Assembly (NCBI RefSeq): GCF_037042905.1 | Contig: NC_087251.1 | Coordinates: 26,660,001-26,724,000, forward strand | Direction of reading: 5' to 3' | DNA from: Lytechinus pictus | Taxonomy: Eukaryota | Length of the DNA: 64,000 nucleotides | In this document: piece by piece, positions 1-64,000 of the stretch | Layout of the letters: each line of letters begins with the position of its first letter | Numbering within the stretch: position 1 is the first letter of the stretch | Notes under the pieces: model-generated | Seen by the model: the letters and a program-made list of their open reading frames with translations, nothing else | Told to the model about the DNA's origin: nothing | The model's database searches: none | Made by a program: the position numbers and the translations under genes

Positions 1-1076
1 AGATATTTTGATAACTCTATGTCGGGTAAAGTTACCAAAATAATCAACACAGAAACAGCATCATGCATTATCACTTTTTTATCTGTCATGATCAACTACA
101 CATTTTAATTCAGGTAGTGATTCATTTTTTTTTAGAATTCACATTTGGTGAAAATACACCACTTCCGTTTTTCTTTCTTCTTCAATTCTTGTCATGCCTC
201 TTTGTCATATGTAATGAAAATAAATAAATATAAACTATGCGGATATGAAAAATAAAGAGCACCATCACAAAAATGGATGCATCTTTATATTTAACTTTTC
301 TCTGGAATTGATTTATGAAATAGGAATTTCAATTCTCCGTAAGGTTCTTTAATTCTGCATAAAAGTAAAATAATAATTCTAACCCTGTGTCTTAAACATA
401 GATAAACAAATGTGCAGGTAACTTGTATAAGGCACTCTTTTTTATCAAACATTCATTTGGATCAGAAAACTGGTTCAACATTTACATGTGTACAAAAATG
501 TGATATCATACATCAAAACTAATAATTTTGCGATGAAATCAGACAAATAAGTCTCCAACATGAAAATGAAATGAAAAATGAATAAATTTGATAGTAATAA
601 AAGATGACTCAATGCAGTCCAAAAGCAAGGTTCTTAAACAGCTTTTATTAGAAAGGGATAAAATCCACACCCCTTACCCAGTGTTCACTCTCATGTGGAA
701 TTGTTTACAAATATTGAAGAAGAAAAATTGTCCAGAAGAAAAATTAGGGGGATGAATGGATTTTGAAAGACTTTTCAATAAAGGTGATGAAAGTAAATCT
801 GTAATGTGAGATGGAATTCTCTTTGCCCTTCCCCCTCCACCGATGACCACAACACATCTGGTCACATAACTAAAAAATGTGTCGGAGGTCCAAGGTGAAG
901 CGATAGTTCTCTTTATTTAAGGGATTGTTACACAAGGCTTTCGGCCAACGTTTACAGGAAAAGCAATCCTTTCACTGGGAAAGGGGCGTGAAGGCATCAA
1001 ATCAAGTATTTACTCCATTATCTAGCATTCCTTGTATAAAAGTGGGTAATTGAAAATATAAGCTTTCAATATATGA

Positions 1077-1126
1077 TTTATTTTGAATGAATGACATCTT
1101 TCAATAAAAACTCACATAACTTTATT
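1077..1126 (-). terminator. Candidate polyadenylation signals (AATAAA x2) in the 3' UTR
   Basis: TTTATT on the + strand at 1077-1082 and 1121-1126, about 550 nt after the stop. Further copies occur nearby, so the site actually used is uncertain. Confidence 0.35.
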
Positions 1127-1667
1127 GGCATTACAAAGGGAGCATACAAATTGTTCACAATTCAATGAATTTTGTACCAACCTTATGGATCCATCATAAG
1201 AGAAATTGGATGATTGTAATTTTGTTTGATAAAAAAAAACCAGAGTGAATATCACTTTAAATAGTATCTGATAATTTGAAGCTTCGCAATCTAAAATCCA
1301 TAAGTGTTACTTGTACAATTTTGACATTTATTATTGGTCCTTTTTTGTTAAAATAATGCCCCAAACTACCATTGTTTTCCAATTTTCAAAAGACCTTTAT
1401 GCACTTATAAGAAAAGGTTAAATTCAATTACCCATTTGTTAGACTTTTCAAGAAAATAACGTTATTAATCATTTAAAAAATAATATGTTCTAGTACAACT
1501 GAAATAGCAACTGAATGTTTCAACATTTGTAAACAAAATTATATAGACAAATAAACTTACATATTTTTTAAATATTGAACAGCTGTACATGGTATAACTG
1601 ACTATGTTGCTGTACAGTCTTGTTGGTTTAGGACATCCAGCAAGTGAGTGGTTGATGCCGGTTTTCC

Positions 1668-4600
1668 TCATTCACTTAGCCTCTGCTCGGGTGTCCCTGA
1701 TGATGCAGTTGTGACCGGTTGGACTGGTACAGGTTGGATTCCTCCTGGCATAGCTTGGGTCATGGGGTGGCCCTGCATTGGGAAAGGTACAGTAGGAAAT
1801 GGCTGATAATTGCTAACAGGGTACATTCCAGAAAGTTGCACACTCTGAGGGGGCATACGGGGGTGAACATAGAACATGGGTTGTTGGACAGGTGGGACCA
1901 TGCTTGAGGTAGTAGGGGCAATGACCATGCTAGGGTGGGTGAACATGTAAGGTAAGCCTGCCACAGGGGGTTGCCCAGGGACTGAGGATTGTTGGGATGG
2001 TACACTTGAGGTAGCAGTGGTTAGATTCGTGGATGTCTGCACTGCCTGCAGTTGTACTGCCTGCATCTGTTGTCTAAGGAGCCTCATTTCCTGCTGTTGC
2101 TGCAGAAGTAACTTCTGAAGGTCCATCTTTTCCATAGCCATGAATTCTTTGACATCATCTGGAAGGGACTCATCACTTGCCGAGGGCTGAGTAGAGAGGT
2201 TCGTCATAGAGCTTGATAACCCTGATGATTCCTTCAAGGATGAAGTTCTACTGACCCTACTATCAGGTAAGAATGCTTTGCTTTTCACATTGACACGCCC
2301 AAACAGTTTATCTTCCAGGCTTGCTGTACTTGCATGACCGTGCTTCCACAAAGGTTTATTACTTGAAATGATAGCATCAGGTTCAACAGATGAAGATATA
2401 TCAGAGAAACCAGAATCCATTCTTGGAATCACAGTTGTTGTCGACACATCAGACATGTCATTTTCAGATGAACTATCCTTGTCTGAAAAATCATCAGTAG
2501 AGCTTAGTGGGAAGAGACCTCTCTTAGCTACATATGACCGTTTCTTCTGTTTTCTTATCATCCTTGCTTGATTTGCCAGACTCGGGGACATATTCCAAGG
2601 AACATCTATTGTTGAAGCATCTGTTAATGTGGTATCAGTGTCCTCCCCTGCACAATCACTTTCATTAATCATGTTACGGACAGCAGTCCAATCAAAGTCA
2701 ATATTGGGACTAGATCTTGCTTTGCGTCTCTTTTCCCGCAGTCTTGCCTTAGCCTCCGAGTCCCTCAAAGTTATAGTGGAGTCATCTCTAAGGTTTGGAG
2801 CAGATTTTGTTTGAACGTGGATTGAACTCGTCCTTGCATCAACTAAGGAGTTCTGAGCTTTTATCACATTAAGAATACTTTGGGTTCGCTGGTGAATTTC
2901 CCTGAAACGAGTCAAGTGATTAGTGTCATCTGATTTAATCTTGTCTTCATCTGACCCACTAGACTTTTGTCTCATATTTTGTAACATTTCCTTTGTATCA
3001 TCTGTTGACTGATCAGACAAAATTTCAACAGTGTCTAGTAGTTCTTCCTCTGTCATTTGTGTCTTATGCAATTGACTTTTCTGGTTATCTGTGAAATCTG
3101 AAACAACTTCAGTCGGTTGCCCTGTCTCAACTGTGATCATCCCATTGTCTTCTGTTCCTACTGTAGTATCCTGATCTGTAGTTTCAGAAATAGCACTCAC
3201 ACCATTTGGTGAAGAAGCAGATTTTGGGATAATTACTCCACTGGCTACCTGGGTGATACTAATGTCAGTATCAACAGGATTTCTGGACAATCGTCTGATA
3301 TTTTTCCTTGCCTGCATAATCAAGTTAAAATGTTCTTCTTCATGCTCATCCTCAACCTTTCTGGGTCTGGACTCATAGGCTTTACTTTTTTCTTCTGCTT
3401 CAGTTTTTTTCTTTTTCAATGCCTCTTTCCAGGGTACATTAGTAGACGAGTTTGCTTTTGTGTTATCAGTGTTTGCATCTTTCATTTTACTCTCAGATGC
3501 AGTTTTAACCTTGGTAGTTTTCAGCTTGACATCTTTCCATGGTACAGATACTTTTTCATCTGTTTCTTGCTTTTTTTTAGTTTGTGGAACTGAACTGGAA
3601 ATCTTATTGTCATCTGTTTTCTCATTGCTTTTCCGCTTCATCAACGAATCTTTCCACCACACCTCAGATTTAGCTTCATCAGTTTTGATTGGGTCATTGT
3701 AAGATTTCTTGGCATCAAATGAAGTCTTCTTTTTAAGTACATCCCTCCATGGACTGGCGACATCTGAACCTGCAGGCATGGTTGAACTTGTCAGTTGTCT
3801 GGGTTTCTCTTCAACTTTATCCTTCAAAGCCACATGAGTTTGGTCAGGCCTTACTTTCGGCAACCTTTTTGATGCTCTACTTAAGTTTTCTGATTCGGGC
3901 TGCATTTTATCTTGTCCGAACATATTAAGTGTGCTTCTGACCATACTGCGACTTGCAAGCTTAGCCAGTTCTTTTTGGTCCTGTGTGAGAGGTTTCCCTG
4001 TGCTACTGTGTTCTTGGGTATGTGTTCCCCTATTGTTTCTACTCTTCAGAACATCCCATCCACTCTGCTTTTCTTTTGCTGAGGGTGGTGTCTCAGGAGA
4101 GCTGCCTGCTATCTCAATATTTTTTCCTCTGTCAATTGTATTGTCTTTACTTGTAATTGTGAAATCTGAAACTATTTCATTAGCTCCAGTCAACAGGACA
4201 TGCCTTTGCTCACGGTCCGTGTCTTGTTGTATGTCGGGTGATATTCTGCACTCTTTCCTTGTGTGAATGTTTGGTGTGGTGCTTTTATTTCCGTCTTGTA
4301 TTGTTGATTGAACCATGTCTACTTTCCCTGACAGAATGTCTGGTTCAGTAGTTTCATCTTGTTTTGCAGATATAGGCGAGTGCCCTCTTTCAGACATGGC
4401 ATGCATGAACTCAGAATCGTCTAGTGTATCTTGTTCCACCATTGCTTGGAGCTTGTCTTCATCATTTTCTTTTTTATTTTCTATATTTTCAGTGACATCC
4501 TCTGATACATTGTGATCAGTTTCCTCTTCCATGTGCAAGCTAGCTTCAAACAATATTCCACTTTTGTGTTCAGTCCGTGTATTCTCAAATTCTGTTTTAT

Positions 4601-7600
4601 CATTCATCTCCTCACTTTCAACCGAGTTGCCCATCTCAGTATCCTGTCTGTGATTACCTGTATCAATGGGAGCCCCCATTAAATGAGACAATCCTTCCCG
4701 CAGCATTCTCCGATTATCGACAGACCTGTCACGTTTCAGTATCGCAGCACCTTTAGCCATGTCAAGGGCAAGAGATGTGCCAGATCCACTTCTCTTATCA
4801 ATATCTTTCAGCGAGATTGACTTTCTCCGAACATAAGGCAGGTCTTCTTCCTGTTGCAATGCACTTTGACCATCAATGTCAAGCACTTCTACTGGAAAAG
4901 AAGCATCCTGTCTAGTATTTTCAGTCCTATTTGTAACATTTTCGTTTGGTTTGGTTTCTTTGACCTCTCTTTTGATAGATGCGACCTCCATAGTTTTGCT
5001 AACCACTGTTCCAGTTTCTCTCGAGGCTTTCATAGTCCGCGAATCATCTGATAAATCTCCAGAGATGTTACTCGATGGAATATTACCTGTAGAATATTCT
5101 CGCAGGATTTCTCCAAGAAGGGAGTCACCAGATGTTTCTGATTGCCATTTCTCTGATTCCACTTTTTTTTTTGGAGAATCTCCAGTTGGTAAAATAACAT
5201 CTGGTTCATCTTCTCCAGTAATAACATCCAGTCCTAAAGTCATGTTATGAGGCGTTGGTTGGTGCACCTCAACAGGTTGGTTAATAGGCACATAAGCTTC
5301 TGCAGAGACAGGCTCTTCGGATTGGTCAGTTTCAGCAGCAGAAGCACTAACACGTTTGGGTTTAGGGGGTGGTGCACCATATGGGAGTGGCATGCTCTTC
5401 ACAACTTCATAAATTTCATGCATATTTTCATGATGAATGCTATCTTCTTCATCAACACCAACTGGCAGAGCAGTTGATGATGATGAAGAGGGACAAAAAT
5501 CAGGTAGAGGTTTGACAGACAACACACGTGCACTCGCATTCAAAGGGGAGGGTTGTGCAGACTGAGGGTGCTCACATGAAACTTCACCAACAGTGGAACT
5601 TACCGTGACTTTTTCTGTTGCTGGCATCTCTATCCTAGGAATCTTGTCCTGTGGCACTGAGGCTGGAGACGTTGTCGATTTCGATGCTGTTACTGGCACA
5701 GGCTCAAGTGATGTAGTTGATGGCCAAGAACATTCTGAGATGGAATCATGAGATAATGAAGCTGGTCTTTCTGCTGGAGGTAAAGGGGCTCTCCTCTTCT
5801 TGTTTCTGCTCTTTGGTACTTCTACTGTTTCTGCTGCTGCTTCTGGTGACCTTGGAAGAAATTCTGCCCTAGAGTACTGTGAGGGTACTGTGACTTGTTG
5901 GGATGGTGCGGCATCTGTCCTGCTTTGAAGTTCCGATAGAGGCTTGCGCTGTTCGTCGCTGGGTCTCCCTTCTGCAGCTTCAGCCGGAATTTCCAGCATG
6001 ACATCACGCGGCTTCCTCTTGCCTCCAAATAATTTGCCAAGACCTCTTCTCTTTGCTTTGTCACTAGAATCTTTATGTTTTCCTCCAGACTTCCAATGAG
6101 GCGAACTCGTTCCTGCAGCTCCTGGTACCTCATCATCATTTGCATTATTATTGTGATTCTCTTGTACTTCAACATCATCTGAATTGTTGTTGTTAACATT
6201 TAGGATATTGCTATTGTTATTATTTGAGTTTGGGTTTTCTTCTTTATCATCTTTATCTGAATCTGAATCAAGTCCAATTGCTTCCTTGACTTTTGAGAAA
6301 AAACCTTCTGAATCGGAGGAAGAACTTGAAGATGATGAAGATTCATTACCTATCCCAATGGCTCCAAGTAAACTGAATCCAGATTTTTTCTCTTTCTTGG
6401 CTTTCTTCTTCTTTTTCTTTTCTTTCTTTCCCCCACCTACACCAAGGCTACCTCCAATGCTAACGCCACCCCCAGGCATATCTACATTGATACCAGCACC
6501 TGCATCACCACCTGCCGAGATATCTGCGCCCACAGTGCCATCACCACCAATGGATGCAGAAGGAATGTTGGAAGATAAATCACCCTCAGTACTAACGTCT
6601 CCACCTAGGCCTAACTTCACATCACCCTTTCCTTCTGCATCAACACCACCGATGCCGAGGCTGCCACTGCCAATACCTCCGATTCCACCTCCAAATCCTC
6701 CCATGTGCATATTAGATTCTCCCCCAATGCCCCCTTGGCCATCAATACTGATGTCTGGCTTGTCAACATTGGCATCTACGTCTACTCCTCCTGATCCACC
6801 AAGACCTCCTCCAAGGCTACCACTCAGTCCTCCTCCGCCCATGCTGAAGTCTGGTTTATCAACATTAGCCTCAACATTTATTCCTCCTCCGCCAATGCCG
6901 AATCCTCCTCCTGATGAGCCAATTTCTGGTTTTTCAGCATTAGCATCTATATCTAGTCCTCCACTTAGGCCTCCTCCAAGGCTAACGTCTGGTTTTCCAA
7001 CACTAGCATCTAGGTCTGCTCCTCCTCCCATACTGAAATCTGGTTTGTCAACATTAGAACTAATATCTAGACTTCCATCTCCACCCATATCTCCTCCGAT
7101 TCCAATTTTACCTCCTACATCAGCATCAGGTTTTGGAATATCTACTTCAGCATCTCCTCCTCCAAAGCCAAAACCAAAACCAAATCCTTTACCCTTCTTT
7201 TTCTTCTCCTTTTTAGATTTTTTCTTTCCTTCTGAGTCGCTGGAATCTGAACTGCTAGAACTGCTGGAACCATCCTTAGATTTGCCAAAGCCAAATCCAA
7301 AACCAAATTTTCCTTTTTTATCAGCATCAGCATCAGCATCTCCACCCAGGTCACCGCCTCCTCCAATGCTAACATCTGGTTTATCAACAGAAATTCCTCC
7401 TCCCAGTTCACCTCCTCCTCTTAGGTTGATGTCTGGTTTTCCAACACCAGCATCTACTCCTCCACCCAGACCTCCAAATTCTCCTCCAAGGTTGATGTCT
7501 GGTTTTCCAACATTAGCATCTACGTCTACTCCTCCTGATCCACCAAGACCTCCTCCAAGGCTTCCACTCAGTCCTCCTCCGCCCATGCTGAAGTCTGGTT

Positions 7601-10600
7601 TATCAACATTAGCCTCAACATTTATTCCTCCTCCGCCAATGCCGAATCCTCCTCCTGATGAGCCAATTTCTGGTTTTTCAGCATTAGCATCTATATCTAG
7701 TCCTCCACTTAGGCCTCCTCCAAGGCTAAGGTCTGGTTTTCCAACACTAGCATCTAGGTCTGCTCCTCCTCCCATACTGAAATCTGGTTTGTCAACATTG
7801 GCATCTACGTCTACTCCTCCTGATCCACCAAGACCTCCTCCAAGGCTTCCACTCAGTCCTCCTCCGCCCATGCTGAAGTCTGGTTTATCAACATTAGCCT
7901 CAACATTTATTCCTCCTCCGCCAATGCCGAATCCTCCTCCTGATGAGCCAATTTCTGGTTTTTCAGCATTAGCATCTATATCTAGTCCTCCACTTAGGCC
8001 TCCTCCAAGGCTAATGTCTGGTTTTCCAACACTAGCATCTAGGTCTGCTCCTCCTCCCATACTGAAATCTGGTTTGTCAACATTAGAACTAATATCTAGA
8101 CTTCCATCTCCACCCATATCTCCTCCGATTCCAATTTTACCTCCTACATCAGCATCAGGTTTTGGAATGTCTACTTCAGCATCTCCTCCTCCAAAGCCAA
8201 AACCAAAACCAAATCCTTTACCCTTCTTTTTCTTCTCCTTTTTAGATTTTTTCTTTCCTTCTGAGTCGCTGGAATCTGAACTGCTAGAACTGCTGGAACC
8301 ATCCTTAGATTTGCCAAAGCCAAATCCAAAACCAAATTTTCCTTTTTTATCAGCATCAGCATCAGCATCTCCACCCAGGTCACCGCCTCCTCCAATGCTA
8401 ACATCTGGTTTATTAACAGAAATTCCTCCTCCCAGTTCACCTCCTCCTCTTAGGTTGATGTCTGGTTTTCCAACACCAGCATCTACTCCTCCACCCAGAC
8501 CTCCAAATCCTCCTCCAAGGTTGATGTCTGGTTTTCCAACATTAGCATCTACGTCTACTCCTCCTGATCCACCAAGACCTCCTCCAAGGCTTCCACTCAG
8601 TCCTCCTCCGCCCATGCTGAAGTCTGGTTTATCAACATTAGCCTCAACATTTATTCCTCCTCCGCCAATGCCGAATCCTCCTCCTGATGAGCCAATTTCT
8701 GGTTTTTCAGCATTAGCATCTATATCTAGTCCTCCACTTAGGCCTCCTCCAAGGCTAAGGTCTGGTTTTCCAACACTAGCATCTAGGTCTGCTCCTCCTC
8801 CCATACTGAAATCTGGTTTGTCAACATTGGCATCTACGTCTACTCCTCCTGATCCACCAAGACCTCCTCCAAGGCTTCCACTCAGTCCTCCTCCGCCCAT
8901 GCTGAAGTCTGGTTTATCAACATTAGCCTCAACATTTATTCCTCCTCCGCCAATGCCAAATCCTCCTCCTGATGAGCCAATTTCTGGTTTTTCAGCATTA
9001 GCATCTATATCTAGTCCTCCACTTAGGCCTCCTCCAAGGCTAATGTCTGGTTTTCCAACACTAGCATCTAGGTCTGCTCCTCCTCCCATACTGAAATCTG
9101 GTTTGTCAACATTAGAACTAATATCTAGACTTCCATCTCCACCCATATCTCCTCCGATTCCAATTTTACCTCCTACATCAGCATCAGGTTTTGGAATGTC
9201 TACTTTAGCATCTCCTCCTCCAAAGCCAAAACCAAAACCAAATCCTTTACCCTTCTTTTTCTTCTCCTTTTTAGATTTTTTCTTTCCTTCTGAGTCGCTG
9301 GAATCTGAACTGCTAGAACTGCTGGAACCATCCTTAGATTTGCCAAAGCCAAATCCAAAACCAAATTTTCCTTTTTTATCAGCATCAGCATCTCCACCCA
9401 GGTCACCGCCTCCTCCAATGCTAACATCTGGTTTATCAACAGAAATTCCTCCTCCCAGTTCACCTCCTCCTCTTAGGTTGATGTCTGGTTTTCCAACACC
9501 AGCATCTACTCCTCCACCCAGACCTCCAAATCCTCCTCCAAGGTTGATGTCTGGTTTTCCAACATTAGCATCTACGTCTACTCCTCCTGATCCACCAAGA
9601 CCTCCTCCAAGGCTTCCACTCAGTCCTCCTCCGCCCATGCTGAAGTCTGGTTTATCAACATTAGCCTCAACATTTATTCCTCCTCCGCCAATGCCGAATC
9701 CTCCTCCTGATGAGCCAATTTCTGGTTTTTCAGCATTAGCATCTATATCTAGTCCTCCACTTAGGACTCCTCCAAGGCTAATGTCTGGTTTTCCAACACT
9801 AGCATCTAGGTCTGCTCCTCCTCCCATACTGAAATCTGGTTTGTCAACATTGGCATCTACGTCTACTCCTCCTGATCCACCAAGACCTCCTCCAAGGCTT
9901 CCACTCAGTCCTCCTCCGCCCATGCTGAAGTCTGGTTTATCAACATTAGCCTCAACATTTATTCCTCCTCCGCCAATGCCGAATCCTCCTCCTGATGAGC
10001 CAATTTCTGGTTTTTCAGCATTAGCATCTATATCTAGTCCTCCACTTAGGCCTCCTCCAAGGCTAATATCAGCATCTCCACCCAGGTCACCGCCTCCTCC
10101 AATGCTAACATCTGGTTTATCAACAGAAATTCCTCCTCCCAGTGCACCTCCTCCTCTTAGGTTGATGTCTGGTTTTCCAACACCAGCATCTACTCCTCCA
10201 CCCAGACCTCCAAGTCCTCCTCCAAGGCTGATCTCTGGTTTTCCAACATTAGCATCTATGTCTACTCCTCCCCCACCAAGGGATCCTCCTATTCCAATTC
10301 CTCCTCCAAGTTTAGTGTCTGATTTGGCTCCTCCACCTTCCACATCAATCTTGGGTTTTGGAATGTCTACTTTAGCATCTCCCTTTCCTCCTCCTCCAAA
10401 GCCAAAGCCAAATCCAAATCCTTTTTTACCCTTCTTCTTTTTCTTCTTTTTGGATTCTTTTTCTTCCGAGTCACTGGAATCAGAACTGCTGCTTGAGGAA
10501 CTGCTAGAACTGCTGGAACCATCCTTCTTAGATTTGCCAAAGCCAAAACCAAATCCGAATCTTCCTTTCTTATCTTTCTTTGCTCCAATGTCTGGCCTGT

Positions 10601-13600
10601 CAATATCAATTTTTGCATCTAACCCATCTCCAGCACTGACATCTCCACCTAGTTTACCACTTCCCCCAATATCAATATCTGGCTTATCAATAGCAACATC
10701 TCCTCCAATGCCAAAGCCACCTCCACCTCCTCCGAGACTAATATCTGGTTCGTTGGCTTCAGCATCAATGTTGATTCCACTTCCAATTCCCATTTTCAGA
10801 TCTGGCTTATCAATATCTAGTCCACCTCCAGCTACATTGACATCTACTTCTCCATTTGTCCCAGCACCAATTCCACCTCCAATATCAAGTTTAGGCTTGT
10901 CAACATTGACATCAAGATCACCTCCTCCGATGTTCATTCCACCCCCAAATCCGATACCTCCACCTGGCTTACTGGACTTGATGTTGGCATCTATTTCAGG
11001 TTTAACAGAAATATCCACGTCTCCATTAGCATCAATCCCTCCTGATGGAAGCTTTACATCAGCTTCGGGTGCTTTGATATCTGCATCAGCTCCTCCTGAC
11101 CCTCCAAATCCAAGTTTTCCTCCAATCTTGAACTTTCCACTTTTATCTTTCTTTCCAGAGCCTTTTTTTCCTTTCTTGCCAAATCCAAATCCGAATCCAC
11201 CAGATGGGGCATCAATTTCAGGACCTTTGACATCAACAGAAGCATCTGGTACATTGATTTCTGGTTTAGCAGATTTGATGTCTATGTCAACCTGAGGTTT
11301 CACAGATATGTCTGCATCACCAATGCCACTAGATGGTAGATTGATATCTCCCTTTGGTGCTTCTGCATCTATATCTGCACCTCCTGAGCCTCCAAATCCT
11401 AATTTACCACCGATCTTGAATTTTCCCTTTTTGTCCTTCTTTCCAGAGCCTCCTTTCTTGTCTTTCTTTCCAAAGCCAATGCCAAAGCCACCTGATGGTG
11501 AATCTATGTCTGGACCTTTAAGATCCACATCGGGTGAACTGGCATCTCCACTTATATTGGCATCTCCCCCTATACCCGCCGAGATTTCTGGGGCATCAAG
11601 GTCAGCATCTCCATTCACATGTCCTTTGGTTCCACCTCCTAATTTCACCTTGCCAAAGTGAAATCCCCCTTTTCCCTTTTTGCCCGAACCTTTCTTCTTG
11701 CCACCAATATTAAAGTCGCCTCCAATGTCTCCTTTAGGCCCTTCAAGGTCAATATTCGCACCTTTTATATCACCAACACCAATGTCTGCACCGATGTTAG
11801 CCTCTGGCTTGGATGCTTTTATATTAATATCTGCTTCAGGCTTGACTACATCAAGGCCAGCATCTACATCAGCAGAACCAATGGTAATGCCACCTCCACC
11901 AAGACTAACCTTGCCATCTAATCCACCACTTAGATCACTTCCACCTTTTATTACAGGTCCTTTTGCATCAATGTCTGCTCCAATGCCACCACCAAGCTTG
12001 ATATCTTTCTTGTCATCATCAGAATCAGATCCTCCAAAGCCCAGATTCAGACCAAAGAAACCACCCTTTTTTTTGCTCTTTTTCTTCCCTTTACCATCAA
12101 GATTGACTTTGCCCTCTGGGGAACTCACACTCAGATCTCCTGACAAGTCTGCATCTCCACCACCTCCGAAGGAAACATCTGGACCTTTGATGTCAATTCC
12201 CATTCCTCCAGAGACATCAAGGTCAGGTTTCTTGACATTGAGACCAATTCCACCATCTCCTCCAATGCCACCTTCTATTCCACCACCAATGCCTGCAGTC
12301 ACATCCAAGTCTGGTTTAGTAATATCAATGCCCTTTCCACTCGCATCTATGTCTGGACCACTTAATGATGCTTTTCCAGATGGTAGTCCAATGCCTCCTT
12401 CCAGTGTCCCTTTTCCATCCAAATCGCCACCTAGCTTGATTCCACCATCTCCTCCTAGACCGCCCTTGACTCCTATTCCTGCATCAGGTCCCTCAACGTC
12501 AATACCCCCACCAATGCCACCTTTGATTCCACCATCTACATCACCTGATAGGTCTGGTTTGTCTGCTTTCAACTTTGCATCAATATCCGGGCCACTCACG
12601 GAAATGCCACCACTTGCATTGAGATCGGGTTTATCAAGTTCCAAAGCTCCATCTATTCCTCCACCCCCATTGATATCAGTTTTAACATCTGGTAATTCTC
12701 CATTTACACCAATATTCACATTAGGCCCTCTTACATTTAAGTCACTACCGGCATCTCCACCAAGCTTTGGACCTTTGAATCCAAATCCAAAACCTCCATG
12801 TCCATCACCATCTTCATCTGAACTTGAATCAGATGATGATGAAGATGTGTGATCACCACCACCTCCAAATCCAAGCTTGAAACCACCAAATCCAAACTTT
12901 TTGCTCTTTCTTTTCTTCTTCTTCCCCTTTACACCTGCTCCAATATTGACATCTGGTGCATTTACATCAATATCTCCTTTAACATCAGCATTGATATCAC
13001 CACCTAGTTTCCCTTCTGGGGCATCAAGTGAGGCACCACCACTTGGTAAATCAGCATCTCCTCCGGCCTTGAACTTGCCACCTATCCCATAGCCTTTATC
13101 TTTCTTTCCTCCTCCAGATATTTTGTACTTTCCTTTCTTTCCACCAAGGCTAAACCCAGCATCAGGAGCATCTACGTCAAGGCTGGCACCGTTAAGGGAA
13201 GCATCAGGGCCTTCAATTTTTCCACCTGACAGATCAAGATCTGGAGACTTAACATCAACTTTTCCTGCAAGGTCTGCATCTGGTTCTTTAGACCCAAACT
13301 TGAAACTTCCAAGCTTGAATTTTCCCTTTCCTTTGCTTCCTTTCTTTACTTTTGGTCCTTTAATATCTACATCAAGGTTAGCATTAGGGCCTTCATTATC
13401 AACATTTCCTACTGCTACTGTTCCTCCAAGTCCAGCTTCTCCAGAAGGCAAGTCAAAGCCTCCTCCAATATCAGGTTTGCCAGTCTTTACTTTGATATCA
13501 CCTTCAGGTTTCACCACATCAACATCTGCATCTACATCAAGATCGCCTTTGCCTCCAATTCCGAAATTAGGTCCATGAATTTTGGGCATTTTTATTCCGA

Positions 13601-16600
13601 ATCCAAATCCACCTTTACCTTTCTTTTTGCCATCGATGTCAAGATCAGGTCCACTTACATCTAGGTCTGGGCCCGAGATGTCACCTTCAACTTTTGGCAT
13701 TTTAATATCAACATCAGGTCCGTTACCATCAATGTTAAGTCCTCCGCCAATTCCTCCTCCAACATCTAATCCAGCTTCTCCGGAAGGCAGATCTACTCCT
13801 CCTCCAATGTTGGGCTTGCCAGTCTTCACTTTGATATCAGCTTCTGGTTTAGCGACATCGACATCTGCATCTACATCAATATCACCTTTGCCTCCAAATC
13901 CGAAATTAGGTCCATGAAATTTGGGCATTTTCAATCCAAAGCCAAATCCACCTTTACCCTTCTTCTTTCCACCAATGTCAAGATCAGGTCCACTAACATC
14001 GAGGTCTGGACCCGAGATGTCGCCTTCAACTTTTGGCCCTTTAATATCGACATCAGGTCCTTCCCCATCAATGTCAAGGCCTCCGCCAATTCCTCCTCCA
14101 ACATCAAATCCAGCTTCTCCAGAAGGCAGGTCTACTCCTCCTCCAATATCAGGCTTGCCAGTCTTTATTTTGATATCAGCTTCAGGTTTGGGGACATCGA
14201 CATCTGCATCTACATCAATATCGCCTTTGCCATCACCTCCAAATCCGAATTTGGGCATTTTCAATCCAAAGCCAAATCCACCTTTACCTTTCTTCTTTCC
14301 ACCGATGTCAAGATCAGGTCCACTGACATCTAGGTCTGGACCTGAGATGTCACCTTCAACTTTTGGTCCTTTAATATTGACATCAGGACCATCCCCATCA
14401 ATGTTAAGTCCTCCGCCAATTCCTCCTCCAACATCTAATCCAGCTTCTCCGGAAGGCAGATCTACTCCTCCTCCAATGTTGGGCTTGCCAGTCTTCACTT
14501 TGATATCAGCTTCAGGTTTGGGGACATCCACATCTGCATCTACATCAATATCACCTTTGCCTCCAAATCCAAAATTAGGTCCATGAATTTTGGGCATTTT
14601 CAACCCAAATCCAAATCCACCTTTACCCTTCTTCTTTCCACCAATGTCAAGATCAGGTCCACTAACATCGAGGTCTGGACTCGAGATGTCACCTTCAACC
14701 TCGGGCCCTTTAATATCAAAATCAGGACCTTCTCCGCCAATGTTAAGTCCTCCGCCAATTCCTCCTCCAATGCCACCTCCAACATCTAATCCAGCTTCTC
14801 CAGAAGGCAGATCTACTCCTCCTCCAATGTCAGGTTTGCCAGTCTTTACTTTGATATCAGCTTCAGGTTTGGGGACATCGACATCTGCATCTACATCAAT
14901 ATCGCCTTTGCCATCACCTCCAAATCCGAATTTGGGCATTTTCAATCCAAAGCCAAATCCACCTTTACCTTTCTTCTTTCCACCGATGTCAAGATCAGGT
15001 CCACTGACATCTAGGTCTGGACCTGAGATGTCACCTTCAACTTTTGGTCCTTTAATATTGACATCAGGACCATCCCCATCAATGTTAAGGCCTCCACCAA
15101 TTCCACCTCCAATTCCACCTCCAACATCTAACTCAGCTTCTCCAGAAGGCAGGTCAATTCCTCCTCCAATATCTGGCTTGCCAGCCTTCACTTTGATATC
15201 AGCTTCAGGTTTGGCAACATCGACATCTGCATCTACATCAATATCACCTTTGCCTCCAAATCCAAAATTAGGTCCATGAATTTTGGGCATTTTCAATCCA
15301 AATCCAAATCCACCTTTACCCTTCTTCTTTCCATCAATGTCAAGATCAGGTCCACTTACATCAAGGTCTGGACCTGAGATGTCACCTTCAACTTTTGGCC
15401 CTTTAATATCAAAATCAGGACCTTCTCCGTCAATGTTAAGTCCTCCGCCAATTCCTCCGCCAATTCCTCCTCCAATGCCACCTCCAACATCTAATCCAGC
15501 TTCTCCAGAAGGCAGATCTACTCCTCCTCCAATGTCAGGTTTGCCAGTCTTTACTTTGATATCAGCTTCAGGTTTGGGGACATCGACATCTGCATCTACA
15601 TCAATATCGCCTTTGCCATCACCTCCAAATCCGAATTTGGGCATTTTCAATCCAAAGCCAAATCCACCTTTACCCTTCTTCTTTCCATCAATGTCAAGAT
15701 CAGGTCCACTTACATCGAGGTCTGGACCCGAGATGTCACCTTCAACTTTTGGCCCTTTAATGTCAACATCAGGTCCGTCACCATCAATGTTAAGTCCTCC
15801 GCCAATTCCTCCTCCAACATCTAATCCAGCTTCTCCGGAAGGCAGATCTACTCCTCCTCCAATGTTGGGCTTGCCAGTCTTCACTTTGATATCAGCTTCT
15901 GGTTTTGCGACATCGACATCTGCATCTATATCAATATCACCTTTGCCTCCAAATCCGAAATTAGGCCCATGAAATTTGGGCATTTTCAATCCAAAGCCAA
16001 ATCCACCTTTACCCTTCTTCTTTCCACCAATGTCAAGATCAGGTCCACTTATATCGAGGTCTGGACCCGAGATGTCGCCTTCAACTTTTGGCCCTTTAAT
16101 ATCGACATCAGGTCCTTCCCCATCAATGTCAAGGCCTCCGCCAATTCCTCCTCCAACATCAAATCCAGCTTCTCCAGAAGGCAGGTCTACTCCTCCTCCA
16201 ATATCAGGCTTGCCAGTCTTCACTTTGATATCAGCTTCGGGTTTGGCGACATCGACATCTGCATCAATATCACCTTTGCCTCCAAATCCGAAATTAGGTC
16301 CATGAATTTTGGGCATTTTCAATCCAAATCCAAATCCACCCTTGCCCTTCTTCTTTCCACTGATGTCAAGATCAGGTCCACTAACATCGAGGTCTGGACT
16401 TGACATGTCACCTTCAACTTTTGGCCCCTCGACATCAACACCAGCACCAGCGCCTCCTATTGAAAGATCAGCATCTGGGCCTTTGCCATCAATATTTATC
16501 CCGCCTTCAAGTCCTCCTCCAATTCCTGCTCCTCCATCCAGTCCACCTCCAATATCTGGTCCCTCTGCTTTTAGTTTGGCATCTATTTCAGGTGCATCAA

Positions 16601-19600
16601 TATCAACACCTGCATTGAGGTCAACATCCCCTTTACCATGACCTCCAAACCCATGGAATTTGGGCATTTTTATGCCAAATCCAAATGAACCTTTGTGTTT
16701 TTTGTTTTTCTTCTTTCCACTGCCCCTGCCTTTGAATTTGGGACTTTTTAGGTCAGCATCAGGTCCATCAAAAGAAACATCTCCTTTAGGAAGGTCATTA
16801 TCAACATCGATTCCTGCTCCACCACTGACATTTAAGCCAACTCCTCCAGATGGAATGTCTACATCTCCACTGAATTCAGCATCAGGTTTCTTTATTTCAA
16901 CATCTCCATCTATATCAAGATCTCCTTTGCCTTTGCCTGAAAATCCGAAATTAGGTCCATGCAATTTGGGCATTTTTAATCCAAATCCAAATCCACCTTT
17001 GCCCTTCTTCTTTCCACCAATATCAAGATCATGTCCACTTACATCTAGGTCTGGACCCGAAATGTCACCTTCAACTTTTGGTCCTTTAAAATCAACATCA
17101 GGACCATCCCCATCAATGTTAAGGCCTCCACCAATTCCACCTCCAACATCAAATCCAGCTTCTCCAGAAGGCAGGTCTACTCCTCCTCCAATATCAGGCT
17201 TGCCAGTCTTCACTTTGATATCAGCTTCAGGTTTGGGGACATCGACATCTGCATCTACATCAATATCACCTTTGCCATCACCTCCAAATCCGAATTTAGG
17301 CATTTTCAACCCAAAGCCAAATCCGCCTTTACCCTTCTTCTTTCCACCAATGTCAAGATCAGGTCCACTTACATCGAGGTCTGGACCCGAGATGTCACCT
17401 TCAACTTTTGGCCCTTTAATATCAACATCAGGTCCGTCACCATCAATGTTAAGTCCTCCGCCAATCCCTCCTCCAATTCCTCCTCCAACATCTAATCCAG
17501 CTTGTCCGGAAGGCAGATCTACTCCTCCAATGTGAGGCTTACCAGTCTTCACTTTGATATCGGCTTCTGGTTTGGCAACATCAACATCTGCATCTACATC
17601 AATATCACCTTTGCCATCACCTCCAAATCCGAATTTAGGCATTTTCAATCCAAAGCCAAATCCGCCTTTACCCTTCTTCTTTCCACCAATGTCAAGATCA
17701 GGTCCACTTACATCAAGGTCTGGGCCCGATATGTCACCTTCAAATTTTGGCCCTTTCATGTCGACTTCAGGACCTTCCCCGCCAATGTTTAGTCCTCCGC
17801 CAATTCCTCCTCCAATTCCACCTCCAACATCTAATCCAGCTTCTCCAGAAGGCAGGTCTACTCCTCCTCCAATATCAGGCTTGCCAGTCTTCACTTTGAT
17901 ATCAGCTTCAGGTTTGACAACGTTGACATCAGCATCTACATCAATATCACCTTTGCCATCACCCCCAAATCCGAATTTGGGCATTTTCAATCCAAAGCCA
18001 AATCCACCTTTGCCCTCCTTTCCATCAATGTCGAGATCAGGTCCACTTACATCGAGGTCTGGACCCGAGATTTCACCTTCAACTTTTGGCCCTTTAATGT
18101 CAACATCAGGTCCATCGCCATCAATACTAAGTCCCCCTCCGATCTTTCCACCAATTCCTCCTCCAACATCTAATCCAGCTCCTCCAGAAGGCAGATCTAC
18201 TCCTCCTTCAATATCTGGCTTGCCAGTCTTCACTTTTATATTAGTTTCAGGTTTGGGGACATCGACATCTGCATCAACATCAATATCACCTTTGCCATCA
18301 CCTCCAAATCCAAATTTGGGCATTTTCAATCCAAAGCCAAATCCACCTTTACCCTTCTTTCCATCAATGTCGAGATCAGGTCCATTTACATCGAGGTCTG
18401 GACCCGAGATGTCACCTTCAACTTTTGGCCCTTTAATGTCAACATCAGGTCCGTCACCATCAATGTTAAGTCCTCCGCCAATTCCTCCTCCAACATCTAA
18501 TCCAGCTTCTCCGGAAGGTAGGTCTACTCCTCCAATATCAGGCTTGCCAGTCTTCACTTTGATATCAGCTTCAGGTTTGGGGACATCGACATCTGCATCT
18601 ACATCAATATCACCTTTGCCTCCAAATCCGAAATTTGGTCCATGAATTTTGGGCATTTTCAAGCCGAATCCAAATCCGCCTTTGCCCTTCTTCTTTCCAC
18701 TGATGTCAAGATCAGGTCCACTTACATCTAGGTCTGGACTCGAGATATCACCTTCAACTGTTGGTCCCTCAACACCAGCACCAGCACCTCCAATCGAAAG
18801 ATCAGCATCTGGGCCTTTGCCATCAACATTTATCCCACCTTCAACTCCTCCTCCAATTCCTGCTCCTCCATCCAGTCCACCTCCAATATCTGGTCCCTCG
18901 GCTTTTAGTTTGGCATCTATTTCAGGTGCATCAATATCAACACCTGCATTGACATCAACGTCCCCTTTACCATGACCTCCGAACCCATGGAATTTGGGCA
19001 TTTTAATGCCAAATCCAAATGAACCTTTGTGCTTTTTCTTTCCACTGCCTCGTCCTTTTACTTTTGGACCCTTCACACTAACATCAGGTCCATCTATCTC
19101 TCCTTTTGGTAGGTCAGCATCAATGCCACCTTTTGCCCCACCACTGACATCTAAGCCAACTCCTCCTGATGGAAGATCTGCATCTCCACTGGCATCAATA
19201 TTCAACCCTCCACCAATTCCTCCTCCAATGTCGGGCTTTTCAGTCTTAATGTCGATATCAGCTTCAGGTTTGTCAACATTCACATTTCCACCCACATCAA
19301 TATCACCTTTGCCACCACCACCAAAACTGAAGTTAGGTGCATTAAACTTTGGCATTTTCAGTCCAAATCCAAACCCTTTACTTTTTTTCTTTCCACTTCC
19401 ACTGATGTTAAGGTCTGGTCCATCTATATCTAGGTCGGGGTCAGAAATATCACCTTCAACTTTTGGTCCTTTTATGTCAACATCTGGACCTTTGGCATCA
19501 ATGTCTATTTCTCCAGTACCACCTCCTATTCCTCCACCGATGCCACCTCCAACATCGATTCCTACTCCTCCTGATGGCAATTTTGCACTTCCTCCCATAT

Positions 19601-22481
19601 TGATGTCAGGTTTCGCAGATTTGATGTTGATATCAGCTTCGGGAGTGGCAATATCAAGATCTGGACCCTTGACACCAATACCAGCTCCCCCTTGAAGACC
19701 ACCTCCTATTCCCCCAGAAGGTGCTTTAAAGTCACCATCAACTCCACCATCAATTCCTCCTCCAATATTTAATCCAACTCCTCCAGATGGCAGGTCAATG
19801 TCTCCACCGACCTTTGGTTTGGCAGTTTTTACATTAACATCAACTTCAGGCTTGGCAACATCAAGATCTGCATCAACCCCAGCTCCACCATCACCTCCAA
19901 ACTTGGGTCCTTTGAAGCCGAATCCAAACTTTCCCTTCTTTTTCCCTCCTGCATCGACATCTCCCTTAAGCTTTGGGGTATCAATGTCAACATCAGCTCC
20001 AGCCTTGAGATCAGAATCAGCCTCCATTTTAGCATCTCCTCCACCGCCAAAGTTGAAGTCAAATTTAGGGAACTTGAAACTAAACCCACCTTTCTTTTTT
20101 CTCTTCTTTGGTTTTACTCCAAGATCCATATCAAAGTCCGCATCTGGAGCATCAACCTTGCCTCCGATTCCGATCCCACCTGATGGCAAGGAAGGACCAT
20201 CTACGTCTCCTTTCATTTCTATACCACCAGAGGGTAAATCAGCACCTACATCTCCAGCTCCTCCAAGGCTTCCTTTTATACCAATGCCTCCTGATGGAAT
20301 GTCTGTATCTCCACCTATCTTTACTCCTCCAGATGGTAATTTACCTCCAATATCCCCTCCTCCACCAAGTCCTAGGCTTCCTTTGGGCATCTTCACATCT
20401 CCACCAGTCTTGAGGTCTCCAGATGGCATGTCCATTCCGCCACCTAGACCACCTCCAATACCTCCTCCAATTTTGATACCAGCAGATGGTAATTCACCTC
20501 CAATTTCCCCTCCTCCACCAAGTCCTATGCTCCCTTCGGGCATCTTTACGTCTCCACCAGCCTTGAGGTCTCCAGATGGCATGTCCATTCCGCCACCAAA
20601 ACCACCTCCAATACCTCCTCCAATGTTGACACCTGCAGATGGTAATTTACCTCCAATATCCCCTCCTCCACCAAATCCCATGCTCCCTTTGGGCATCTTT
20701 ACATCTCCACCAGCCTTGAGGTCTCCAGATGGCATGACCATTCCACCACCTAAACCACCTCCAATACCTCCTCCAATGTTGACACCTGCAGATGGTAATT
20801 TACCTCCAATATCCCCTCCTCCACCAAGTCCCATGCTCCCTTCAGGCATCTTTACGTCTCCACCAGCCTTGAGGTCTCCAGATGGCATGTCCATTCCGCC
20901 ACCTAAACCACCTCCAAAACCTCCTCCAATGTTGACACCAGCAGATGGTAATTTACCTCCAATATCCCCTCCTCCACCAAGTCCTATGCTTCCTTCAGGC
21001 AACTTTACATCTCCACCAGCCTTGAGGTCTCCAGATGGCATGTCCATTCCGCCACCTAAACCACCTCCAATACCTCCAATGTTGACACCAGCAGATGGTA
21101 ATTTACCTCCAATATCCCCTCTTCCACCAAGTCCCATGCTTCCTTCTGGCATCTTTACATCTCCACCAGCCTTGAGGTCTGCTGAAGGTACATCAACTCC
21201 ACCACCAATGCTCCCACCTGCATCAATGCCTCCAAGACCAAAGCTTCCTTTAGGAGCATCAATTCCTCCAGATGGTATGTTCACACCGACTCCCCCTGAT
21301 GTAAGATTGGCATCACCACCTGCTTTGATGCCTACTTTAGGAGCATTGATATCTATGCCTCCTCCCCCTCCAAGTCCTAATCCACCTTTAGGAGTATCAA
21401 TATCTCCTCCTACATTAACACCAGCTGATGGCCCATCACCTCCAATGTTTATGCCTGCAGATGGTAGATCAGCATCAACTTTGAGTCCTCCTCCAATTCC
21501 CCCTCCAATATCTCCAGATGGCAAATCTCCTTTCATATCCAAATCTCCCGATGGTAAACCAGCTTTTACATCTGCCTTTGGACTCTTCACCTTTCCACCG
21601 AATGATGGCATTTTGAAACCAAACTTAATTCCCTTTCCTTTTCTATCTACATCAGCATCTCCCTCAAGGCCTACATTTGCATCTGATCCATTTACATCAA
21701 CACCGACATCACCCCCAATACCACCACCGATTCCTCCTCCAATGTCTGGTCCTCCACCTATGGATACATCACCACTTGGAACTTCTCCCTTCACCCCACC
21801 ACCAATGTTTGCATTGCCTGATCCACTGGACTTGGGTGATGGCAAGGAGAATCCAAATCCAAATCCTTTCTTTGATTTTTTTGGTTTTCCCATTTTGACT
21901 GAAGCATCCACTTCTGGTTTGACTTCCAATGATGCATCACCGGATGGTAATGATGCACCAATATTTCCACTTGGAGCATCAATATCAAGTCCAGCAGAGG
22001 CACCACCTTGCGGTAAATCAGCATCCATTTTGGCATCACCAGAAATTCCTCCTCCAAATTTGGGTCCTTTTAGTTTTATGTTTCCTTCACCCTCATCATC
22101 AGACGAGTCACTGGACGACGATGATGAATCACCACCGAATCCCAATTTTGCAAAAAAACCTGGCCTCTTCCTCTTCCGTCGTTTTGATTTGGCTCCAAGG
22201 TTCAGTGAAACATCTGCATCTGGTAAAGAAGCATCCCCACTGATGTCTCCTTTGGCTGCTGCACCTCCTTTCTTTTTGAAGACTCCTCTTGGTAATGAGC
22301 CCTTCCCTTTTTTGCCAGCATGAATGTGTGGTGCATCGACGTTTAGACTGGCATCGCCTCTTCCTCCAACATCCATATCTACATCTCCTGCTCCTCCCAG
22401 GTCAACTTTGGCTGACGGAGCGTCTCCGCTTAGACCAACACCAGCTCCTGCTGAAGCATCGGCACCAGCATTACCACTCCC
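1668..22481 (-). CDS. Giant terminal coding exon (20,814 nt, 6,937 aa plus stop) of an AHNAK/periaxin-like repeat protein
   Basis: The 6,902-aa ORF stays open 35 codons further upstream to an acceptor (ttttcattttctttctttcttccaatgtataccAG|GGG AGT GGT; AG at 22483-22482), phase 0. Repeats such as DVDIKGPKVEGDISGPDLDV and LKMPKF resemble AHNAK/periaxin central repeats. TGA stop at 1670-1668. Confidence 0.93.
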   Translation of the reverse strand, partial: GSGNAGADASAGAGVGLSGDAPSAKVDLGGAGDVDMDVGGRGDASLNVDAPHIHAGKKGKGSLPRGVFKKKGGAAAKGDISGDASLPDADVSLNLGAKSKRRKRKRPGFFAKLGFGGDSSSSSSDSSDDEGEGNIKLKGPKFGGGISGDAKMDADLPQGGASAGLDIDAPSGNIGASLPSGDASLEVKPEVDASVKMGKPKKSKKGFGFGFSLPSPKSSGSGNANIGGGVKGEVPSGDVSIGGGPDIGGGIGGGIGGDVGVDVNGSDANVGLEGDADVDRKGKGIKFGFKMPSFGGKVKSPKADVKAGLPSGDLDMKGDLPSGDIGGGIGGGLKVDADLPSAGINIGGDGPSAGVNVGGDIDTPKGGLGLGGGGGIDINAPKVGIKAGGDANLTSGGVGVNIPSGGIDAPKGSFGLGGIDAGGSIGGGVDVPSADLKAGGDVKMPEGSMGLGGRGDIGGKLPSAGVNIGGIGGGLGGGMDMPSGDLKAGGDVKLPEGSIGLGGGGDIGGKLPSAGVNIGGGFGGGLGGGMDMPSGDLKAGGDVKMPEGSMGLGGGGDIGGKLPSAGVNIGGGIGGGLGGGMVMPSGDLKAGGDVKMPKGSMGFGGGGDIGGKLPSAGVNIGGGIGGGFGGGMDMPSGDLKAGGDVKMPEGSIGLGGGGEIGGELPSAGIKIGGGIGGGLGGGMDMPSGDLKTGGDVKMPKGSLGLGGGGDIGGKLPSGGVKIGGDTDIPSGGIGIKGSLGGAGDVGADLPSGGIEMKGDVDGPSLPSGGIGIGGKVDAPDADFDMDLGVKPKKRKKKGGFSFKFPKFDFNFGGGGDAKMEADSDLKAGADVDIDTPKLKGDVDAGGKKKGKFGFGFKGPKFGGDGGAGVDADLDVAKPEVDVNVKTAKPKVGGDIDLPSGGVGLNIGGGIDGGVDGDFKAPSGGIGGGLQGGAGIGVKGPDLDIATPEADINIKSAKPDINMGGSAKLPSGGVGIDVGGGIGGGIGGGTGEIDIDAKGPDVDIKGPKVEGDISDPDLDIDGPDLNISGSGKKKSKGFGFGLKMPKFNAPNFSFGGGGKGDIDVGGNVNVDKPEADIDIKTEKPDIGGGIGGGLNIDASGDADLPSGGVGLDVSGGAKGGIDADLPKGEIDGPDVSVKGPKVKGRGSGKKKHKGSFGFGIKMPKFHGFGGHGKGDVDVNAGVDIDAPEIDAKLKAEGPDIGGGLDGGAGIGGGVEGGINVDGKGPDADLSIGGAGAGVEGPTVEGDISSPDLDVSGPDLDISGKKKGKGGFGFGLKMPKIHGPNFGFGGKGDIDVDADVDVPKPEADIKVKTGKPDIGGVDLPSGEAGLDVGGGIGGGLNIDGDGPDVDIKGPKVEGDISGPDLDVNGPDLDIDGKKGKGGFGFGLKMPKFGFGGDGKGDIDVDADVDVPKPETNIKVKTGKPDIEGGVDLPSGGAGLDVGGGIGGKIGGGLSIDGDGPDVDIKGPKVEGEISGPDLDVSGPDLDIDGKEGKGGFGFGLKMPKFGFGGDGKGDIDVDADVNVVKPEADIKVKTGKPDIGGGVDLPSGEAGLDVGGGIGGGIGGGLNIGGEGPEVDMKGPKFEGDISGPDLDVSGPDLDIGGKKKGKGGFGFGLKMPKFGFGGDGKGDIDVDADVDVAKPEADIKVKTGKPHIGGVDLPSGQAGLDVGGGIGGGIGGGLNIDGDGPDVDIKGPKVEGDISGPDLDVSGPDLDIGGKKKGKGGFGFGLKMPKFGFGGDGKGDIDVDADVDVPKPEADIKVKTGKPDIGGGVDLPSGEAGFDVGGGIGGGLNIDGDGPDVDFKGPKVEGDISGPDLDVSGHDLDIGGKKKGKGGFGFGLKMPKLHGPNFGFSGKGKGDLDIDGDVEIKKPDAEFSGDVDIPSGGVGLNVSGGAGIDVDNDLPKGDVSFDGPDADLKSPKFKGRGSGKKKNKKHKGSFGFGIKMPKFHGFGGHGKGDVDLNAGVDIDAPEIDAKLKAEGPDIGGGLDGGAGIGGGLEGGINIDGKGPDADLSIGGAGAGVDVEGPKVEGDMSSPDLDVSGPDLDISGKKKGKGGFGFGLKMPKIHGPNFGFGGKGDIDADVDVAKPEADIKVKTGKPDIGGGVDLPSGEAGFDVGGGIGGGLDIDGEGPDVDIKGPKVEGDISGPDLDISGPDLDIGGKKKGKGGFGFGLKMPKFHGPNFGFGGKGDIDIDADVDVAKPEADIKVKTGKPNIGGGVDLPSGEAGLDVGGGIGGGLNIDGDGPDVDIKGPKVEGDISGPDLDVSGPDLDIDGKKKGKGGFGFGLKMPKFGFGGDGKGDIDVDADVDVPKPEADIKVKTGKPDIGGGVDLPSGEAGLDVGGGIGGGIGGGIGGGLNIDGEGPDFDIKGPKVEGDISGPDLDVSGPDLDIDGKKKGKGGFGFGLKMPKIHGPNFGFGGKGDIDVDADVDVAKPEADIKVKAGKPDIGGGIDLPSGEAELDVGGGIGGGIGGGLNIDGDGPDVNIKGPKVEGDISGPDLDVSGPDLDIGGKKKGKGGFGFGLKMPKFGFGGDGKGDIDVDADVDVPKPEADIKVKTGKPDIGGGVDLPSGEAGLDVGGGIGGGIGGGLNIGGEGPDFDIKGPEVEGDISSPDLDVSGPDLDIGGKKKGKGGFGFGLKMPKIHGPNFGFGGKGDIDVDADVDVPKPEADIKVKTGKPNIGGGVDLPSGEAGLDVGGGIGGGLNIDGDGPDVNIKGPKVEGDISGPDLDVSGPDLDIGGKKKGKGGFGFGLKMPKFGFGGDGKGDIDVDADVDVPKPEADIKIKTGKPDIGGGVDLPSGEAGFDVGGGIGGGLDIDGEGPDVDIKGPKVEGDISGPDLDVSGPDLDIGGKKKGKGGFGFGLKMPKFHGPNFGFGGKGDIDVDADVDVAKPEADIKVKTGKPNIGGGVDLPSGEAGLDVGGGIGGGLNIDGNGPDVDIKMPKVEGDISGPDLDVSGPDLDIDGKKKGKGGFGFGIKMPKIHGPNFGIGGKGDLDVDADVDVVKPEGDIKVKTGKPDIGGGFDLPSGEAGLGGTVAVGNVDNEGPNANLDVDIKGPKVKKGSKGKGKFKLGSFKFGSKEPDADLAGKVDVKSPDLDLSGGKIEGPDASLNGASLDVDAPDAGFSLGGKKGKYKISGGGKKDKGYGIGGKFKAGGDADLPSGGASLDAPEGKLGGDINADVKGDIDVNAPDVNIGAGVKGKKKKRKSKKFGFGGFKLGFGGGGDHTSSSSSDSSSDEDGDGHGGFGFGFKGPKLGGDAGSDLNVRGPNVNIGVNGELPDVKTDINGGGGIDGALELDKPDLNASGGISVSGPDIDAKLKADKPDLSGDVDGGIKGGIGGGIDVEGPDAGIGVKGGLGGDGGIKLGGDLDGKGTLEGGIGLPSGKASLSGPDIDASGKGIDITKPDLDVTAGIGGGIEGGIGGDGGIGLNVKKPDLDVSGGMGIDIKGPDVSFGGGGDADLSGDLSVSSPEGKVNLDGKGKKKSKKKGGFFGLNLGFGGSDSDDDKKDIKLGGGIGADIDAKGPVIKGGSDLSGGLDGKVSLGGGGITIGSADVDAGLDVVKPEADINIKASKPEANIGADIGVGDIKGANIDLEGPKGDIGGDFNIGGKKKGSGKKGKGGFHFGKVKLGGGTKGHVNGDADLDAPEISAGIGGDANISGDASSPDVDLKGPDIDSPSGGFGIGFGKKDKKGGSGKKDKKGKFKIGGKLGFGGSGGADIDAEAPKGDINLPSSGIGDADISVKPQVDIDIKSAKPEINVPDASVDVKGPEIDAPSGGFGFGFGKKGKKGSGKKDKSGKFKIGGKLGFGGSGGADADIKAPEADVKLPSGGIDANGDVDISVKPEIDANIKSSKPGGGIGFGGGMNIGGGDLDVNVDKPKLDIGGGIGAGTNGEVDVNVAGGGLDIDKPDLKMGIGSGINIDAEANEPDISLGGGGGGFGIGGDVAIDKPDIDIGGSGKLGGDVSAGDGLDAKIDIDRPDIGAKKDKKGRFGFGFGFGKSKKDGSSSSSSSSSSSSDSSDSEEKESKKKKKKKGKKGFGFGFGFGGGGKGDAKVDIPKPKIDVEGGGAKSDTKLGGGIGIGGSLGGGGVDIDANVGKPEISLGGGLGGLGGGVDAGVGKPDINLRGGGALGGGISVDKPDVSIGGGGDLGGDADISLGGGLSGGLDIDANAEKPEIGSSGGGFGIGGGGINVEANVDKPDFSMGGGGLSGSLGGGLGGSGGVDVDANVDKPDFSMGGGADLDASVGKPDISLGGVLSGGLDIDANAEKPEIGSSGGGFGIGGGGINVEANVDKPDFSMGGGGLSGSLGGGLGGSGGVDVDANVGKPDINLGGGFGGLGGGVDAGVGKPDINLRGGGELGGGISVDKPDVSIGGGGDLGGDADADKKGKFGFGFGFGKSKDGSSSSSSSDSSDSEGKKKSKKEKKKKGKGFGFGFGFGGGDAKVDIPKPDADVGGKIGIGGDMGGDGSLDISSNVDKPDFSMGGGADLDASVGKPDISLGGGLSGGLDIDANAEKPEIGSSGGGFGIGGGGINVEANVDKPDFSMGGGGLSGSLGGGLGGSGGVDVDANVDKPDFSMGGGADLDASVGKPDLSLGGGLSGGLDIDANAEKPEIGSSGGGFGIGGGGINVEANVDKPDFSMGGGGLSGSLGGGLGGSGGVDVDANVGKPDINLGGGFGGLGGGVDAGVGKPDINLRGGGELGGGISVNKPDVSIGGGGDLGGDADADADKKGKFGFGFGFGKSKDGSSSSSSSDSSDSEGKKKSKKEKKKKGKGFGFGFGFGGGDAEVDIPKPDADVGGKIGIGGDMGGDGSLDISSNVDKPDFSMGGGADLDASVGKPDISLGGGLSGGLDIDANAEKPEIGSSGGGFGIGGGGINVEANVDKPDFSMGGGGLSGSLGGGLGGSGGVDVDANVDKPDFSMGGGADLDASVGKPDLSLGGGLSGGLDIDANAEKPEIGSSGGGFGIGGGGINVEANVDKPDFSMGGGGLSGSLGGGLGGSGGVDVDANVGKPDINLGGEFGGLGGGVDAGVGKPDINLRGGGELGGGISVDKPDVSIGGGGDLGGDADADADKKGKFGFGFGFGKSKDGSSSSSSSDSSDSEGKKKSKKEKKKKGKGFGFGFGFGGGDAEVDIPKPDADVGGKIGIGGDMGGDGSLDISSNVDKPDFSMGGGADLDASVGKPDVSLGGGLSGGLDIDANAEKPEIGSSGGGFGIGGGGINVEANVDKPDFSMGGGGLSGSLGGGLGGSGGVDVDANVDKPDISIDGQGGIGGESNMHMGGFGGGIGGIGSGSLGIGGVDAEGKGDVKLGLGGDVSTEGDLSSNIPSASIGGDGTVGADISAGGDAGAGINVDMPGGGVSIGGSLGVGGGKKEKKKKKKAKKEKKSGFSLLGAIGIGNESSSSSSSSSDSEGFFSKVKEAIGLDSDSDKDDKEENPNSNNNNSNILNVNNNNSDDVEVQENHNNNANDDEVPGAAGTSSPHWKSGGKHKDSSDKAKRRGLGKLFGGKRKPRDVMLEIPAEAAEGRPSDEQRKPLSELQSRTDAAPSQQVTVPSQYSRAEFLPRSPEAAAETVEVPKSRNKKRRAPLPPAERPASLSHDSISECSWPSTTSLEPVPVTASKSTTSPASVPQDKIPRIEMPATEKVTVSSTVGEVSCEHPQSAQPSPLNASARVLSVKPLPDFCPSSSSSTALPVGVDEEDSIHHENMHEIYEVVKSMPLPYGAPPPKPKRVSASAAETDQSEEPVSAEAYVPINQPVEVHQPTPHNMTLGLDVITGEDEPDVILPTGDSPKKKVESEKWQSETSGDSLLGEILREYSTGNIPSSNISGDLSDDSRTMKASRETGTVVSKTMEVASIKREVKETKPNENVTNRTENTRQDASFPVEVLDIDGQSALQQEEDLPYVRRKSISLKDIDKRSGSGTSLALDMAKGAAILKRDRSVDNRRMLREGLSHLMGAPIDTGNHRQDTEMGNSVESEEMNDKTEFENTRTEHKSGILFEASLHMEEETDHNVSEDVTENIENKKENDEDKLQAMVEQDTLDDSEFMHAMSERGHSPISAKQDETTEPDILSGKVDMVQSTIQDGNKSTTPNIHTRKECRISPDIQQDTDREQRHVLLTGANEIVSDFTITSKDNTIDRGKNIEIAGSSPETPPSAKEKQSGWDVLKSRNNRGTHTQEHSSTGKPLTQDQKELAKLASRSMVRSTLNMFGQDKMQPESENLSRASKRLPKVRPDQTHVALKDKVEEKPRQLTSSTMPAGSDVASPWRDVLKKKTSFDAKKSYNDPIKTDEAKSEVWWKDSLMKRKSNEKTDDNKISSSVPQTKKKQETDEKVSVPWKDVKLKTTKVKTASESKMKDANTDNTKANSSTNVPWKEALKKKKTEAEEKSKAYESRPRKVEDEHEEEHFNLIMQARKNIRRLSRNPVDTDISITQVASGVIIPKSASSPNGVSAISETTDQDTTVGTEDNGMITVETGQPTEVVSDFTDNQKSQLHKTQMTEEELLDTVEILSDQSTDDTKEMLQNMRQKSSGSDEDKIKSDDTNHLTRFREIHQRTQSILNVIKAQNSLVDARTSSIHVQTKSAPNLRDDSTITLRDSEAKARLREKRRKARSSPNIDFDWTAVRNMINESDCAGEDTDTTLTDASTIDVPWNMSPSLANQARMIRKQKKRSYVAKRGLFPLSSTDDFSDKDSSSENDMSDVSTTTVIPRMDSGFSDISSSVEPDAIISSNKPLWKHGHASTASLEDKLFGRVNVKSKAFLPDSRVSRTSSLKESSGLSSSMTNLSTQPSASDESLPDDVKEFMAMEKMDLQKLLLQQQQEMRLLRQQMQAVQLQAVQTSTNLTTATSSVPSQQSSVPGQPPVAGLPYMFTHPSMVIAPTTSSMVPPVQQPMFYVHPRMPPQSVQLSGMYPVSNYQPFPTVPFPMQGHPMTQAMPGGIQPVPVQPVTTASSGTPEQRLSE
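6740..10600 (-). repeat. Coding tandem array C: near-identical 1,029-nt (343-aa) super-repeats with an internal 285-nt sub-repeat
   Basis: The anchor gcatctacgtctactcctcctgatcc occurs at 6772, 7801, 8830 and 9853 (periods 1029/1029/1023), with an offset copy at 7516. Confidence 0.92.
13400..19700 (-). repeat. Coding tandem array B: about 18 AHNAK-like units of ~330-350 nt (110-116 aa)
   Basis: FGFG(L/I)KMPK occurs 18 times, most often paired with KGPKVEGDISGPDLDVSGPDLDI. Confidence 0.9.
20280..21180 (-). repeat. Coding tandem array A: about 6 x 153 nt (51 aa, GGDVKMPEGSMGLGGGGDIGGKLPSAGVNIGGG...MDMPSGDLKA)
   Basis: The anchor ccttgaggtct recurs at 20561, 20714, 20867, 21020 and 21170. Confidence 0.9.
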
Positions 22482-23900
22482 CTGGTATACATTGGAAGAA
22501 AGAAAGAAAATGAAAACATTAAATCAACATTAAAAAAGAATCACTATAATGAATGTCAAGAAAAGGTGCATGATTTTGTCATGAGTATAGAATAAGGTGG
22601 TGATGTTTACAGGATTGCTCACATACAAATTTGTTCCCACGAGCTTGGGATATTTTGATGCGGGGGGGGGGGGGAGGAGATAACCTTAAGGTGATGTCAT
22701 ATTTTTCTTAACTGTATCATAGAAAGACTATTGTTACAATTTTGCTTTCTTCCCTTTTTTCCCTCATTTTTACCTTTTTTTCCTCAATTTTCTTCATTAT
22801 TTGAAAAATATTAAGGGGGAAGCCAGCATATAAAATTAAATACATGCGCTTATACATTCAACTAGTAAGCAAAACTTACATATTCTGAAGTTGCAAGAAC
22901 AATTAGATGATAAATTGGGTAGTAATTAAAATAGTATTTTAAATGTTTTTATTCATATGAGGGTTATTCTCATCCAAACATCAGGAAAGATACCTGTAAA
23001 TTTTAAACAATAATTGGTTGCATTTAATTTTTTTTTAAACCCTACAATCATGATTTTTGCCCATCATATTTTTTGTGCAAACATAAACAAGATGTGTATT
23101 GCATTTACATGTATTCTAAGGTTGACCTTTATTTCCTTGTTCAGATTTTAAAATACCAGATAACACCAGCATGAAGCAGACCCTTTCAGGATAAGTTCTC
23201 AAAGTTACAAACATGTGCTGCATGGTTTGATTAGACAAAGTCACAATGCTCACACCAAACTCCTTGCTGGGTTGCGAAAGTTCTCATAATTTGCTTTCAC
23301 ACTGACAAAATACCTACGAATTTGGTAAAATCTCTGTGAATGTTCTTGTGAATTCGGCAAGCACCTACTATCAAGTGGGAATCTTTCACAAGGCAAAAAT
23401 GTCTGGTATTTTCTGATTGGGTTAGATCAGGATAAATTTCCTGATTTGAGGTGGTTTGAATACGCCCAAGGACAGTGATTTTTTAAAAGAGAAAACAGTC
23501 AGATAAGATACTCTCCATTTTGTGTTTGTGTTTTGATTTGTGATTACAGCATATGTTTAATTGAATGCACCCAACAATTGATTCACGTCTGCCTGAAAAA
23601 ATATAAAGTTCTTATAGTAATCAACCTGCAAAATACCTTTTGCATTCCTGTAAAAGAGGTTTAAAATACTTCTTTCCATATATTAAAACTTCTCAAAATA
23701 TTCGTTTACATATAACATTGGGGAAACCCCTGCAAATGTAATTTTCTGTGGGTTCTACTAGGTACCACTTAATTTGTTAGTATTTGCTTTCACACTGGGA
23801 AATACCAGATATTTTCCACAATTTACAGACAGGTGAAACCAACAATTGGGATATTCTTTCAGATTCAAATTATCAGATATCTTGGTATGTGCACACTCAC

Positions 23901-23992
23901 CCCGACAGAGAGTGATGCTGATGGTAAGCCGAATCCAACAGAAGCTGATGGTAGATCACCGCCCACTGACCCTCCTACAGACATCCCGGCAC
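23901..23992 (-). CDS. Internal coding exon 3 (92 nt; AGMSVGGSVGGDLPSASVGFGLPSASLSVG)
   Basis: Acceptor atcttcAG|GT at 23994-23993 and donor GGG|GTGAGT at 23900. Phase 1 in and phase 0 out match both neighbouring exons. The peptide has the same GGDLPSA vocabulary as the giant exon. Confidence 0.85.
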
Positions 23993-24780
23993 CTGAAGAT
24001 TTACATATACAATGTAGAATATGTTAACATTTACAAATATAATATCGAATATGTTAACATACATACACTATACAACATCATTCATAATCATACAAAATAA
24101 TGCAATTTCAAAAAGTCAACTTGAGTGTTATGGACTGGTAATTGTTTTAATAAGGAGACAGTTTTAATGAACCATTTTGTAAAGAAAATTAAGGTCAAAT
24201 TTTGCTTCTGCCCCATTTGAGCATATAACAAAATCCTGTTTGAATATCAAAATCACAAATTTATTATTTCATTGACTCAAAATTACTTAAATCAACTTTG
24301 ACCATTCATTATTCAAAGGCCTAATAGATATTGCCTAAACTATGTTCATTTAAAGATTCATTAAACTTTGAAATATCTTTAAACTTCAAGAACATCTTGC
24401 AGAGTATGTGTTATCACCTAAATTTACCTTTGACCTTGACTTTGACTCGGGTGCATTTAGGTAATATTTATTTATCATGAAATGTAAACATTTTATGAAA
24501 TTGAAAACATAATTTTGAACCCAGTGTATTTTTCAAATCGCCTAATTGAACTTTAATAACAACATTTTGCAAAATGTTTCTTGTCATCTAACTTTATCTG
24601 AATAAACTTTGACCTTATTTTTTCAAAATTCTGTGAAATAGCAATATTTTTTTTAGTTAAGTCTTATCAGATTATTGACATAAATCCAGGGGCGACAACC
24701 ACTATGAAAATAGAAATAAGGGGAGGGAGAATAAAGAAAGAGTATCAAAAGAAAAGACTGCATGATGCGACTCCATAGTA

Positions 24781-25228
24781 TACAGAGCCTTTAAAGTGCC
24801 GTCAACAATGACGATTTGGCAAGATACTTTATCTTGCCAAATTATTTTATGTCGAAATGACGAGATATTTTATATTGCCTTTTCGAATTAACAACCTAAT
24901 TATGTCGACATGGCGAGATACGTTATCTTGCCAAGTCAACTAATAAAAAAATTAATGTCAACATGACGAGACACATTTACTTTGCGAAGTCGACTTATAA
25001 AAAGTTATGTCCGCATAGCGAAATAAGTCGACTTGGCAAGATAGAATATCTCACCATGTTGACATACATATTTCAACATGGCATATCGCCATGTTGAATA
25101 ACTTTTTACAAAGTTGACTTGGCAAGATAACGTATCTCACCATATCGACTCGGCAAGATGATGTATCTCACCATGTCACATGGTTAGATCAAGTATAGTC
25201 AAGTCGACGGCACAATAAAGACTCCGTA
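24781..25228. mobile_element. Foldback/MITE-like non-autonomous DNA element with internally repeated subunits
   Basis: Ends tacagagcctttaaagtgccgtcaac and gtcgacggcacaataaagactccgta are imperfect inverted repeats. The interior repeats cttgccaagtc/gacttggcaagata and gacatggcgagata in both orientations. Confidence 0.65.
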
Positions 25229-25618
25229 ATAGTTCCCATGATATTCAATTGAGAAAAAAATAGCTTCACATTTAAATCGTCTTGCTCCCGCCCCTTTTCA
25301 AAACACCCTAGCAGCCCTTGCATAGAATATTCCGTGATTTTAACTTCTTGATCTGGAAGAGAAGGAACGTGCATATATTGGATGCGCCTCTTTATGAACA
25401 ACTTTTATCAAACTTTTAAAATCATGGTGTAATATTATTTTTTTCCTTGAAAATTCGAATGTTGACTTTGGTTGACTCAGACCCGCGATCGTTTTTGTTT
25501 GGAATTTTGGATATGCACGTTTTATGCAACTCCTGCTAAGCCAAGCCATGCAACGAAATCGAACTCCTTGTGAACATTTTCTTTAATGATTTACTTGACC
25601 CCGAAACCCCGAATTTAA

Positions 25619-26105
25619 AGGACAAGTCCACCTCAACAAAATGTTGATATGAATAAATGGAGAAAAATCCAACGAGCAAAACACTGACAATTTCATCAAA
25701 ATCGGTGTAAAATAAGAAATGTATGACATTTTGAAGTTTCGCTTAATTTCACAGAACAGTTATTTGCACATGCTGGTCGGTATGCAAATGAGCATACTGA
25801 TGACATCACCCACTCACTATTTTTTTGTATTTTATTATCTGAAATATGAAAAATGTTATTCCTCCCAGATTAGTTAAGTTGGTCCTTTTTGTCAAATCTG
25901 TAAAAATTGAAATATTGTATAGTTCAAAAAATTAACAAAAGAAATAGTGAGTGACATCATCGACTCTCTCATTTGCATACCACTGAGTTTAAGATGTCAT
26001 AACTCTCTTATTTTACATCCGATTTTGATGAAATTTTCAGCGTTATGCTTGTTTGGTTTTTCTCTATCAATTCAAATCAACAATTTTCTGGGGTAGACTT
26101 GACTT
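25619..26105. mobile_element. TTAA-flanked MITE (Kolobok-like, AG 5' terminus)
   Basis: TTAA|aggacaagtccacctc ... ggggtagacttgactt|TTAA. The long imperfect arms share ttcatcaaaatcgg/ccgattttgatgaa with the elements at 37.3 and 39.4 kb. Confidence 0.7.
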
Positions 26106-27329
26106 TTAAGGATAACGCAACATGATATACGGCGTTGTGTTTACACCAAGTATTAATGTCCAAAATAAATCTCGCCTTTCGAATAGTATTTGAGAATATC
26201 TTAACTAACAATCTACTCCCAGATAACCATTATAACTGATTTAATGTTAACCGATTTACTTTATATTTGTTTAAATTGAGCATAATAATTTGGAACTCCT
26301 CACTTGGCTTGACCGTCCAGACAAACATTTTCTGAACATTGACATGGAAGAGACAAATAAAGGCTAACATGAACTGTGAATATGAATTATGAATACCGGT
26401 ACGTCAATTGCTTCACGAAGTTATCATTTACTCTTTGAGTTTCAAAGTAAAAGAGGATTCGAAAAAAATGAGACAAAAAGCGATGAAAGGGTCAACATAA
26501 ATGTTATGTCTGTAAATGGCTCAATGCCTGTGAAAATTCAAAGCGCAAACAAAGATTGGAGGGGTATGGCCTTCTGCAAACTTGGGTATTTACATACATA
26601 CTGATCTGAATTGATAAAATATGAGCTTATTTATCTTGCACGAATGCACTTCAAAGGCAAAAAAAAACTTGAATAGCGAAATATCAAGCCCTGGGAGTGT
26701 TTTAAAGAGTGTTATTAATACATGTACGTGGTTGAGAATTAAAGTACGATTTTTTTTGCTTCCAAAATCACTGTGATACTCCTCTTTGACTAAAACCTTT
26801 ATTCCATATTCCCGACACAAGAAGCAACATTGGATCGAGAAGATTTGTTAAAAATGTACAGGGAAAGGTTAAATTCATTGCCACTTTTTTTTTTACAATA
26901 TTCATAACATGTACATAGCTTGCTAATGAAGATGCTTCCTTATTTCCCTTTTTTCTAATTCATCAGTCATCGGTACATATTACTTATATTCATGATTGCA
27001 CAAAAATATTTGAAGGATAAAAATAATTAAAACCCAAGAATAGATACACAGATTGATCAAATTAAGAAATTATGAGGTATCAGCTTGTATCCAGCTGAAA
27101 ACCCGGAGTACAACTTTTAAGCAAGCTGAGAGCTTTTTATAAAAAGGTTTCAATGTTTGTGTTGTGCGATGTTTGCTTCATGCAAATTCGCTCTTCTTCC
27201 GATTGTGAATAAGAATGTTGGACTGGTTGGTTCTAATTTACACTTGGTATTTTGCAAAGAGAAATCACGTGGTGGCAACTGGTTAAGGCCATAGAAATAG
27301 AAATAAATTAAATCTGATCAGGAGAAAAA

Positions 27330-27760
27330 ACTATATTTTTGGTTTGGCTTTGTAGCAGAAGCTAGACATAACGTTGTCGTTTTTCCGACGGCGTGCGGCG
27401 GCATTAGCGTCGTTAACACACACAAAGATAACTTGTCTGTATAAGATTCCAATTCATGAAACATGGACATATTGGTAATCAAGACTCACTGATAATATTT
27501 GGCATGAGTTTCAGGTCACAAATATTAAGGTCAAAGGTTATTTCAGGTCGATGAAATTTGACTATGGTATGGTCTCTTCATCACCCGATAGAAGAAATTT
27601 ATATTTCATGTAACTTAAACACGATTATCAAGCATCAAGAATAATTATGTATCCGATCGAATTTAATAAAAAAAATGTATGCGAGGCTTAAAGCACATAA
27701 AGCAGAAGTCACATGAAAAATAAGGTTTCAAAGTTAAGGTCAAAGAAATACAAGTTTTAT
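27330..27760. repeat. Degenerate interspersed repeat with (GGC)n-like head and aaggtcaaagg motifs; possibly Helitron/HINE-type remnant
   Basis: ttttccgacggcgtgcggcggc head followed by repeated ggtcac/aaggtcaaag motifs. Similar reverse-strand remnants lie near 24150-24650. The family assignment is from recollection and unverified. Confidence 0.3.
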
Positions 27761-28082
27761 AAGGCCTAATAATACAAAGTGAAAATTGCAACTTAATCAA
27801 AAGCCATGTGAAACCTGCATATATAGGCTAAAATATGTTCTATATTCGTATCTAAATTTACCCATTTATTGCTTTACAAGCGACTGAAATGCAAATCTCA
27901 GTATTTCTTAATGTTAATATGAGAAAATTTTCAGGGCTGCATGGGGTTATTTCGCCCATTTTTTTTTTATCAAACGTTGAAAAGCACATCATTATTTCTA
28001 AAAAGAAATCTCTGGAATAAACTTTGGGCTCAAAGTTTGACCAACATCTCCATGAAAAGGGGGCCTGGTCCATGATACTTAC

Positions 28083-28184
28083 TTGCGTCTGTATCAAGGT
28101 CTGGTTGAGCCTGTGCGAATTCGTCTACTGCTAGTGGCGCCTTTCCTTTTACTGCGGCTCCACCACCTGCACTTGCTCCGGCAC
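28083..28184 (-). CDS. Internal coding exon 2 (102 nt, symmetric phase 1; GAGASAGGGAAVKGKAPLAVDEFAQAQPDLDTDA)
   Basis: Acceptor ctatttctgcAG|GT and perfect donor A|GTAAGT at 28082-28077. The frame is open, and the segment is GC-richer than the AT-rich intron around it. Confidence 0.82.
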
Positions 28185-28793
28185 CTGCAGAAATAGGAGT
28201 AAGCAATTAGTAAAACTTAAAGCTTGAAGGGGAAATCCCTTATGGGCAATTCCATAGGTTGGTGGACATGAGCTCAATGTGTCTTTGTACATATAGCCCA
28301 TCTGAACCGTAACATGAGTAACCACTTTATCTGCACCCCTAGTAAAAACCATGTGTTCTTTATTTTTTTAATTATATACAAATTTGTCTCCCTAATATAC
28401 TTCTTTGAAATGGATATAATCAACTTTTATAAAAGCCTTGCATGAGGACACTTTTCACTTATGTCCACTTTTCATTTTATGCATGTCCAAATCATGTAAC
28501 ATGAGTAACCGACACATTTCAAAGATTTGCAGGAGCATAATGAAATTTCCCAAGTTTTGTTTTTATACAAAGGATAGTCAGACTGCGTACTATGTTGTGA
28601 TAAAGAGATGTTTAGTTCCTATCAATAATAATGGAGTTACAGCTCCAAGTATGAGTCAAGGTGTCTCCAAATGTAACGTGAGTAACCGTGGAATAGCCCT
28701 TATTCATATCCCTCTCTTTCTGAAGTTATGAACATAATTTACAAGAAAGCTAATTTTGACCTGTATATTGTGACAGAGACGCTGAGAAATAGC

Positions 28794-28890
28794 TTTATCA
28801 TCACCACCACCATCATTATCATCACCATCATCATCATCATCACCACCATCATTATCAACATCATCATCATCAATCATCATCACCATCATT
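28794..28890. repeat. Imperfect (CAT)n/(CAC)n microsatellite
   Basis: Directly visible. Confidence 0.9.
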
Positions 28891-29837
28891 ACATTATTCT
28901 TAATAAAAAGTTTTTATTAAAAATAATTAAAAACATCACTAATCTATCGACTAACCATTATCATTACTAAGCTTATTTTATACATCGTTATTATTTCATG
29001 TTTTTATATTATCGTAATTATCATTCACTGTTCGGGTAGATAGCACATATGAAGGTAGGACAATGAAGGGGGGCAATAGTCCGAACCGTTCAGTTACATA
29101 AATAATAAATTGTTTTTACAAGGGAGGCTTGCCAGGTTATGAGGTTTTACTTGAATACGAATTTGAAGATCTTAACCCCTTTTTAGCTTTCCATTGGTCC
29201 TTGAAGCGCTTAGAAAAGCGAAGTTACCACAACAGAGAATATTAATTTTCATATTCAATCGCGCAGCTTTGATAACCAACTTATTTGCATTCTAAGTGAA
29301 AATTCCGTGAACAAATCTTTAGATAGTAAAACTGTGAATCACGTATTACAAATATACCACTAATCATAATCCAATAAACAAAATTACATTGTCTAAACCC
29401 ATCAAACATCAAATTGATAATTAAATTTGTTTATCTATCAGAAAAGGACCAAAATTTCCAATTCCAATAAGCCAATATTTGTTCATCGGCAGCATAACGT
29501 TACAAACAAACGTTACAAACAATATTTGACATTGTTCCTCGCTATTGTTCATTACATCAATACAAATATGTTTAAAACAAAGAACAGTCAAATAACAAAA
29601 ATTGTCAAAACGTCACGTGTGGTGATGATAACACTAATATTTGTCAAGTAAATTCAATCATATTAAAGAGCCCGGAACAGAGCTATTTACCAAGATTTTG
29701 AAAGACCGCCTACAGTCCTTGAACATACAATACATTGATTTGCTAAACTCTTCCATTATGAGTCACTAAATTTGATAAATAGATAGATCTTCCTCATTCT
29801 AGTGTCCGTCAATCCATAATCCATATATATACATATT

Positions 29838-29872
29838 TACACACACACACACACACATACACACACACACAC
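29838..29872. repeat. (CA)n microsatellite
   Basis: Directly visible. Confidence 0.9.
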
Positions 29873-32800
29873 CCACATATATGTAGTTTTAGTTGTAGTA
29901 CAAAGACATTTTGCATGGAAAATTAATAACGCATGGCTTATTAATTATGTTTGTAATGTTGACATTGTCTACAACATTTCATCTAGGATTTTAATAGCTC
30001 CATGGTTCAACCACATAACGCTTCATACACATCACACCCTCGCGCACACTATTGCACCTTCTTTAATTAAGCCTATTTATAGAAGAAAAATAATGATGTG
30101 GCGGATATTCCCGGGATAATCCCAAACTACAGAAACGATATTTTTCCAGATATATAGGCTAATGTTAAACTGCAACCAACACGTAAAGCGATACACAATT
30201 AGTACAACCGAATACAAAAACAAAGTGTCTTGCCTCTCGACAATGAAACTCTTTCATGAGAATGTACTGCTCAAAAGCACACTCGCTCCCTGAATTGGGA
30301 CTTAAACCCCCTAAAATACAAAATGGCAGGTGGAGAAGTATCGGTCATGTCATGGACGAATGTAAAATAAAAACGAACCATGTCAAGAGTAGTCGTATCT
30401 GTCCACTTGACTGTCGTTGGGCATGGGTTGATAGATTACGCATGTTCATTACTTCCAACATTTTGGAATTTTCATGTGACCAACATTTCAGCCGATCCAC
30501 TAACTTCTTATATATGACATTTACAAATGCTTTGGAACACTCCTACATTGAACAAGGAATACAACAGACGATAGCCGCCTCTTTGTAAGGAGGGGATGAA
30601 AAAATAAAGGTAAATAAAGATAAAGTTATGTGTATAGATACGCACCATCTTCCTCCCATAAATCGGGAAGCCAACTCAAGAGTTGACCCATTTTTATCTT
30701 CAACTTAACATTCCAAGCGTGAGTTCAAATATTAGCAAAAATCACTTCCCATCTTAATTATCGATGACATGAGATAACACAGGTTTCATTAACTGCTGCA
30801 TTGCAGGCGTACAACTATAAAAGAGCAACGTGCACAAAGTAGCTGCAACTATATAGTCTGCTAGTACTTAACGAAATGCTTTACCAAACTAAAGCAACAG
30901 GCTATAAACACAAGAATGAAGAATTATACCAACGTATGCCTGTATAGGTTACTTTGGTACTCCAATATCTTTGTCAACGAGAGCTGGGCTAACCCTTGGA
31001 AGCAAACTTCATTTATTCAACCATAAATCTCACGATTTGATGAAAGTCTGCCTATATTTGGGCTCGATATTTACCAAGACACTTACAGTGTTTTCATACG
31101 GTACTTGCTGAACGTAGAATACAAGAACACCAGCCAATCAACTCGGAATCAATAATCTTTGACATTTAAAAATGGGACAGGAATGTAAAGTACACTCTGA
31201 AATAGTCGTAATGTTTGGGAAAGTTGGCTTTCGTAAAATGACAGCTGATTAGTTAAGAGATAAGAGGACTGTCAATACTCATTGGGAGAAAAGAATTGCT
31301 GGATTATAATTATTATTTCTATGACTACACGAGAGTTCAAAAAGTCATCGCTATGAATGGAGTTGAATTAACAGCGCTCAGCTCAGGGACAGCATCACTT
31401 AATTAGGTACCACGATCCGTAAAGAAAAGAGGAACGCCATTTTCTAGTATAAAGTGCATTGACCTGCTTAGATAAGAGATGAGACATGTACTACATCACT
31501 GAAAAATGTACTTAACATCTTTTGCCAAATTTAAGTTTTTGAAACGAAAAATCTGTTATGATTATTTCAAAATTTTCCCCTCTTTTGGGCTGTGTTCATT
31601 TTTTCAGCTCGATAAGCTGACCCCATCTCTAAGCGTCCTCCACGTAGCATCTGTTCTGCTAATAATGAGTAAATGAACACAAAGCGTCCTGTTACGACTA
31701 AACCTCCGTGGCCCAACTCAACACTGCGAATCTGTTTATTGTATTCCAACTTCCAAGCTTTGCATATATCGAACCCCAAAAGAGGCCTTAAATCTCGGTA
31801 AGCGTATTGCTTTGTCAATTCAAGACCACTGTGCTTTGTTCCCTGGGCTCAGCTCCCCGTCGAATTATTCCAAGACCAGGCTACAGTAGACAAGGGAAAG
31901 TACTACAAGAGCTCATACCAAGCAATCAGAGATACATTTCACAAACTACAATGGACCTATTATAGGTCCATGGTATTACTACGCATCTGTCAAAATTTCA
32001 TATTTAAGAATGATAACAAACTTGCCTGTTTCAATACTCCAAATTCGATAAATCCTTTATCTCCTCTATTTTTGTAAATGCCATTAAATCCAAAGACAAT
32101 CGTTCGGATGATTATTTAAATATCAGAGAATGCAAGAAAGAATATTCCAGACGATGAGAGCTACGTCTCAGTGATGGAGTTGATGGTATCATCCAGGTTA
32201 TGAATTCACGTTTTGTGATAGAGTGACGCGAGAAACGGGATGTTTATGGTGGTAGCACACTGGAACACCCCTCTCCACACGCTCTTAAAGATCCACGCCC
32301 GAACCCTGTGGTACTCATGGGCGTTTTCACGCAACGGCCAACTCACATCGAATGAGCAGACCTGCACAGTGCGCTCCTACAATAAAGAACCATTCTCTGT
32401 TCTTTGTGGCTACTGCGCATAATAATAATGGACCGTCAAGCACTAAAAGATACTAAATTGAGTTGAACTTATTCAAGTGTGGAAGGTGCATATTGTCAAC
32501 CCCCCCCCCCCTTCTCTCTCGCCTTTTTACAACACAAATAAGAATGCTTTGCATTCCAGGGTTTTGTGGCTTAGAAAAAGGGCTCCAGATTATCTCCGCA
32601 TTTTATTCTTTCTTTCGGGTGTTTTTAGCACTTTTCACGACACAGTGCGCTCTCATTCTAACCAGAAGTTGTTTATTCACGATTCATCATAGTTGTATAC
32701 CTAACTGCTGAAGTACGTTATATAAAGATTTGAATAAAATGATAGGTGATGCTGAGGAAAAGTATAGTTTTCAAAAGGGATCGAAATTTGATGACAGGAA

Positions 32801-33496
32801 CAATTGAAATGGCGAATTGAAGAAAAAAAAAATTCCTTCTTGTTGAAATATATGAGTTGGAACCCCCACATTACTAAGAAATAAACAGTTCAATAGTTCA
32901 GTTCGATGAATCCTTTGTGAATTGTGAAAGCAAATTAATCGTAGAAATTTGAGTGGGTAGTTTCATTACTTGCTGTTTCGTAAAAAAAAAAGAAGCATCA
33001 CGAGAAAACAAGATGCACCAGAGTGAAAAACACTTTCGCTTTTCAAAAGATATTTATCTTTGGTATTTTTCCTTAGATTCTCATTCATATTTGGTAGCAA
33101 AACATATTGGGGAAGAACCAATGGTTCACTCACTCTAGCAAAATAAAAGTTATATTTACGACGACCTTTTCTGATTCGAAAAAAATGAAACAACATTAGG
33201 ACAGTCTCATACAGTATACTTGAACTTCGGAAACTCTTTAACAAACTTTACTTCTGTGTTTACCGAACCCCTTCTTTGGGCCTCGTCCAAATATTTCTCC
33301 ATATTGCTGCAGTACGCACCATAGATTTTTATATGAACGACATTGAAAAGAGACCTCTACATCGTGTGGAACCAAATACTTTTTTTCAGACCCACCATAA
33401 CTCAACCATCTGATACTACACACGGGTCAAATGGGAGTCACTTTCTTCTGGTGACTATCGTGAAGGACAACTTTTTATTATTACCCCACCCCATAC

Positions 33497-33536
33497 CTAT
33501 CAACATGGATCCTACTAGGAGGATCCATGCTATCAA
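33497..33536. mobile_element. 26-bp palindromic insertion with a 7-bp direct repeat; probable DNA transposon (P-superfamily-like) excision footprint
   Basis: CTATCAA|CATGGATCCT actagg AGGATCCATG|CTATCAA. Confidence 0.55.
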
Positions 33537-36500
33537 CGATCCCAACATCCTTATAGCAATACAACACCCAATATCTCATATCAAGCCTTAGACATGTTAG
33601 AAGACCTTAAATAAACGATGGGCGTGTTCTTGACAAAGGGTTTTATATACAGCCAGATGAAAAAGTGACATCGCTTATGAAATGGTGAAATTATTCGATT
33701 ACATATTGAGGATTTTTGCGAATTCCAACTTTAATATCGTCCCTGAATCCAAACATGAACTTGAGCACCCTCCCTTTCATACAATTAATCCTTAACATTG
33801 CGGGCATGTAACATAGGTCCCCATTATTGTCTATCTTATTGCTAAATCATGGTAATGGATGCTGAAGCCACTACTCGACATGTCGGATAGTGGCTTCAGC
33901 GGCACAACATCACAAGAACCAAGATTGAGACTGAAGATCCCCTCCAACTCTCTAACATGGCTTTTGTATCAATAAGAATATACTGTATTAGATTATGAAT
34001 AATCACAACAGATATCATGACAGCCCAGGCATTGAACCTGAAGGCTGACATATGCTTCGGGGCAGTCAAAAAATTACCAGGGTCCAAAACTTCCCTGGTG
34101 AGACACATCACTCGCTTCGGTCACCTCCAATGCCCCCTGCGAAGCGTTAAACCATATTTGGTAATGGTCACAAACTGCGTTCAAAAATGTTAACCTGGTA
34201 ACGCTGGAGACACAACCGGCTAATTAATCGCGTATAGAGGAGACACTTGAATTGCACATTTCAGCGATTTATATCAAAATTGTTGACACAATTTGAATTT
34301 TCTCATCTTTTTTCCGTCTCCGTAGTTTCTTGACTGCGTATGAAAGGTGTTTGGTCACGACAGCTGTGTTTACATCTGAATTTAAAAGGTGACCTAATAA
34401 TAAGCTTTACTATTGTCACCATGCATGTAGGACAAAGAGATTTCAACTTAAGACATGAACTTGTCGAAGCCGGAGTCCTCCATACAGAGAGTCTGACCAT
34501 CGGGTGCATCCTCAGGACATATATATGTTAATTCATAGTATGTTCTCACAGACAAGATGTTTCAATATCACCCGAGACCATGAATAACTAACTACTCAAA
34601 TACACATTCAAGAGGCGTCATACGACCAGGAATTAATCAACCCAATTACCAAAATGACCGTATACGCACCGCAGGTGGGGGGGGGGGGGGTGTCCTTCCC
34701 CCCCGACCATGCCATACCATTCCATTCTAACTGTGCATCATAACCTTCAATTTCAATTTAAAATTACCCAACATGCATCAGTAACAGATAACCTTATCGT
34801 ATATAGTAAATCAATTAACGAAATGGATGCGATCATAAATATATATAAATATTTTAATATTTCTGTTGTGAGTGCAAAGTAACGTAAATCATATGGATTA
34901 AACAAACTTTCCAAGGGAAAACGATATCATCCCTTGCAGCGCAGCTGTACCAGTTTATGGAATTGGTTTACTTGAACACGTGGAGTCTTGTCATCTGCAG
35001 CAATGGCTGGTGACCCTTTTTCTCGTAGCCATTGTGTTCGCTGGTCAGACTATTGATTGGGGAAATCAGAAAATAATGAAAAAATGGCAATCCTGTTTTT
35101 CGCAGGGACTCCGTGGTCAGAGATCTAACAATGATTTCATGAGTGGTATTGATCGTGGGGATAAAAGGCGTGCCCTATCTTACGCGTTGTCGGGCATCAC
35201 GACTCGGCGAGTGGGAGCACATTACGCAATTTTTTTTTAACTCGAATTCTCTGAAACGGAATATCCCGTGGCGTATTGATCCAACGTCTTGCCCAAAACG
35301 GCTTAGCCAATGGACTGAATAAATGGGCAAGTATATAGATGATCATCTTGCAGAAATGGAAGAAGCCTCCACCATTCAGTAGTTTACAGCTTCCGAGAAT
35401 TGACATTTTCAAATATTTTACTCGCTCAAATATTTCACATTCTAGACTGTTTTTTTTTTATTTCTTGGCAATATAGGACAATAAAACCAAGAGTATAGAG
35501 CTTTACAGTTAGAATGCAATTCTAAGTATTCTAAAGAATTAAATGTATCGTATCATCGACCGTGAGTGGCTAAAAATGGGAGTAGGATGCGCACTTCGAG
35601 TAAATATAATTGAAGGATTTAGAATGAGAATTCACTGAATGAAAAGATTTAATGTGGAAAATGAAGACGTAAGATCTGAGTATGCTGAGGGCGAATAAAA
35701 GAAAACTATTCTAAATTTCACAAACTAGTTAAAACGCCGTCAGAAATGGGCGTAAACACATATAACGTCATTTTATCTCTACAGCAAGGCCAACAGTAAA
35801 AAGCAAAGGCATATTGATACAAAAAGAGAATATTGGACGGGCCTATCGGAGCAAGCGAGCATCCACCCCCCCCCCTCGATCACTTTTTATGTTGTGAGAT
35901 ATGTGGCTTCTAAAAAATATCACACTAGCCAGATATTCATCCCAATTCTAACCAAATTACGTTGAAAATTATCATATTCATTCTGTAAACCCAACAGGGA
36001 AAACATATAGATTTTGTGATCATTTAGGGGGCAGTCGCCCCCGCAAGTTAGTGCACATAAGCCTACAAACATGGAAAACCATCATCATCGCTAACACCAA
36101 CAGGTTAACTCAAGTCCAAATGAGGCTAGAAACGACATTTCCTGTTTTATCTCCTGTGACTGTCAATTAATGAATAAAGATATATATTTAAATATCAAGA
36201 AGAATCAAAGGTACCATGACTACCCATGAGAATAACAAAAAATAAAGTAAAAACATAGTTTTGAAATACAGGGCCAGAAAGGGCGGTTAAATATTGAAAA
36301 TAAAGAGCTGGTTTTTATTTTCTTTTATTTGTATTTTTTTACTTTCTTCAAATAGACGAAAAAACTTTTAATGAAAGTTGCCAGCGAGGAAAGCCAAACA
36401 GATAAAAAGTATTTCCCCACGATACTGTTCTAAATCTTGCAAGAAAATATCATAAATCAATTAGATATCAACGAAAATTTAAGGCGGTTGTATTTCTAAA

Positions 36501-37314
36501 TAAATACAATATTTTTGAAAACAAATCTAAATATACACGAGATAATTTTGTGGGCCTCTCTAGCCATCCCACCCTCCTCTCTCGAAAAGAAACGCAAGAA
36601 GGCCAGTTAGTATCGCCGTAAGTCTAAGTCAAGTTAGTTTTGAGAGGCGGGCTGGTAAAATAAAAAGGACTGATAAAGATTTAACAAACTTGATGACATA
36701 AAATACAATAAAATCGGAATTATTTCGTTGACACAAGCAATCCTAATATTCGTAAGGTTGGTTCGTTTACCCTTGCAATCTCGACTTCGCGATAAAACGA
36801 GATGTGAACAACAGAGTGGAATGCCATACAAATTAAACCTTAAGGAGCTGAGCCTAGGAATACACCTAGAACAAGATAGGGGGAGATAATAACTAATCAA
36901 ACAATCTTGGTCAAATATCAGTAGTTCTATGTCAAATGTGAAGAATCTTTGGTGGAATTTCCGTTGGCTTATCACAATGTTAGTCGGTAATAAAGATGTA
37001 AATTCACAAACACCGATTTGTTTTTGCGTTCGCAATCTACCGTAGACATACAGAGGGTGCTCTTTCTCTTTTCCGAAACGAAATTATATAGACAATTCAT
37101 TTTTAATTTGAAATTTGCAATATCAAATCAGATTTTACTAAGACCTTACCTGGCCAACTATAAGTTGATACCTAGGTCTATTCCAACCATTGTATGAAAT
37201 AAATTTGTGTACTTTATTCTCTACATCCTATGTATAAATCCCAATGTGTCTTCAAAACAGAATTTGCAAGATCTACCTTTATTTTGAATATCGTTTAATC
37301 AGGATGATTCTTAA

Positions 37315-37842
37315 AGGGATTCTCCAGGCTGAAAATAATATGATTTAAGGAATAACAAAGTAAAGATTTGCATAATTCCGATGAAACAGTTCTAGGCATG
37401 TCTTCATGAATATTCAATGAGCAAATTGATGATGTCATATCCCCAGGCCACTGGTTTCTTTTTTTTTATTGTGTGAAATTATATTTATTCAATTTTTTCT
37501 ACCAAGAACTTGAAAAAAATGGATTGGCAACTGATAAAGTGCATTAGATATCCATTGCGGCAATTAAGTACATTATAAAGGAAACACTTTATTCACACAT
37601 GTACGAAAAAATGAAACAATCGCGATATCGTGTAATAACATAAGAAAAGGGGAAGTTGGGTGTGACATCATCAGCCCATCTAATGAATATTCATGACGAC
37701 GTGCATGAAACTATTCTCACAAAATATTTCTCAACTTTAAAATTCAATAACTTCGTTATTTTTTTTCCGATTTTGATGAAATTTTCAGCATTTTGCTCGG
37801 TGAATTTTACTTCATTTATTCATATATAAATATTTCCAGCCT
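37315..37842 (-). mobile_element. Diverged TTAA-flanked Kolobok-like MITE, inverted relative to the 39442 copy
   Basis: TTAA|agggattctccaggctgaaaat ... tttccagcct|TTAA. The central region matches the reverse complement of about 39630-39840. Confidence 0.75.
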
Positions 37843-38067
37843 TTAAAAGACTAGAAACACTAATACACCCTGAATGGGCATGATAAAGATAGTTAAAGAA
37901 GCTTCCTTCGAAAAGAAATTGGTCTTGATTGTGCAGAAAGTAAAATTAGAATTTAGAATACAATGAAAAAAATGCCCCTTTTACTGAATTAAGAAAAAAA
38001 TGAAGTCACCATTATTAGGTCGTTGCCTTATCTACCGAAATACCATGGTGTCGGCGTGTCGCCCCTG

Positions 38068-38166
38068 AGTAGTAGTAGTAATAGTAGTACTAGTGCTATT
38101 ATTATTATTAGTAGTAGTAGTAGTAGTAGTAGTAATAGTAGTGGTGGTGGTGGTAATAGTAGTAGT
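38068..38166. repeat. Imperfect (AGT)n microsatellite
   Basis: Directly visible. Confidence 0.9.
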
Positions 38167-39441
38167 TCTCTACTCTTCAAGGATATCTCGAGGAATATTT
38201 TTACAAAGTCAACGAGAAACTATTGGAATATTCTCAACTCTACAATGGTTATCCTCTACACAACAATCCCAATTAACCAAGGTCAACCTACGTAAAAATC
38301 GTCAAACGATCAACAAATAACAAGAAGCTTATAGAATAGCAAACGCGTTAAAAGGGCATCGTCTCCACTCTATTGGGTCACTTGAGGACACCATCAGTGT
38401 CTGGAGAGGTCATGTGAGGACATCCTCTATTACGTAATGGTTACCGCGAACGCAACACCCAGAGGCATCGAAGGTCGGCTGATGAAATGGATACCTCGTA
38501 ATCAGGAGATAGAGAGGGGAAAGAGAGGGAGAGCAAGGGGCTTGGCGAGCTGCTGGATGATAATCCTTCGGTGGGCGATTGTCTCGAGTACAAAGGTCAA
38601 ATAAGGACAGCTGGCAAGTCATAACTATAGTATTAGGATACATGTCATGGCATGACGAAATGGACCATCCCCGCAAGGTAGATCGTTGTAGAACCTTCGG
38701 GAGGCGAACAGGGAATGTTCACCCGTGGATGTAAGGTTATTGGACTAGAGGCCTACTGTACACATATATAGGTTCACAACATTAGGTTATCTTCTTCATT
38801 CAGTAATTCCATTGGAAACTGGGGAAATAATTTATGGACGAATTCTCGGAATTCAAAATCAGGAAAACCTTACTAATCTCTATTAAGCTCATAGTCTGTA
38901 GACACCAGTTCTCACCACTGTTTAATTCTCATTTATGATGTAATTATTTCATAAAGATAACGAAGGTCCATTGTGAATAGAAATCTACAGCATCTATCAT
39001 AAATGAAAAGGACAATGCAAATAAAGATTTACGACGTGTCTGACGGGTCGTACTGGAGTGGTGAGGGAGATTGCTGTCACTCGCGTGTAACTTGTCCTCA
39101 AAATGGTGTAGTTAGCACGCTCTCAAATTGAACTTATCGCCTCCGGCAATTCTATTTTCTCTCCCCTTTTTATCCCACCTCTTTCCCTCTCTTTTCCAAA
39201 GGAATTCGGAAACCACCAAGCAAGCCAGTTTTGACCCACTATTGTTCCAGTGACACGGTCATGCAAGGTCGTATAGGAAAACAAGATTCGGGAGCTAAAT
39301 GTTCTTGCCTTGGGTCAAGTGTGTGTGAAGATGCCAATTTGAGACTGATCGCCAGGCAGGCAAAGGTAAGTGGAAGGAAGGGGTGGTAATGCTTTTTCTT
39401 CACATCAAATTACCTGGTTTTCATTAAGAAAGAAATCTTAA

Positions 39442-40024
39442 AGGGATGGTCCGGGCTGAAAATATTCATATCTTATTACATAGAGTAGAATTCACTGAGC
39501 AAAATGCCGACAATTTCATCAAAATCGAATAAAAAAATAATAAAGTTATTGAAGTTTATAATTCAGCAATATTTTGTGAAAACAGTCGTCATGAATATTC
39601 ATTAGGTGGGCTGATGATGTCACATCCCCACTTTCCGTTTTCTTATGTTATTACATCAAATCGTATTTTTTTCATTATTTCATACTTGTGTGAATAATAT
39701 GTCTCCCTTGTAATGAAATAAGTTGCAGCAATAAATATTTAATGCACTAAATCAGTTGTCAATCCAATTTTTCTAGTTCTTGGAGGAAAAAATTTGAATA
39801 AACCTTATTCCATATAATAAAATACAAAAGAACAAGTGGGGATGTGACATCATCAGCCCACCTAATGAATATTCATGACGACTGTTTTCACAAAATATTG
39901 CTAAACTTTAAAATTCAATAACTTTGTTATTTGTTATCCGATTTTGATGAAATTTTCGGCATTTTGCTCAATGAATTCTACTCTATTTATTAAGCTATAA
40001 ATACTTTCAGCCCGGACCATCCAT
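39442..40024 (+). mobile_element. 583-bp TTAA-flanked MITE with ~190-bp terminal inverted repeats (Kolobok-like)
   Basis: TTAA|agggatggtccgggctgaaa ... tttcagcccggaccatccat|TTAA. Arms 39442-39631 and 39835-40024 are nearly reverse-complementary. TTAA target duplication with RR..YY termini is the Kolobok signature (the right end has one substitution). Confidence 0.85.
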
Positions 40025-41246
40025 TTAATGACGTAGCAGTACTACTATCGACAAAGGGGACATACAAAGATCCAATTTATACTAAATTTCACACTTGGAT
40101 ATTGATGTCTAGGCTTATTTTGGTTATGAATATTGAGAGGGAATATGCCATTCGAGCCTGCTTTTGATCGGTCCTGGTTTAACGCTTTGAATGAAATAGT
40201 TCGTTCACTCGTATTTTTTGAATAAGTTGAATAACCTTTTAATTTCATAAATTTTACACGAAATTCTTATACCATTGTCAAATTGGAATTCGATTATAAT
40301 TGATAATACTAGTGGAAGATCAAAAGATAGCAAGAGAAGAGTTTTTATTCATCCCTAAAGCGCATTGGCAGACCAAAACAAACTTTCTTACTCTAGCATG
40401 CATGGAGAGGGGCGCTCCTAAATAAAACCAGGGAGTTGTTGTTTCCCACCCTCCTACATCTGAACAAATCTGAGGTCATAGGTCACAGAGCCAGCCCAAG
40501 AAGGACGGCAAGATGAAGTGTCGAAGGATGTCTCCTAACTCATCTGTCTGACCCCAAACTCCGACCTCAGAATTCCTCCCGAATTGAAACTTGTTACCAG
40601 ACGTGACAGAAATAGATATTCCAGTTAAAGGTGAGAAATAACTTTTCAAGTGTCTTTTGGGTAGGAAATCACCATGGAAACACTGTTTGTATAGGAGTAA
40701 TCACTTGGCCAACACTCTCCGAAAAATAATGTTCAGTCAGAAAATTTGTATTTGTATCATTTTTGTGTGGTCTTGTACACCCAATCCTCTGAGCCTTTCA
40801 ACTATTTGGTGGTGATATGTGATCAATAAATTTTATACAGCTTGCACATTGCTATTTGCGCCTAAAGACTACTTCCGAAGAAGTAAAATTTTGAAGTACA
40901 GTGGTGAACGAAACAAGGATTTTATATGATTATAATCATATTGCAAAGTCCCCAAGTTTTGAAAAATTGATGAACTCTTTGGGAACAGAAAAGTGTTTGG
41001 TAACTTGTTCCAAGCAGTGCCTTCAGGGTGGCGATTATTGATATAATAGTATGCCATGCTAGGATCGGGGCCTAGGATTGTGCCGTTTCAGCGATCATAA
41101 TGTTTTTTTCAGTCTCAAAAAAAACTTTTTAATTGGCCACCTTGACTTTCAAATCGGTTACTCCTTTTCCAATTTCATTATCTATTATATTACATAATAT
41201 TACATTATGATAGGGTTGGTCAGTTGGCTCCAATAATCGCGTACTA

Positions 41247-41478
41247 TACTCTAAATTACAGGGATTTAAAATAAGTCCAGATGGACTGTAGCTAGGGACC
41301 AATCGATTTCTGAATTTAGTTTTAATCCTAACGACTTAAATTTAAATCTCAAATTATTTAAATTTAAATCTTTCGAGATTTAAAAATGAATCTTAAGGAT
41401 TCAAACTAAATCCGGAATTCGATTGGTCCCTAACTACAGTCCATGTGGACTTGTTTTAAATCCCTGTAATTTAGAGTG
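41247..41478. mobile_element. 232-bp hairpin MITE with (C)ACTCTAAA...TTTAGAGTG termini
   Basis: actctaaattacagggatttaaaataagtccagatggactgtagctagggaccaatcga is mirrored by tcgattggtccctaactacagtccatgtggacttgttttaaatccctgtaatttagagt. Confidence 0.8.
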
Positions 41479-43735
41479 ATATAGACCACACATTGCCATG
41501 CATTTTGGCTTATGTCGCCCTCACATATTTGAAATGACACCGAATGGAGGTAATGTGGGAAATTTAATGAAAGTAGGCCTTTATAAAATACAGAACCTAT
41601 GGGCCTACAATCATCCAATTTTATGCATCAGCGTGATCAGTAATAATTTCATTTCGGTTCATATCGCACTAGAATGACATAAGCCAGTTAACCAAAGACT
41701 GACAGAGAAGTGTGGAAGTACATAACACTATTAATTAGGCATGTACTGCTGCCTATAACTTAACCCCTTCAATGTTGTAAAACAAAATAATTAGCAGATT
41801 TAACGTGAAAGCACTTTAGGTGTGCAGAATGTGGCCATAATAACGCTGTTGGCGGTGAATAAATGATCATTCATTCATCATTCATAATAGAGGGGGTTTA
41901 CATTTAGAATACTATAAATCATTATTTCGCGTATGGAATGCCAATAAATATAATGTTCACACTCTATGATTATTGATGGACAATAACGGAATGAAAAGCG
42001 ATGTGTACCACCCAAGCACAGAACACGATTGATCATGCCCTGTGGATAGGATAAGCAGGCTTTTTGGTTTAACTTCTGAGCTTTTCATTCAGACTAAAAC
42101 AACATGTTCCATGGGAAAGTTACTTGATAGGAAGTTTTCTTTTTTCATGAATCCCGAGCTCTCGATTTGTTTTGCCTTTGACTTCATCATCTATCTTCAG
42201 CAAAAGTTTAGAGCAACTTGACTGGAAACCCTCCACGCCCCCTGGGTGCGTTATAATGCATCTTATGCCAACCCAGACACGTAACGTCAAGATACTTGGA
42301 GAGAAACTAAATAGATTCATGCCGAGGACGTACTTTCACGAATCTTTAAAATTTTCGTGTTTTTTTTTTCTACGTATAGGAAAACAAGTTAGCTTTAGTG
42401 AAAAAATAGAATTTAATTCTCTTTTGGACCGCGTGGAGCGAGGCCAACCTAATCCATAACCCCTTCGATCACGCTGTGCATTCATACTACACAAGCAAAC
42501 ATTCAACAAGTAGTAGCAGGCAGGGCGTGTCAATGGACCGTACCATTCATAATGAAGGGAGTTCGAAAGTATTGCTGTCGGAATCCTTCCAACTCCGCCT
42601 ACGGAAGTCAGTGTTTCTTTGAGTAAACATTTACTTAACATAACCCAAGATTTTATCTGATAATAGGGTATATCTGATTATCAAAATGTCTGCAAATTTT
42701 TGAACAAACAAGGCAAACCCATTTCTGTTGCAATTTTGGGTACATACATACACCCCACAAATGGAAGTGTCCTGCGTGCTCAGTGGGTATGAAAGGCAAC
42801 TATTCTTCACAAACCGCAAAGAATAGATGAAGTCTTTTGAGTATTGCCAAAAAAGTATAATAGAGTGGGGGAATAGAAAACAACATCGCTTTTCACTGTG
42901 TATGCACAACCCAAGGCCAAAAATGGACGCCATTGTGGTGCTTTACGATACTTGAGATTGGAAGCCATCGACATTAAGTTTCTACGACATATATATACAA
43001 AGTTTTCCAGTGATGGTCCAAGAGTGGTATCTTTGATTATATCCGCCAGGAATATGCCCCCTCCCACCTTGCTCCTCACGTGCTACATAGTGTGGTATAT
43101 AGCATTCACAAAAGTTCTTTAAAAATACTTAGTAAAAATATAATAATGATTTTGCCTTAATATGCCCACAATGTATTCACAACATAACTTCCGCTGATAA
43201 TGTGTGCGCGCAAAAAGTTGTACCAAACTTTTAAACTAATAAACAGTTTGGTGAAATTTGTTTACGTACCTAAGCGAATAGAAGATGTTAAAGATCCCCG
43301 GCAGCACTGCATAATGGTTTCCAAAATGTTGGTATCATCGGAAAAGTGGCTTTGCGAGCCCCCACTCATATTGCACAAGATGGGATGGGCTTATCCCTCG
43401 GTATTGTGATCCTCGCTAAACCGCGACATTCCTTTTAACTGCTCAACTATAGGTCGCCCCAGCACTAATTACACAAAGCACCCATTTTCATTTCTCTTCA
43501 AATCGACTCTTTTTTCTGCTTGTGTGAAGCGAAGCGAGTCTTGTGAAGCACAACGTGAATTGAAAGTTTGATTGTGTCTAAGTCCAGACTCATCATGCAT
43601 AGGACCTTCAGTGGTTACATTTACCCCCCCCCCCTTCTCCTTTATCTATACACCCTATAAGCCATTGTGGTGGACCTCAGTAATCCCCGGATAAATTATA
43701 CTAAGGAATGGTGATGAAAATAGGATATTATTTAC

Positions 43736-44051
43736 CTCCTTCTGCGCTCAATCCTGCTCCCAGTCCGACGCCCACGCCCACTCCAGCCCCGGCACCAGCT
43801 GATGTGTCGATATCCATGTCGATGTTGGGCTTCTCGGCTTCCACACTGACATGTGCGCCCGCTTCGGCTCCTCGTCCTCCTCGTTGCTTACTTCGTCGTT
43901 CCCGGCCCGATCGACGAAATGAGTTCCGAAGAACACGATTGAAACTTAGCTTTCTCTTCTTCTTAGCAGGCTCCCCCGCCGCCACATCGGCATCCACAGA
44001 GGCTGACGCCGATGCCTCGACCGAAAAACTTGCCGAGGCTTTATTCCCCAT
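43736..44051 (-). CDS. First coding exon (105 codons + 1 nt): N-myristoylation signal MGNKAS and basic MARCKS-effector-like segment
   Basis: ATG in strong context (AGC ATG G) with an in-frame upstream TAA at 44081-44079. Donor GGA G|GTAAAT at 43735, phase 1, compatible with exon 28184. The peptide ends in EKPNIDMDID and GAGVGVG, matching the giant-exon style. Confidence 0.85.
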
Positions 44052-44261
44052 GCTGCTCGCTCGAGTGATCCAAACTAATTACAGCATGTATAGTTTGTCG
44101 AGTTACTCGTCTGGTTAGCAGTTGTTTTGTCACACGTTGATGCTGGTTCAGTTTAGTGTCCAAGCACTGGGTGAAGTCTCGATTAGGTTGACGAAGATTC
44201 ACGGGCTCGAGTGCGATCAGGAGTGGATGGACGACGCTGTGTTTTCACAGCCCTTGAAGAC
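44052..44261 (-). other. 5' UTR part of the first coding exon, containing a minimal uORF (ATG CTG TAA, 44087-44079)
   Basis: Polypyrimidine tract and acceptor (tccttatcccgttttcttctctgcattgaaatcctacAG|G; AG at 44263-44262) imply an upstream non-coding exon. Confidence 0.6.
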
Positions 44262-46937
44262 CTGTAGGATTTCAATGCAGAGAAGAAAACGGGATAAGGA
44301 TTGAATGCGGGGGTGTGCGGGGAGAGGCTTTGCTTGTATTCACAAACCATAGACTTTTATGCGCAGACAATACCCTTCGTACCAACTCTTTTTTTTTCGA
44401 AGGGGCTTTTGACAATGTATTTTCAATGAAGAATGATTGGTGCGGAGCGGGCGACCTCGCTGTAGTCAACTGCTATTCAATAGCGAGGGCAATAAAAATC
44501 AGATTAAAATGTATCTAAATGACTGTAACTATTAATCAGAACTATATATTCAAATACTACCACAAATCGAAATGAAATAATTCGCAAGATTTTTATCGAT
44601 GCATTCCAAATGTTGCATCATGTACATGATCAAATAAAAGCTGTAAAAAAATAACAATCGGCGAGATTACTCAACATCCTCACCACTAAGTACTTGATTC
44701 GACGTCCATCAAAAACGACATCAGCATCGAGAGCGATCAAAAGAGCAAAACATCTTCAATTAACCGACATTCTCATGGAACATCCTGACACACTATCCCC
44801 TGGAACTCTGGAAGCCTACTATCCGAGCAGAGACATGAAGCACACGCTATACACCCACAGCACTTCCTTATGTACTAAACTTGAAGCCCGACACTAAATC
44901 AAACACCATCCAACACGAATGAAAGAGTGAGAGAATAGAGGCAAACTAAAGAAGAGAGACAAGAAAAGCTGCGATGACTTGCCTTTGTTTACTTAATAGA
45001 ACAAAACCCACCTCGGAGTTGTGGACACATGAGACTGTACGTCTTTTAATGGCCATGCCAGACGAGACACCATTGGTACAATGAATGATAATAATGAAAG
45101 AATCATCATAAGAAAGCAAACTGTAGCCTTGTGCAAGAATCTATTAACACTCTTGAGCGCGATTATTACCAGAGAACGTAAGGCTATAATAATACAGGTC
45201 CACGAAGTAACAACAAGCCTTTCAAATACAGCAATAAATACGCACTTTAACAGTATTTAAGACTTTTTGAACTTATGAAAGAAATAATCAATCTGTACAG
45301 TTAATAAAAATCTATTTCATATTTTTGCCCGTGAAGTTACGTTGTAGGACTATGGTCATCAACATGTTGGGATTACGAAAAGAATATTCAACCTTTCAAG
45401 GCAATTTATTAAAGTTTGGAAAGGGGCTCCATACGACTCTAAATCATCGTACATTGCATTCTTACCTTACTATTCATTGACTGGACTACCAGGTCAAATG
45501 GTTTTGTGATGAAAAGAGGAGAGAGAAATCTGTGTGCACAGCGCGCGGCAATGACCTAGCTCCAGAGAACTATTCATCGATTCTTTACCATGGTAACGGG
45601 TGGAACCCGAGTACAGCGTGGGATCGCAACAGGGAGAGATGGATGGAAAGAAGGAGAGAGGGAAGAGGAGACTGGGTGGGGTTGGAGAAGTAAAGATACT
45701 GATGTTTGGGTATACCACTTTTCAACACATGGATAGTTGGTTTGCAGTTCTAACATAATTGAACATGGAGCTATGCTGGCACTAGTACTGGTCTCCTAAT
45801 TCCCAAACATGTTCACATCATCCCCACATTGTCTACATAACCATGCATGCAACGTCTTCACATCATAACATCCACACAATGTCTCATCAGCATTTCCACA
45901 TTTTTTCTTCACCATCACGCACCTCTCCGCATCACCATTCATGCATCTCCAAAAGTATCGGCATCAGCACAACGTCCCAAAAACGTTATCAAACAGTTTT
46001 AACACCGTTTATGCACCGATATACCAATATGACATGGCTGCCGATCTCGATTGGTCTCGTTGTTCACAAATGACATCATTTCCTATCGTTAAAACAAAAT
46101 TTTACATGGACCCCAAGAGGCCCTAAACCGTGTCAACATCGTGATATACTGAATAAATATTTACAAACGTCTAACAACTTTGTAAAATTACAGCTCGTTT
46201 AATAGGCGGATGCAGCACCGCGTTGACCGTTATCTCTTGTAATTTAAACTAATCTTATCTACAAATTTGATAATCGAACCAACACTTTCATGATTTATCC
46301 CATTTTTTCGATTTTCTTACATTTTGAAAAGTAAAGGGCATGGAAATATGTTAAGATGAATGAAACATGCATTACACAGCTCTAGCGGAAAATTTACACG
46401 TGTGAATTACACCAATCTGTGGCTTATACCATATTGAAAATGGCCTTCTTGTTAGTTGCTCGAAGCACCTCGCATTAAATTGCAATGATCGGGACTACAG
46501 AAATGGAGGAGCAAGAATCATGGGCAAACACTCCGGGGTTAGAGGTCATCTTGCTTTGTTCGAATTATGTCGTTATTTGATCACGAACATGGACTGGTTT
46601 GTCAGAAGATCTGCAGTTGAAATGAGCCGTGTTGCTGAGCTGAAATTGAGATGGAAATGTGTTTCCAATACGTGTGATGATATTTCATAGTGATGTGATG
46701 TTAATTTATCATAAATGTGTGGGTGTGTCAGACTCTTCCGCCCCTCACTTTTTCCCTTTTTTACGGTTAGCATTGTCAGTTACCATCAAGAGACTTGTAT
46801 CTTAGATATCGCAGACCAATAAAGCTAACAAAATTCGTTATTTACTGTTTGATATTGATCATAATGATTGTTTGAGCAACAGAACTTATACTAGATTAGA
46901 CACTGATGCAGGGTACACGGCTCCAGCGGCATGATGA

Positions 46938-47151
46938 NNNNNNNNNNNNNNNNNNNNNNNNNNNNNNNNNNNNNNNNNNNNNNNNNNNNNNNNNNNNNNN
47001 NNNNNNNNNNNNNNNNNNNNNNNNNNNNNNNNNNNNNNNNNNNNNNNNNNNNNNNNNNNNNNNNNNNNNNNNNNNNNNNNNNNNNNNNNNNNNNNNNNNN
47101 NNNNNNNNNNNNNNNNNNNNNNNNNNNNNNNNNNNNNNNNNNNNNNNNNNN
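46938..47151. other. Assembly gap (214 N)
   Basis: Run of N. Confidence 1.
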
Positions 47152-50100
47152 AGTGGAGAGACCCATAAATACAAAGATCCGGGACAAAGATACGAACACT
47201 TTCCCTCAACCTATTGGAAAGTGGTATATCGGCAATAGCTCACGGTCAGATATTCAGGTCTATTTCTATTCCGTATTTCATATTACCTACACGAGGAGCT
47301 ACTTCCATTCATGTTATTTGTTCTCATGGAGATGGGGAATCCACCCACTTTACTGCCTCAAACCCAAATCAATTCGAAGGTATCTCGTGTCACAAGAGAC
47401 CGATTTGTCAGTAAGCCCACCTTAATCGGAGAGACGTGCCGATTTGCCGAACGTTCACCGACTGAAAACGGCGATCTAAAGAATGGCCATCTTAAAAACT
47501 CTTCATTCATGTACGTAAGCGGTTTAGAAAATATTTGTGCTCATTTTAATAATTTTGAATACTTTTAGAATTGAAAAAAATAATAATAACATTCCAATGT
47601 GGTGTTTACAAGATTTTTCCAACTTCAACTATCATGACTATCCATTTGTCCATATAAACATACCCATGTTCCATTGGTGGTCCTCTTGAATCCCTGTGTC
47701 AATAGGCCGTGGTATATAAGCAAGGTTTTTTTACGACCACATATTTATTTCATTTTGCTATCCTCAAATATTTGATTTCATATGATTTGGTTCGGAGCGT
47801 GGGGTTAGAAGGTAAGTTTACTTTGCTACCATTTCCTGCCATGAGGCTATTGCCAAACTGTTTCCTCAAAATCTTGGCGTGGGCGAGCTGATTACACATT
47901 TTTTCCCCCCTTTTTAATAAGTTATCTTACCACTATCGTATACCTACTTGTTGGGTTGCATATCGATTAAAAGAACAACACCTCTCGATAAAAACCGAAT
48001 CTTACCCCTAGTGCTTTTAATTAAACACCCAAAATGCCTATACAACATATTTAAATAATATGGTCATGCCCTTCTTACAAACCCCTCAGACAATCAAATG
48101 AAAACATTTGTTTATAAGACGTATAATAGGGAACATGTTTCCATTTCTTCCATTTTTTCTTTCTTCCTTTTGACATAACCCTCCGTAGTTAGCATTTGCC
48201 TTTATTGTTAAATGAAACTTATCGAATCGATATTTCTTTAGACAATTATTATCAACTATGGGAAATATTCTAGAGATAGGCGTGGCATTTTATTTACAAT
48301 GAATGCTACCTACAAACGGTCTGGAAGTGAAAGTTGTATTCGGGGTCACGGAAACAATGTCAGGGTGACGAATCTGTTCCCCAAGCTCACTACATGAGCT
48401 GTTTTTTCTCATGTTTTCTTTTTCGATGCCCACCACCCCTCCTCCCCTCCCTCCTGAAACAAAAATAAAGGAACGGAAACTCTAATATGAAACAGTAGGA
48501 GATATGATAGATCATGGCGTGGAGAAAACAACTGCTAAAGAAAACCTTTCAGTTTCACCCAGAGTATACTGAGACACAACATTGCTTCAAATATCAAAAC
48601 ATGACTCCCAACTCTCAAAGACAAAGTTGCCCATTCTCATTATTAAACATTATACATATGCATTGTATTGTGATAAACATTTTGTGAGTATTGAGACACT
48701 GATAGCAATAAACTTGGTGGAAGCACTGCTTAAAAAAAAAATGTGCATTATATACACACAAGTTGGCTAAAAGAAACGTGGATGTTTGTCGGGTAAAATA
48801 TGAAAATGTGTATGGGTAAATTATCACGTACCAACCATGTTTTACCCAACCAACATTCAGGTACCCTTCTTAACCATTACAATACTGTGTAAAATGTGAA
48901 GAGAGAGTTAAGAGTGGCGAGATGTACGTTGTGATAGTCACACACACCTCACATATGAATGAGAATGGAAATGATCATAAGGGTATCGTAGCTCCATGAA
49001 ATTGAAAAAAATAAAATAAATAAAAGTTGCGTATTCCTCTTGATATCAAAGTGAAAACAACTCACTGGTGGTACAATGTTTTCGCCATTACCCAATCTCA
49101 TTTTGTCCTTGGAAGTTGGATATACGATACACACTTTGCAGAAGCTTTGTTTTTACTTTAAATCCTAAACATGGAATCGATCTCCCCAATCCTGACAAAC
49201 ACACAAATGTAAATATTTAGATTCTATGTACCTCCAATGATTTCAAATTTCATCCTACTATTTCTAGACCTCATTGCGAGGTGACGTTTACAATACCGTT
49301 TAACCAATGCACTTAGTGACAAGCATTATTACGGACACGCATATGTCTTACTTTCCTTAATTAATCACCATAACATCATCCTAAATAGAATTAAAATAGA
49401 TATGAGCTTAAATGAAACTACACACTTTTAATAGCTAACGAACTCCCTGTAATGCAACAACATAGAAATAGAATACACACTTTTCGCTCTATGAGTATAT
49501 TCAGATAACAGTATGGGATCATTTACACAGCGTTGTATCACATTTAAGACAATTAAAAAAAAAGATCATTCACATTACGAAATAAACCATCTTTCAAAAC
49601 CGCTTAATCTTCACATCCTCAGATATTTGATAATAATTCAATAGATAATATTCATCTCGAAATTATAATCGGAAAGTTATGTTCTTTAACAATATTTGCT
49701 AACTGTAAAGACGAAATATGTTAAGTATTGGTAATAATTGTATCCATCTCTCCCATTTACTTTCAATAGCTGTTCGCCAAGCTGGGACACACTGCCTCAA
49801 ATCATACGCATTGCATCCCATTCCAAGAGACAACACTTATGTAAGCAAGCAAATAACATTTTAAGAGAAGCTCATGAATGGACTTAAATCTCCTCTGGAG
49901 CTTCTCATCAAAAGACGACCTTCGCCATTCGACGAAATCTTCTCTCCCGACAGCGTATTATCGGACACAGTCCTTCGATTTGATAGCGATTTTCTTTCGT
50001 CAAGACTCCAGACAAAAACACAAAATTCCTTTATATTTCTAAATTTTTATCAAATGCAAATACGCCTGATGCTCCCGATTCAGCCATACTTTTGCTCACA

Positions 50101-53100
50101 TTTTTCAGAGATGCTATGAGTGTGACCTTGCAGCTTCGTGATCACGTGACAACGTGCTACAGTCATTACCATGAGCCGATTACACGCCATATGTGTACAA
50201 GCAGAAGTGCACGAAGTGTGTTTTCATGACAAAGCGTAACGAGACAGCAAATCGTAGAAAGTCAGACAAAACAAGGCCAAATGATAAAATGAATATGAAG
50301 GGTAATATAAGAATGATATTCACTCATAAAAAGAATCGTTTCACCATCAATCATTTTCTCATTTGAATACTATTCAAAGTTGATGATAGAAGACAAAATG
50401 GAGAAAGTTTCTTGAAGTTGGAGGAAGACAAAGGACGTTGCGGGACTTTTAACATTATATCCGCGTAATTTCATGAAACACAACAACGCAAAGTGTCGAT
50501 TTTATTGTAATAACCGGGAACTTATCTTCTCGACTGGAGTTTACCTTCAACAAGGTCATAATTAGGATTTACATAACATTTTACATGATTTTTTTCTTAC
50601 AAACTTTGTTGTTAACTCTATTCAATCTATTTCACTACAAGCCCAGAATAGTGAATACACGATTTCACAGTAGGTCTAACTCCACTCCCTTATTTACTCA
50701 CTGTGTTTTTCCTTTTCCAAACCCTCGATTATAATGGCAGTACATGGATTATTGAAGAGGCAATTAATACAAGTAGTTTATTGACATAATGCTCAGGATA
50801 AATGTTCCATTGCGCATAATCATAATCACGCTTCAGTCATTACAAAATCCCTTATTCTTTTTAGAATAGTATCACGGAAAGCTTTCAAAATGGACTGGTT
50901 TATTTGAAAAACTGAGTGTGGAAGCAAAACAGGCTCTTTATTATGTTGAGAAACATGCATGGAAGAGGTGTGATAGAAATCATGGAGTGTTAGAAAGATG
51001 GAGGAAGGAATGGATGAGTGAAGGACATTGACGGAAAGAGACAGATATAGAAATAGATAGAAACAGACAAAGAAATGACGAAGGGGTGGTAAATGAAAGA
51101 GGAGGGGTATAAATGAACAAATGAAGTGCCCAAAGAAATGATGTTAAAGAATTACATAGCAATTATATGCATGATTCTTAATAGAGCAACACATTCACAC
51201 TTAGACAAATATCAACATCATTTAAGTTCATGATGTTTTAATAAAGGAAATGATTTCCATTAAAAATCACAGAGTTCAGCATTTTACAAATTGAATCCAA
51301 GATTATATCACTTTGTGTAACAAAAGGGGAAAATAGTTTCAACTTGATATTGTTTTGGTTGAATAACTTCGATTTCGTCTGGTATCCGTATTGCAAATAC
51401 AATTAATATTTTGAACAAAAGCCATGGTTACGAGCATTGACGAGTGGGGTGGAGGTATTAATCTATTACGCACGAGTCAATTTAAAATAGCTAACAATGA
51501 TTAGTCACCGTCCATGCCTCATTGCTTCTCATATTTTCGATATATTCTCATGAGGAAATGATTCTTTAAAATCTGACATTCGAGAATAGATCTAACGAGG
51601 TCCTTGGTGCATTTTAAATTAATATTGCACCGAAAAAGAACACATTGCCCCAAAACAAAATTTCATTTTATTAGCTTACATTTGAAATAAATGTACTGCT
51701 GAAGTTCTTGTGCGAGTTTATCCAAATTGAAAACTAGAATACTGATGATATTCTGAACCTTTATTAAACATGGTTACAGTACACCATACACACACACACA
51801 CACACCTACAGAAATTAATCTTCCTATGAAATACAATTCCGCATTGATATATATTTCTTTTACTACGTGTTTCCACTTTTTTCTAATCATTTGACAAAAG
51901 CTTATCCTATTAAACTTCCTGTACAAAACTACTCAGCCAAAACAAGTGGTTTTTCGCTTCTAGTCTATTGTGTTGTGGAAACCCTTGTGCTTATACAAAC
52001 TTAATCCAAAAATAAAAGATTTTGCTCCAATGTAACTAAATCTGAAATAATGAACTATCCTATTGCTAAAAGAGTTAATTTTCAATCTCATGTTGGGGTG
52101 CGAGTTCATCATCATTCCTACATCGAGTTGTTAGCATATTCTTGACCCTCCCACCCCAGTACATTTTCAGAAATGTCAGATATAAGCCATCATTTAGTCT
52201 CTGTTGTATTCAAAATTTATAGAAAAACAAGTGATTTCGGGCTCTATTAAGAATTCTTACTGGTGTTCCACTTATTTATTTCTCGGTTGTATTCCTTTCG
52301 TAACTAACATCCATTTTCTTATGTCTACACACCAATTAGATAGACGAATATTTTCAGTGAACTCACCACCCCCTTTTACTGCCCCTCTCCTACTTTGTGT
52401 TTGGGTGCGTTATTTTCCTACATCTTTTACTCTCTACCTCTCCCCTCCCCAATGTTGGTACCCCTCCCTCTCCTTCACTTGCTATTTTTTTTATCATGTA
52501 AACTCCACGTTAAATGCAATCTAATACGACTCATTATTAATTTAAATAATTAGGTAAAGGCCAGATCTGCTGAAGATCTGAAAACATTCCAATCCTTTTT
52601 GGTAAGTGATATTTGACTATGTTCTTATATCCACAGCGAACTTTTGCAGTAGTCGTAAACTCAAACGGTTTTGGTTTTATGTTTTGACAATTTCTTAATA
52701 GCTTTTCTGTCATTACATCATCCAAACCACACCCCCTTACACTTCGATGTTCCTTAACAATTCTTTAGAACTGAATTAAAAAGGGACACACACACAATTA
52801 TTTCGAGATCATTCGGATGAGTCGCAAAAATATCTTCATTGTCATCATTTTGATACATACAATTACACAAATCACAATGGTTAACTACTTAGTATAAATG
52901 AAGGTTAATGATCCTCTGAAATATCTTTTTTCAAAAAGGAGAATAAATTTTCACTACGAGTAAGAGTTCTTAAAATATCTGAAACGCACATTTGATTAAA
53001 ACAAAACAACCAACATCTGAACCATTGTCGAAACATACACACACACACACAAACACACACGACGTTTAACAACATGAATGTATACATCTTTGTACATAAG

Positions 53101-53174
53101 AGTTTCACAATCTCTTCCGCAAATAACCCCTTCGACAGATTACTTGCACAGAAAAGTCTAGACTAGACACTCAC

Positions 53175-53500
53175 CAAAAGACGTCACAATTATCCGGAAA
53201 AGATATCATTCGATCACCAATACGAACTGGATAACGTTACGGAAGAAAACTTTCAATCGGTGACACGACCACGGGTTCGATGATAACCAGATCGAAAGCA
53301 AGCTCGTAAACTAGAACTTTCTCACTTTTGCGTGTAGATCGCCGTGGAGAAATTTAGGCGAATGCCAACACAACAATACAAAAGTGACAGGACTCCTGGC
53401 TTTATTCCGATCCGCCGAGGCATATCCATAGTTATTTAGATCCAGCTCTCAAACTCGCTGAAGTCCCAGTGTTTTCTTATTCATCTTCACGCTCCACGCA
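53175..53500 (-). promoter_or_regulatory. Candidate non-coding first exon / promoter-proximal region of the giant gene
   Basis: Locally CpG-rich segment ending in a strong donor TTTTG|GTGAGT (GT at 53174-53173). The 5' boundary is approximate. Confidence 0.4.
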
Positions 53501-56500
53501 TCGGGTTGAAAAGGCTGAGAACTTTTGAGTATTTTTTTTCTCTCTTTTGACTCTACACCTAGACAAATGATTAAACTGCCCCCGTTCCGATGTTCCAAAC
53601 CTCCCTATTATCCACTGGTCGGGGATGAAAGTCTTCCATACCACAAAGTTAATCCCCATTCTCTAGCATTATACTGTCATGTACTTAAAGTCATAGAAAA
53701 GGTATATTTTACTCAAAAAATCCACATTCCAAACATATCTTCACTTTGTCAACTTTTTCTTCCAAATTGAAAACCAAATGACAGAGTTGACTTTGCGTGT
53801 TTACAAACAAAAAGTATGTAGAAGTCACTGAATGATTGAAATCTTAACGCAGTTTTGTAACTTTTGGTGTAATTTGGATTAAATTTGGCGTAAGTTAGTT
53901 TATCTTTGGTCCCTTACCTTTCGATTCTATACGTAACCTGACCATATTCTTTTTGAAAACCCAAAATACCATGCCAAAGTATTCGATTCGACTCAAAAGA
54001 AATTCCAACAGGTATGAACAACAATTGCGGTAATAACAACAATAAAAAAATGATGAAATTCTTGGCAGTCTTCTATTATCATGATTATTCGATCACGTTC
54101 AAACTACAACCAGATCTATATAGTACAGTGCTCCTCTGGATTATATATAATTGTCGAGACTTATGCCAGAAACGTAGAGTCAAACAAGTTAAGAAAGTAG
54201 GATACTAGACAAAAATCTTTTGGGCGACATTTTTACGTAACCTTTTTCACATTTAAATGAAAATGAATGAACTTTATAGAGAACCAGCTCCTCCTGAAAA
54301 CAAATCGGAGAAAAGTAAGTGCAATGATTTTTTAAGTACACGGCATTCACCACGATAACCGTATGAGTCAACTACATGAAAGTTAAATCACACGATCAAT
54401 ATTTACTTGTACTTTTTAAGTACGTTATATGCAAACAATATCCAACCAATAAAATGCGCATTATGATCTCTTCCTACCATCAACAGTAATGAAGAATAAA
54501 CACCTGATAACATTTCCAGCCAAACTTACTATTCGAAACCTTACTCTTTTTAAACTTCATACAAATTGGGTTCCTCTTTTTCAAACTTGTTGATGTAATA
54601 TTCATTCTAAGCTTTTGTTTTATTCCATTGATCACAGAGCGGTAGGTTGGCTGGAATTCCACTCTATTAATCACTTTGATATGTGGAAGGGTGATTGGTG
54701 TAATAATAGTAAAAACGATAATTATGAAGTAATTACAATAAAAAAATGATGATAATAATAATAATAATTTTGATAATAAGAAGAATAAGAATAAGAAAAA
54801 TAATAAAAAGAGTTCTTACTTCCATTTTTTTTCTTCTAATTTTATTGAAAAATATTTTTAACATTTTCTCTTCATATTTTCATTTCATTGCAAAATTTAA
54901 AATAAATGAAAAAATGGCAACAGATTCTCTTAAATTATAAGTTGGGATTAATTCAATCAATACTTACTGCTATACTACCTATTGTATTAATCATATTTTC
55001 TCAGATTGAAAAAAAAACATTAATTAGAAATTCGTGCTTGATCTGCACTTATTGTTTGCGGGGTTTTCTTAATTACTTCTGGAATTCACGACATAGAATA
55101 AACATTTTAGTAATCACGAATGTTTGACATGGTGATTGTGTAAAACCATAACCAGAACAGAAATATGCGAACGATTTATTCACCTTGCATAAAAAAAAAA
55201 CACTAGTATTCTGCCTATTGTTGAAAATCCTGATAAAATATTTGACCGATTTGGGACAAATCACTAGGGATTGATATCGGATATTGCGAAATAATTTCTA
55301 TGATAGATTTCCGGAAGTGTATTGCCAACATATTTTCCAAATAATAATCTTATTAAGATCATTTAGTTTATTAAGTTAAGTTAGTTTCTCGGTGCGGCTC
55401 TTATGATATGAATAGATCTGTGTATACTTTATATTTGATCGCAATTTATTTCTAAATAAAAACAATGCAGTTATGCAGGAATCCATTTTAATGTTTTAAG
55501 AATTGTTATCTCCCTCTCTTTAAAGACAAAAATTCAGAATTATGTCACTTCCATCATGCCCATGTCTCCACAGATCCTGTCAGTGTGATGTAAATCGATA
55601 CAGAACTTCCATGCGACGAAACAAATTTAGCCTAAATTCCAAAAAAAGGGGTTATATTTCGGTGGCATATACAAACTTTTTTTTTATATAGATCTAATAA
55701 AATCATTACTCTCTAGACCGTAAAATTAAAGATAAATGACATACTCAGAATGGTTAAAGAAGATGATCGTGAAAATTCGGCGAAAATGGTCTTATGCATG
55801 AATGGGCCACAATAGGCTATAGGTTACAAAACACTGAAATAACTTTCACTCAATAACTCAAGTGGAGCTAAGCCGATTTGAAGAAAAATATAATATGTCT
55901 GCATGTTATTTTGCTATCTTGATCATCTTTTATGAATATTCTAAGAATCATTTGAAATTAGATCTGTCTGTTCTAATAAAATTTGATCGCTCTGTCTCCA
56001 TCCTCCACATCTCTTTATTCCAGTCTCGCCCACCCCTTTCTTTCTATTTCTAATCTACCTGTGCATTATTTTGTGTTCTTTAATTTTTTCATTATTATCT
56101 TGGGGGCCAAATTAATGGCAATATATCACCAATCTTAATAAAATTGTTATTGATCCCCTTTCCACGCATAAACAGTTAAACAAAATTCATACCATTATAG
56201 ACATTATCAAACAAGTGTTACACAATTGCTAACCAATACGCTATATACACTTTAAAGTGGTTCGAGACTCACGTAACCGGAAGTATTACACGATATTTAT
56301 GAGTGCGAGAATTTCAAATGACATGGAAACTGAGAATAATTCTGAGTATATTCCTGTCACTGTCTCAACATCTATACGAACTATATCAAATCCATTGTAA
56401 GCCACAGTATACATCACGTTTACCACAGTGTGTGGTAGGCTTAGAACCTCGTCTAATGCCAGTATTACTTTCATAAGTCCCTGTGACACTCCTTCTTCAT

Positions 56501-58541
56501 TAAAGGAAACACGGTCTGCTTTTCAAATTCAATATATTTGATAGGAGGACCTATCTGGTAATTGATGTTAGACCCATCCTATTAAATATATTCCATGTTT
56601 TTCTATCATTTAAGTGTTGGAACCTTTTAATATATACATTAGCATGTGTGCACATCACATTAAGATGTTTGGTCGTAAAGGGGAGACGAATCGAATTAGA
56701 ATACGAGCAAAATGAATAAAAGTTTATCTTCCTAAGTTAATTAGGTCGATGCATACAAATCCAATTTATTTGGCGTAAGACCATTAAGTGATGAGAATAG
56801 ACTTGGATGCTATGAATCTGAGAGGTATGTTTACAAGCATAAACATGTTGAAGCGTAGATTGATGCTCGTGACAGAACGAACAATCCTTCACTCTGAAAA
56901 TTGGAGCTCATTGTTTCTATAATCATTTTGAGGTCCATCATCCATTCACCATTACAAAACACATTTGTTATACGAAGTTTCCATCTTTTTCATACAACCA
57001 AGGGAAGTTTAACAGTGGGAATAAATTCTACTAGGAAAGATTGAAAGGTAATGTTATCAAAGCACAATGTTGTTTTTGATCATTTACTATTCAGTCATAT
57101 TCAAAATTTTGATATAACACTGGTGTGTATAATATATCACTCTGTGGTCAAAGAAACTTCGAACTTTATTTGATTAAATACACATTGTAAACTGTTACAT
57201 AGTTACTACAGTGATGAGTTCACACTTAAACACGCAGGTTAAATAACTACTTGTACAAAGTAAGCAAAGTGTCCACTCTGTAATTCTCAATTTGATGGCA
57301 TTCATACTTAATTCGAATATTATGAATATGTATATCTGCTACTTTCAAGACGACAGAGAAGTGTTCTCGTGTTTACCATCCTTCCGCCAAATAACTTCTA
57401 AGGTAATTTCATTTTTTTTTAATGAAATCGCAAATTTTTGGCTTTTTATCATTCTCCCATGACTGAGAGAACTTGATTAAACTTTGATAAAATGATTTTA
57501 AACCACCCTCCCCTTATAACAATGTTAGCCATATTTCAAACTCTCAGTACTTATTTGGATAATATGTAAAAAGATGTTGAAATTTCACGTCCTCGTGTGA
57601 AAAATTATCGCTCCCCCGTGACAAACCCTAGAACTGAATTTAACAGTGTAAAAATAAGAACCATGCTCCGAATGGAATTGCAACGGAATCTGTTAACCTA
57701 CAAAGCAAAGCGTAAAGAGTCATATGATATGAATAGCGTGATAAATTTCACAATAATTTCACCAAGCGAACTAAAATGGATCCTTAGATTTCATGTGAGT
57801 AAATTGCATGACGATCAGATCAGACTTCAAAACGGGGCTAGCATTTAGCGATTTAATGAATTACTGCAAACGAGGACTCTTACTAATTAAATCTTTTCTA
57901 TCATTTTACATTTAAAAAATCTACTTGCAAAGTTTTAAATTTGCTAAAATGAACTTCACCAAATTATGATACTGCATTTTCCACGAGGAAGAAGCAAACC
58001 TACTCGACTACGGAATTTTCTGTCTTATATTTATTTGAATTCGTTCTTATGTACTAGACAAAACAATCCACACCAAATTATATAATGACAACATTAGCCC
58101 ATTTTGTGCGACTGTTTGATGAATAGGCACTAATGAAGGTGCCATAGCGGTACGCTGAATAATGTCACAATGTTGAACTGCGGTATGCCAGTGTGTTTCA
58201 TTGAAAAGACACGTACTACACTGTGAAAAGAAACGACCTGCTACTCCAGGCAAATTCGGTGTTATAATTCGTCCAACGGCGCGTATCAGCGATCACCATA
58301 CAAGGGAAGTACCGTGTCTAATTAAAACGGCTCACCTATTACAGTGAAATAAATTGTTTTCAACACCAGATACCCACACTCTGCTAACTAGTCTGATCAC
58401 CAGGTATATATGAACAGCGTGATGGTGGTTAATTTGTCAGTTAACACACAGCCGCCATGTTTTAAAGCTGATTTTGAGATTCTTAAATAAAAAAAATGAC
58501 GACAATTAAGCGTACACGGTTTGCATTATAAAGATAATCTT

Positions 58542-58670
58542 GGTCCCGTAACACAAAGGTTAGCGATTAATCGTACGCTTGATTTTTACGATTGATTGTA
58601 CATTATAGTCAATGCAATTAATCGTAAAAGAATGTTCTACGATCATTACTAACCTCTGTGTTACGGGCCC
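58542..58670. mobile_element. ~130-bp MITE, PIF/Harbinger (Tourist)-like
   Basis: Inverted termini ggtcccgtaacacaaaggttag ... ctaacctctgtgttacgggccc, flanked by ctt/ctg (imperfect 3-bp duplication). Confidence 0.65.
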
Positions 58671-61600
58671 CTGATTATCATTTCTGAAAGTATTAAGAGA
58701 AAATACATCAATGCTCATCAATTAAATACCAGCAAACAAAACAATAGAAGCAAGAGAAAAGAAGTTGGGAACAGTCCGCAGTATATAGTGTACAAAATGA
58801 TGAGTAGCCTAATGGCTTGGAAATGGTGGCTGTGTATAATTTATCCACACTGTGTCAGCAGGGATTCAATGTACAGATACGTCAGCTTTCACAACAGTGA
58901 CATAGTGTGGCACTGAAAAGGACATAGAATGGATACAAGCTGGTGTGGCCAAAATGCACGGGAAACGCCAAAAGTGTAGACACTGAGCTGCACACACCGT
59001 TTCCACGTTATATTGCTCTTATTACTGTGGCGCTGCTTTCTGTCTGTTTTGCTTATGGATTAATGCATTTTCATTTTCGATTAACTTTCGACCATGTATA
59101 ATGTTTACCATTTGAGCTAAATTAATTCGACTATGACTTTAGACACGTATTCTTAATCTAATTTCACAATCATAACATTCGTCTATCCTTGCAAAATGAA
59201 TGTTTGAAAGACACATATCTGTAAAAAGCCTTCGCGGTTGCCTTGTGGTAACATGCGTAAATCCTCGTACCACAAACTGGGAACACAGCGCGTGGGACAT
59301 GGGTTTCTTCCTCCTTTTATTTTCAAGATATTATTTACATAATACTTTGAGCTTCAACATGGCAGTTTTTGTTTGCTTTGAAATGGTGATTCACTGTATC
59401 TACTTGATCAGCGATATTTTCCTCCTTAGAGACTGCATGATCCTTTTAAGAAAATAGAATATAGATTTTTTTTTAAGTTCAAGCTAAACGTTTAACGAAA
59501 CCTTGATTTTCAGACAAGGTTGTCTTCATCCAAATCTTAATTTAAAATGGCAGATTTTTAACCAGATCTGAAACTCATAATATCAGTTTTTAGAAGACCC
59601 AGCCGATTCTTATAAGATATGCTTTTGATTACATGTGATATCGTTTGCAAACTGAAGTAATCAAAATGATACATATATACTTTAAATCTACAAAAGGTAA
59701 AATATATTTATTTTTATAAATTCCTTAAAAGGCAACTGCTTCATATATTCAATGTCATGATTGTGGTTCAAGCAGTCTATTAACTCTAGCTTCGTAAAAC
59801 CTTCAGTACTCACGAAAATCAATCTGGATGGAGAAAAATATTGTTATTCATTTTAATAACAATATCTATAAAAATATTAATGATTATTTTATTTAAAGGA
59901 TATTCCAGTAGTAAGTGAGCATAGCTGTAGAATTATTATTTTTCTTTTCTGTTATTGCAAATGAGCAGAAGGCAGGAATCACCCGATATTAATGGGCTAT
60001 TACACAGTCATGGTAGTGGGTATTATTTGCCAAGCTCCTGATTACCACACCACATCTCAGCAAAATTAGCAATGTAACACACTACGTGGGAATTTTCAGT
60101 CAAAGTCATCACAATAAAAACGTTTAAGATAAAAAAAAATTCATCCTCACTTATCCTTCCAAATGTCATCTGGAAAGAAAACAAAAGCAACCACGATTAA
60201 TTTCAGGACTGTCAAGTATATGTTTATTTGGATTTGTCAAAGGAACGGCTGAAAATCGCATCCATCATCCAGATGGTTAAAAAGGGAAAACCATTCCATT
60301 ACCATGGTAACCAACTGATGTGGCGAGCATGCTTGGGAAATAATGTACACTTTTTTGGAGACAAGGTAATCATACTCATGACTCAGCGTAGGCATATAAT
60401 CCAGTGACGTAAATTGATGCTCATTAATACACGTCAAAACAAAATTGCCTTTGTTTTGCAATACGCTTATTTTCTGGTATATTTTGAAGGTGACATCTGT
60501 GTACATACAGATTCTATATTCTAAGCTCTTACGCACAGATTTAATATTTAATTTGAATACCAATTTTTCATTAGAATGCAATTCGATGATGCCTTGATTT
60601 GTTGTTGGGTTCGCCTGGTCATATTTCCCCCATTTCCTACCGCCACATTCTTATAACTTCTTACCATTAATCTATCAGGATTTCATACATACTACATACA
60701 TTCAGTAAATCATATTTCCCTACACATTTTGAATATAAAATTAGCTTACAAGATATTGTGAAGTATTATTGGCACGAGCACTCACTTCTAGTATATTAAT
60801 GAGTCTTTGTGATAATGAAATAGGCAGATACAGTACGAGGAGCAAAAGCATCAAGGTCAATACCAACAAAGCAATTGAGATTAAACTATTACAGTGTGCA
60901 ATTACGCAACTTACCCACTACTTGATGCAAATAAATACACAGAAAAGGGGTTTCCTCAAACCAGACTCCAATCAGAGACAATTACTATTTCACGTTCCTC
61001 ACGCAAATACATGAGCGTCAATAGTTATGGCTTCGTGACAGTCAATGCGCACTGAATCTACACCTTCACTCCATCTCCACAAGTGCAAGGGCATCTCTGA
61101 TCACGTTTTACATGCGTTATATCAATCATGATATGGCTTTGTGCTTGCTCTCCCAGTCATGTCGACCAAACACGGAAAAAAATCTAATGGTATCCTGATC
61201 TATTCAATATCTTGCTACACCATAATGATCTATTAAAATCAGTGCATCGTCACAATGATATTTTTCTATCACCTTCATGGTTTTCCTTTGAGCGTGGAGA
61301 GCGGTCACGGTTGTGTTGATATGCGACAATAATAACGCCTTCTCTCCGCGGGACGCGATCCACGTGGCTTATCTCAAACCGTGGAGGGAAGCAGGATTAT
61401 AGCATTGGAAAGAAGACTTTTTTTTTTTTTTGGAAATTATTCAAGTCTGAATAACTGCTAAGAGATGAGACGCACATAATCCAAAGACGATCGGTCATCA
61501 TTACGGTTTGAAAAAAAATGAAACGAGGCGCCATTTCATGCAGTACTTACGTATTTATTTTACAACTTATTTTTCAAAAACGGTTATGTACAACATTGCC

Positions 61601-63515
61601 AACAAGACTACTACTACATGCAGAATGTGAAAGATGAGCAACTAGGACGTAGAGTCTGACACAAAGTATCGTAAACCTTGTATTGATGAGAGACATAATA
61701 TAATTGCACAATAGTAAGAACGCATGCAATATGCCCTCCTACTCCATAAGCGAAATGAAGGTTGATACAGATTCCCTTTCAAAAGCATATCAAAAGAATG
61801 GCAATATAGATTTGAAATAAATCCTCTCTGTGGTGTTACTATGAAAATAAACATGTATTCCATTTACAAATACAAATAGCATTGCTCCGCACATTTAAAA
61901 AATTAACGACTCATTCTATGTTATTTGACATTTCTAAAGATCCCAAGATGAATACAGATGTATTTGATAAAGTACCATCTGTCGAGACTTTATTTACTGA
62001 AAAATGAGGTATTAACTTTGTTAGGGTATTTCCATTTGATCAGAATGACAAGGTCAATGCAATAATAAAATATATAGTTTGGTTATTACAGATAGCATTG
62101 AATCAAATGTCGATATTTTATTGATATAGGTGTAGTTTATAATATGATAACATCGGGAGCTAATGCTCATTCGATAAAAGTTATTAAATAACAATTTGGG
62201 GAGTATAATTTTCTGACTAGAATTTATCTTCGGAATGATTCTTGCAGAAGATTTCAAATCTATTTCGCATCCATGATATGCCTTGTTATAATGATTGCAA
62301 TGCACACACGTTCAAACGCTATGACACACACGCACACCTTCGCACAGACCTTCATCACACATCCACACACAGAAATAACGATATGTACAACATATTAATC
62401 AGTAGTAAATCATATCCCTTAAACCGATGAGGATAAAGAAAAAAGACAAGATGCTTCTTTGGAAGAAGAAACAGTGTCTGAATTAATAAATGCCCTCAAA
62501 TTCATCCAGTAGAGGGCTCGTATCAAATAAGGAAACGTGAATCGGCCAGTGAAACATATGCTCATCAAATTATGCTAACGAGGAGGAGAGGAGGAATCAT
62601 ACTTGGTGGAATTGATGAGATTTTAACGAAAGAGAGAGATGGAGGATGAGAGGAATAAGAAAAGGACATCTATCGCTCCGGGAAGGTTTGTGAAACAGCT
62701 GCATGCTGCGTGTGTTCCGGGGACTCTAACAATATTAAATGACATCATTTTCCTTAGCCTATTCCTAGTCTCTTGTACATTATAAATATTACAAATATTC
62801 AGAATCGACCTTGAAATTCATTGACTACTGCCTGGCTAAAGTGACTTGCCTTTCATGTCATTATTTCAGAAAGTGTGTGAAATTAACGTGAAATTATTGT
62901 CTTTAGTTAAAAAAGATCACAATATGACGCCAAAACATGCAACGAAAACAAATAAACTAATTAATAAATAACCAGTTTAGTCAGGGAAAAGATCACATAC
63001 CTTTGAATACTCCTGAATCCATACTATGATTTTAAAGGAAACAACCTGAAACAATGCAATGCTCACCGTAATAATGATGCACTTGATAATGCGATGATAA
63101 GCAAGAACTAAAACAATTAAGATTTAAAGGAGAAGTTGAACCAACTCTTTACTGTGATATATACTCCTCCAATCCAACAAAAGACATTTAATTGCTATTA
63201 TTCCTGTGCTCAATTTAATGCACCCCTGTTTCCATGACAACGCCACCTCCGATATCATACTCGAATGTCATCATCCTCTAATCCAATAAAGCATATATAC
63301 ATTGCCGTAGGGTATACCCCTCTATCAATTCACTATTCGCCAGAGCAGATGGTCGTTGCTATATTATACATCGAAAATCATGCACTTTGAAATCAAATAT
63401 AAAGCCACCGGGATGACGTTGACAGGTTCGCCTCGCAAACTTGCATGGATTACAATCAGCAATTTGGTATTTAATTTAAAAATTCTGAATACTGCCAGTA
63501 TAATAAGATGGTTAA

Positions 63516-63910
63516 AGAGAAATTCCAGTAGTTGCAGTAAACACTGATTTCATGAGAAAGTCTGTAAAACCAGGCTTAATTGTCAGTATATCATCGAGGA
63601 TCTAGATCTGGTACAGTTACATAAACTGAACTTTGTGAAATCTTGAAATCTACGCTGAAAAATGTTCAGACTGAATTTCCCCAACACAGATAAGCGCACG
63701 TGGGACAGTGTATAATTATTGCTTTGAGCGTCGGGCCCGACGCTCTACCCGAATCCTGTGCTTATTTGCTGATTTCTCAGCAATTACACAATTTCTTCCA
63801 GAATCCTTTGGCACATGCGTTTTATTTATACAAACAGACACTTTGGTGGTCATTTCATTGGATTCTGTACGAACTCATTTTGATATCGTTACCAAAACTA
63901 GCATTTACCT
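63516..63910. mobile_element. 395-bp TTAA-flanked non-autonomous element with short imperfect TIRs (Kolobok-like)
   Basis: TTAA|agagaaattccagt ... actagcatttacct|TTAA, with AG..CT termini and a 10/14 TIR match. Confidence 0.6.
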
Positions 63911-64000
63911 TTAACACCAATTTTTGTTATCATCAATCCGAAAAATACTTTACCAGGCATTAAAATAATAATGGATTTTAAAGTAGATTACATGGACAAA

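What the first reader, a model, noticed from the sequence alone, without database searches (positions are those of the whole stretch)
1668..44051. A ~7,107-aa PDZ-less, N-myristoylated MARCKS/AHNAK-like hybrid giant protein assembled from four exons
Seen: three small exons (316+102+92 nt) splice in frame onto the 20.8-kb exon. The ORF track does not link them. An in-frame stop 30 nt upstream of the ATG fixes the N-terminus as MGNKAS, and no PDZ or other globular domain is visible in the chain. Known: vertebrate AHNAK, AHNAK2 and periaxin have small 5' exons encoding a PDZ-like domain followed by one giant repeat exon. Inference: this gene has the same exon layout and repeat vocabulary, but with a lipid anchor and basic switch in place of the PDZ and a candidate actin/SH3-binding tail. 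That suggests an undescribed membrane-to-cortex scaffold, either a distant AHNAK relative or a convergent one.
Basis: partly seen in the sequence, partly recalled or inferred. Interest (0 to 1): 0.88.

Follow-up and report, generated by a model that had tools for sequence, protein, structure and literature searches.

The report
Sea urchin AHNAK-like giant protein gene
This is a real, expressed sea urchin gene for a roughly 700 kDa relative of the vertebrate membrane scaffold AHNAK. It has a conserved lipid-anchor signal at its start instead of the usual PDZ domain, and a tail of its own. This suggests that the way these giant proteins attach to membranes has been swapped during animal evolution.

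Summary
Four minus-strand exons (44051-43736, 28184-28083, 23992-23901, 22481-1668) all have canonical splice sites. They join in frame to 7,107 codons, with an in-frame stop 30 nt upstream of the ATG.

RNA-seq reads and a transcript contig confirm the exon 2-3 and 3-4 junctions to the base.

The repeats are AHNAK-type. The top database hits are vertebrate AHNAK (E=0, 32% identity). A profile of the 113-aa unit aligns colinearly with fish, toad and Nematostella units, while reversed and shuffled controls score nothing.

No PDZ is present in the spliced chain or in any frame of the window. The start MGNKASAS...PAKKKRKLSF is conserved in three other taxa, each with a stop just upstream and a phase-1 donor.

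The 1,537-aa tail matches no AHNAK protein. It defines a small unnamed family with conserved PxxP motifs and two long helices. It includes a partial S. purpuratus model, LOC105441578.

"MARCKS hybrid" is an analogy only, and actin binding is unsupported. PDZ-less AHNAK-like giants, and one with a myristoylation-type start, also exist in other invertebrates.

Verdict: a new variant of a known kind, of moderate interest. Two other first-reader notes in this scan cover parts of this same stretch. None cover other DNA.

The parts
43736..44051 (-). Exon 1 (coding part, 316 nt): start codon, N-terminal anchor region and first repeat-like residues. It ends in a phase-1 donor, AAGGAG|GTAAAT.
   Evidence: Its 31-mers are held at a share of 1.00 in four RNA runs. 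It is conserved in P0001-P0003.
44079..44081 (-). In-frame TAA 30 nt upstream of the ATG, which fixes the N-terminus.
   Evidence: Equivalent stops lie 6 nt upstream of the ATG in L001 and L003.
44028..44051 (-). MGNKASAS: an N-myristoylation consensus (G2, N3, S6, no P7). It is invariant in four taxa.
   Evidence: The consensus rule is from established knowledge (PROSITE PS00008 type pattern). The modification itself is not shown.
43878..43970 (-). Polybasic Ser/Phe cluster PAKKKRKLSFNRVLRNSFRRSGRERRSKQRG, a candidate electrostatic membrane-binding and phospho-switch segment.
   Evidence: P28, A29, K31-R33, L35-F37 and R46-S48 are invariant in the 4-sequence alignment.
28185..43735 (-). Intron 1 (15.5 kb). 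The junction is inferred, not directly observed.
   Evidence: Canonical GT..AG. The transcript contig of X1 breaks 2 nt upstream of exon 2, at the 'AG' shared by the intron end and the exon 1 end.
28083..28184 (-). Exon 2 (102 nt).
   Evidence: joint 23992|28083.
23901..23992 (-). Exon 3 (92 nt).
   Evidence: joints 22481|23901 and 23992|28083.
1668..22481 (-). Exon 4 (20,814 nt including the stop): 6,937 codons of uninterrupted frame.
19392..22481 (-). Degenerate Gly/Asp/Lys repeats (spliced residues 171-1200), including 5.6 copies of a 153-nt unit.
13347..19391 (-). About 17 units of roughly 113 aa (339 nt). Each starts with a K-rich GFGFGLKMPKFGF cluster and ends with GPDVDIKGPKVEGDISGPDLDVSGPDLDI. 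These units are colinear with AHNAK repeat units.
10581..13346 (-). Degenerate repeats with a K-rich/FG/poly-Ser linker (residues 3216-4137).
7122..10580 (-). About 3.4 copies of a 343-aa (1,029-nt) super-repeat built from 95-aa subunits. Copies are up to 99-100% identical, so copy number depends on the assembly.
6282..7121 (-). Last repeats and the final K-rich/poly-Ser linker (residues 5291-5570).
1671..6281 (-). Non-repeat tail (1,537 aa, 3.9% Gly). It belongs to a small unnamed family and matches no AHNAK protein.
5763..5795 (-). RRAPLPPAERP: a class I SH3-type motif (RxxPxxP), in the conserved block KKRRAPxPP.
5352..5393 (-). MPLPYGAPPPKPKR: a class II SH3-type motif (PxxPxR). The PLP.G.PPPKPKR core is invariant in all six aligned tails.
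2811..2939 (-). Predicted long helix (..HLTRFREIHQRTQSILNVIKAQ..), with pLDDT 83-95.
2019..2129 (-). Predicted long helix and candidate coiled coil (DLQKLLLQQQQEMRLLRQQMQAVQ), with pLDDT 92-94. It is followed by a Pro/Gln/Met-rich end.

Best explanation
The window carries a real four-exon gene of a sea urchin close to, but not identical with, S. purpuratus. It encodes a protein of about 7,100 aa, about 702 kDa and pI about 4.7.

Shown: about 5,400 residues form a repeat array that shares unit order and anchor motifs with the central repeat units of AHNAK and AHNAK2, and with 'AHNAK-like' giants of cnidarians and arthropods. The protein therefore belongs to that repeat family by descent.

Shown: it differs at both ends. 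It has no PDZ domain. It starts with a conserved N-myristoylation consensus followed about 25 residues later by a conserved Lys/Arg/Ser/Phe cluster. It ends in a 1,537-aa tail that is largely predicted to be disordered and is unrelated to the AHNAK C-terminus. This tail carries two conserved SH3-type proline motifs, basic patches, two long helices and a Pro/Gln/Met-rich end.

Inferred mechanism:
- The myristate and the basic cluster hold the N-terminus on the inner leaflet of the plasma or vesicle membrane. Ser phosphorylation within RKLS and RRS could release it.
- The acidic Gly-rich array forms a long flexible chain. It is punctuated by about 33 basic/aromatic KMPKF/FGFG clusters, some flanked by poly-Ser acidic tracts. 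These clusters would give multivalent, reversible contacts with acidic lipids and partner proteins.
- The tail recruits SH3-domain proteins and may pair through its helices.
- Overall it would be a membrane-lining cortical scaffold working like AHNAK, with a lipid anchor in place of PDZ-mediated targeting.
For: Gene model:
- Canonical splice sites, an intact frame and an upstream stop.
- Two junctions match the proposed coordinates to the base in stranded reads and in a contig.
- Exon 1 is transcribed in the same libraries.

AHNAK-type repeats:
- 109 hits, led by vertebrate AHNAK at E=0, 1,193 bits, 32% identity and 99% coverage. AHNAK2 and invertebrate AHNAK-like proteins follow.
- A unit HMM scores 94-1,106 bits on 13 family members, and on none of 26 reversed or locally shuffled controls.
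- Alignments are colinear across whole units: KMPKF..FG..DVDV..P..DI.VK..GP..KGPK(V/I)EGD..PDLD..GPD.

No PDZ.

N-terminus:
- MGNKASAS and the PAKKKRKLSF block are invariant in four taxa at 46% mean column identity.
- Stops lie just upstream of the ATG, and a phase-1 donor follows, in every locus.

Tail:
- Five relatives only among 1.84 billion representative proteins.
- The same repeats-plus-tail layout occurs in L004 and L006.
- The conserved blocks include both PxxP motifs.
- AlphaFold2 gives mean pLDDT 46.6 with two confident helices for the last 520 aa, and 41.5 with no structure for two repeat units.

Anchor diversity in relatives: signal peptide plus transmembrane segment (read by eye from the N-terminal sequences) followed by PDZ in Nematostella, Acropora and Daphnia, and an MGNVES start in Armadillidium.
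Against: - The exon 1 to exon 2 splice was not observed directly. Intron 1 is 15.5 kb.
- A 214-nt N gap lies 2.9 kb upstream of exon 1, and sequence beyond the window was not examined.
- Myristoylation, membrane binding, phospho-regulation and SH3 binding are all inferred from motifs.
- The repeats are compositionally biased, so the very large scores overstate the evidence. The best single-unit scores are modest (22-38 bits).
- AlphaFold2 models are of low confidence and came from shallow alignments.
- A PDZ-bearing AHNAK paralogue elsewhere in this genome cannot be excluded.
- The 99-100% identical super-repeats make the exact length uncertain.
Confidence: 0.7

Rival explanations
1. Convergent repeat protein. 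The array arose independently in echinoderms and resembles AHNAK only because both were selected for the same alternating charged/hydrophobic, Pro/Gly-punctuated pattern.
For: Neither end of the protein is related to AHNAK. The repeats are low-complexity and evolve by rapid tandem duplication. Single-unit scores are modest.
Against: Several anchor motifs appear in the same order across the whole unit in sea urchin, fish, toad and Nematostella. Reversed and locally shuffled sequences of the same composition give no hit. The gene layout is shared: small 5' exons followed by one giant exon (PMC10682155). The family is spread from cnidarians to vertebrates, so inheritance is the simpler account.
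Confidence: 0.12
2. The 5' end of the model is wrong or is only a minor isoform. The main transcript would start at another first exon, in intron 1, in the N gap or beyond the window, possibly encoding a PDZ or a transmembrane anchor as in other invertebrates. The MGNKAS exon would then be an alternative first exon or a separate small gene.
For: Reading through the donor gives a possible stand-alone ORF of 107 aa. The X1 contig breaks exactly at exon 2, so at least two upstream contexts exist in that run.
Against: No PDZ-like or AHNAK N-terminus-like segment exists in any frame of the 64 kb. Exon 1 itself carries repeat vocabulary and is the best non-exon-4 match to the unit profile. Its phase-1 donor fits the phase-1 acceptor of exon 2. 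In other taxa, conservation stops at the equivalent phase-1 donor and the read-through tails differ. Exon 1 is present in the same RNA libraries. The contig break is also what unspliced pre-mRNA plus the exon 1 splice would produce, because both end in AG.
Confidence: 0.13
3. Assembly or annotation artefact. The giant ORF would be an expanded or collapsed repeat with no single protein of this length.
For: Near-identical 1,029-nt copies. Public protein sets hold no full-length echinoderm model, only a 1,728-aa S. purpuratus fragment.
Against: 20.8 kb of uninterrupted frame with strong strand-asymmetric composition. Spliced RNA enters the exon. The same repeats-plus-tail layout occurs on independent contigs from other samples.
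Confidence: 0.03

Closest known systems
AHNAK (desmoyokin) and AHNAK2 of vertebrates
   Same: Both are giant proteins of about 600-700 kDa, encoded mostly by one huge exon preceded by small exons. Both have a central array of units of about 110-165 aa. The anchor motifs KMPKF..FG, DVDV..P..DI.VK and KGPK(V/I)EGD..PDLD..GP appear in the same order (architecture from PMC10682155). K-rich/FG/poly-Ser modules resemble the extreme AHNAK C-terminus by eye.
   Different: The sea urchin protein has no PDZ domain. It has a myristoylation consensus plus a basic cluster at the start. Gly-rich GGGIGGG inserts raise Gly to about 26-31% in the repeat blocks. The 1,537-aa tail has no BLAST similarity to any of 109 AHNAK-family proteins.
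Predicted invertebrate 'AHNAK-like' proteins (Nematostella, Acropora, Daphnia, Armadillidium, Schistosoma, Dermatophagoides)
   Same: They share the repeat grammar. Armadillidium, Schistosoma and the mite also have no Pfam PDZ in their first 700 residues. The Armadillidium protein also starts with a myristoylation-type MGNVES.
   Different: The cnidarian and Daphnia proteins begin with what reads as a signal peptide and a transmembrane segment, followed by PDZ domains. None shares the MGNKASAS..KKKRKLSF start or the sea urchin tail.
S. purpuratus XP_011671119.1, 'uncharacterized protein LOC105441578' (1,728 aa)
   Same: It is orthologous to the last repeats and the tail. Identity is 70% over the tail and 86% over the last 520 aa, and the C-terminal end is nearly the same.
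   Different: It is a partial model that starts inside the last repeats. It has no N-terminus and no link to AHNAK in its name.
MARCKS, and Src-type 'myristate plus basic' membrane anchors
   Same: Both have an N-terminal Gly myristoylation consensus combined with a Lys/Arg cluster interspersed with Ser and Phe. This is the logic of a myristoyl-electrostatic switch (established knowledge; sequence).
   Different: There is no sequence relationship, and the Pfam MARCKS family does not hit. The basic cluster lies about 25 residues from the Gly, as in Src-type anchors, rather than about 150 as in MARCKS. The resemblance is functional analogy only.
Periaxin
   Same: Reported to share the PDZ type with AHNAK2 (PMC10682155).
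   Different: It has a PDZ at its N-terminus. Its repeats were not compared here.

Membership tests
AHNAK family (AHNAK/AHNAK2) | Central array of repeat units (about 128 aa in AHNAK, 165 aa in AHNAK2) with the characteristic motif order | tested here: met
   Top hits are vertebrate AHNAK at E=0. The unit HMM scores 94-1,106 bits on real proteins and nothing on 26 reversed or shuffled controls. Unit alignments are colinear.
AHNAK family (AHNAK/AHNAK2) | N-terminal PDZ domain | tested here: not met
   Pfam gives no hit at E<=1 on exon 1 and exon 4. tblastn of 24 family N-termini finds only a stop-ridden chance match. The PDZ HMM scores at best E=7 over six frames, and E=0.11 with a negative bit score on the spliced chain. 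Not covered: the 214-nt N gap and DNA outside the window.
AHNAK family (AHNAK/AHNAK2) | Gene layout: a few small 5' exons followed by one giant coding exon | tested here: met
   Exons of 316, 102, 92 and 20,814 nt. Two junctions are confirmed by RNA. The layout of AHNAK and AHNAK2 is taken from PMC10682155.
AHNAK family (AHNAK/AHNAK2) | C-terminal domain related to the AHNAK C-terminus (about 1,000 aa, with regulatory and partner-binding sites) | tested here: not met
   blastp of residues 5600-7107 against 109 family proteins finds no hit at E<=1. The last 300 aa of four AHNAKs gave only two weak hits (E 7e-5 and 1e-3, both from the shark protein), and these fall on the repeat array.
AHNAK family (AHNAK/AHNAK2) | Orthology shown by conserved synteny or intron position | not testable with these tools
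   No neighbouring gene was recognised in the window. No chordate or cnidarian genomic loci were available for comparison.
MARCKS family | Sequence membership (Pfam MARCKS model) | tested here: not met
   Exon 1 hits no Pfam family at E<=1.
N-myristoylated proteins (NMT substrates) | Met-Gly start with a small uncharged residue at position 3, Ser/Thr-type residue at 6 and no Pro at 7 | tested here: met
   MGNKASAS is invariant in four taxa, and the ATG is fixed by upstream stops. The consensus is met by sequence only.
N-myristoylated proteins (NMT substrates) | Actual lipid attachment in the cell | not testable with these tools
   This needs metabolic labelling or mass spectrometry.
Tail family (window, XP_011671119.1, P0005-P0008; unnamed) | Ordered conserved blocks: GKLFGxKK, YSPAEFLP, KKRRAPxPP, PLPxGxPPPKPKR, MAKEA..MARMMGV, RERTQSIL, STPNID, RKxKRKS, LDSGFSD, LQQQQEMRLLRQ, MPYMY..PMFY | tested here: met
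   phmmer E-values of 4.7e-46 to 3.3e-11. The blocks are seen in the sequences and alignments. No Pfam family hits any member at a significant level.

The most novel reading that the evidence does not exclude
AHNAK-type repeat arrays are an ancient metazoan membrane-lining module whose attachment device was exchanged repeatedly: a transmembrane segment plus PDZ in cnidarians and Daphnia, PDZ alone in vertebrates, and an N-terminal lipid anchor in sea urchins and, independently, in an isopod. The sea urchin gene would then define a distinct subfamily, present in at least three divergent marine animal lineages. This subfamily combines a conserved myristoyl/basic switch at one end with a conserved SH3-binding, helix-pairing tail at the other. 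Such a protein would bridge the membrane and the cortical signalling or cytoskeletal machinery without any globular domain.
Probability: 0.45. Interest if true: 0.6.

Novelty: new variant of a known kind. Interest (0 to 1): 0.45.

Why it matters
AHNAK and AHNAK2 are discussed almost entirely as vertebrate proteins. In the literature I could search, invertebrate relatives appear only as automatic names in omics tables. How the giant repeat array works at membranes is still unclear.

A sea urchin relative with the same repeat grammar but a lipid anchor in place of the PDZ would show two things. The array is the conserved functional core, and membrane tethering is the conserved requirement.

Sea urchin eggs and embryos are a classical system for plasma-membrane resealing and cortical dynamics, processes in which AHNAK is implicated in vertebrates. 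The gene would therefore give a tractable model for knock-down, G2A anchor mutants and live imaging of N-terminal and tail fragments.

The tail also defines a conserved motif-rich module that has no name in Pfam.

Tried and rejected
- A PDZ exon upstream of exon 1. The only tblastn lead (50453-50247, E=0.48) contains stop codons and is noise. The PDZ HMM over six frames gave only noise.
- Direct evidence for the exon 1-2 junction. The single read-laying run had to be spent on the 5.9-kb stretch covering exons 2-4. Exact searches for the 28-nt and 22-nt junction sequences in JGI metagenome contigs found nothing. There was no positive control, so this is uninformative.
- A profile search with the tail alignment. 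It returned nothing, not even the alignment's own members, probably because low-complexity words flooded the 8,000 scored candidates. It is uninformative.
- The ESM Atlas on the tail. Every score was below 0.75 and pointed only to disordered-protein families. No lead came of it.
- PDB sequence search with two repeat units. Only chance matches to beta-rich proteins.
- Rfam on the whole window. Nothing.
- Source organisms of the related contigs (GCA_014845345.1, GCA_013332995.1). No paper mentions them, so the taxonomic range of the N-terminal and tail families is unknown.
- Two literature searches were too broad to help.
- MARCKS homology is rejected.
- An actin-binding (WH2 or thymosin-like) reading of the PW(K/R)D..LKKK repeats in the tail was considered. 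I had no test for it, and it is left as speculation.

Full report
**Observation**

The minus strand carries an ORF from 22376 to 1668 (6,902 aa from its first ATG), and its open frame continues up to 22481. The region 6-22 kb has a strong negative GC skew on the + strand and higher G+C than its flanks. Each is bounded by AG and GT. Their lengths are 316, 102, 92 and 20,814 nt, which sum to 21,324 nt. They translate to 7,107 residues with one terminal stop. A TAA lies in frame 30 nt upstream of the ATG. The window has one N gap, at 46938-47151.

**RNA evidence**

I laid three stranded raw-read RNA runs and one contig set of the same species on 22400-28300.
- The joints are reported as 22480>23900 (cut +1) and 23990>28081 (cut +2), with ends CT..AC. 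These correspond to introns 22482-23900 and 23993-28082, with GT..AG on the minus strand.
- They are supported by 3 and 6 reads in X14, each set starting at several places. They are also supported by one 1,020-nt X1 contig of depth 202 that runs through exons 2, 3 and 4.
- First mates lie on the + strand, as expected for a minus-strand RNA in a standard stranded library.
- The X1 contig starts 2 nt upstream of exon 2. Those two bases (AG) are the only ones shared by the intron end (..GCAG) and the exon 1 end (..GGAG). A graph break there means at least two upstream contexts are present. Unspliced RNA plus the exon 1 splice would produce this, but it is not proof.

The tool's single call could not also cover the exon 1-2 junction. 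As a substitute I asked which runs hold exon 1. All sampled 31-mers are present in four RNA runs of the species, X1 included. The share is 0.89 in an oligo-dT marine metatranscriptome and 0.67 in a sister species. For comparison, X1 held 0.28 of the words of the intron-rich 5.9-kb stretch. Exon 1 is therefore transcribed in the same libraries.

**Is exon 1 the true start?**

A search with the 105 residues of exon 1 found three proteins from other organisms at 48-49% identity. All begin MGNKASAS, followed by an acidic Ala/Ser stretch and PA(K/A)KKR(K/R)LSF. The first eight residues and the basic block are invariant, while mean column identity is 46%.

In their genomic contigs, in-frame stops lie 6 nt upstream of the ATG, against 30 nt in the window. 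A strong donor in phase 1 ends the conserved part in each. Downstream of that donor the read-through translations are unrelated. Exon 2 must be entered in phase 1 for the confirmed exon 2-3-4 frame to stay open, so this fits.

Among all 1,950 six-frame segments of the window, the only ones outside exon 4 that touch a profile of the repeat unit are those containing exon 1 (E=0.0026), exon 3 and exon 2. I therefore accept the model, with the exon 1-2 splice marked as inferred.

**What the repeats are**

The protein is 22.7% Gly, 11.5% Asp and 9.8% Lys. Tandem Repeats Finder reports 15.8 copies of a 339-nt unit, 5.6 copies of a 153-nt unit and several 285-nt units. A 1,029-nt super-repeat is 99-100% identical between copies.

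Each 113-aa unit begins with KKKGKGGFGFGLKMPKFGF and ends with GPDVDIKGPKVEGDISGPDLDVSGPDLDI. Pfam recognises nothing.

A search with residues 1331-2830 of exon 4 gave 109 proteins.
- The best are vertebrate AHNAK, at E=0, up to 1,193 bits, 32% identity and 99% coverage.
- AHNAK2 comes next.
- Then come predicted 'AHNAK-like' proteins of Schistosoma, Daphnia, a mite, an isopod, Nematostella and Acropora.

Such scores can be inflated by composition, so I ran a control. I built an HMM from 17 sea urchin units and searched 13 family members together with their reversed versions and versions shuffled within 20-residue windows. The real proteins scored 94-1,106 bits, with best single units at 15-38 bits. 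None of the 26 controls was reported.

The unit alignments are colinear over about 105-110 residues. They share KMPKF..FG, DVDV..P..DI.VK, GP..KGPK(V/I)EGD(I/M)..PDLD(V/I).GPD in the same order in medaka, toad and Nematostella. This favours common descent of the unit over convergence.

**What is not AHNAK**

A review (PMC10682155) gives AHNAK an N-terminal part of 251 aa with a PDZ domain, central units of about 128 aa, and a C-terminal part of 1,002 aa. It gives AHNAK2 six small exons plus one giant exon, an N-terminal PDZ and 165-aa units.

Here no PDZ is found, by four tests:
- Pfam on the exons.
- tblastn of 24 family N-termini against the window, where the only lead has stop codons.
- A PDZ HMM against all six frames, best E=7.
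- The same HMM against the spliced chain.

The last 1,508 residues have no BLAST match at E<=1 to any of the 109 family proteins. Membership in the AHNAK family is therefore met for the repeat array and the gene layout, and not met for the PDZ and the C-terminal domain.

Pfam on the N-termini of the invertebrate relatives finds PDZ in Nematostella (two), Acropora, Daphnia and shark. It finds none in Armadillidium, Schistosoma or the mite. The cnidarian and Daphnia proteins start with what reads as a signal peptide and a hydrophobic transmembrane stretch. The isopod protein starts MGNVESRP. The attachment end is therefore variable across the family, and the sea urchin form is one more variant.

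**The tail**

An exhaustive phmmer search of the last 1,200 residues against 1.84 billion representative proteins found five relatives.
- One represents a cluster that includes S. purpuratus XP_011671119.1, 'uncharacterized protein LOC105441578', 1,728 aa. Its end is nearly identical to the window's. It is 70% identical over the tail and 86% over the last 520 aa. This places the window in a sea urchin related to, but distinct from, S. purpuratus.
- The other four are 23-36% identical and come from unnamed marine metagenome or run assemblies.
- In a TARA scaffold, the same Gly/Asp/Lys repeats with KGKGGFGLKMPK run into the tail. The two stretches lie in different reading frames either side of a run of N, and the tail's own frame still holds repeat sequence for about 900 nt before the tail begins.
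- In a Logan contig, the poly-Ser/Asn-rich linker runs in frame into the tail.
- In two others, the tail seems to start at an acceptor site of its own exon.

The alignment shows an ordered set of conserved blocks. They include KKRRAPxPP (class I SH3-type), an invariant PLP.G.PPPKPKR (class II SH3-type), MAKEA..MARMMGV, RERTQSIL, STPNID, RKxKRKS, LDSGFSD, LQQQQEMRLLRQ and MPYMY..PMFY.

No Pfam family hits any member at a significant level, and the ESM Atlas gives no usable lead. AlphaFold2 on the last 520 residues gives mean pLDDT 46.6. Two long helices are confident: residues 6685-6727 and 6955-6991 of the spliced protein. Two repeat units give mean pLDDT 41.5 and no secondary structure. With the caveat of shallow alignments, the chain shows no globular domain.

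**Mechanism**

Shown:
- A conserved myristoylation-type start, with a conserved Lys/Arg/Ser/Phe cluster 25-58 residues in.
- About 33 further basic/aromatic clusters along an acidic array of pI about 4.4-4.9.
- Seven poly-Ser/acidic tracts.
- Conserved PxxP motifs and helices in the tail.

Inferred, from established knowledge of myristate-plus-basic anchors (Src, MARCKS) and of AHNAK as a scaffold on the cytoplasmic face of the plasma membrane (PMC2171952, PMC10682155):
- The N-terminus is lipid-anchored to the inner leaflet and is releasable by Ser phosphorylation.
- The array lies along or hangs from the membrane, with many weak basic/aromatic contacts.
- The tail recruits SH3 proteins and may pair.

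'MARCKS-like' describes this logic only. There is no homology. I found nothing that supports actin binding.

**Prior knowledge and novelty**

In the library I could search, invertebrate AHNAK relatives appear only as automatic names.
- 'AHNK' is the top marker of the epithelial supra-cluster in a sea cucumber single-cell study (PMC11244903).
- An 'AHNAK-like' phosphopeptide, GPSLKGGADVEIPSGK, appears in sea cucumber intestine regeneration (PMC6037860).
- No paper mentions LOC105441578.
- The public protein sets searched hold no full-length echinoderm model.

The gene is therefore a new variant of a known kind. It has AHNAK-type repeats with a different, conserved attachment end and a different, conserved tail. 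It is not categorically new, and PDZ-less relatives exist elsewhere.

**Limits**

- The exon 1-2 junction is inferred.
- The N gap and DNA outside the window were not examined.
- Copy number in the near-identical super-repeats depends on the assembly.
- The organisms behind the related contigs are unknown.
- All biochemical properties are inferred from sequence.

Two other first-reader notes of this scan cover the N-terminal motif and the basic/aromatic clusters of this same stretch. My counts of 33-35 clusters are a little below the 'about 40' of the second note.

Noticed in passing
window 25550-26140 and 28239-28290: Pieces of interspersed repeats inside introns 2 and 1. They have very high RNA depth, many variant letters and loose ends on both sides in all runs. 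They match no Rfam family, and the element was not identified.
   Followed up: partly
window 6184-22323, + strand: Long + strand ORFs (up to 1,703 aa) overlap the giant exon. They are antisense shadows of the Gly/Asp/Lys codon bias, not genes.
   Followed up: partly
window 6900-9200: Copies of a 1,029-nt super-repeat are 99-100% identical. This implies very recent duplication or gene conversion, so the copy number, and the exact protein length, depends on the assembly.
   Followed up: partly
proteins P0086, P0108, P0058, P0065: Predicted AHNAK-like giants of Nematostella, Acropora and Daphnia start with what reads as a signal peptide and a transmembrane segment, followed by PDZ domains. The Armadillidium one starts with a myristoylation-type MGNVES and has no PDZ. 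The membrane-attachment end of this family appears to be interchangeable.
   Followed up: partly
window 44052-64000: No convincing coding ORF or recognisable gene lies in the 20 kb upstream of exon 1. The N gap is at 46938-47151. Nothing is available for a synteny comparison.
   Followed up: partly
window 43892 (exon 1, +160 from the ATG) and L001 +160: A second donor-like GTAAG/GTAAT in phase 1 sits at the same position in the window and in L001, inside the conserved RRS(K/N) codons. It is probably a by-product of the coding sequence, but it could be an alternative donor.
   Followed up: no
L005:421-5097 and protein P0006: In two distant relatives the tail begins right after a pyrimidine-rich stretch ending in CAG. 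It therefore seems to lie on its own exon, rather than being fused to the repeat exon as in the sea urchin.
   Followed up: no

What the first reader, a model, noticed from the sequence alone, without database searches (positions are those of the whole stretch)
43880..44051. Myristoyl-electrostatic switch: MGNKAS plus PAKKKRKLSFNRVLRNSFRRSGRERRSKQR
Seen: Gly2 with Ser6 fits the MGxxxS myristoylation consensus. An Ala/Ser/acidic spacer precedes a ~30-aa polybasic segment with two Phe and S-F-x-R sites. Known: MARCKS combines N-myristate with the effector domain KKKKKRFSFKKSFKLSGFSFKK, which binds PIP2, calmodulin and actin and is released by PKC. PAKKKRKL also resembles the SV40 NLS PKKKRKV. 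Inference: PKC- or Ca2+/calmodulin-controlled membrane release, possibly with nuclear shuttling.
Basis: partly seen in the sequence, partly recalled or inferred. Interest (0 to 1): 0.72.

Follow-up and report, generated by a model that had tools for sequence, protein, structure and literature searches.

The report
Lipid-anchor head of giant urchin protein
The stretch is the conserved start of a sea-urchin gene for a roughly 7,100-residue AHNAK-like repeat protein. It carries a fatty-acid attachment signal followed by a strongly basic, serine-studded patch, which most likely pins the giant protein to the inner face of the cell membrane in a way kinases could loosen.

Summary
On the minus strand, 44051-43880 encodes MGNKAS, an acidic Ala/Ser spacer, and a 30-residue patch of net charge +13 with four Ser and two Phe.

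It is not a small MARCKS-like gene. It is the first coding exon (44051-43736, phase-1 donor) of a sea-urchin gene. The model continues through two small exons (28184-28083 and 23992-23901) into a 20.8-kb exon (22481-1668), giving an open 7,107-aa protein. RNA reads and contigs from four runs confirm the last two splice joints. The joint from exon 1 to the second exon is inferred only.

The giant exon resembles vertebrate AHNAK repeats far beyond what composition explains, but no PDZ domain is present.

In five diverged orthologous lineages, M1 G2 N3 S6 A7 S8 and the core KK[KR]R[KR]LSF...RRS are invariant, while the rest of the exon is only 39-56% identical.

Best reading (about 0.55): a myristate plus basic-patch membrane anchor, weakened by phosphorylation at embedded PKA/PKC-type sites. 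Calmodulin control and nuclear shuttling were not tested. Pfam MARCKS does not match.

The same four-exon model was noted earlier in this scan (s1-317493).

The parts
43736..44051 (-). First coding exon: 316 nt, 105 codons plus 1 base, with a phase-1 donor. It encodes the disordered head of the giant protein.
   Evidence: Sequence and frame. RNA-type runs hold 0.52-0.83 of the sampled words of 43700-44300, and one run recorded as oligo-dT RNA-Seq holds 0.65. AlphaFold2 gives mean pLDDT 55 with a single helix at residues 37-45.
44034..44051 (-). Codons 1-6, MGNKAS: the N-myristoylation signal (Gly2, Asn3, Ser6).
   Evidence: M1 G2 N3 S6 A7 S8 are invariant in five lineages; one lineage reads MGNQES, which still fits the pattern.
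43971..44033 (-). Residues 7-27: an Ala/Ser/Val/acidic spacer. Residues 1-27 together have net charge -3. Its length varies among orthologues.
43872..43970 (-). Residues 28-60: an Arg/Lys patch of net charge +14. It has Ser36, Ser44, Ser48 and Ser54 in basophilic-kinase contexts, plus Leu35, Phe37, Val40, Leu41 and Phe45. The KKKRK core also fits a monopartite NLS.
   Evidence: A nascent helix is predicted at residues 37-45.
43734..43735 (-). GT of the exon-1 splice donor (GGAG|GTAAAT), phase 1.
   Evidence: A phase-1 G|GTRAG donor is present in the four orthologous loci read without a frameshift (L002, L026, L027, L028).
28083..28184 (-). Second coding exon: 102 nt, phase 1 to 1.
   Evidence: The joint 23990/28081, with GT..AG ends, is seen in the X1 and X5 contigs and in X21 and X22 raw RNA reads. 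A similar 72-nt phase 1-to-1 exon lies 9.7 kb downstream of exon 1 in the orthologous contig L002.
23901..23992 (-). Third coding exon: 92 nt, phase 1 to 0.
   Evidence: Joints 22480/23900 and 23990/28081.
1668..22481 (-). Giant 20.8-kb exon of Gly/Asp/Lys-rich AHNAK-like repeats plus a non-repetitive tail of about 900 aa. The stop codon is at 1668-1670.
44079..44087 (-). ATG CTG TAA, in frame with the main ATG and 12 codons upstream of it. It supplies the upstream in-frame stop. It acts as a two-codon upstream ORF only if it lies within the 5' UTR.
   Evidence: The transcription start was not mapped.
43890..43891 (-). Candidate internal alternative donor (GACGAA|GTAAGC, phase 1) just after the basic patch. 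Its use has not been shown.
   Evidence: A similarly placed phase-1 GTAAGC occurs in L026.

Best explanation
The stretch encodes the N-terminal head of a sea-urchin AHNAK-like giant scaffold protein (model 7,107 aa).

Proposed mechanism (inferred):
1. After the initiator Met is removed, Gly2 is N-myristoylated as the protein is made.
2. Roughly 25-40 residues further on, a conserved Arg/Lys patch of +8 to +14, carrying Phe, Leu and Val, lies on the acidic inner leaflet of the membrane.
3. Myristate and the patch together tether the N-terminus of the giant protein to the membrane, as in MARCKS, Src, AKAP12 and Drosophila Akap200.
4. Phosphorylating the serines embedded in the patch removes positive charge and loosens this end. 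The invariant R-[RK]-L-S-F is a PKA/AGC-type site, and N-S-F-R-R-S-G is PKC-like.
5. The protein has many further Lys-rich/FGFG clusters, so the switch probably changes how the head is attached rather than releasing the whole molecule.

Shown here: the sequence, its conservation, the start codon, the exon phases, two of the three splice joints, AHNAK-like repeats, the absence of a PDZ domain, and predicted disorder.

Inferred only: myristoylation, lipid binding, phosphorylation, and the exon 1 to exon 2 joint.
For: - Sequence and charge.
- Conservation: M1 G2 N3 S6 A7 S8 and K31 K32 R33 L35 S36 F37 L41 R46 R47 S48 R53 are invariant in five lineages that are otherwise 39-56% identical. The best 30-aa window has net charge +8 to +14, with 4-5 Ser, in every lineage.
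- Start codon: A at -3, G at +4 and an in-frame upstream stop in all six loci read. A phase-1 donor in five of them; the sixth, L001, has a frameshift relative to its lineage mate L026.
- Gene model: exons 1, A, B and the giant exon give 21,324 nt and 7,107 aa with no internal stop. Skipping exon B, or both small exons, breaks the frame.
- RNA: the A-to-B and B-to-giant joints appear in two contig runs and two raw-read RNA runs.
- Synteny: an exon-A-like exon follows exon 1 in the orthologous contig L002 with the same phases.
- The module is single-copy in the 812-Mb genome.
- The head is predicted to be disordered, with one short helix over F37-F45.
- Resemblance to the MARCKS effector domain exceeds composition.
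- Precedents for myristate plus a polybasic, PKC-regulated anchor: PMC4607481 and PMC5831198.
Against: - The X1 contig stops at 28186, which fits exon 1 ending in AG only weakly.
- Nothing experimental supports myristoylation, lipid binding or phosphorylation.
- The patch has only two Phe, against five in the MARCKS effector domain, and it is Arg-rich rather than Lys-rich.
- The same invariant core also fits a classical NLS and loosely fits an RVxF-type phosphatase-1 docking motif, so conservation alone does not single out membrane binding.
- The whole protein has net charge -296 and at least 14 other strongly basic clusters. A simple on/off switch for the whole molecule is therefore unlikely.
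Confidence: 0.55

Rival explanations
1. The conserved KK[KR]R[KR]L core is mainly a classical nuclear localisation signal. Phosphorylation of the adjacent Ser would control import, as is reported for vertebrate AHNAK (a 'nucleoprotein') and for the MARCKS effector domain.
For: The core fits K-K/R-x-K/R and is invariant. The MARCKS effector domain and related basic segments of DGK-zeta, BASP1 and AKAP12 are reported to act as NLSs (PMC4607481).
Against: An invariant myristoylation signal on the same head argues for a membrane location. A protein of about 700 kDa with many other K-rich clusters does not obviously need this one for import. No test was run.
Confidence: 0.15
2. The patch is chiefly a docking and phosphorylation hub rather than a lipid binder. 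R-[RK]-L-S-F would serve as a PKA site, and loosely as an RVxF-type phosphatase-1 docking motif silenced by phosphorylating the Ser. Calmodulin might bind the helix at residues 37-45.
For: R-[RK]-L-S-F is invariant. A short helix is predicted at residues 37-45 with F37, V40, L41 and F45 towards one side (the helical geometry is my own reckoning).
Against: Leu in place of Val/Ile is uncommon in RVxF motifs (own knowledge). No canonical calmodulin spacing is evident.
Confidence: 0.1
3. Exon 1 is not, or not only, the head of the giant protein. It could make a separate small myristoylated MARCKS-like protein of about 107 aa by intron retention and early polyadenylation, or it could be one of several alternative first exons.
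For: Reading through the donor gives a stop after two codons. The X1 transcript contig breaks exactly at the 5' edge of exon A, which suggests a branch in the assembly graph. Vertebrate periaxin has short and long isoforms that share the same head (PMC7072810).
Against: Every exon phase matches. Exon 1 is followed by an exon-A-like exon with the same phases in a diverged orthologue. The early stop after the donor is not conserved: P0005 and P0006 read on for 40-55 residues. The tail of exon 1 has the same Gly/Ala/Val/Asp composition as exons A and B and the start of the giant exon.
Confidence: 0.08
4. A chance motif in a low-complexity disordered region, with no specific function.
For: The short motifs involved are common. 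No domain model matches.
Against: Twenty positions are invariant, clustered in the two motifs, while the spacer and tail diverge freely.
Confidence: 0.03

Closest known systems
[quoted passage not shown]
   Same: Both have an N-terminal MG...S myristoylation signal, an Ala-rich acidic disordered sequence, and a basic Ser/Phe segment of about 25-30 aa. The local order is similar: KK+R+(F/L)SF ... SF++SG (effector-domain sequence taken from PMC4607481). The expected mechanism is the same: myristate plus electrostatics, reversed by Ser phosphorylation.
   Different: There is no match to Pfam MARCKS PF02063. The patch is Arg-rich with two Phe rather than five. It sits about 27-40 residues from Gly2 rather than about 150. 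It heads a 7,107-aa repeat protein rather than forming a protein of about 300 aa.
AHNAK / AHNAK2 / periaxin family
   Same: Both have one giant central exon and hundreds of short acidic/basic repeat motifs (KMPKF, GPKVK, D-x-D-x, PSGD). The best database hits are shark AHNAK (E 3e-63). Scores are 230-825 bits, against less than -150 for locally shuffled AHNAK, with 29-32% identity in alignments. Vertebrate AHNAK is a plasma-membrane-associated scaffold (PMC2171952, abstract).
   Different: No PDZ domain was found anywhere in the model, nor in the 20 kb upstream. The shark N-terminus does score as PDZ. The non-repetitive C-terminal 950 aa has no detectable relatives. Here the head is a lipid/electrostatic anchor instead.
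AKAP12 (gravin/SSeCKS) and Drosophila Akap200
   Same: Both are large, acidic, N-myristoylated scaffolds with MARCKS-like polybasic domains that bind membrane, actin and Ca2+/calmodulin and are phosphorylated by PKC (PMC5831198). They are the closest functional analogues of a long scaffold with a myristate-plus-polybasic head.
   Different: No sequence relationship was detected. No PKA RII-binding helix was looked for or found here. The body of this protein is AHNAK-like repeats.
Src-family kinases and K-Ras4B (lipid plus polybasic anchors)
   Same: Both use a two-signal membrane anchor: a lipid plus a basic cluster, with phosphorylation inside or beside the cluster lowering affinity (own knowledge).
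   Different: In those proteins the basic cluster directly adjoins the lipid. Here an acidic spacer of 21-33 residues separates them.

Membership tests
N-myristoyltransferase substrates | Gly at position 2 after the initiator Met; an uncharged, non-aromatic residue at position 3; Ser/Thr/Ala/Gly/Cys/Asn at position 6; no Pro at position 7. | tested here: met
   MGNKASA in the window. The pattern is also met in all five lineages, including MGNQESA. The pattern itself was recalled from PROSITE PS00008 (own knowledge).
N-myristoyltransferase substrates | Myristate is actually attached to Gly2. | not testable with these tools
   This needs metabolic labelling or mass spectrometry.
MARCKS family (Pfam PF02063) | A match to the family profile, which covers the N-terminal region, the MH2 region and the effector domain. 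| tested here: not met
   No hit at E up to 1, and none at E up to 10 for any of the five orthologues.
MARCKS family (Pfam PF02063) | A basic effector domain with Ser-Phe repeats. | tested here: inconclusive
   Local alignment to the printed effector domain scores 34-46, against shuffle means of 19-28. The fraction of shuffles reaching the observed score is 0.001-0.07, and the orthologues are not independent of each other.
MARCKS family (Pfam PF02063) | A small acidic protein of about 200-330 residues. | tested here: not met
   The model is 7,107 aa.
AHNAK/periaxin family | An N-terminal PDZ domain. | tested here: not met
   No PDZ hit in exon 1, in the giant exon, or by tblastn across the window. 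Positive control: the shark AHNAK N-terminus hits PF00595.
AHNAK/periaxin family | A giant single exon encoding tandem AHNAK-type repeats. | tested here: met
   A 20.8-kb exon with tandem units of 153, 285 and 339 nt. Similarity to shark AHNAK goes far beyond local composition.
AHNAK/periaxin family | A related C-terminal domain (S100A10/annexin A2-binding region, NLS/NES). | tested here: inconclusive
   No relatives of the last 950 aa were found. The shark C-terminus aligns only to the repeat region. The short S100A10-binding motif was not searched for.
Classical monopartite NLS | A K-K/R-x-K/R core that importin-alpha can reach. | tested here: met
   KKKRK or KKRR is invariant. This is a sequence pattern only; function is untested.

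The most novel reading that the evidence does not exclude
Echinoderm AHNAK-type giant scaffolds replaced the PDZ head with a MARCKS-like head of myristate plus a phospho-regulated basic patch. Together with the roughly 15-40 Lys-rich/FGFG clusters along the body, the protein would act as a lipid-tethered, multivalent sequestering agent for acidic lipids (a 'super-MARCKS'). Its attachment to the cell cortex would be reset by Ca2+/PKC/PKA signalling, for example at egg activation or membrane wound repair.
Probability: 0.2. Interest if true: 0.7.

Novelty: new variant of a known kind. Interest (0 to 1): 0.45.

Why it matters
AHNAK proteins are giant, poorly understood membrane-associated scaffolds. 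They are linked to membrane repair, calcium channels and cell-contact architecture, and have been studied almost only in vertebrates, where a PDZ domain forms the head.

A sea-urchin relative with a conserved lipid-plus-charge head offers two things:
- An independent, experimentally simple handle on how such a giant is attached to the membrane: a 105-residue head that can be fused to GFP and injected into eggs.
- A natural case of domain replacement at the head of the family.

Urchin eggs are a classical system for Ca2+/PKC-driven cortical remodelling and membrane resealing, so the predicted regulation can be tested directly.

If only the ordinary part holds (myristate plus a basic anchor), this is one more member of a well-known class of membrane anchors.

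Tried and rejected
- Word-indexed homologue search with the non-repetitive C-terminal 950 aa of the giant exon: no hit among proteins of 3,800-12,000 aa. ESM Atlas feature search on the same part and on the head: no usable hit.
- Pfam on the head, on all of the giant exon and on all five orthologous heads: nothing.
- A scan of metagenome contigs for a 20-mer spanning the predicted exon 1/exon A junction returned 16 contigs. None extends beyond the 20-mer (19-33 of 120 flanking positions identical), so all are chance matches.
- Pfam MARCKS against the whole genome in six frames: no match. The control genomes were also silent, so this says nothing about whether the urchin has a true MARCKS.
- Search for further conserved exons between exon 1 and exon A, by tblastn of L002 and L026 open frames against window 22001-44300: only exon 1 matched.
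- Direct splicing of exon 1 to the giant exon, or exon 1 to A to giant exon: out of frame with many stops. Rejected.
- Exon 1 to B to giant exon stays open. Skipping of exon A therefore cannot be excluded.
- Calmodulin or importin complex prediction: not run.
The transcription start, coverage of exon 1 and use of the donor at 43736 were therefore not seen directly.

Full report
**What is in the sequence.** The peptide lies on the minus strand. The ATG is at 44051, and the listed ORF runs to 43728.
- Residues 1-6 are MGNKAS.
- Residues 7-27 are an Ala/Ser/Val/acidic spacer. Residues 1-27 have net charge -3.
- Residues 28-57 hold 14 K/R, 1 E, 4 Ser and 5 hydrophobic residues (Leu35, Phe37, Val40, Leu41, Phe45), for a net charge of +13. 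Over residues 28-60 the net charge is +14.
- The ATG has A at -3 and G at +4, and an in-frame TAA ten codons upstream.

**What gene it belongs to.** The window is animal DNA of 30-48% G+C. Sea-urchin sperm bindin (Pfam PF02084) is found in the same 812-Mb assembly at E 1.5e-67.

The open frame ends two codons into an intron. The exon stops at 43736, at GGAG|GTAAAT, in phase 1.

Downstream on the same strand lies a 6,902-aa ORF (22376-1668), open from 22523. It is rich in Gly, Asp and Lys and is built of tandem units of 153, 285 and 339 nt.

Two small open segments with the same Gly/Ala/Ser/Val composition have good splice sites:
- 28184-28083: 102 nt, phase 1 to 1.
- 23992-23901: 92 nt, phase 1 to 0.

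The giant exon begins at 22481 in phase 0. Joining exon 1, these two exons and the giant exon gives 21,324 nt and 7,107 aa with no internal stop. Leaving out the 92-nt exon, or both small exons, breaks the frame at once.

**RNA evidence.** Eighteen runs hold half or more of the sampled words of 43700-44300. One of them is recorded as oligo-dT RNA-Seq of a marine sample and holds 0.65.

I laid two contig runs and two raw-read RNA runs on 22300-28299. They show two joints, both with GT..AG ends on the minus strand:
- 22480/23900, skipping 1,419 bases.
- 23990/28081, skipping 4,090 bases.

The support is one 1,020-nt contig at depth 583 in X1, contigs in X5, and 8-14 reads per joint in each of X21 and X22. 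So the two small exons and the giant exon form one transcript.

The joint from exon 1 to the 102-nt exon was not observed. It rests on four points:
- The phases match.
- The composition is shared across the exons.
- A diverged orthologous contig (L002) has its own exon 1 with a phase-1 donor. About 9.7 kb downstream it has a 72-nt phase 1-to-1 exon encoding a similar VKGK..APLA.DE...D.D peptide.
- Weakly, the X1 contig ends two bases (AG) beyond the exon edge. That is what a graph branch between an unspliced form (...CAG) and a form spliced from exon 1 (...GAG) would give.

No other conserved exon was found between the two.

**What the giant protein is.** Pfam finds nothing in any part of it. 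The best hits of the first 420 residues of the giant ORF, among proteins of 3,800-12,000 aa, are shark proteins named AHNAK (E 3e-63 and weaker).

Three urchin repeat segments score 230-825 bits against one such shark protein. The maximum against 200 locally shuffled copies of it is below -150, so the likeness is in the order of residues and not just composition. Alignments show 29-32% identity with shared KMPKF, GPKVK and D-x-D-x motifs.

The shark N-terminus scores as a PDZ domain. No PDZ is present in the urchin model or in the 20 kb upstream. The last 950 residues have no detectable relatives.

I therefore call it AHNAK-like, not a proven AHNAK orthologue. An 'AHNK' gene, named by similarity, is reported as a top marker of an epithelial cell supra-cluster in a regenerating sea-cucumber intestine (PMC11244903). 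So echinoderm AHNAK-like genes are already annotated, but I found no paper on their N-termini.

**Conservation of the head.** An exhaustive profile-free search and a profile search found short predicted proteins from other assemblies that share the head. They fall into five lineages, counting the window.

Where DNA could be read, each has A at -3, G at +4 and an upstream in-frame stop. Each has a phase-1 G|GTRAG donor, except L001, which has a frameshift relative to its lineage mate L026. Two predictions that seemed to start at MDVS are preceded by MGNKASAS in the DNA or in a cluster mate.

In the five-lineage alignment, identity to the window is 39-56%. M1 G2 N3 S6 A7 S8 A17 V19 P28 K31 K32 R33 L35 S36 F37 L41 R46 R47 S48 R53 are invariant.

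The spacer varies in length and sequence. The best 30-residue window keeps a net charge of +8 to +14 with 4-5 Ser and 5-6 hydrophobic residues. DNA identity upstream of the ATG is patchy, while ATGGGNAATAAAGC is conserved. The module is single-copy in this genome.

**Structure.** AlphaFold2 with the five-sequence alignment gives mean pLDDT 55 and pTM 0.11. The only predicted element is a helix at residues 37-45. The head is therefore a disordered segment with a nascent amphipathic helix inside the basic patch.

**Mechanism.** An invariant Gly2/Ser6 signal at a well-supported start codon has few explanations other than N-myristoylation. From established work on MARCKS, Src and related proteins (McLaughlin and Aderem 1995, cited in PMC4607481; own knowledge), myristate alone binds membranes weakly. 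A cluster of about 13 basic residues adds comparable energy on acidic membranes. Ser phosphorylation within the cluster reverses that contribution.

The invariant R-[RK]-L-S-F is a textbook PKA/AGC consensus. N-S-F-R-R-S-G has basic residues at -2, +2 and +3 and Phe at +1, which is PKC-like (own knowledge).

The order of residues resembles the MARCKS effector domain more than composition predicts, by 1.7-4.7 SD. Pfam MARCKS does not match. I read this as convergence on the same kind of device, or at most as a very old shared module.

The body of the protein carries at least 14 more windows of net charge +9 or more. These are mostly Lys-rich with FGFG, on a backbone of net charge -296. The head switch would therefore modulate attachment of one end rather than free the molecule.

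**What remains open.** Calmodulin binding and nuclear shuttling are neither supported nor excluded. The same core is a formal NLS, and the MARCKS effector domain itself has been reported to act as one (PMC4607481).

**Verdict.**
- The context is new: the motif heads an AHNAK-like giant that lacks the PDZ domain.
- I rate it a new variant of a known kind, of moderate interest.

Noticed in passing
window 25600-26110 (intron between the 102-nt and 92-nt exons): This segment has very high RNA depth on both strands: over 1,000 in raw reads and up to 150,000 summed contig depth. It shows many variant letters, inverted joints and loose ends. It looks like a dispersed, highly transcribed repeat or transposon fragment, not part of the gene.
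   Followed up: no
window 28200-28299 and 24900-25100, 27300-27700: Smaller islands of RNA coverage inside the introns. One example is depth 6,132 in X1 at 28255, just upstream of the exon A acceptor. They are probably repeats or unspliced RNA.
   Followed up: no
window 43890-43892 (minus strand): An internal GTAAGC in phase 1 lies right after the basic patch (GACGAA|GTAAGC). The orthologous contig L026 has a similarly placed phase-1 GTAAGC at +184. If used, it would join the basic patch directly to exon A and drop residues 54-105.
   Followed up: partly
window 1671-4520 (minus strand): The last 950 or so residues of the giant ORF are non-repetitive and rich in Ser, Thr and Lys, and end in a Gln/Pro/Met-rich tail. 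No relatives were found in any search.
   Followed up: partly
window 6330-22300 (minus strand): Lys-rich/FGFG clusters, often followed by poly-Ser/Asp runs, recur along the repeat body. Fifteen 25-aa windows across the whole 7,107-aa model have net charge +9 or more: one in the exon-1 head and 14 in this exon. This is the subject of another first-stage note (s1-317703).
   Followed up: partly
window 46938-47151: A run of 214 N (gap or masked). A 164-aa plus-strand ORF (46931-47425) overlaps it.
   Followed up: no
window 22309, 22428, 22463, 23964, 28138: All RNA reads of 'organism B' (X21, X22) differ from the window at these exonic positions, while contigs of 'organism A' do not. Organism B is a close relative or another population, and it uses the same splice joints.
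   Followed up: no
L001 2820-2960: This Logan contig has a frameshift relative to its close relative L026/P0006 in the tail of exon 1. It is probably an assembly error.
   Followed up: partly
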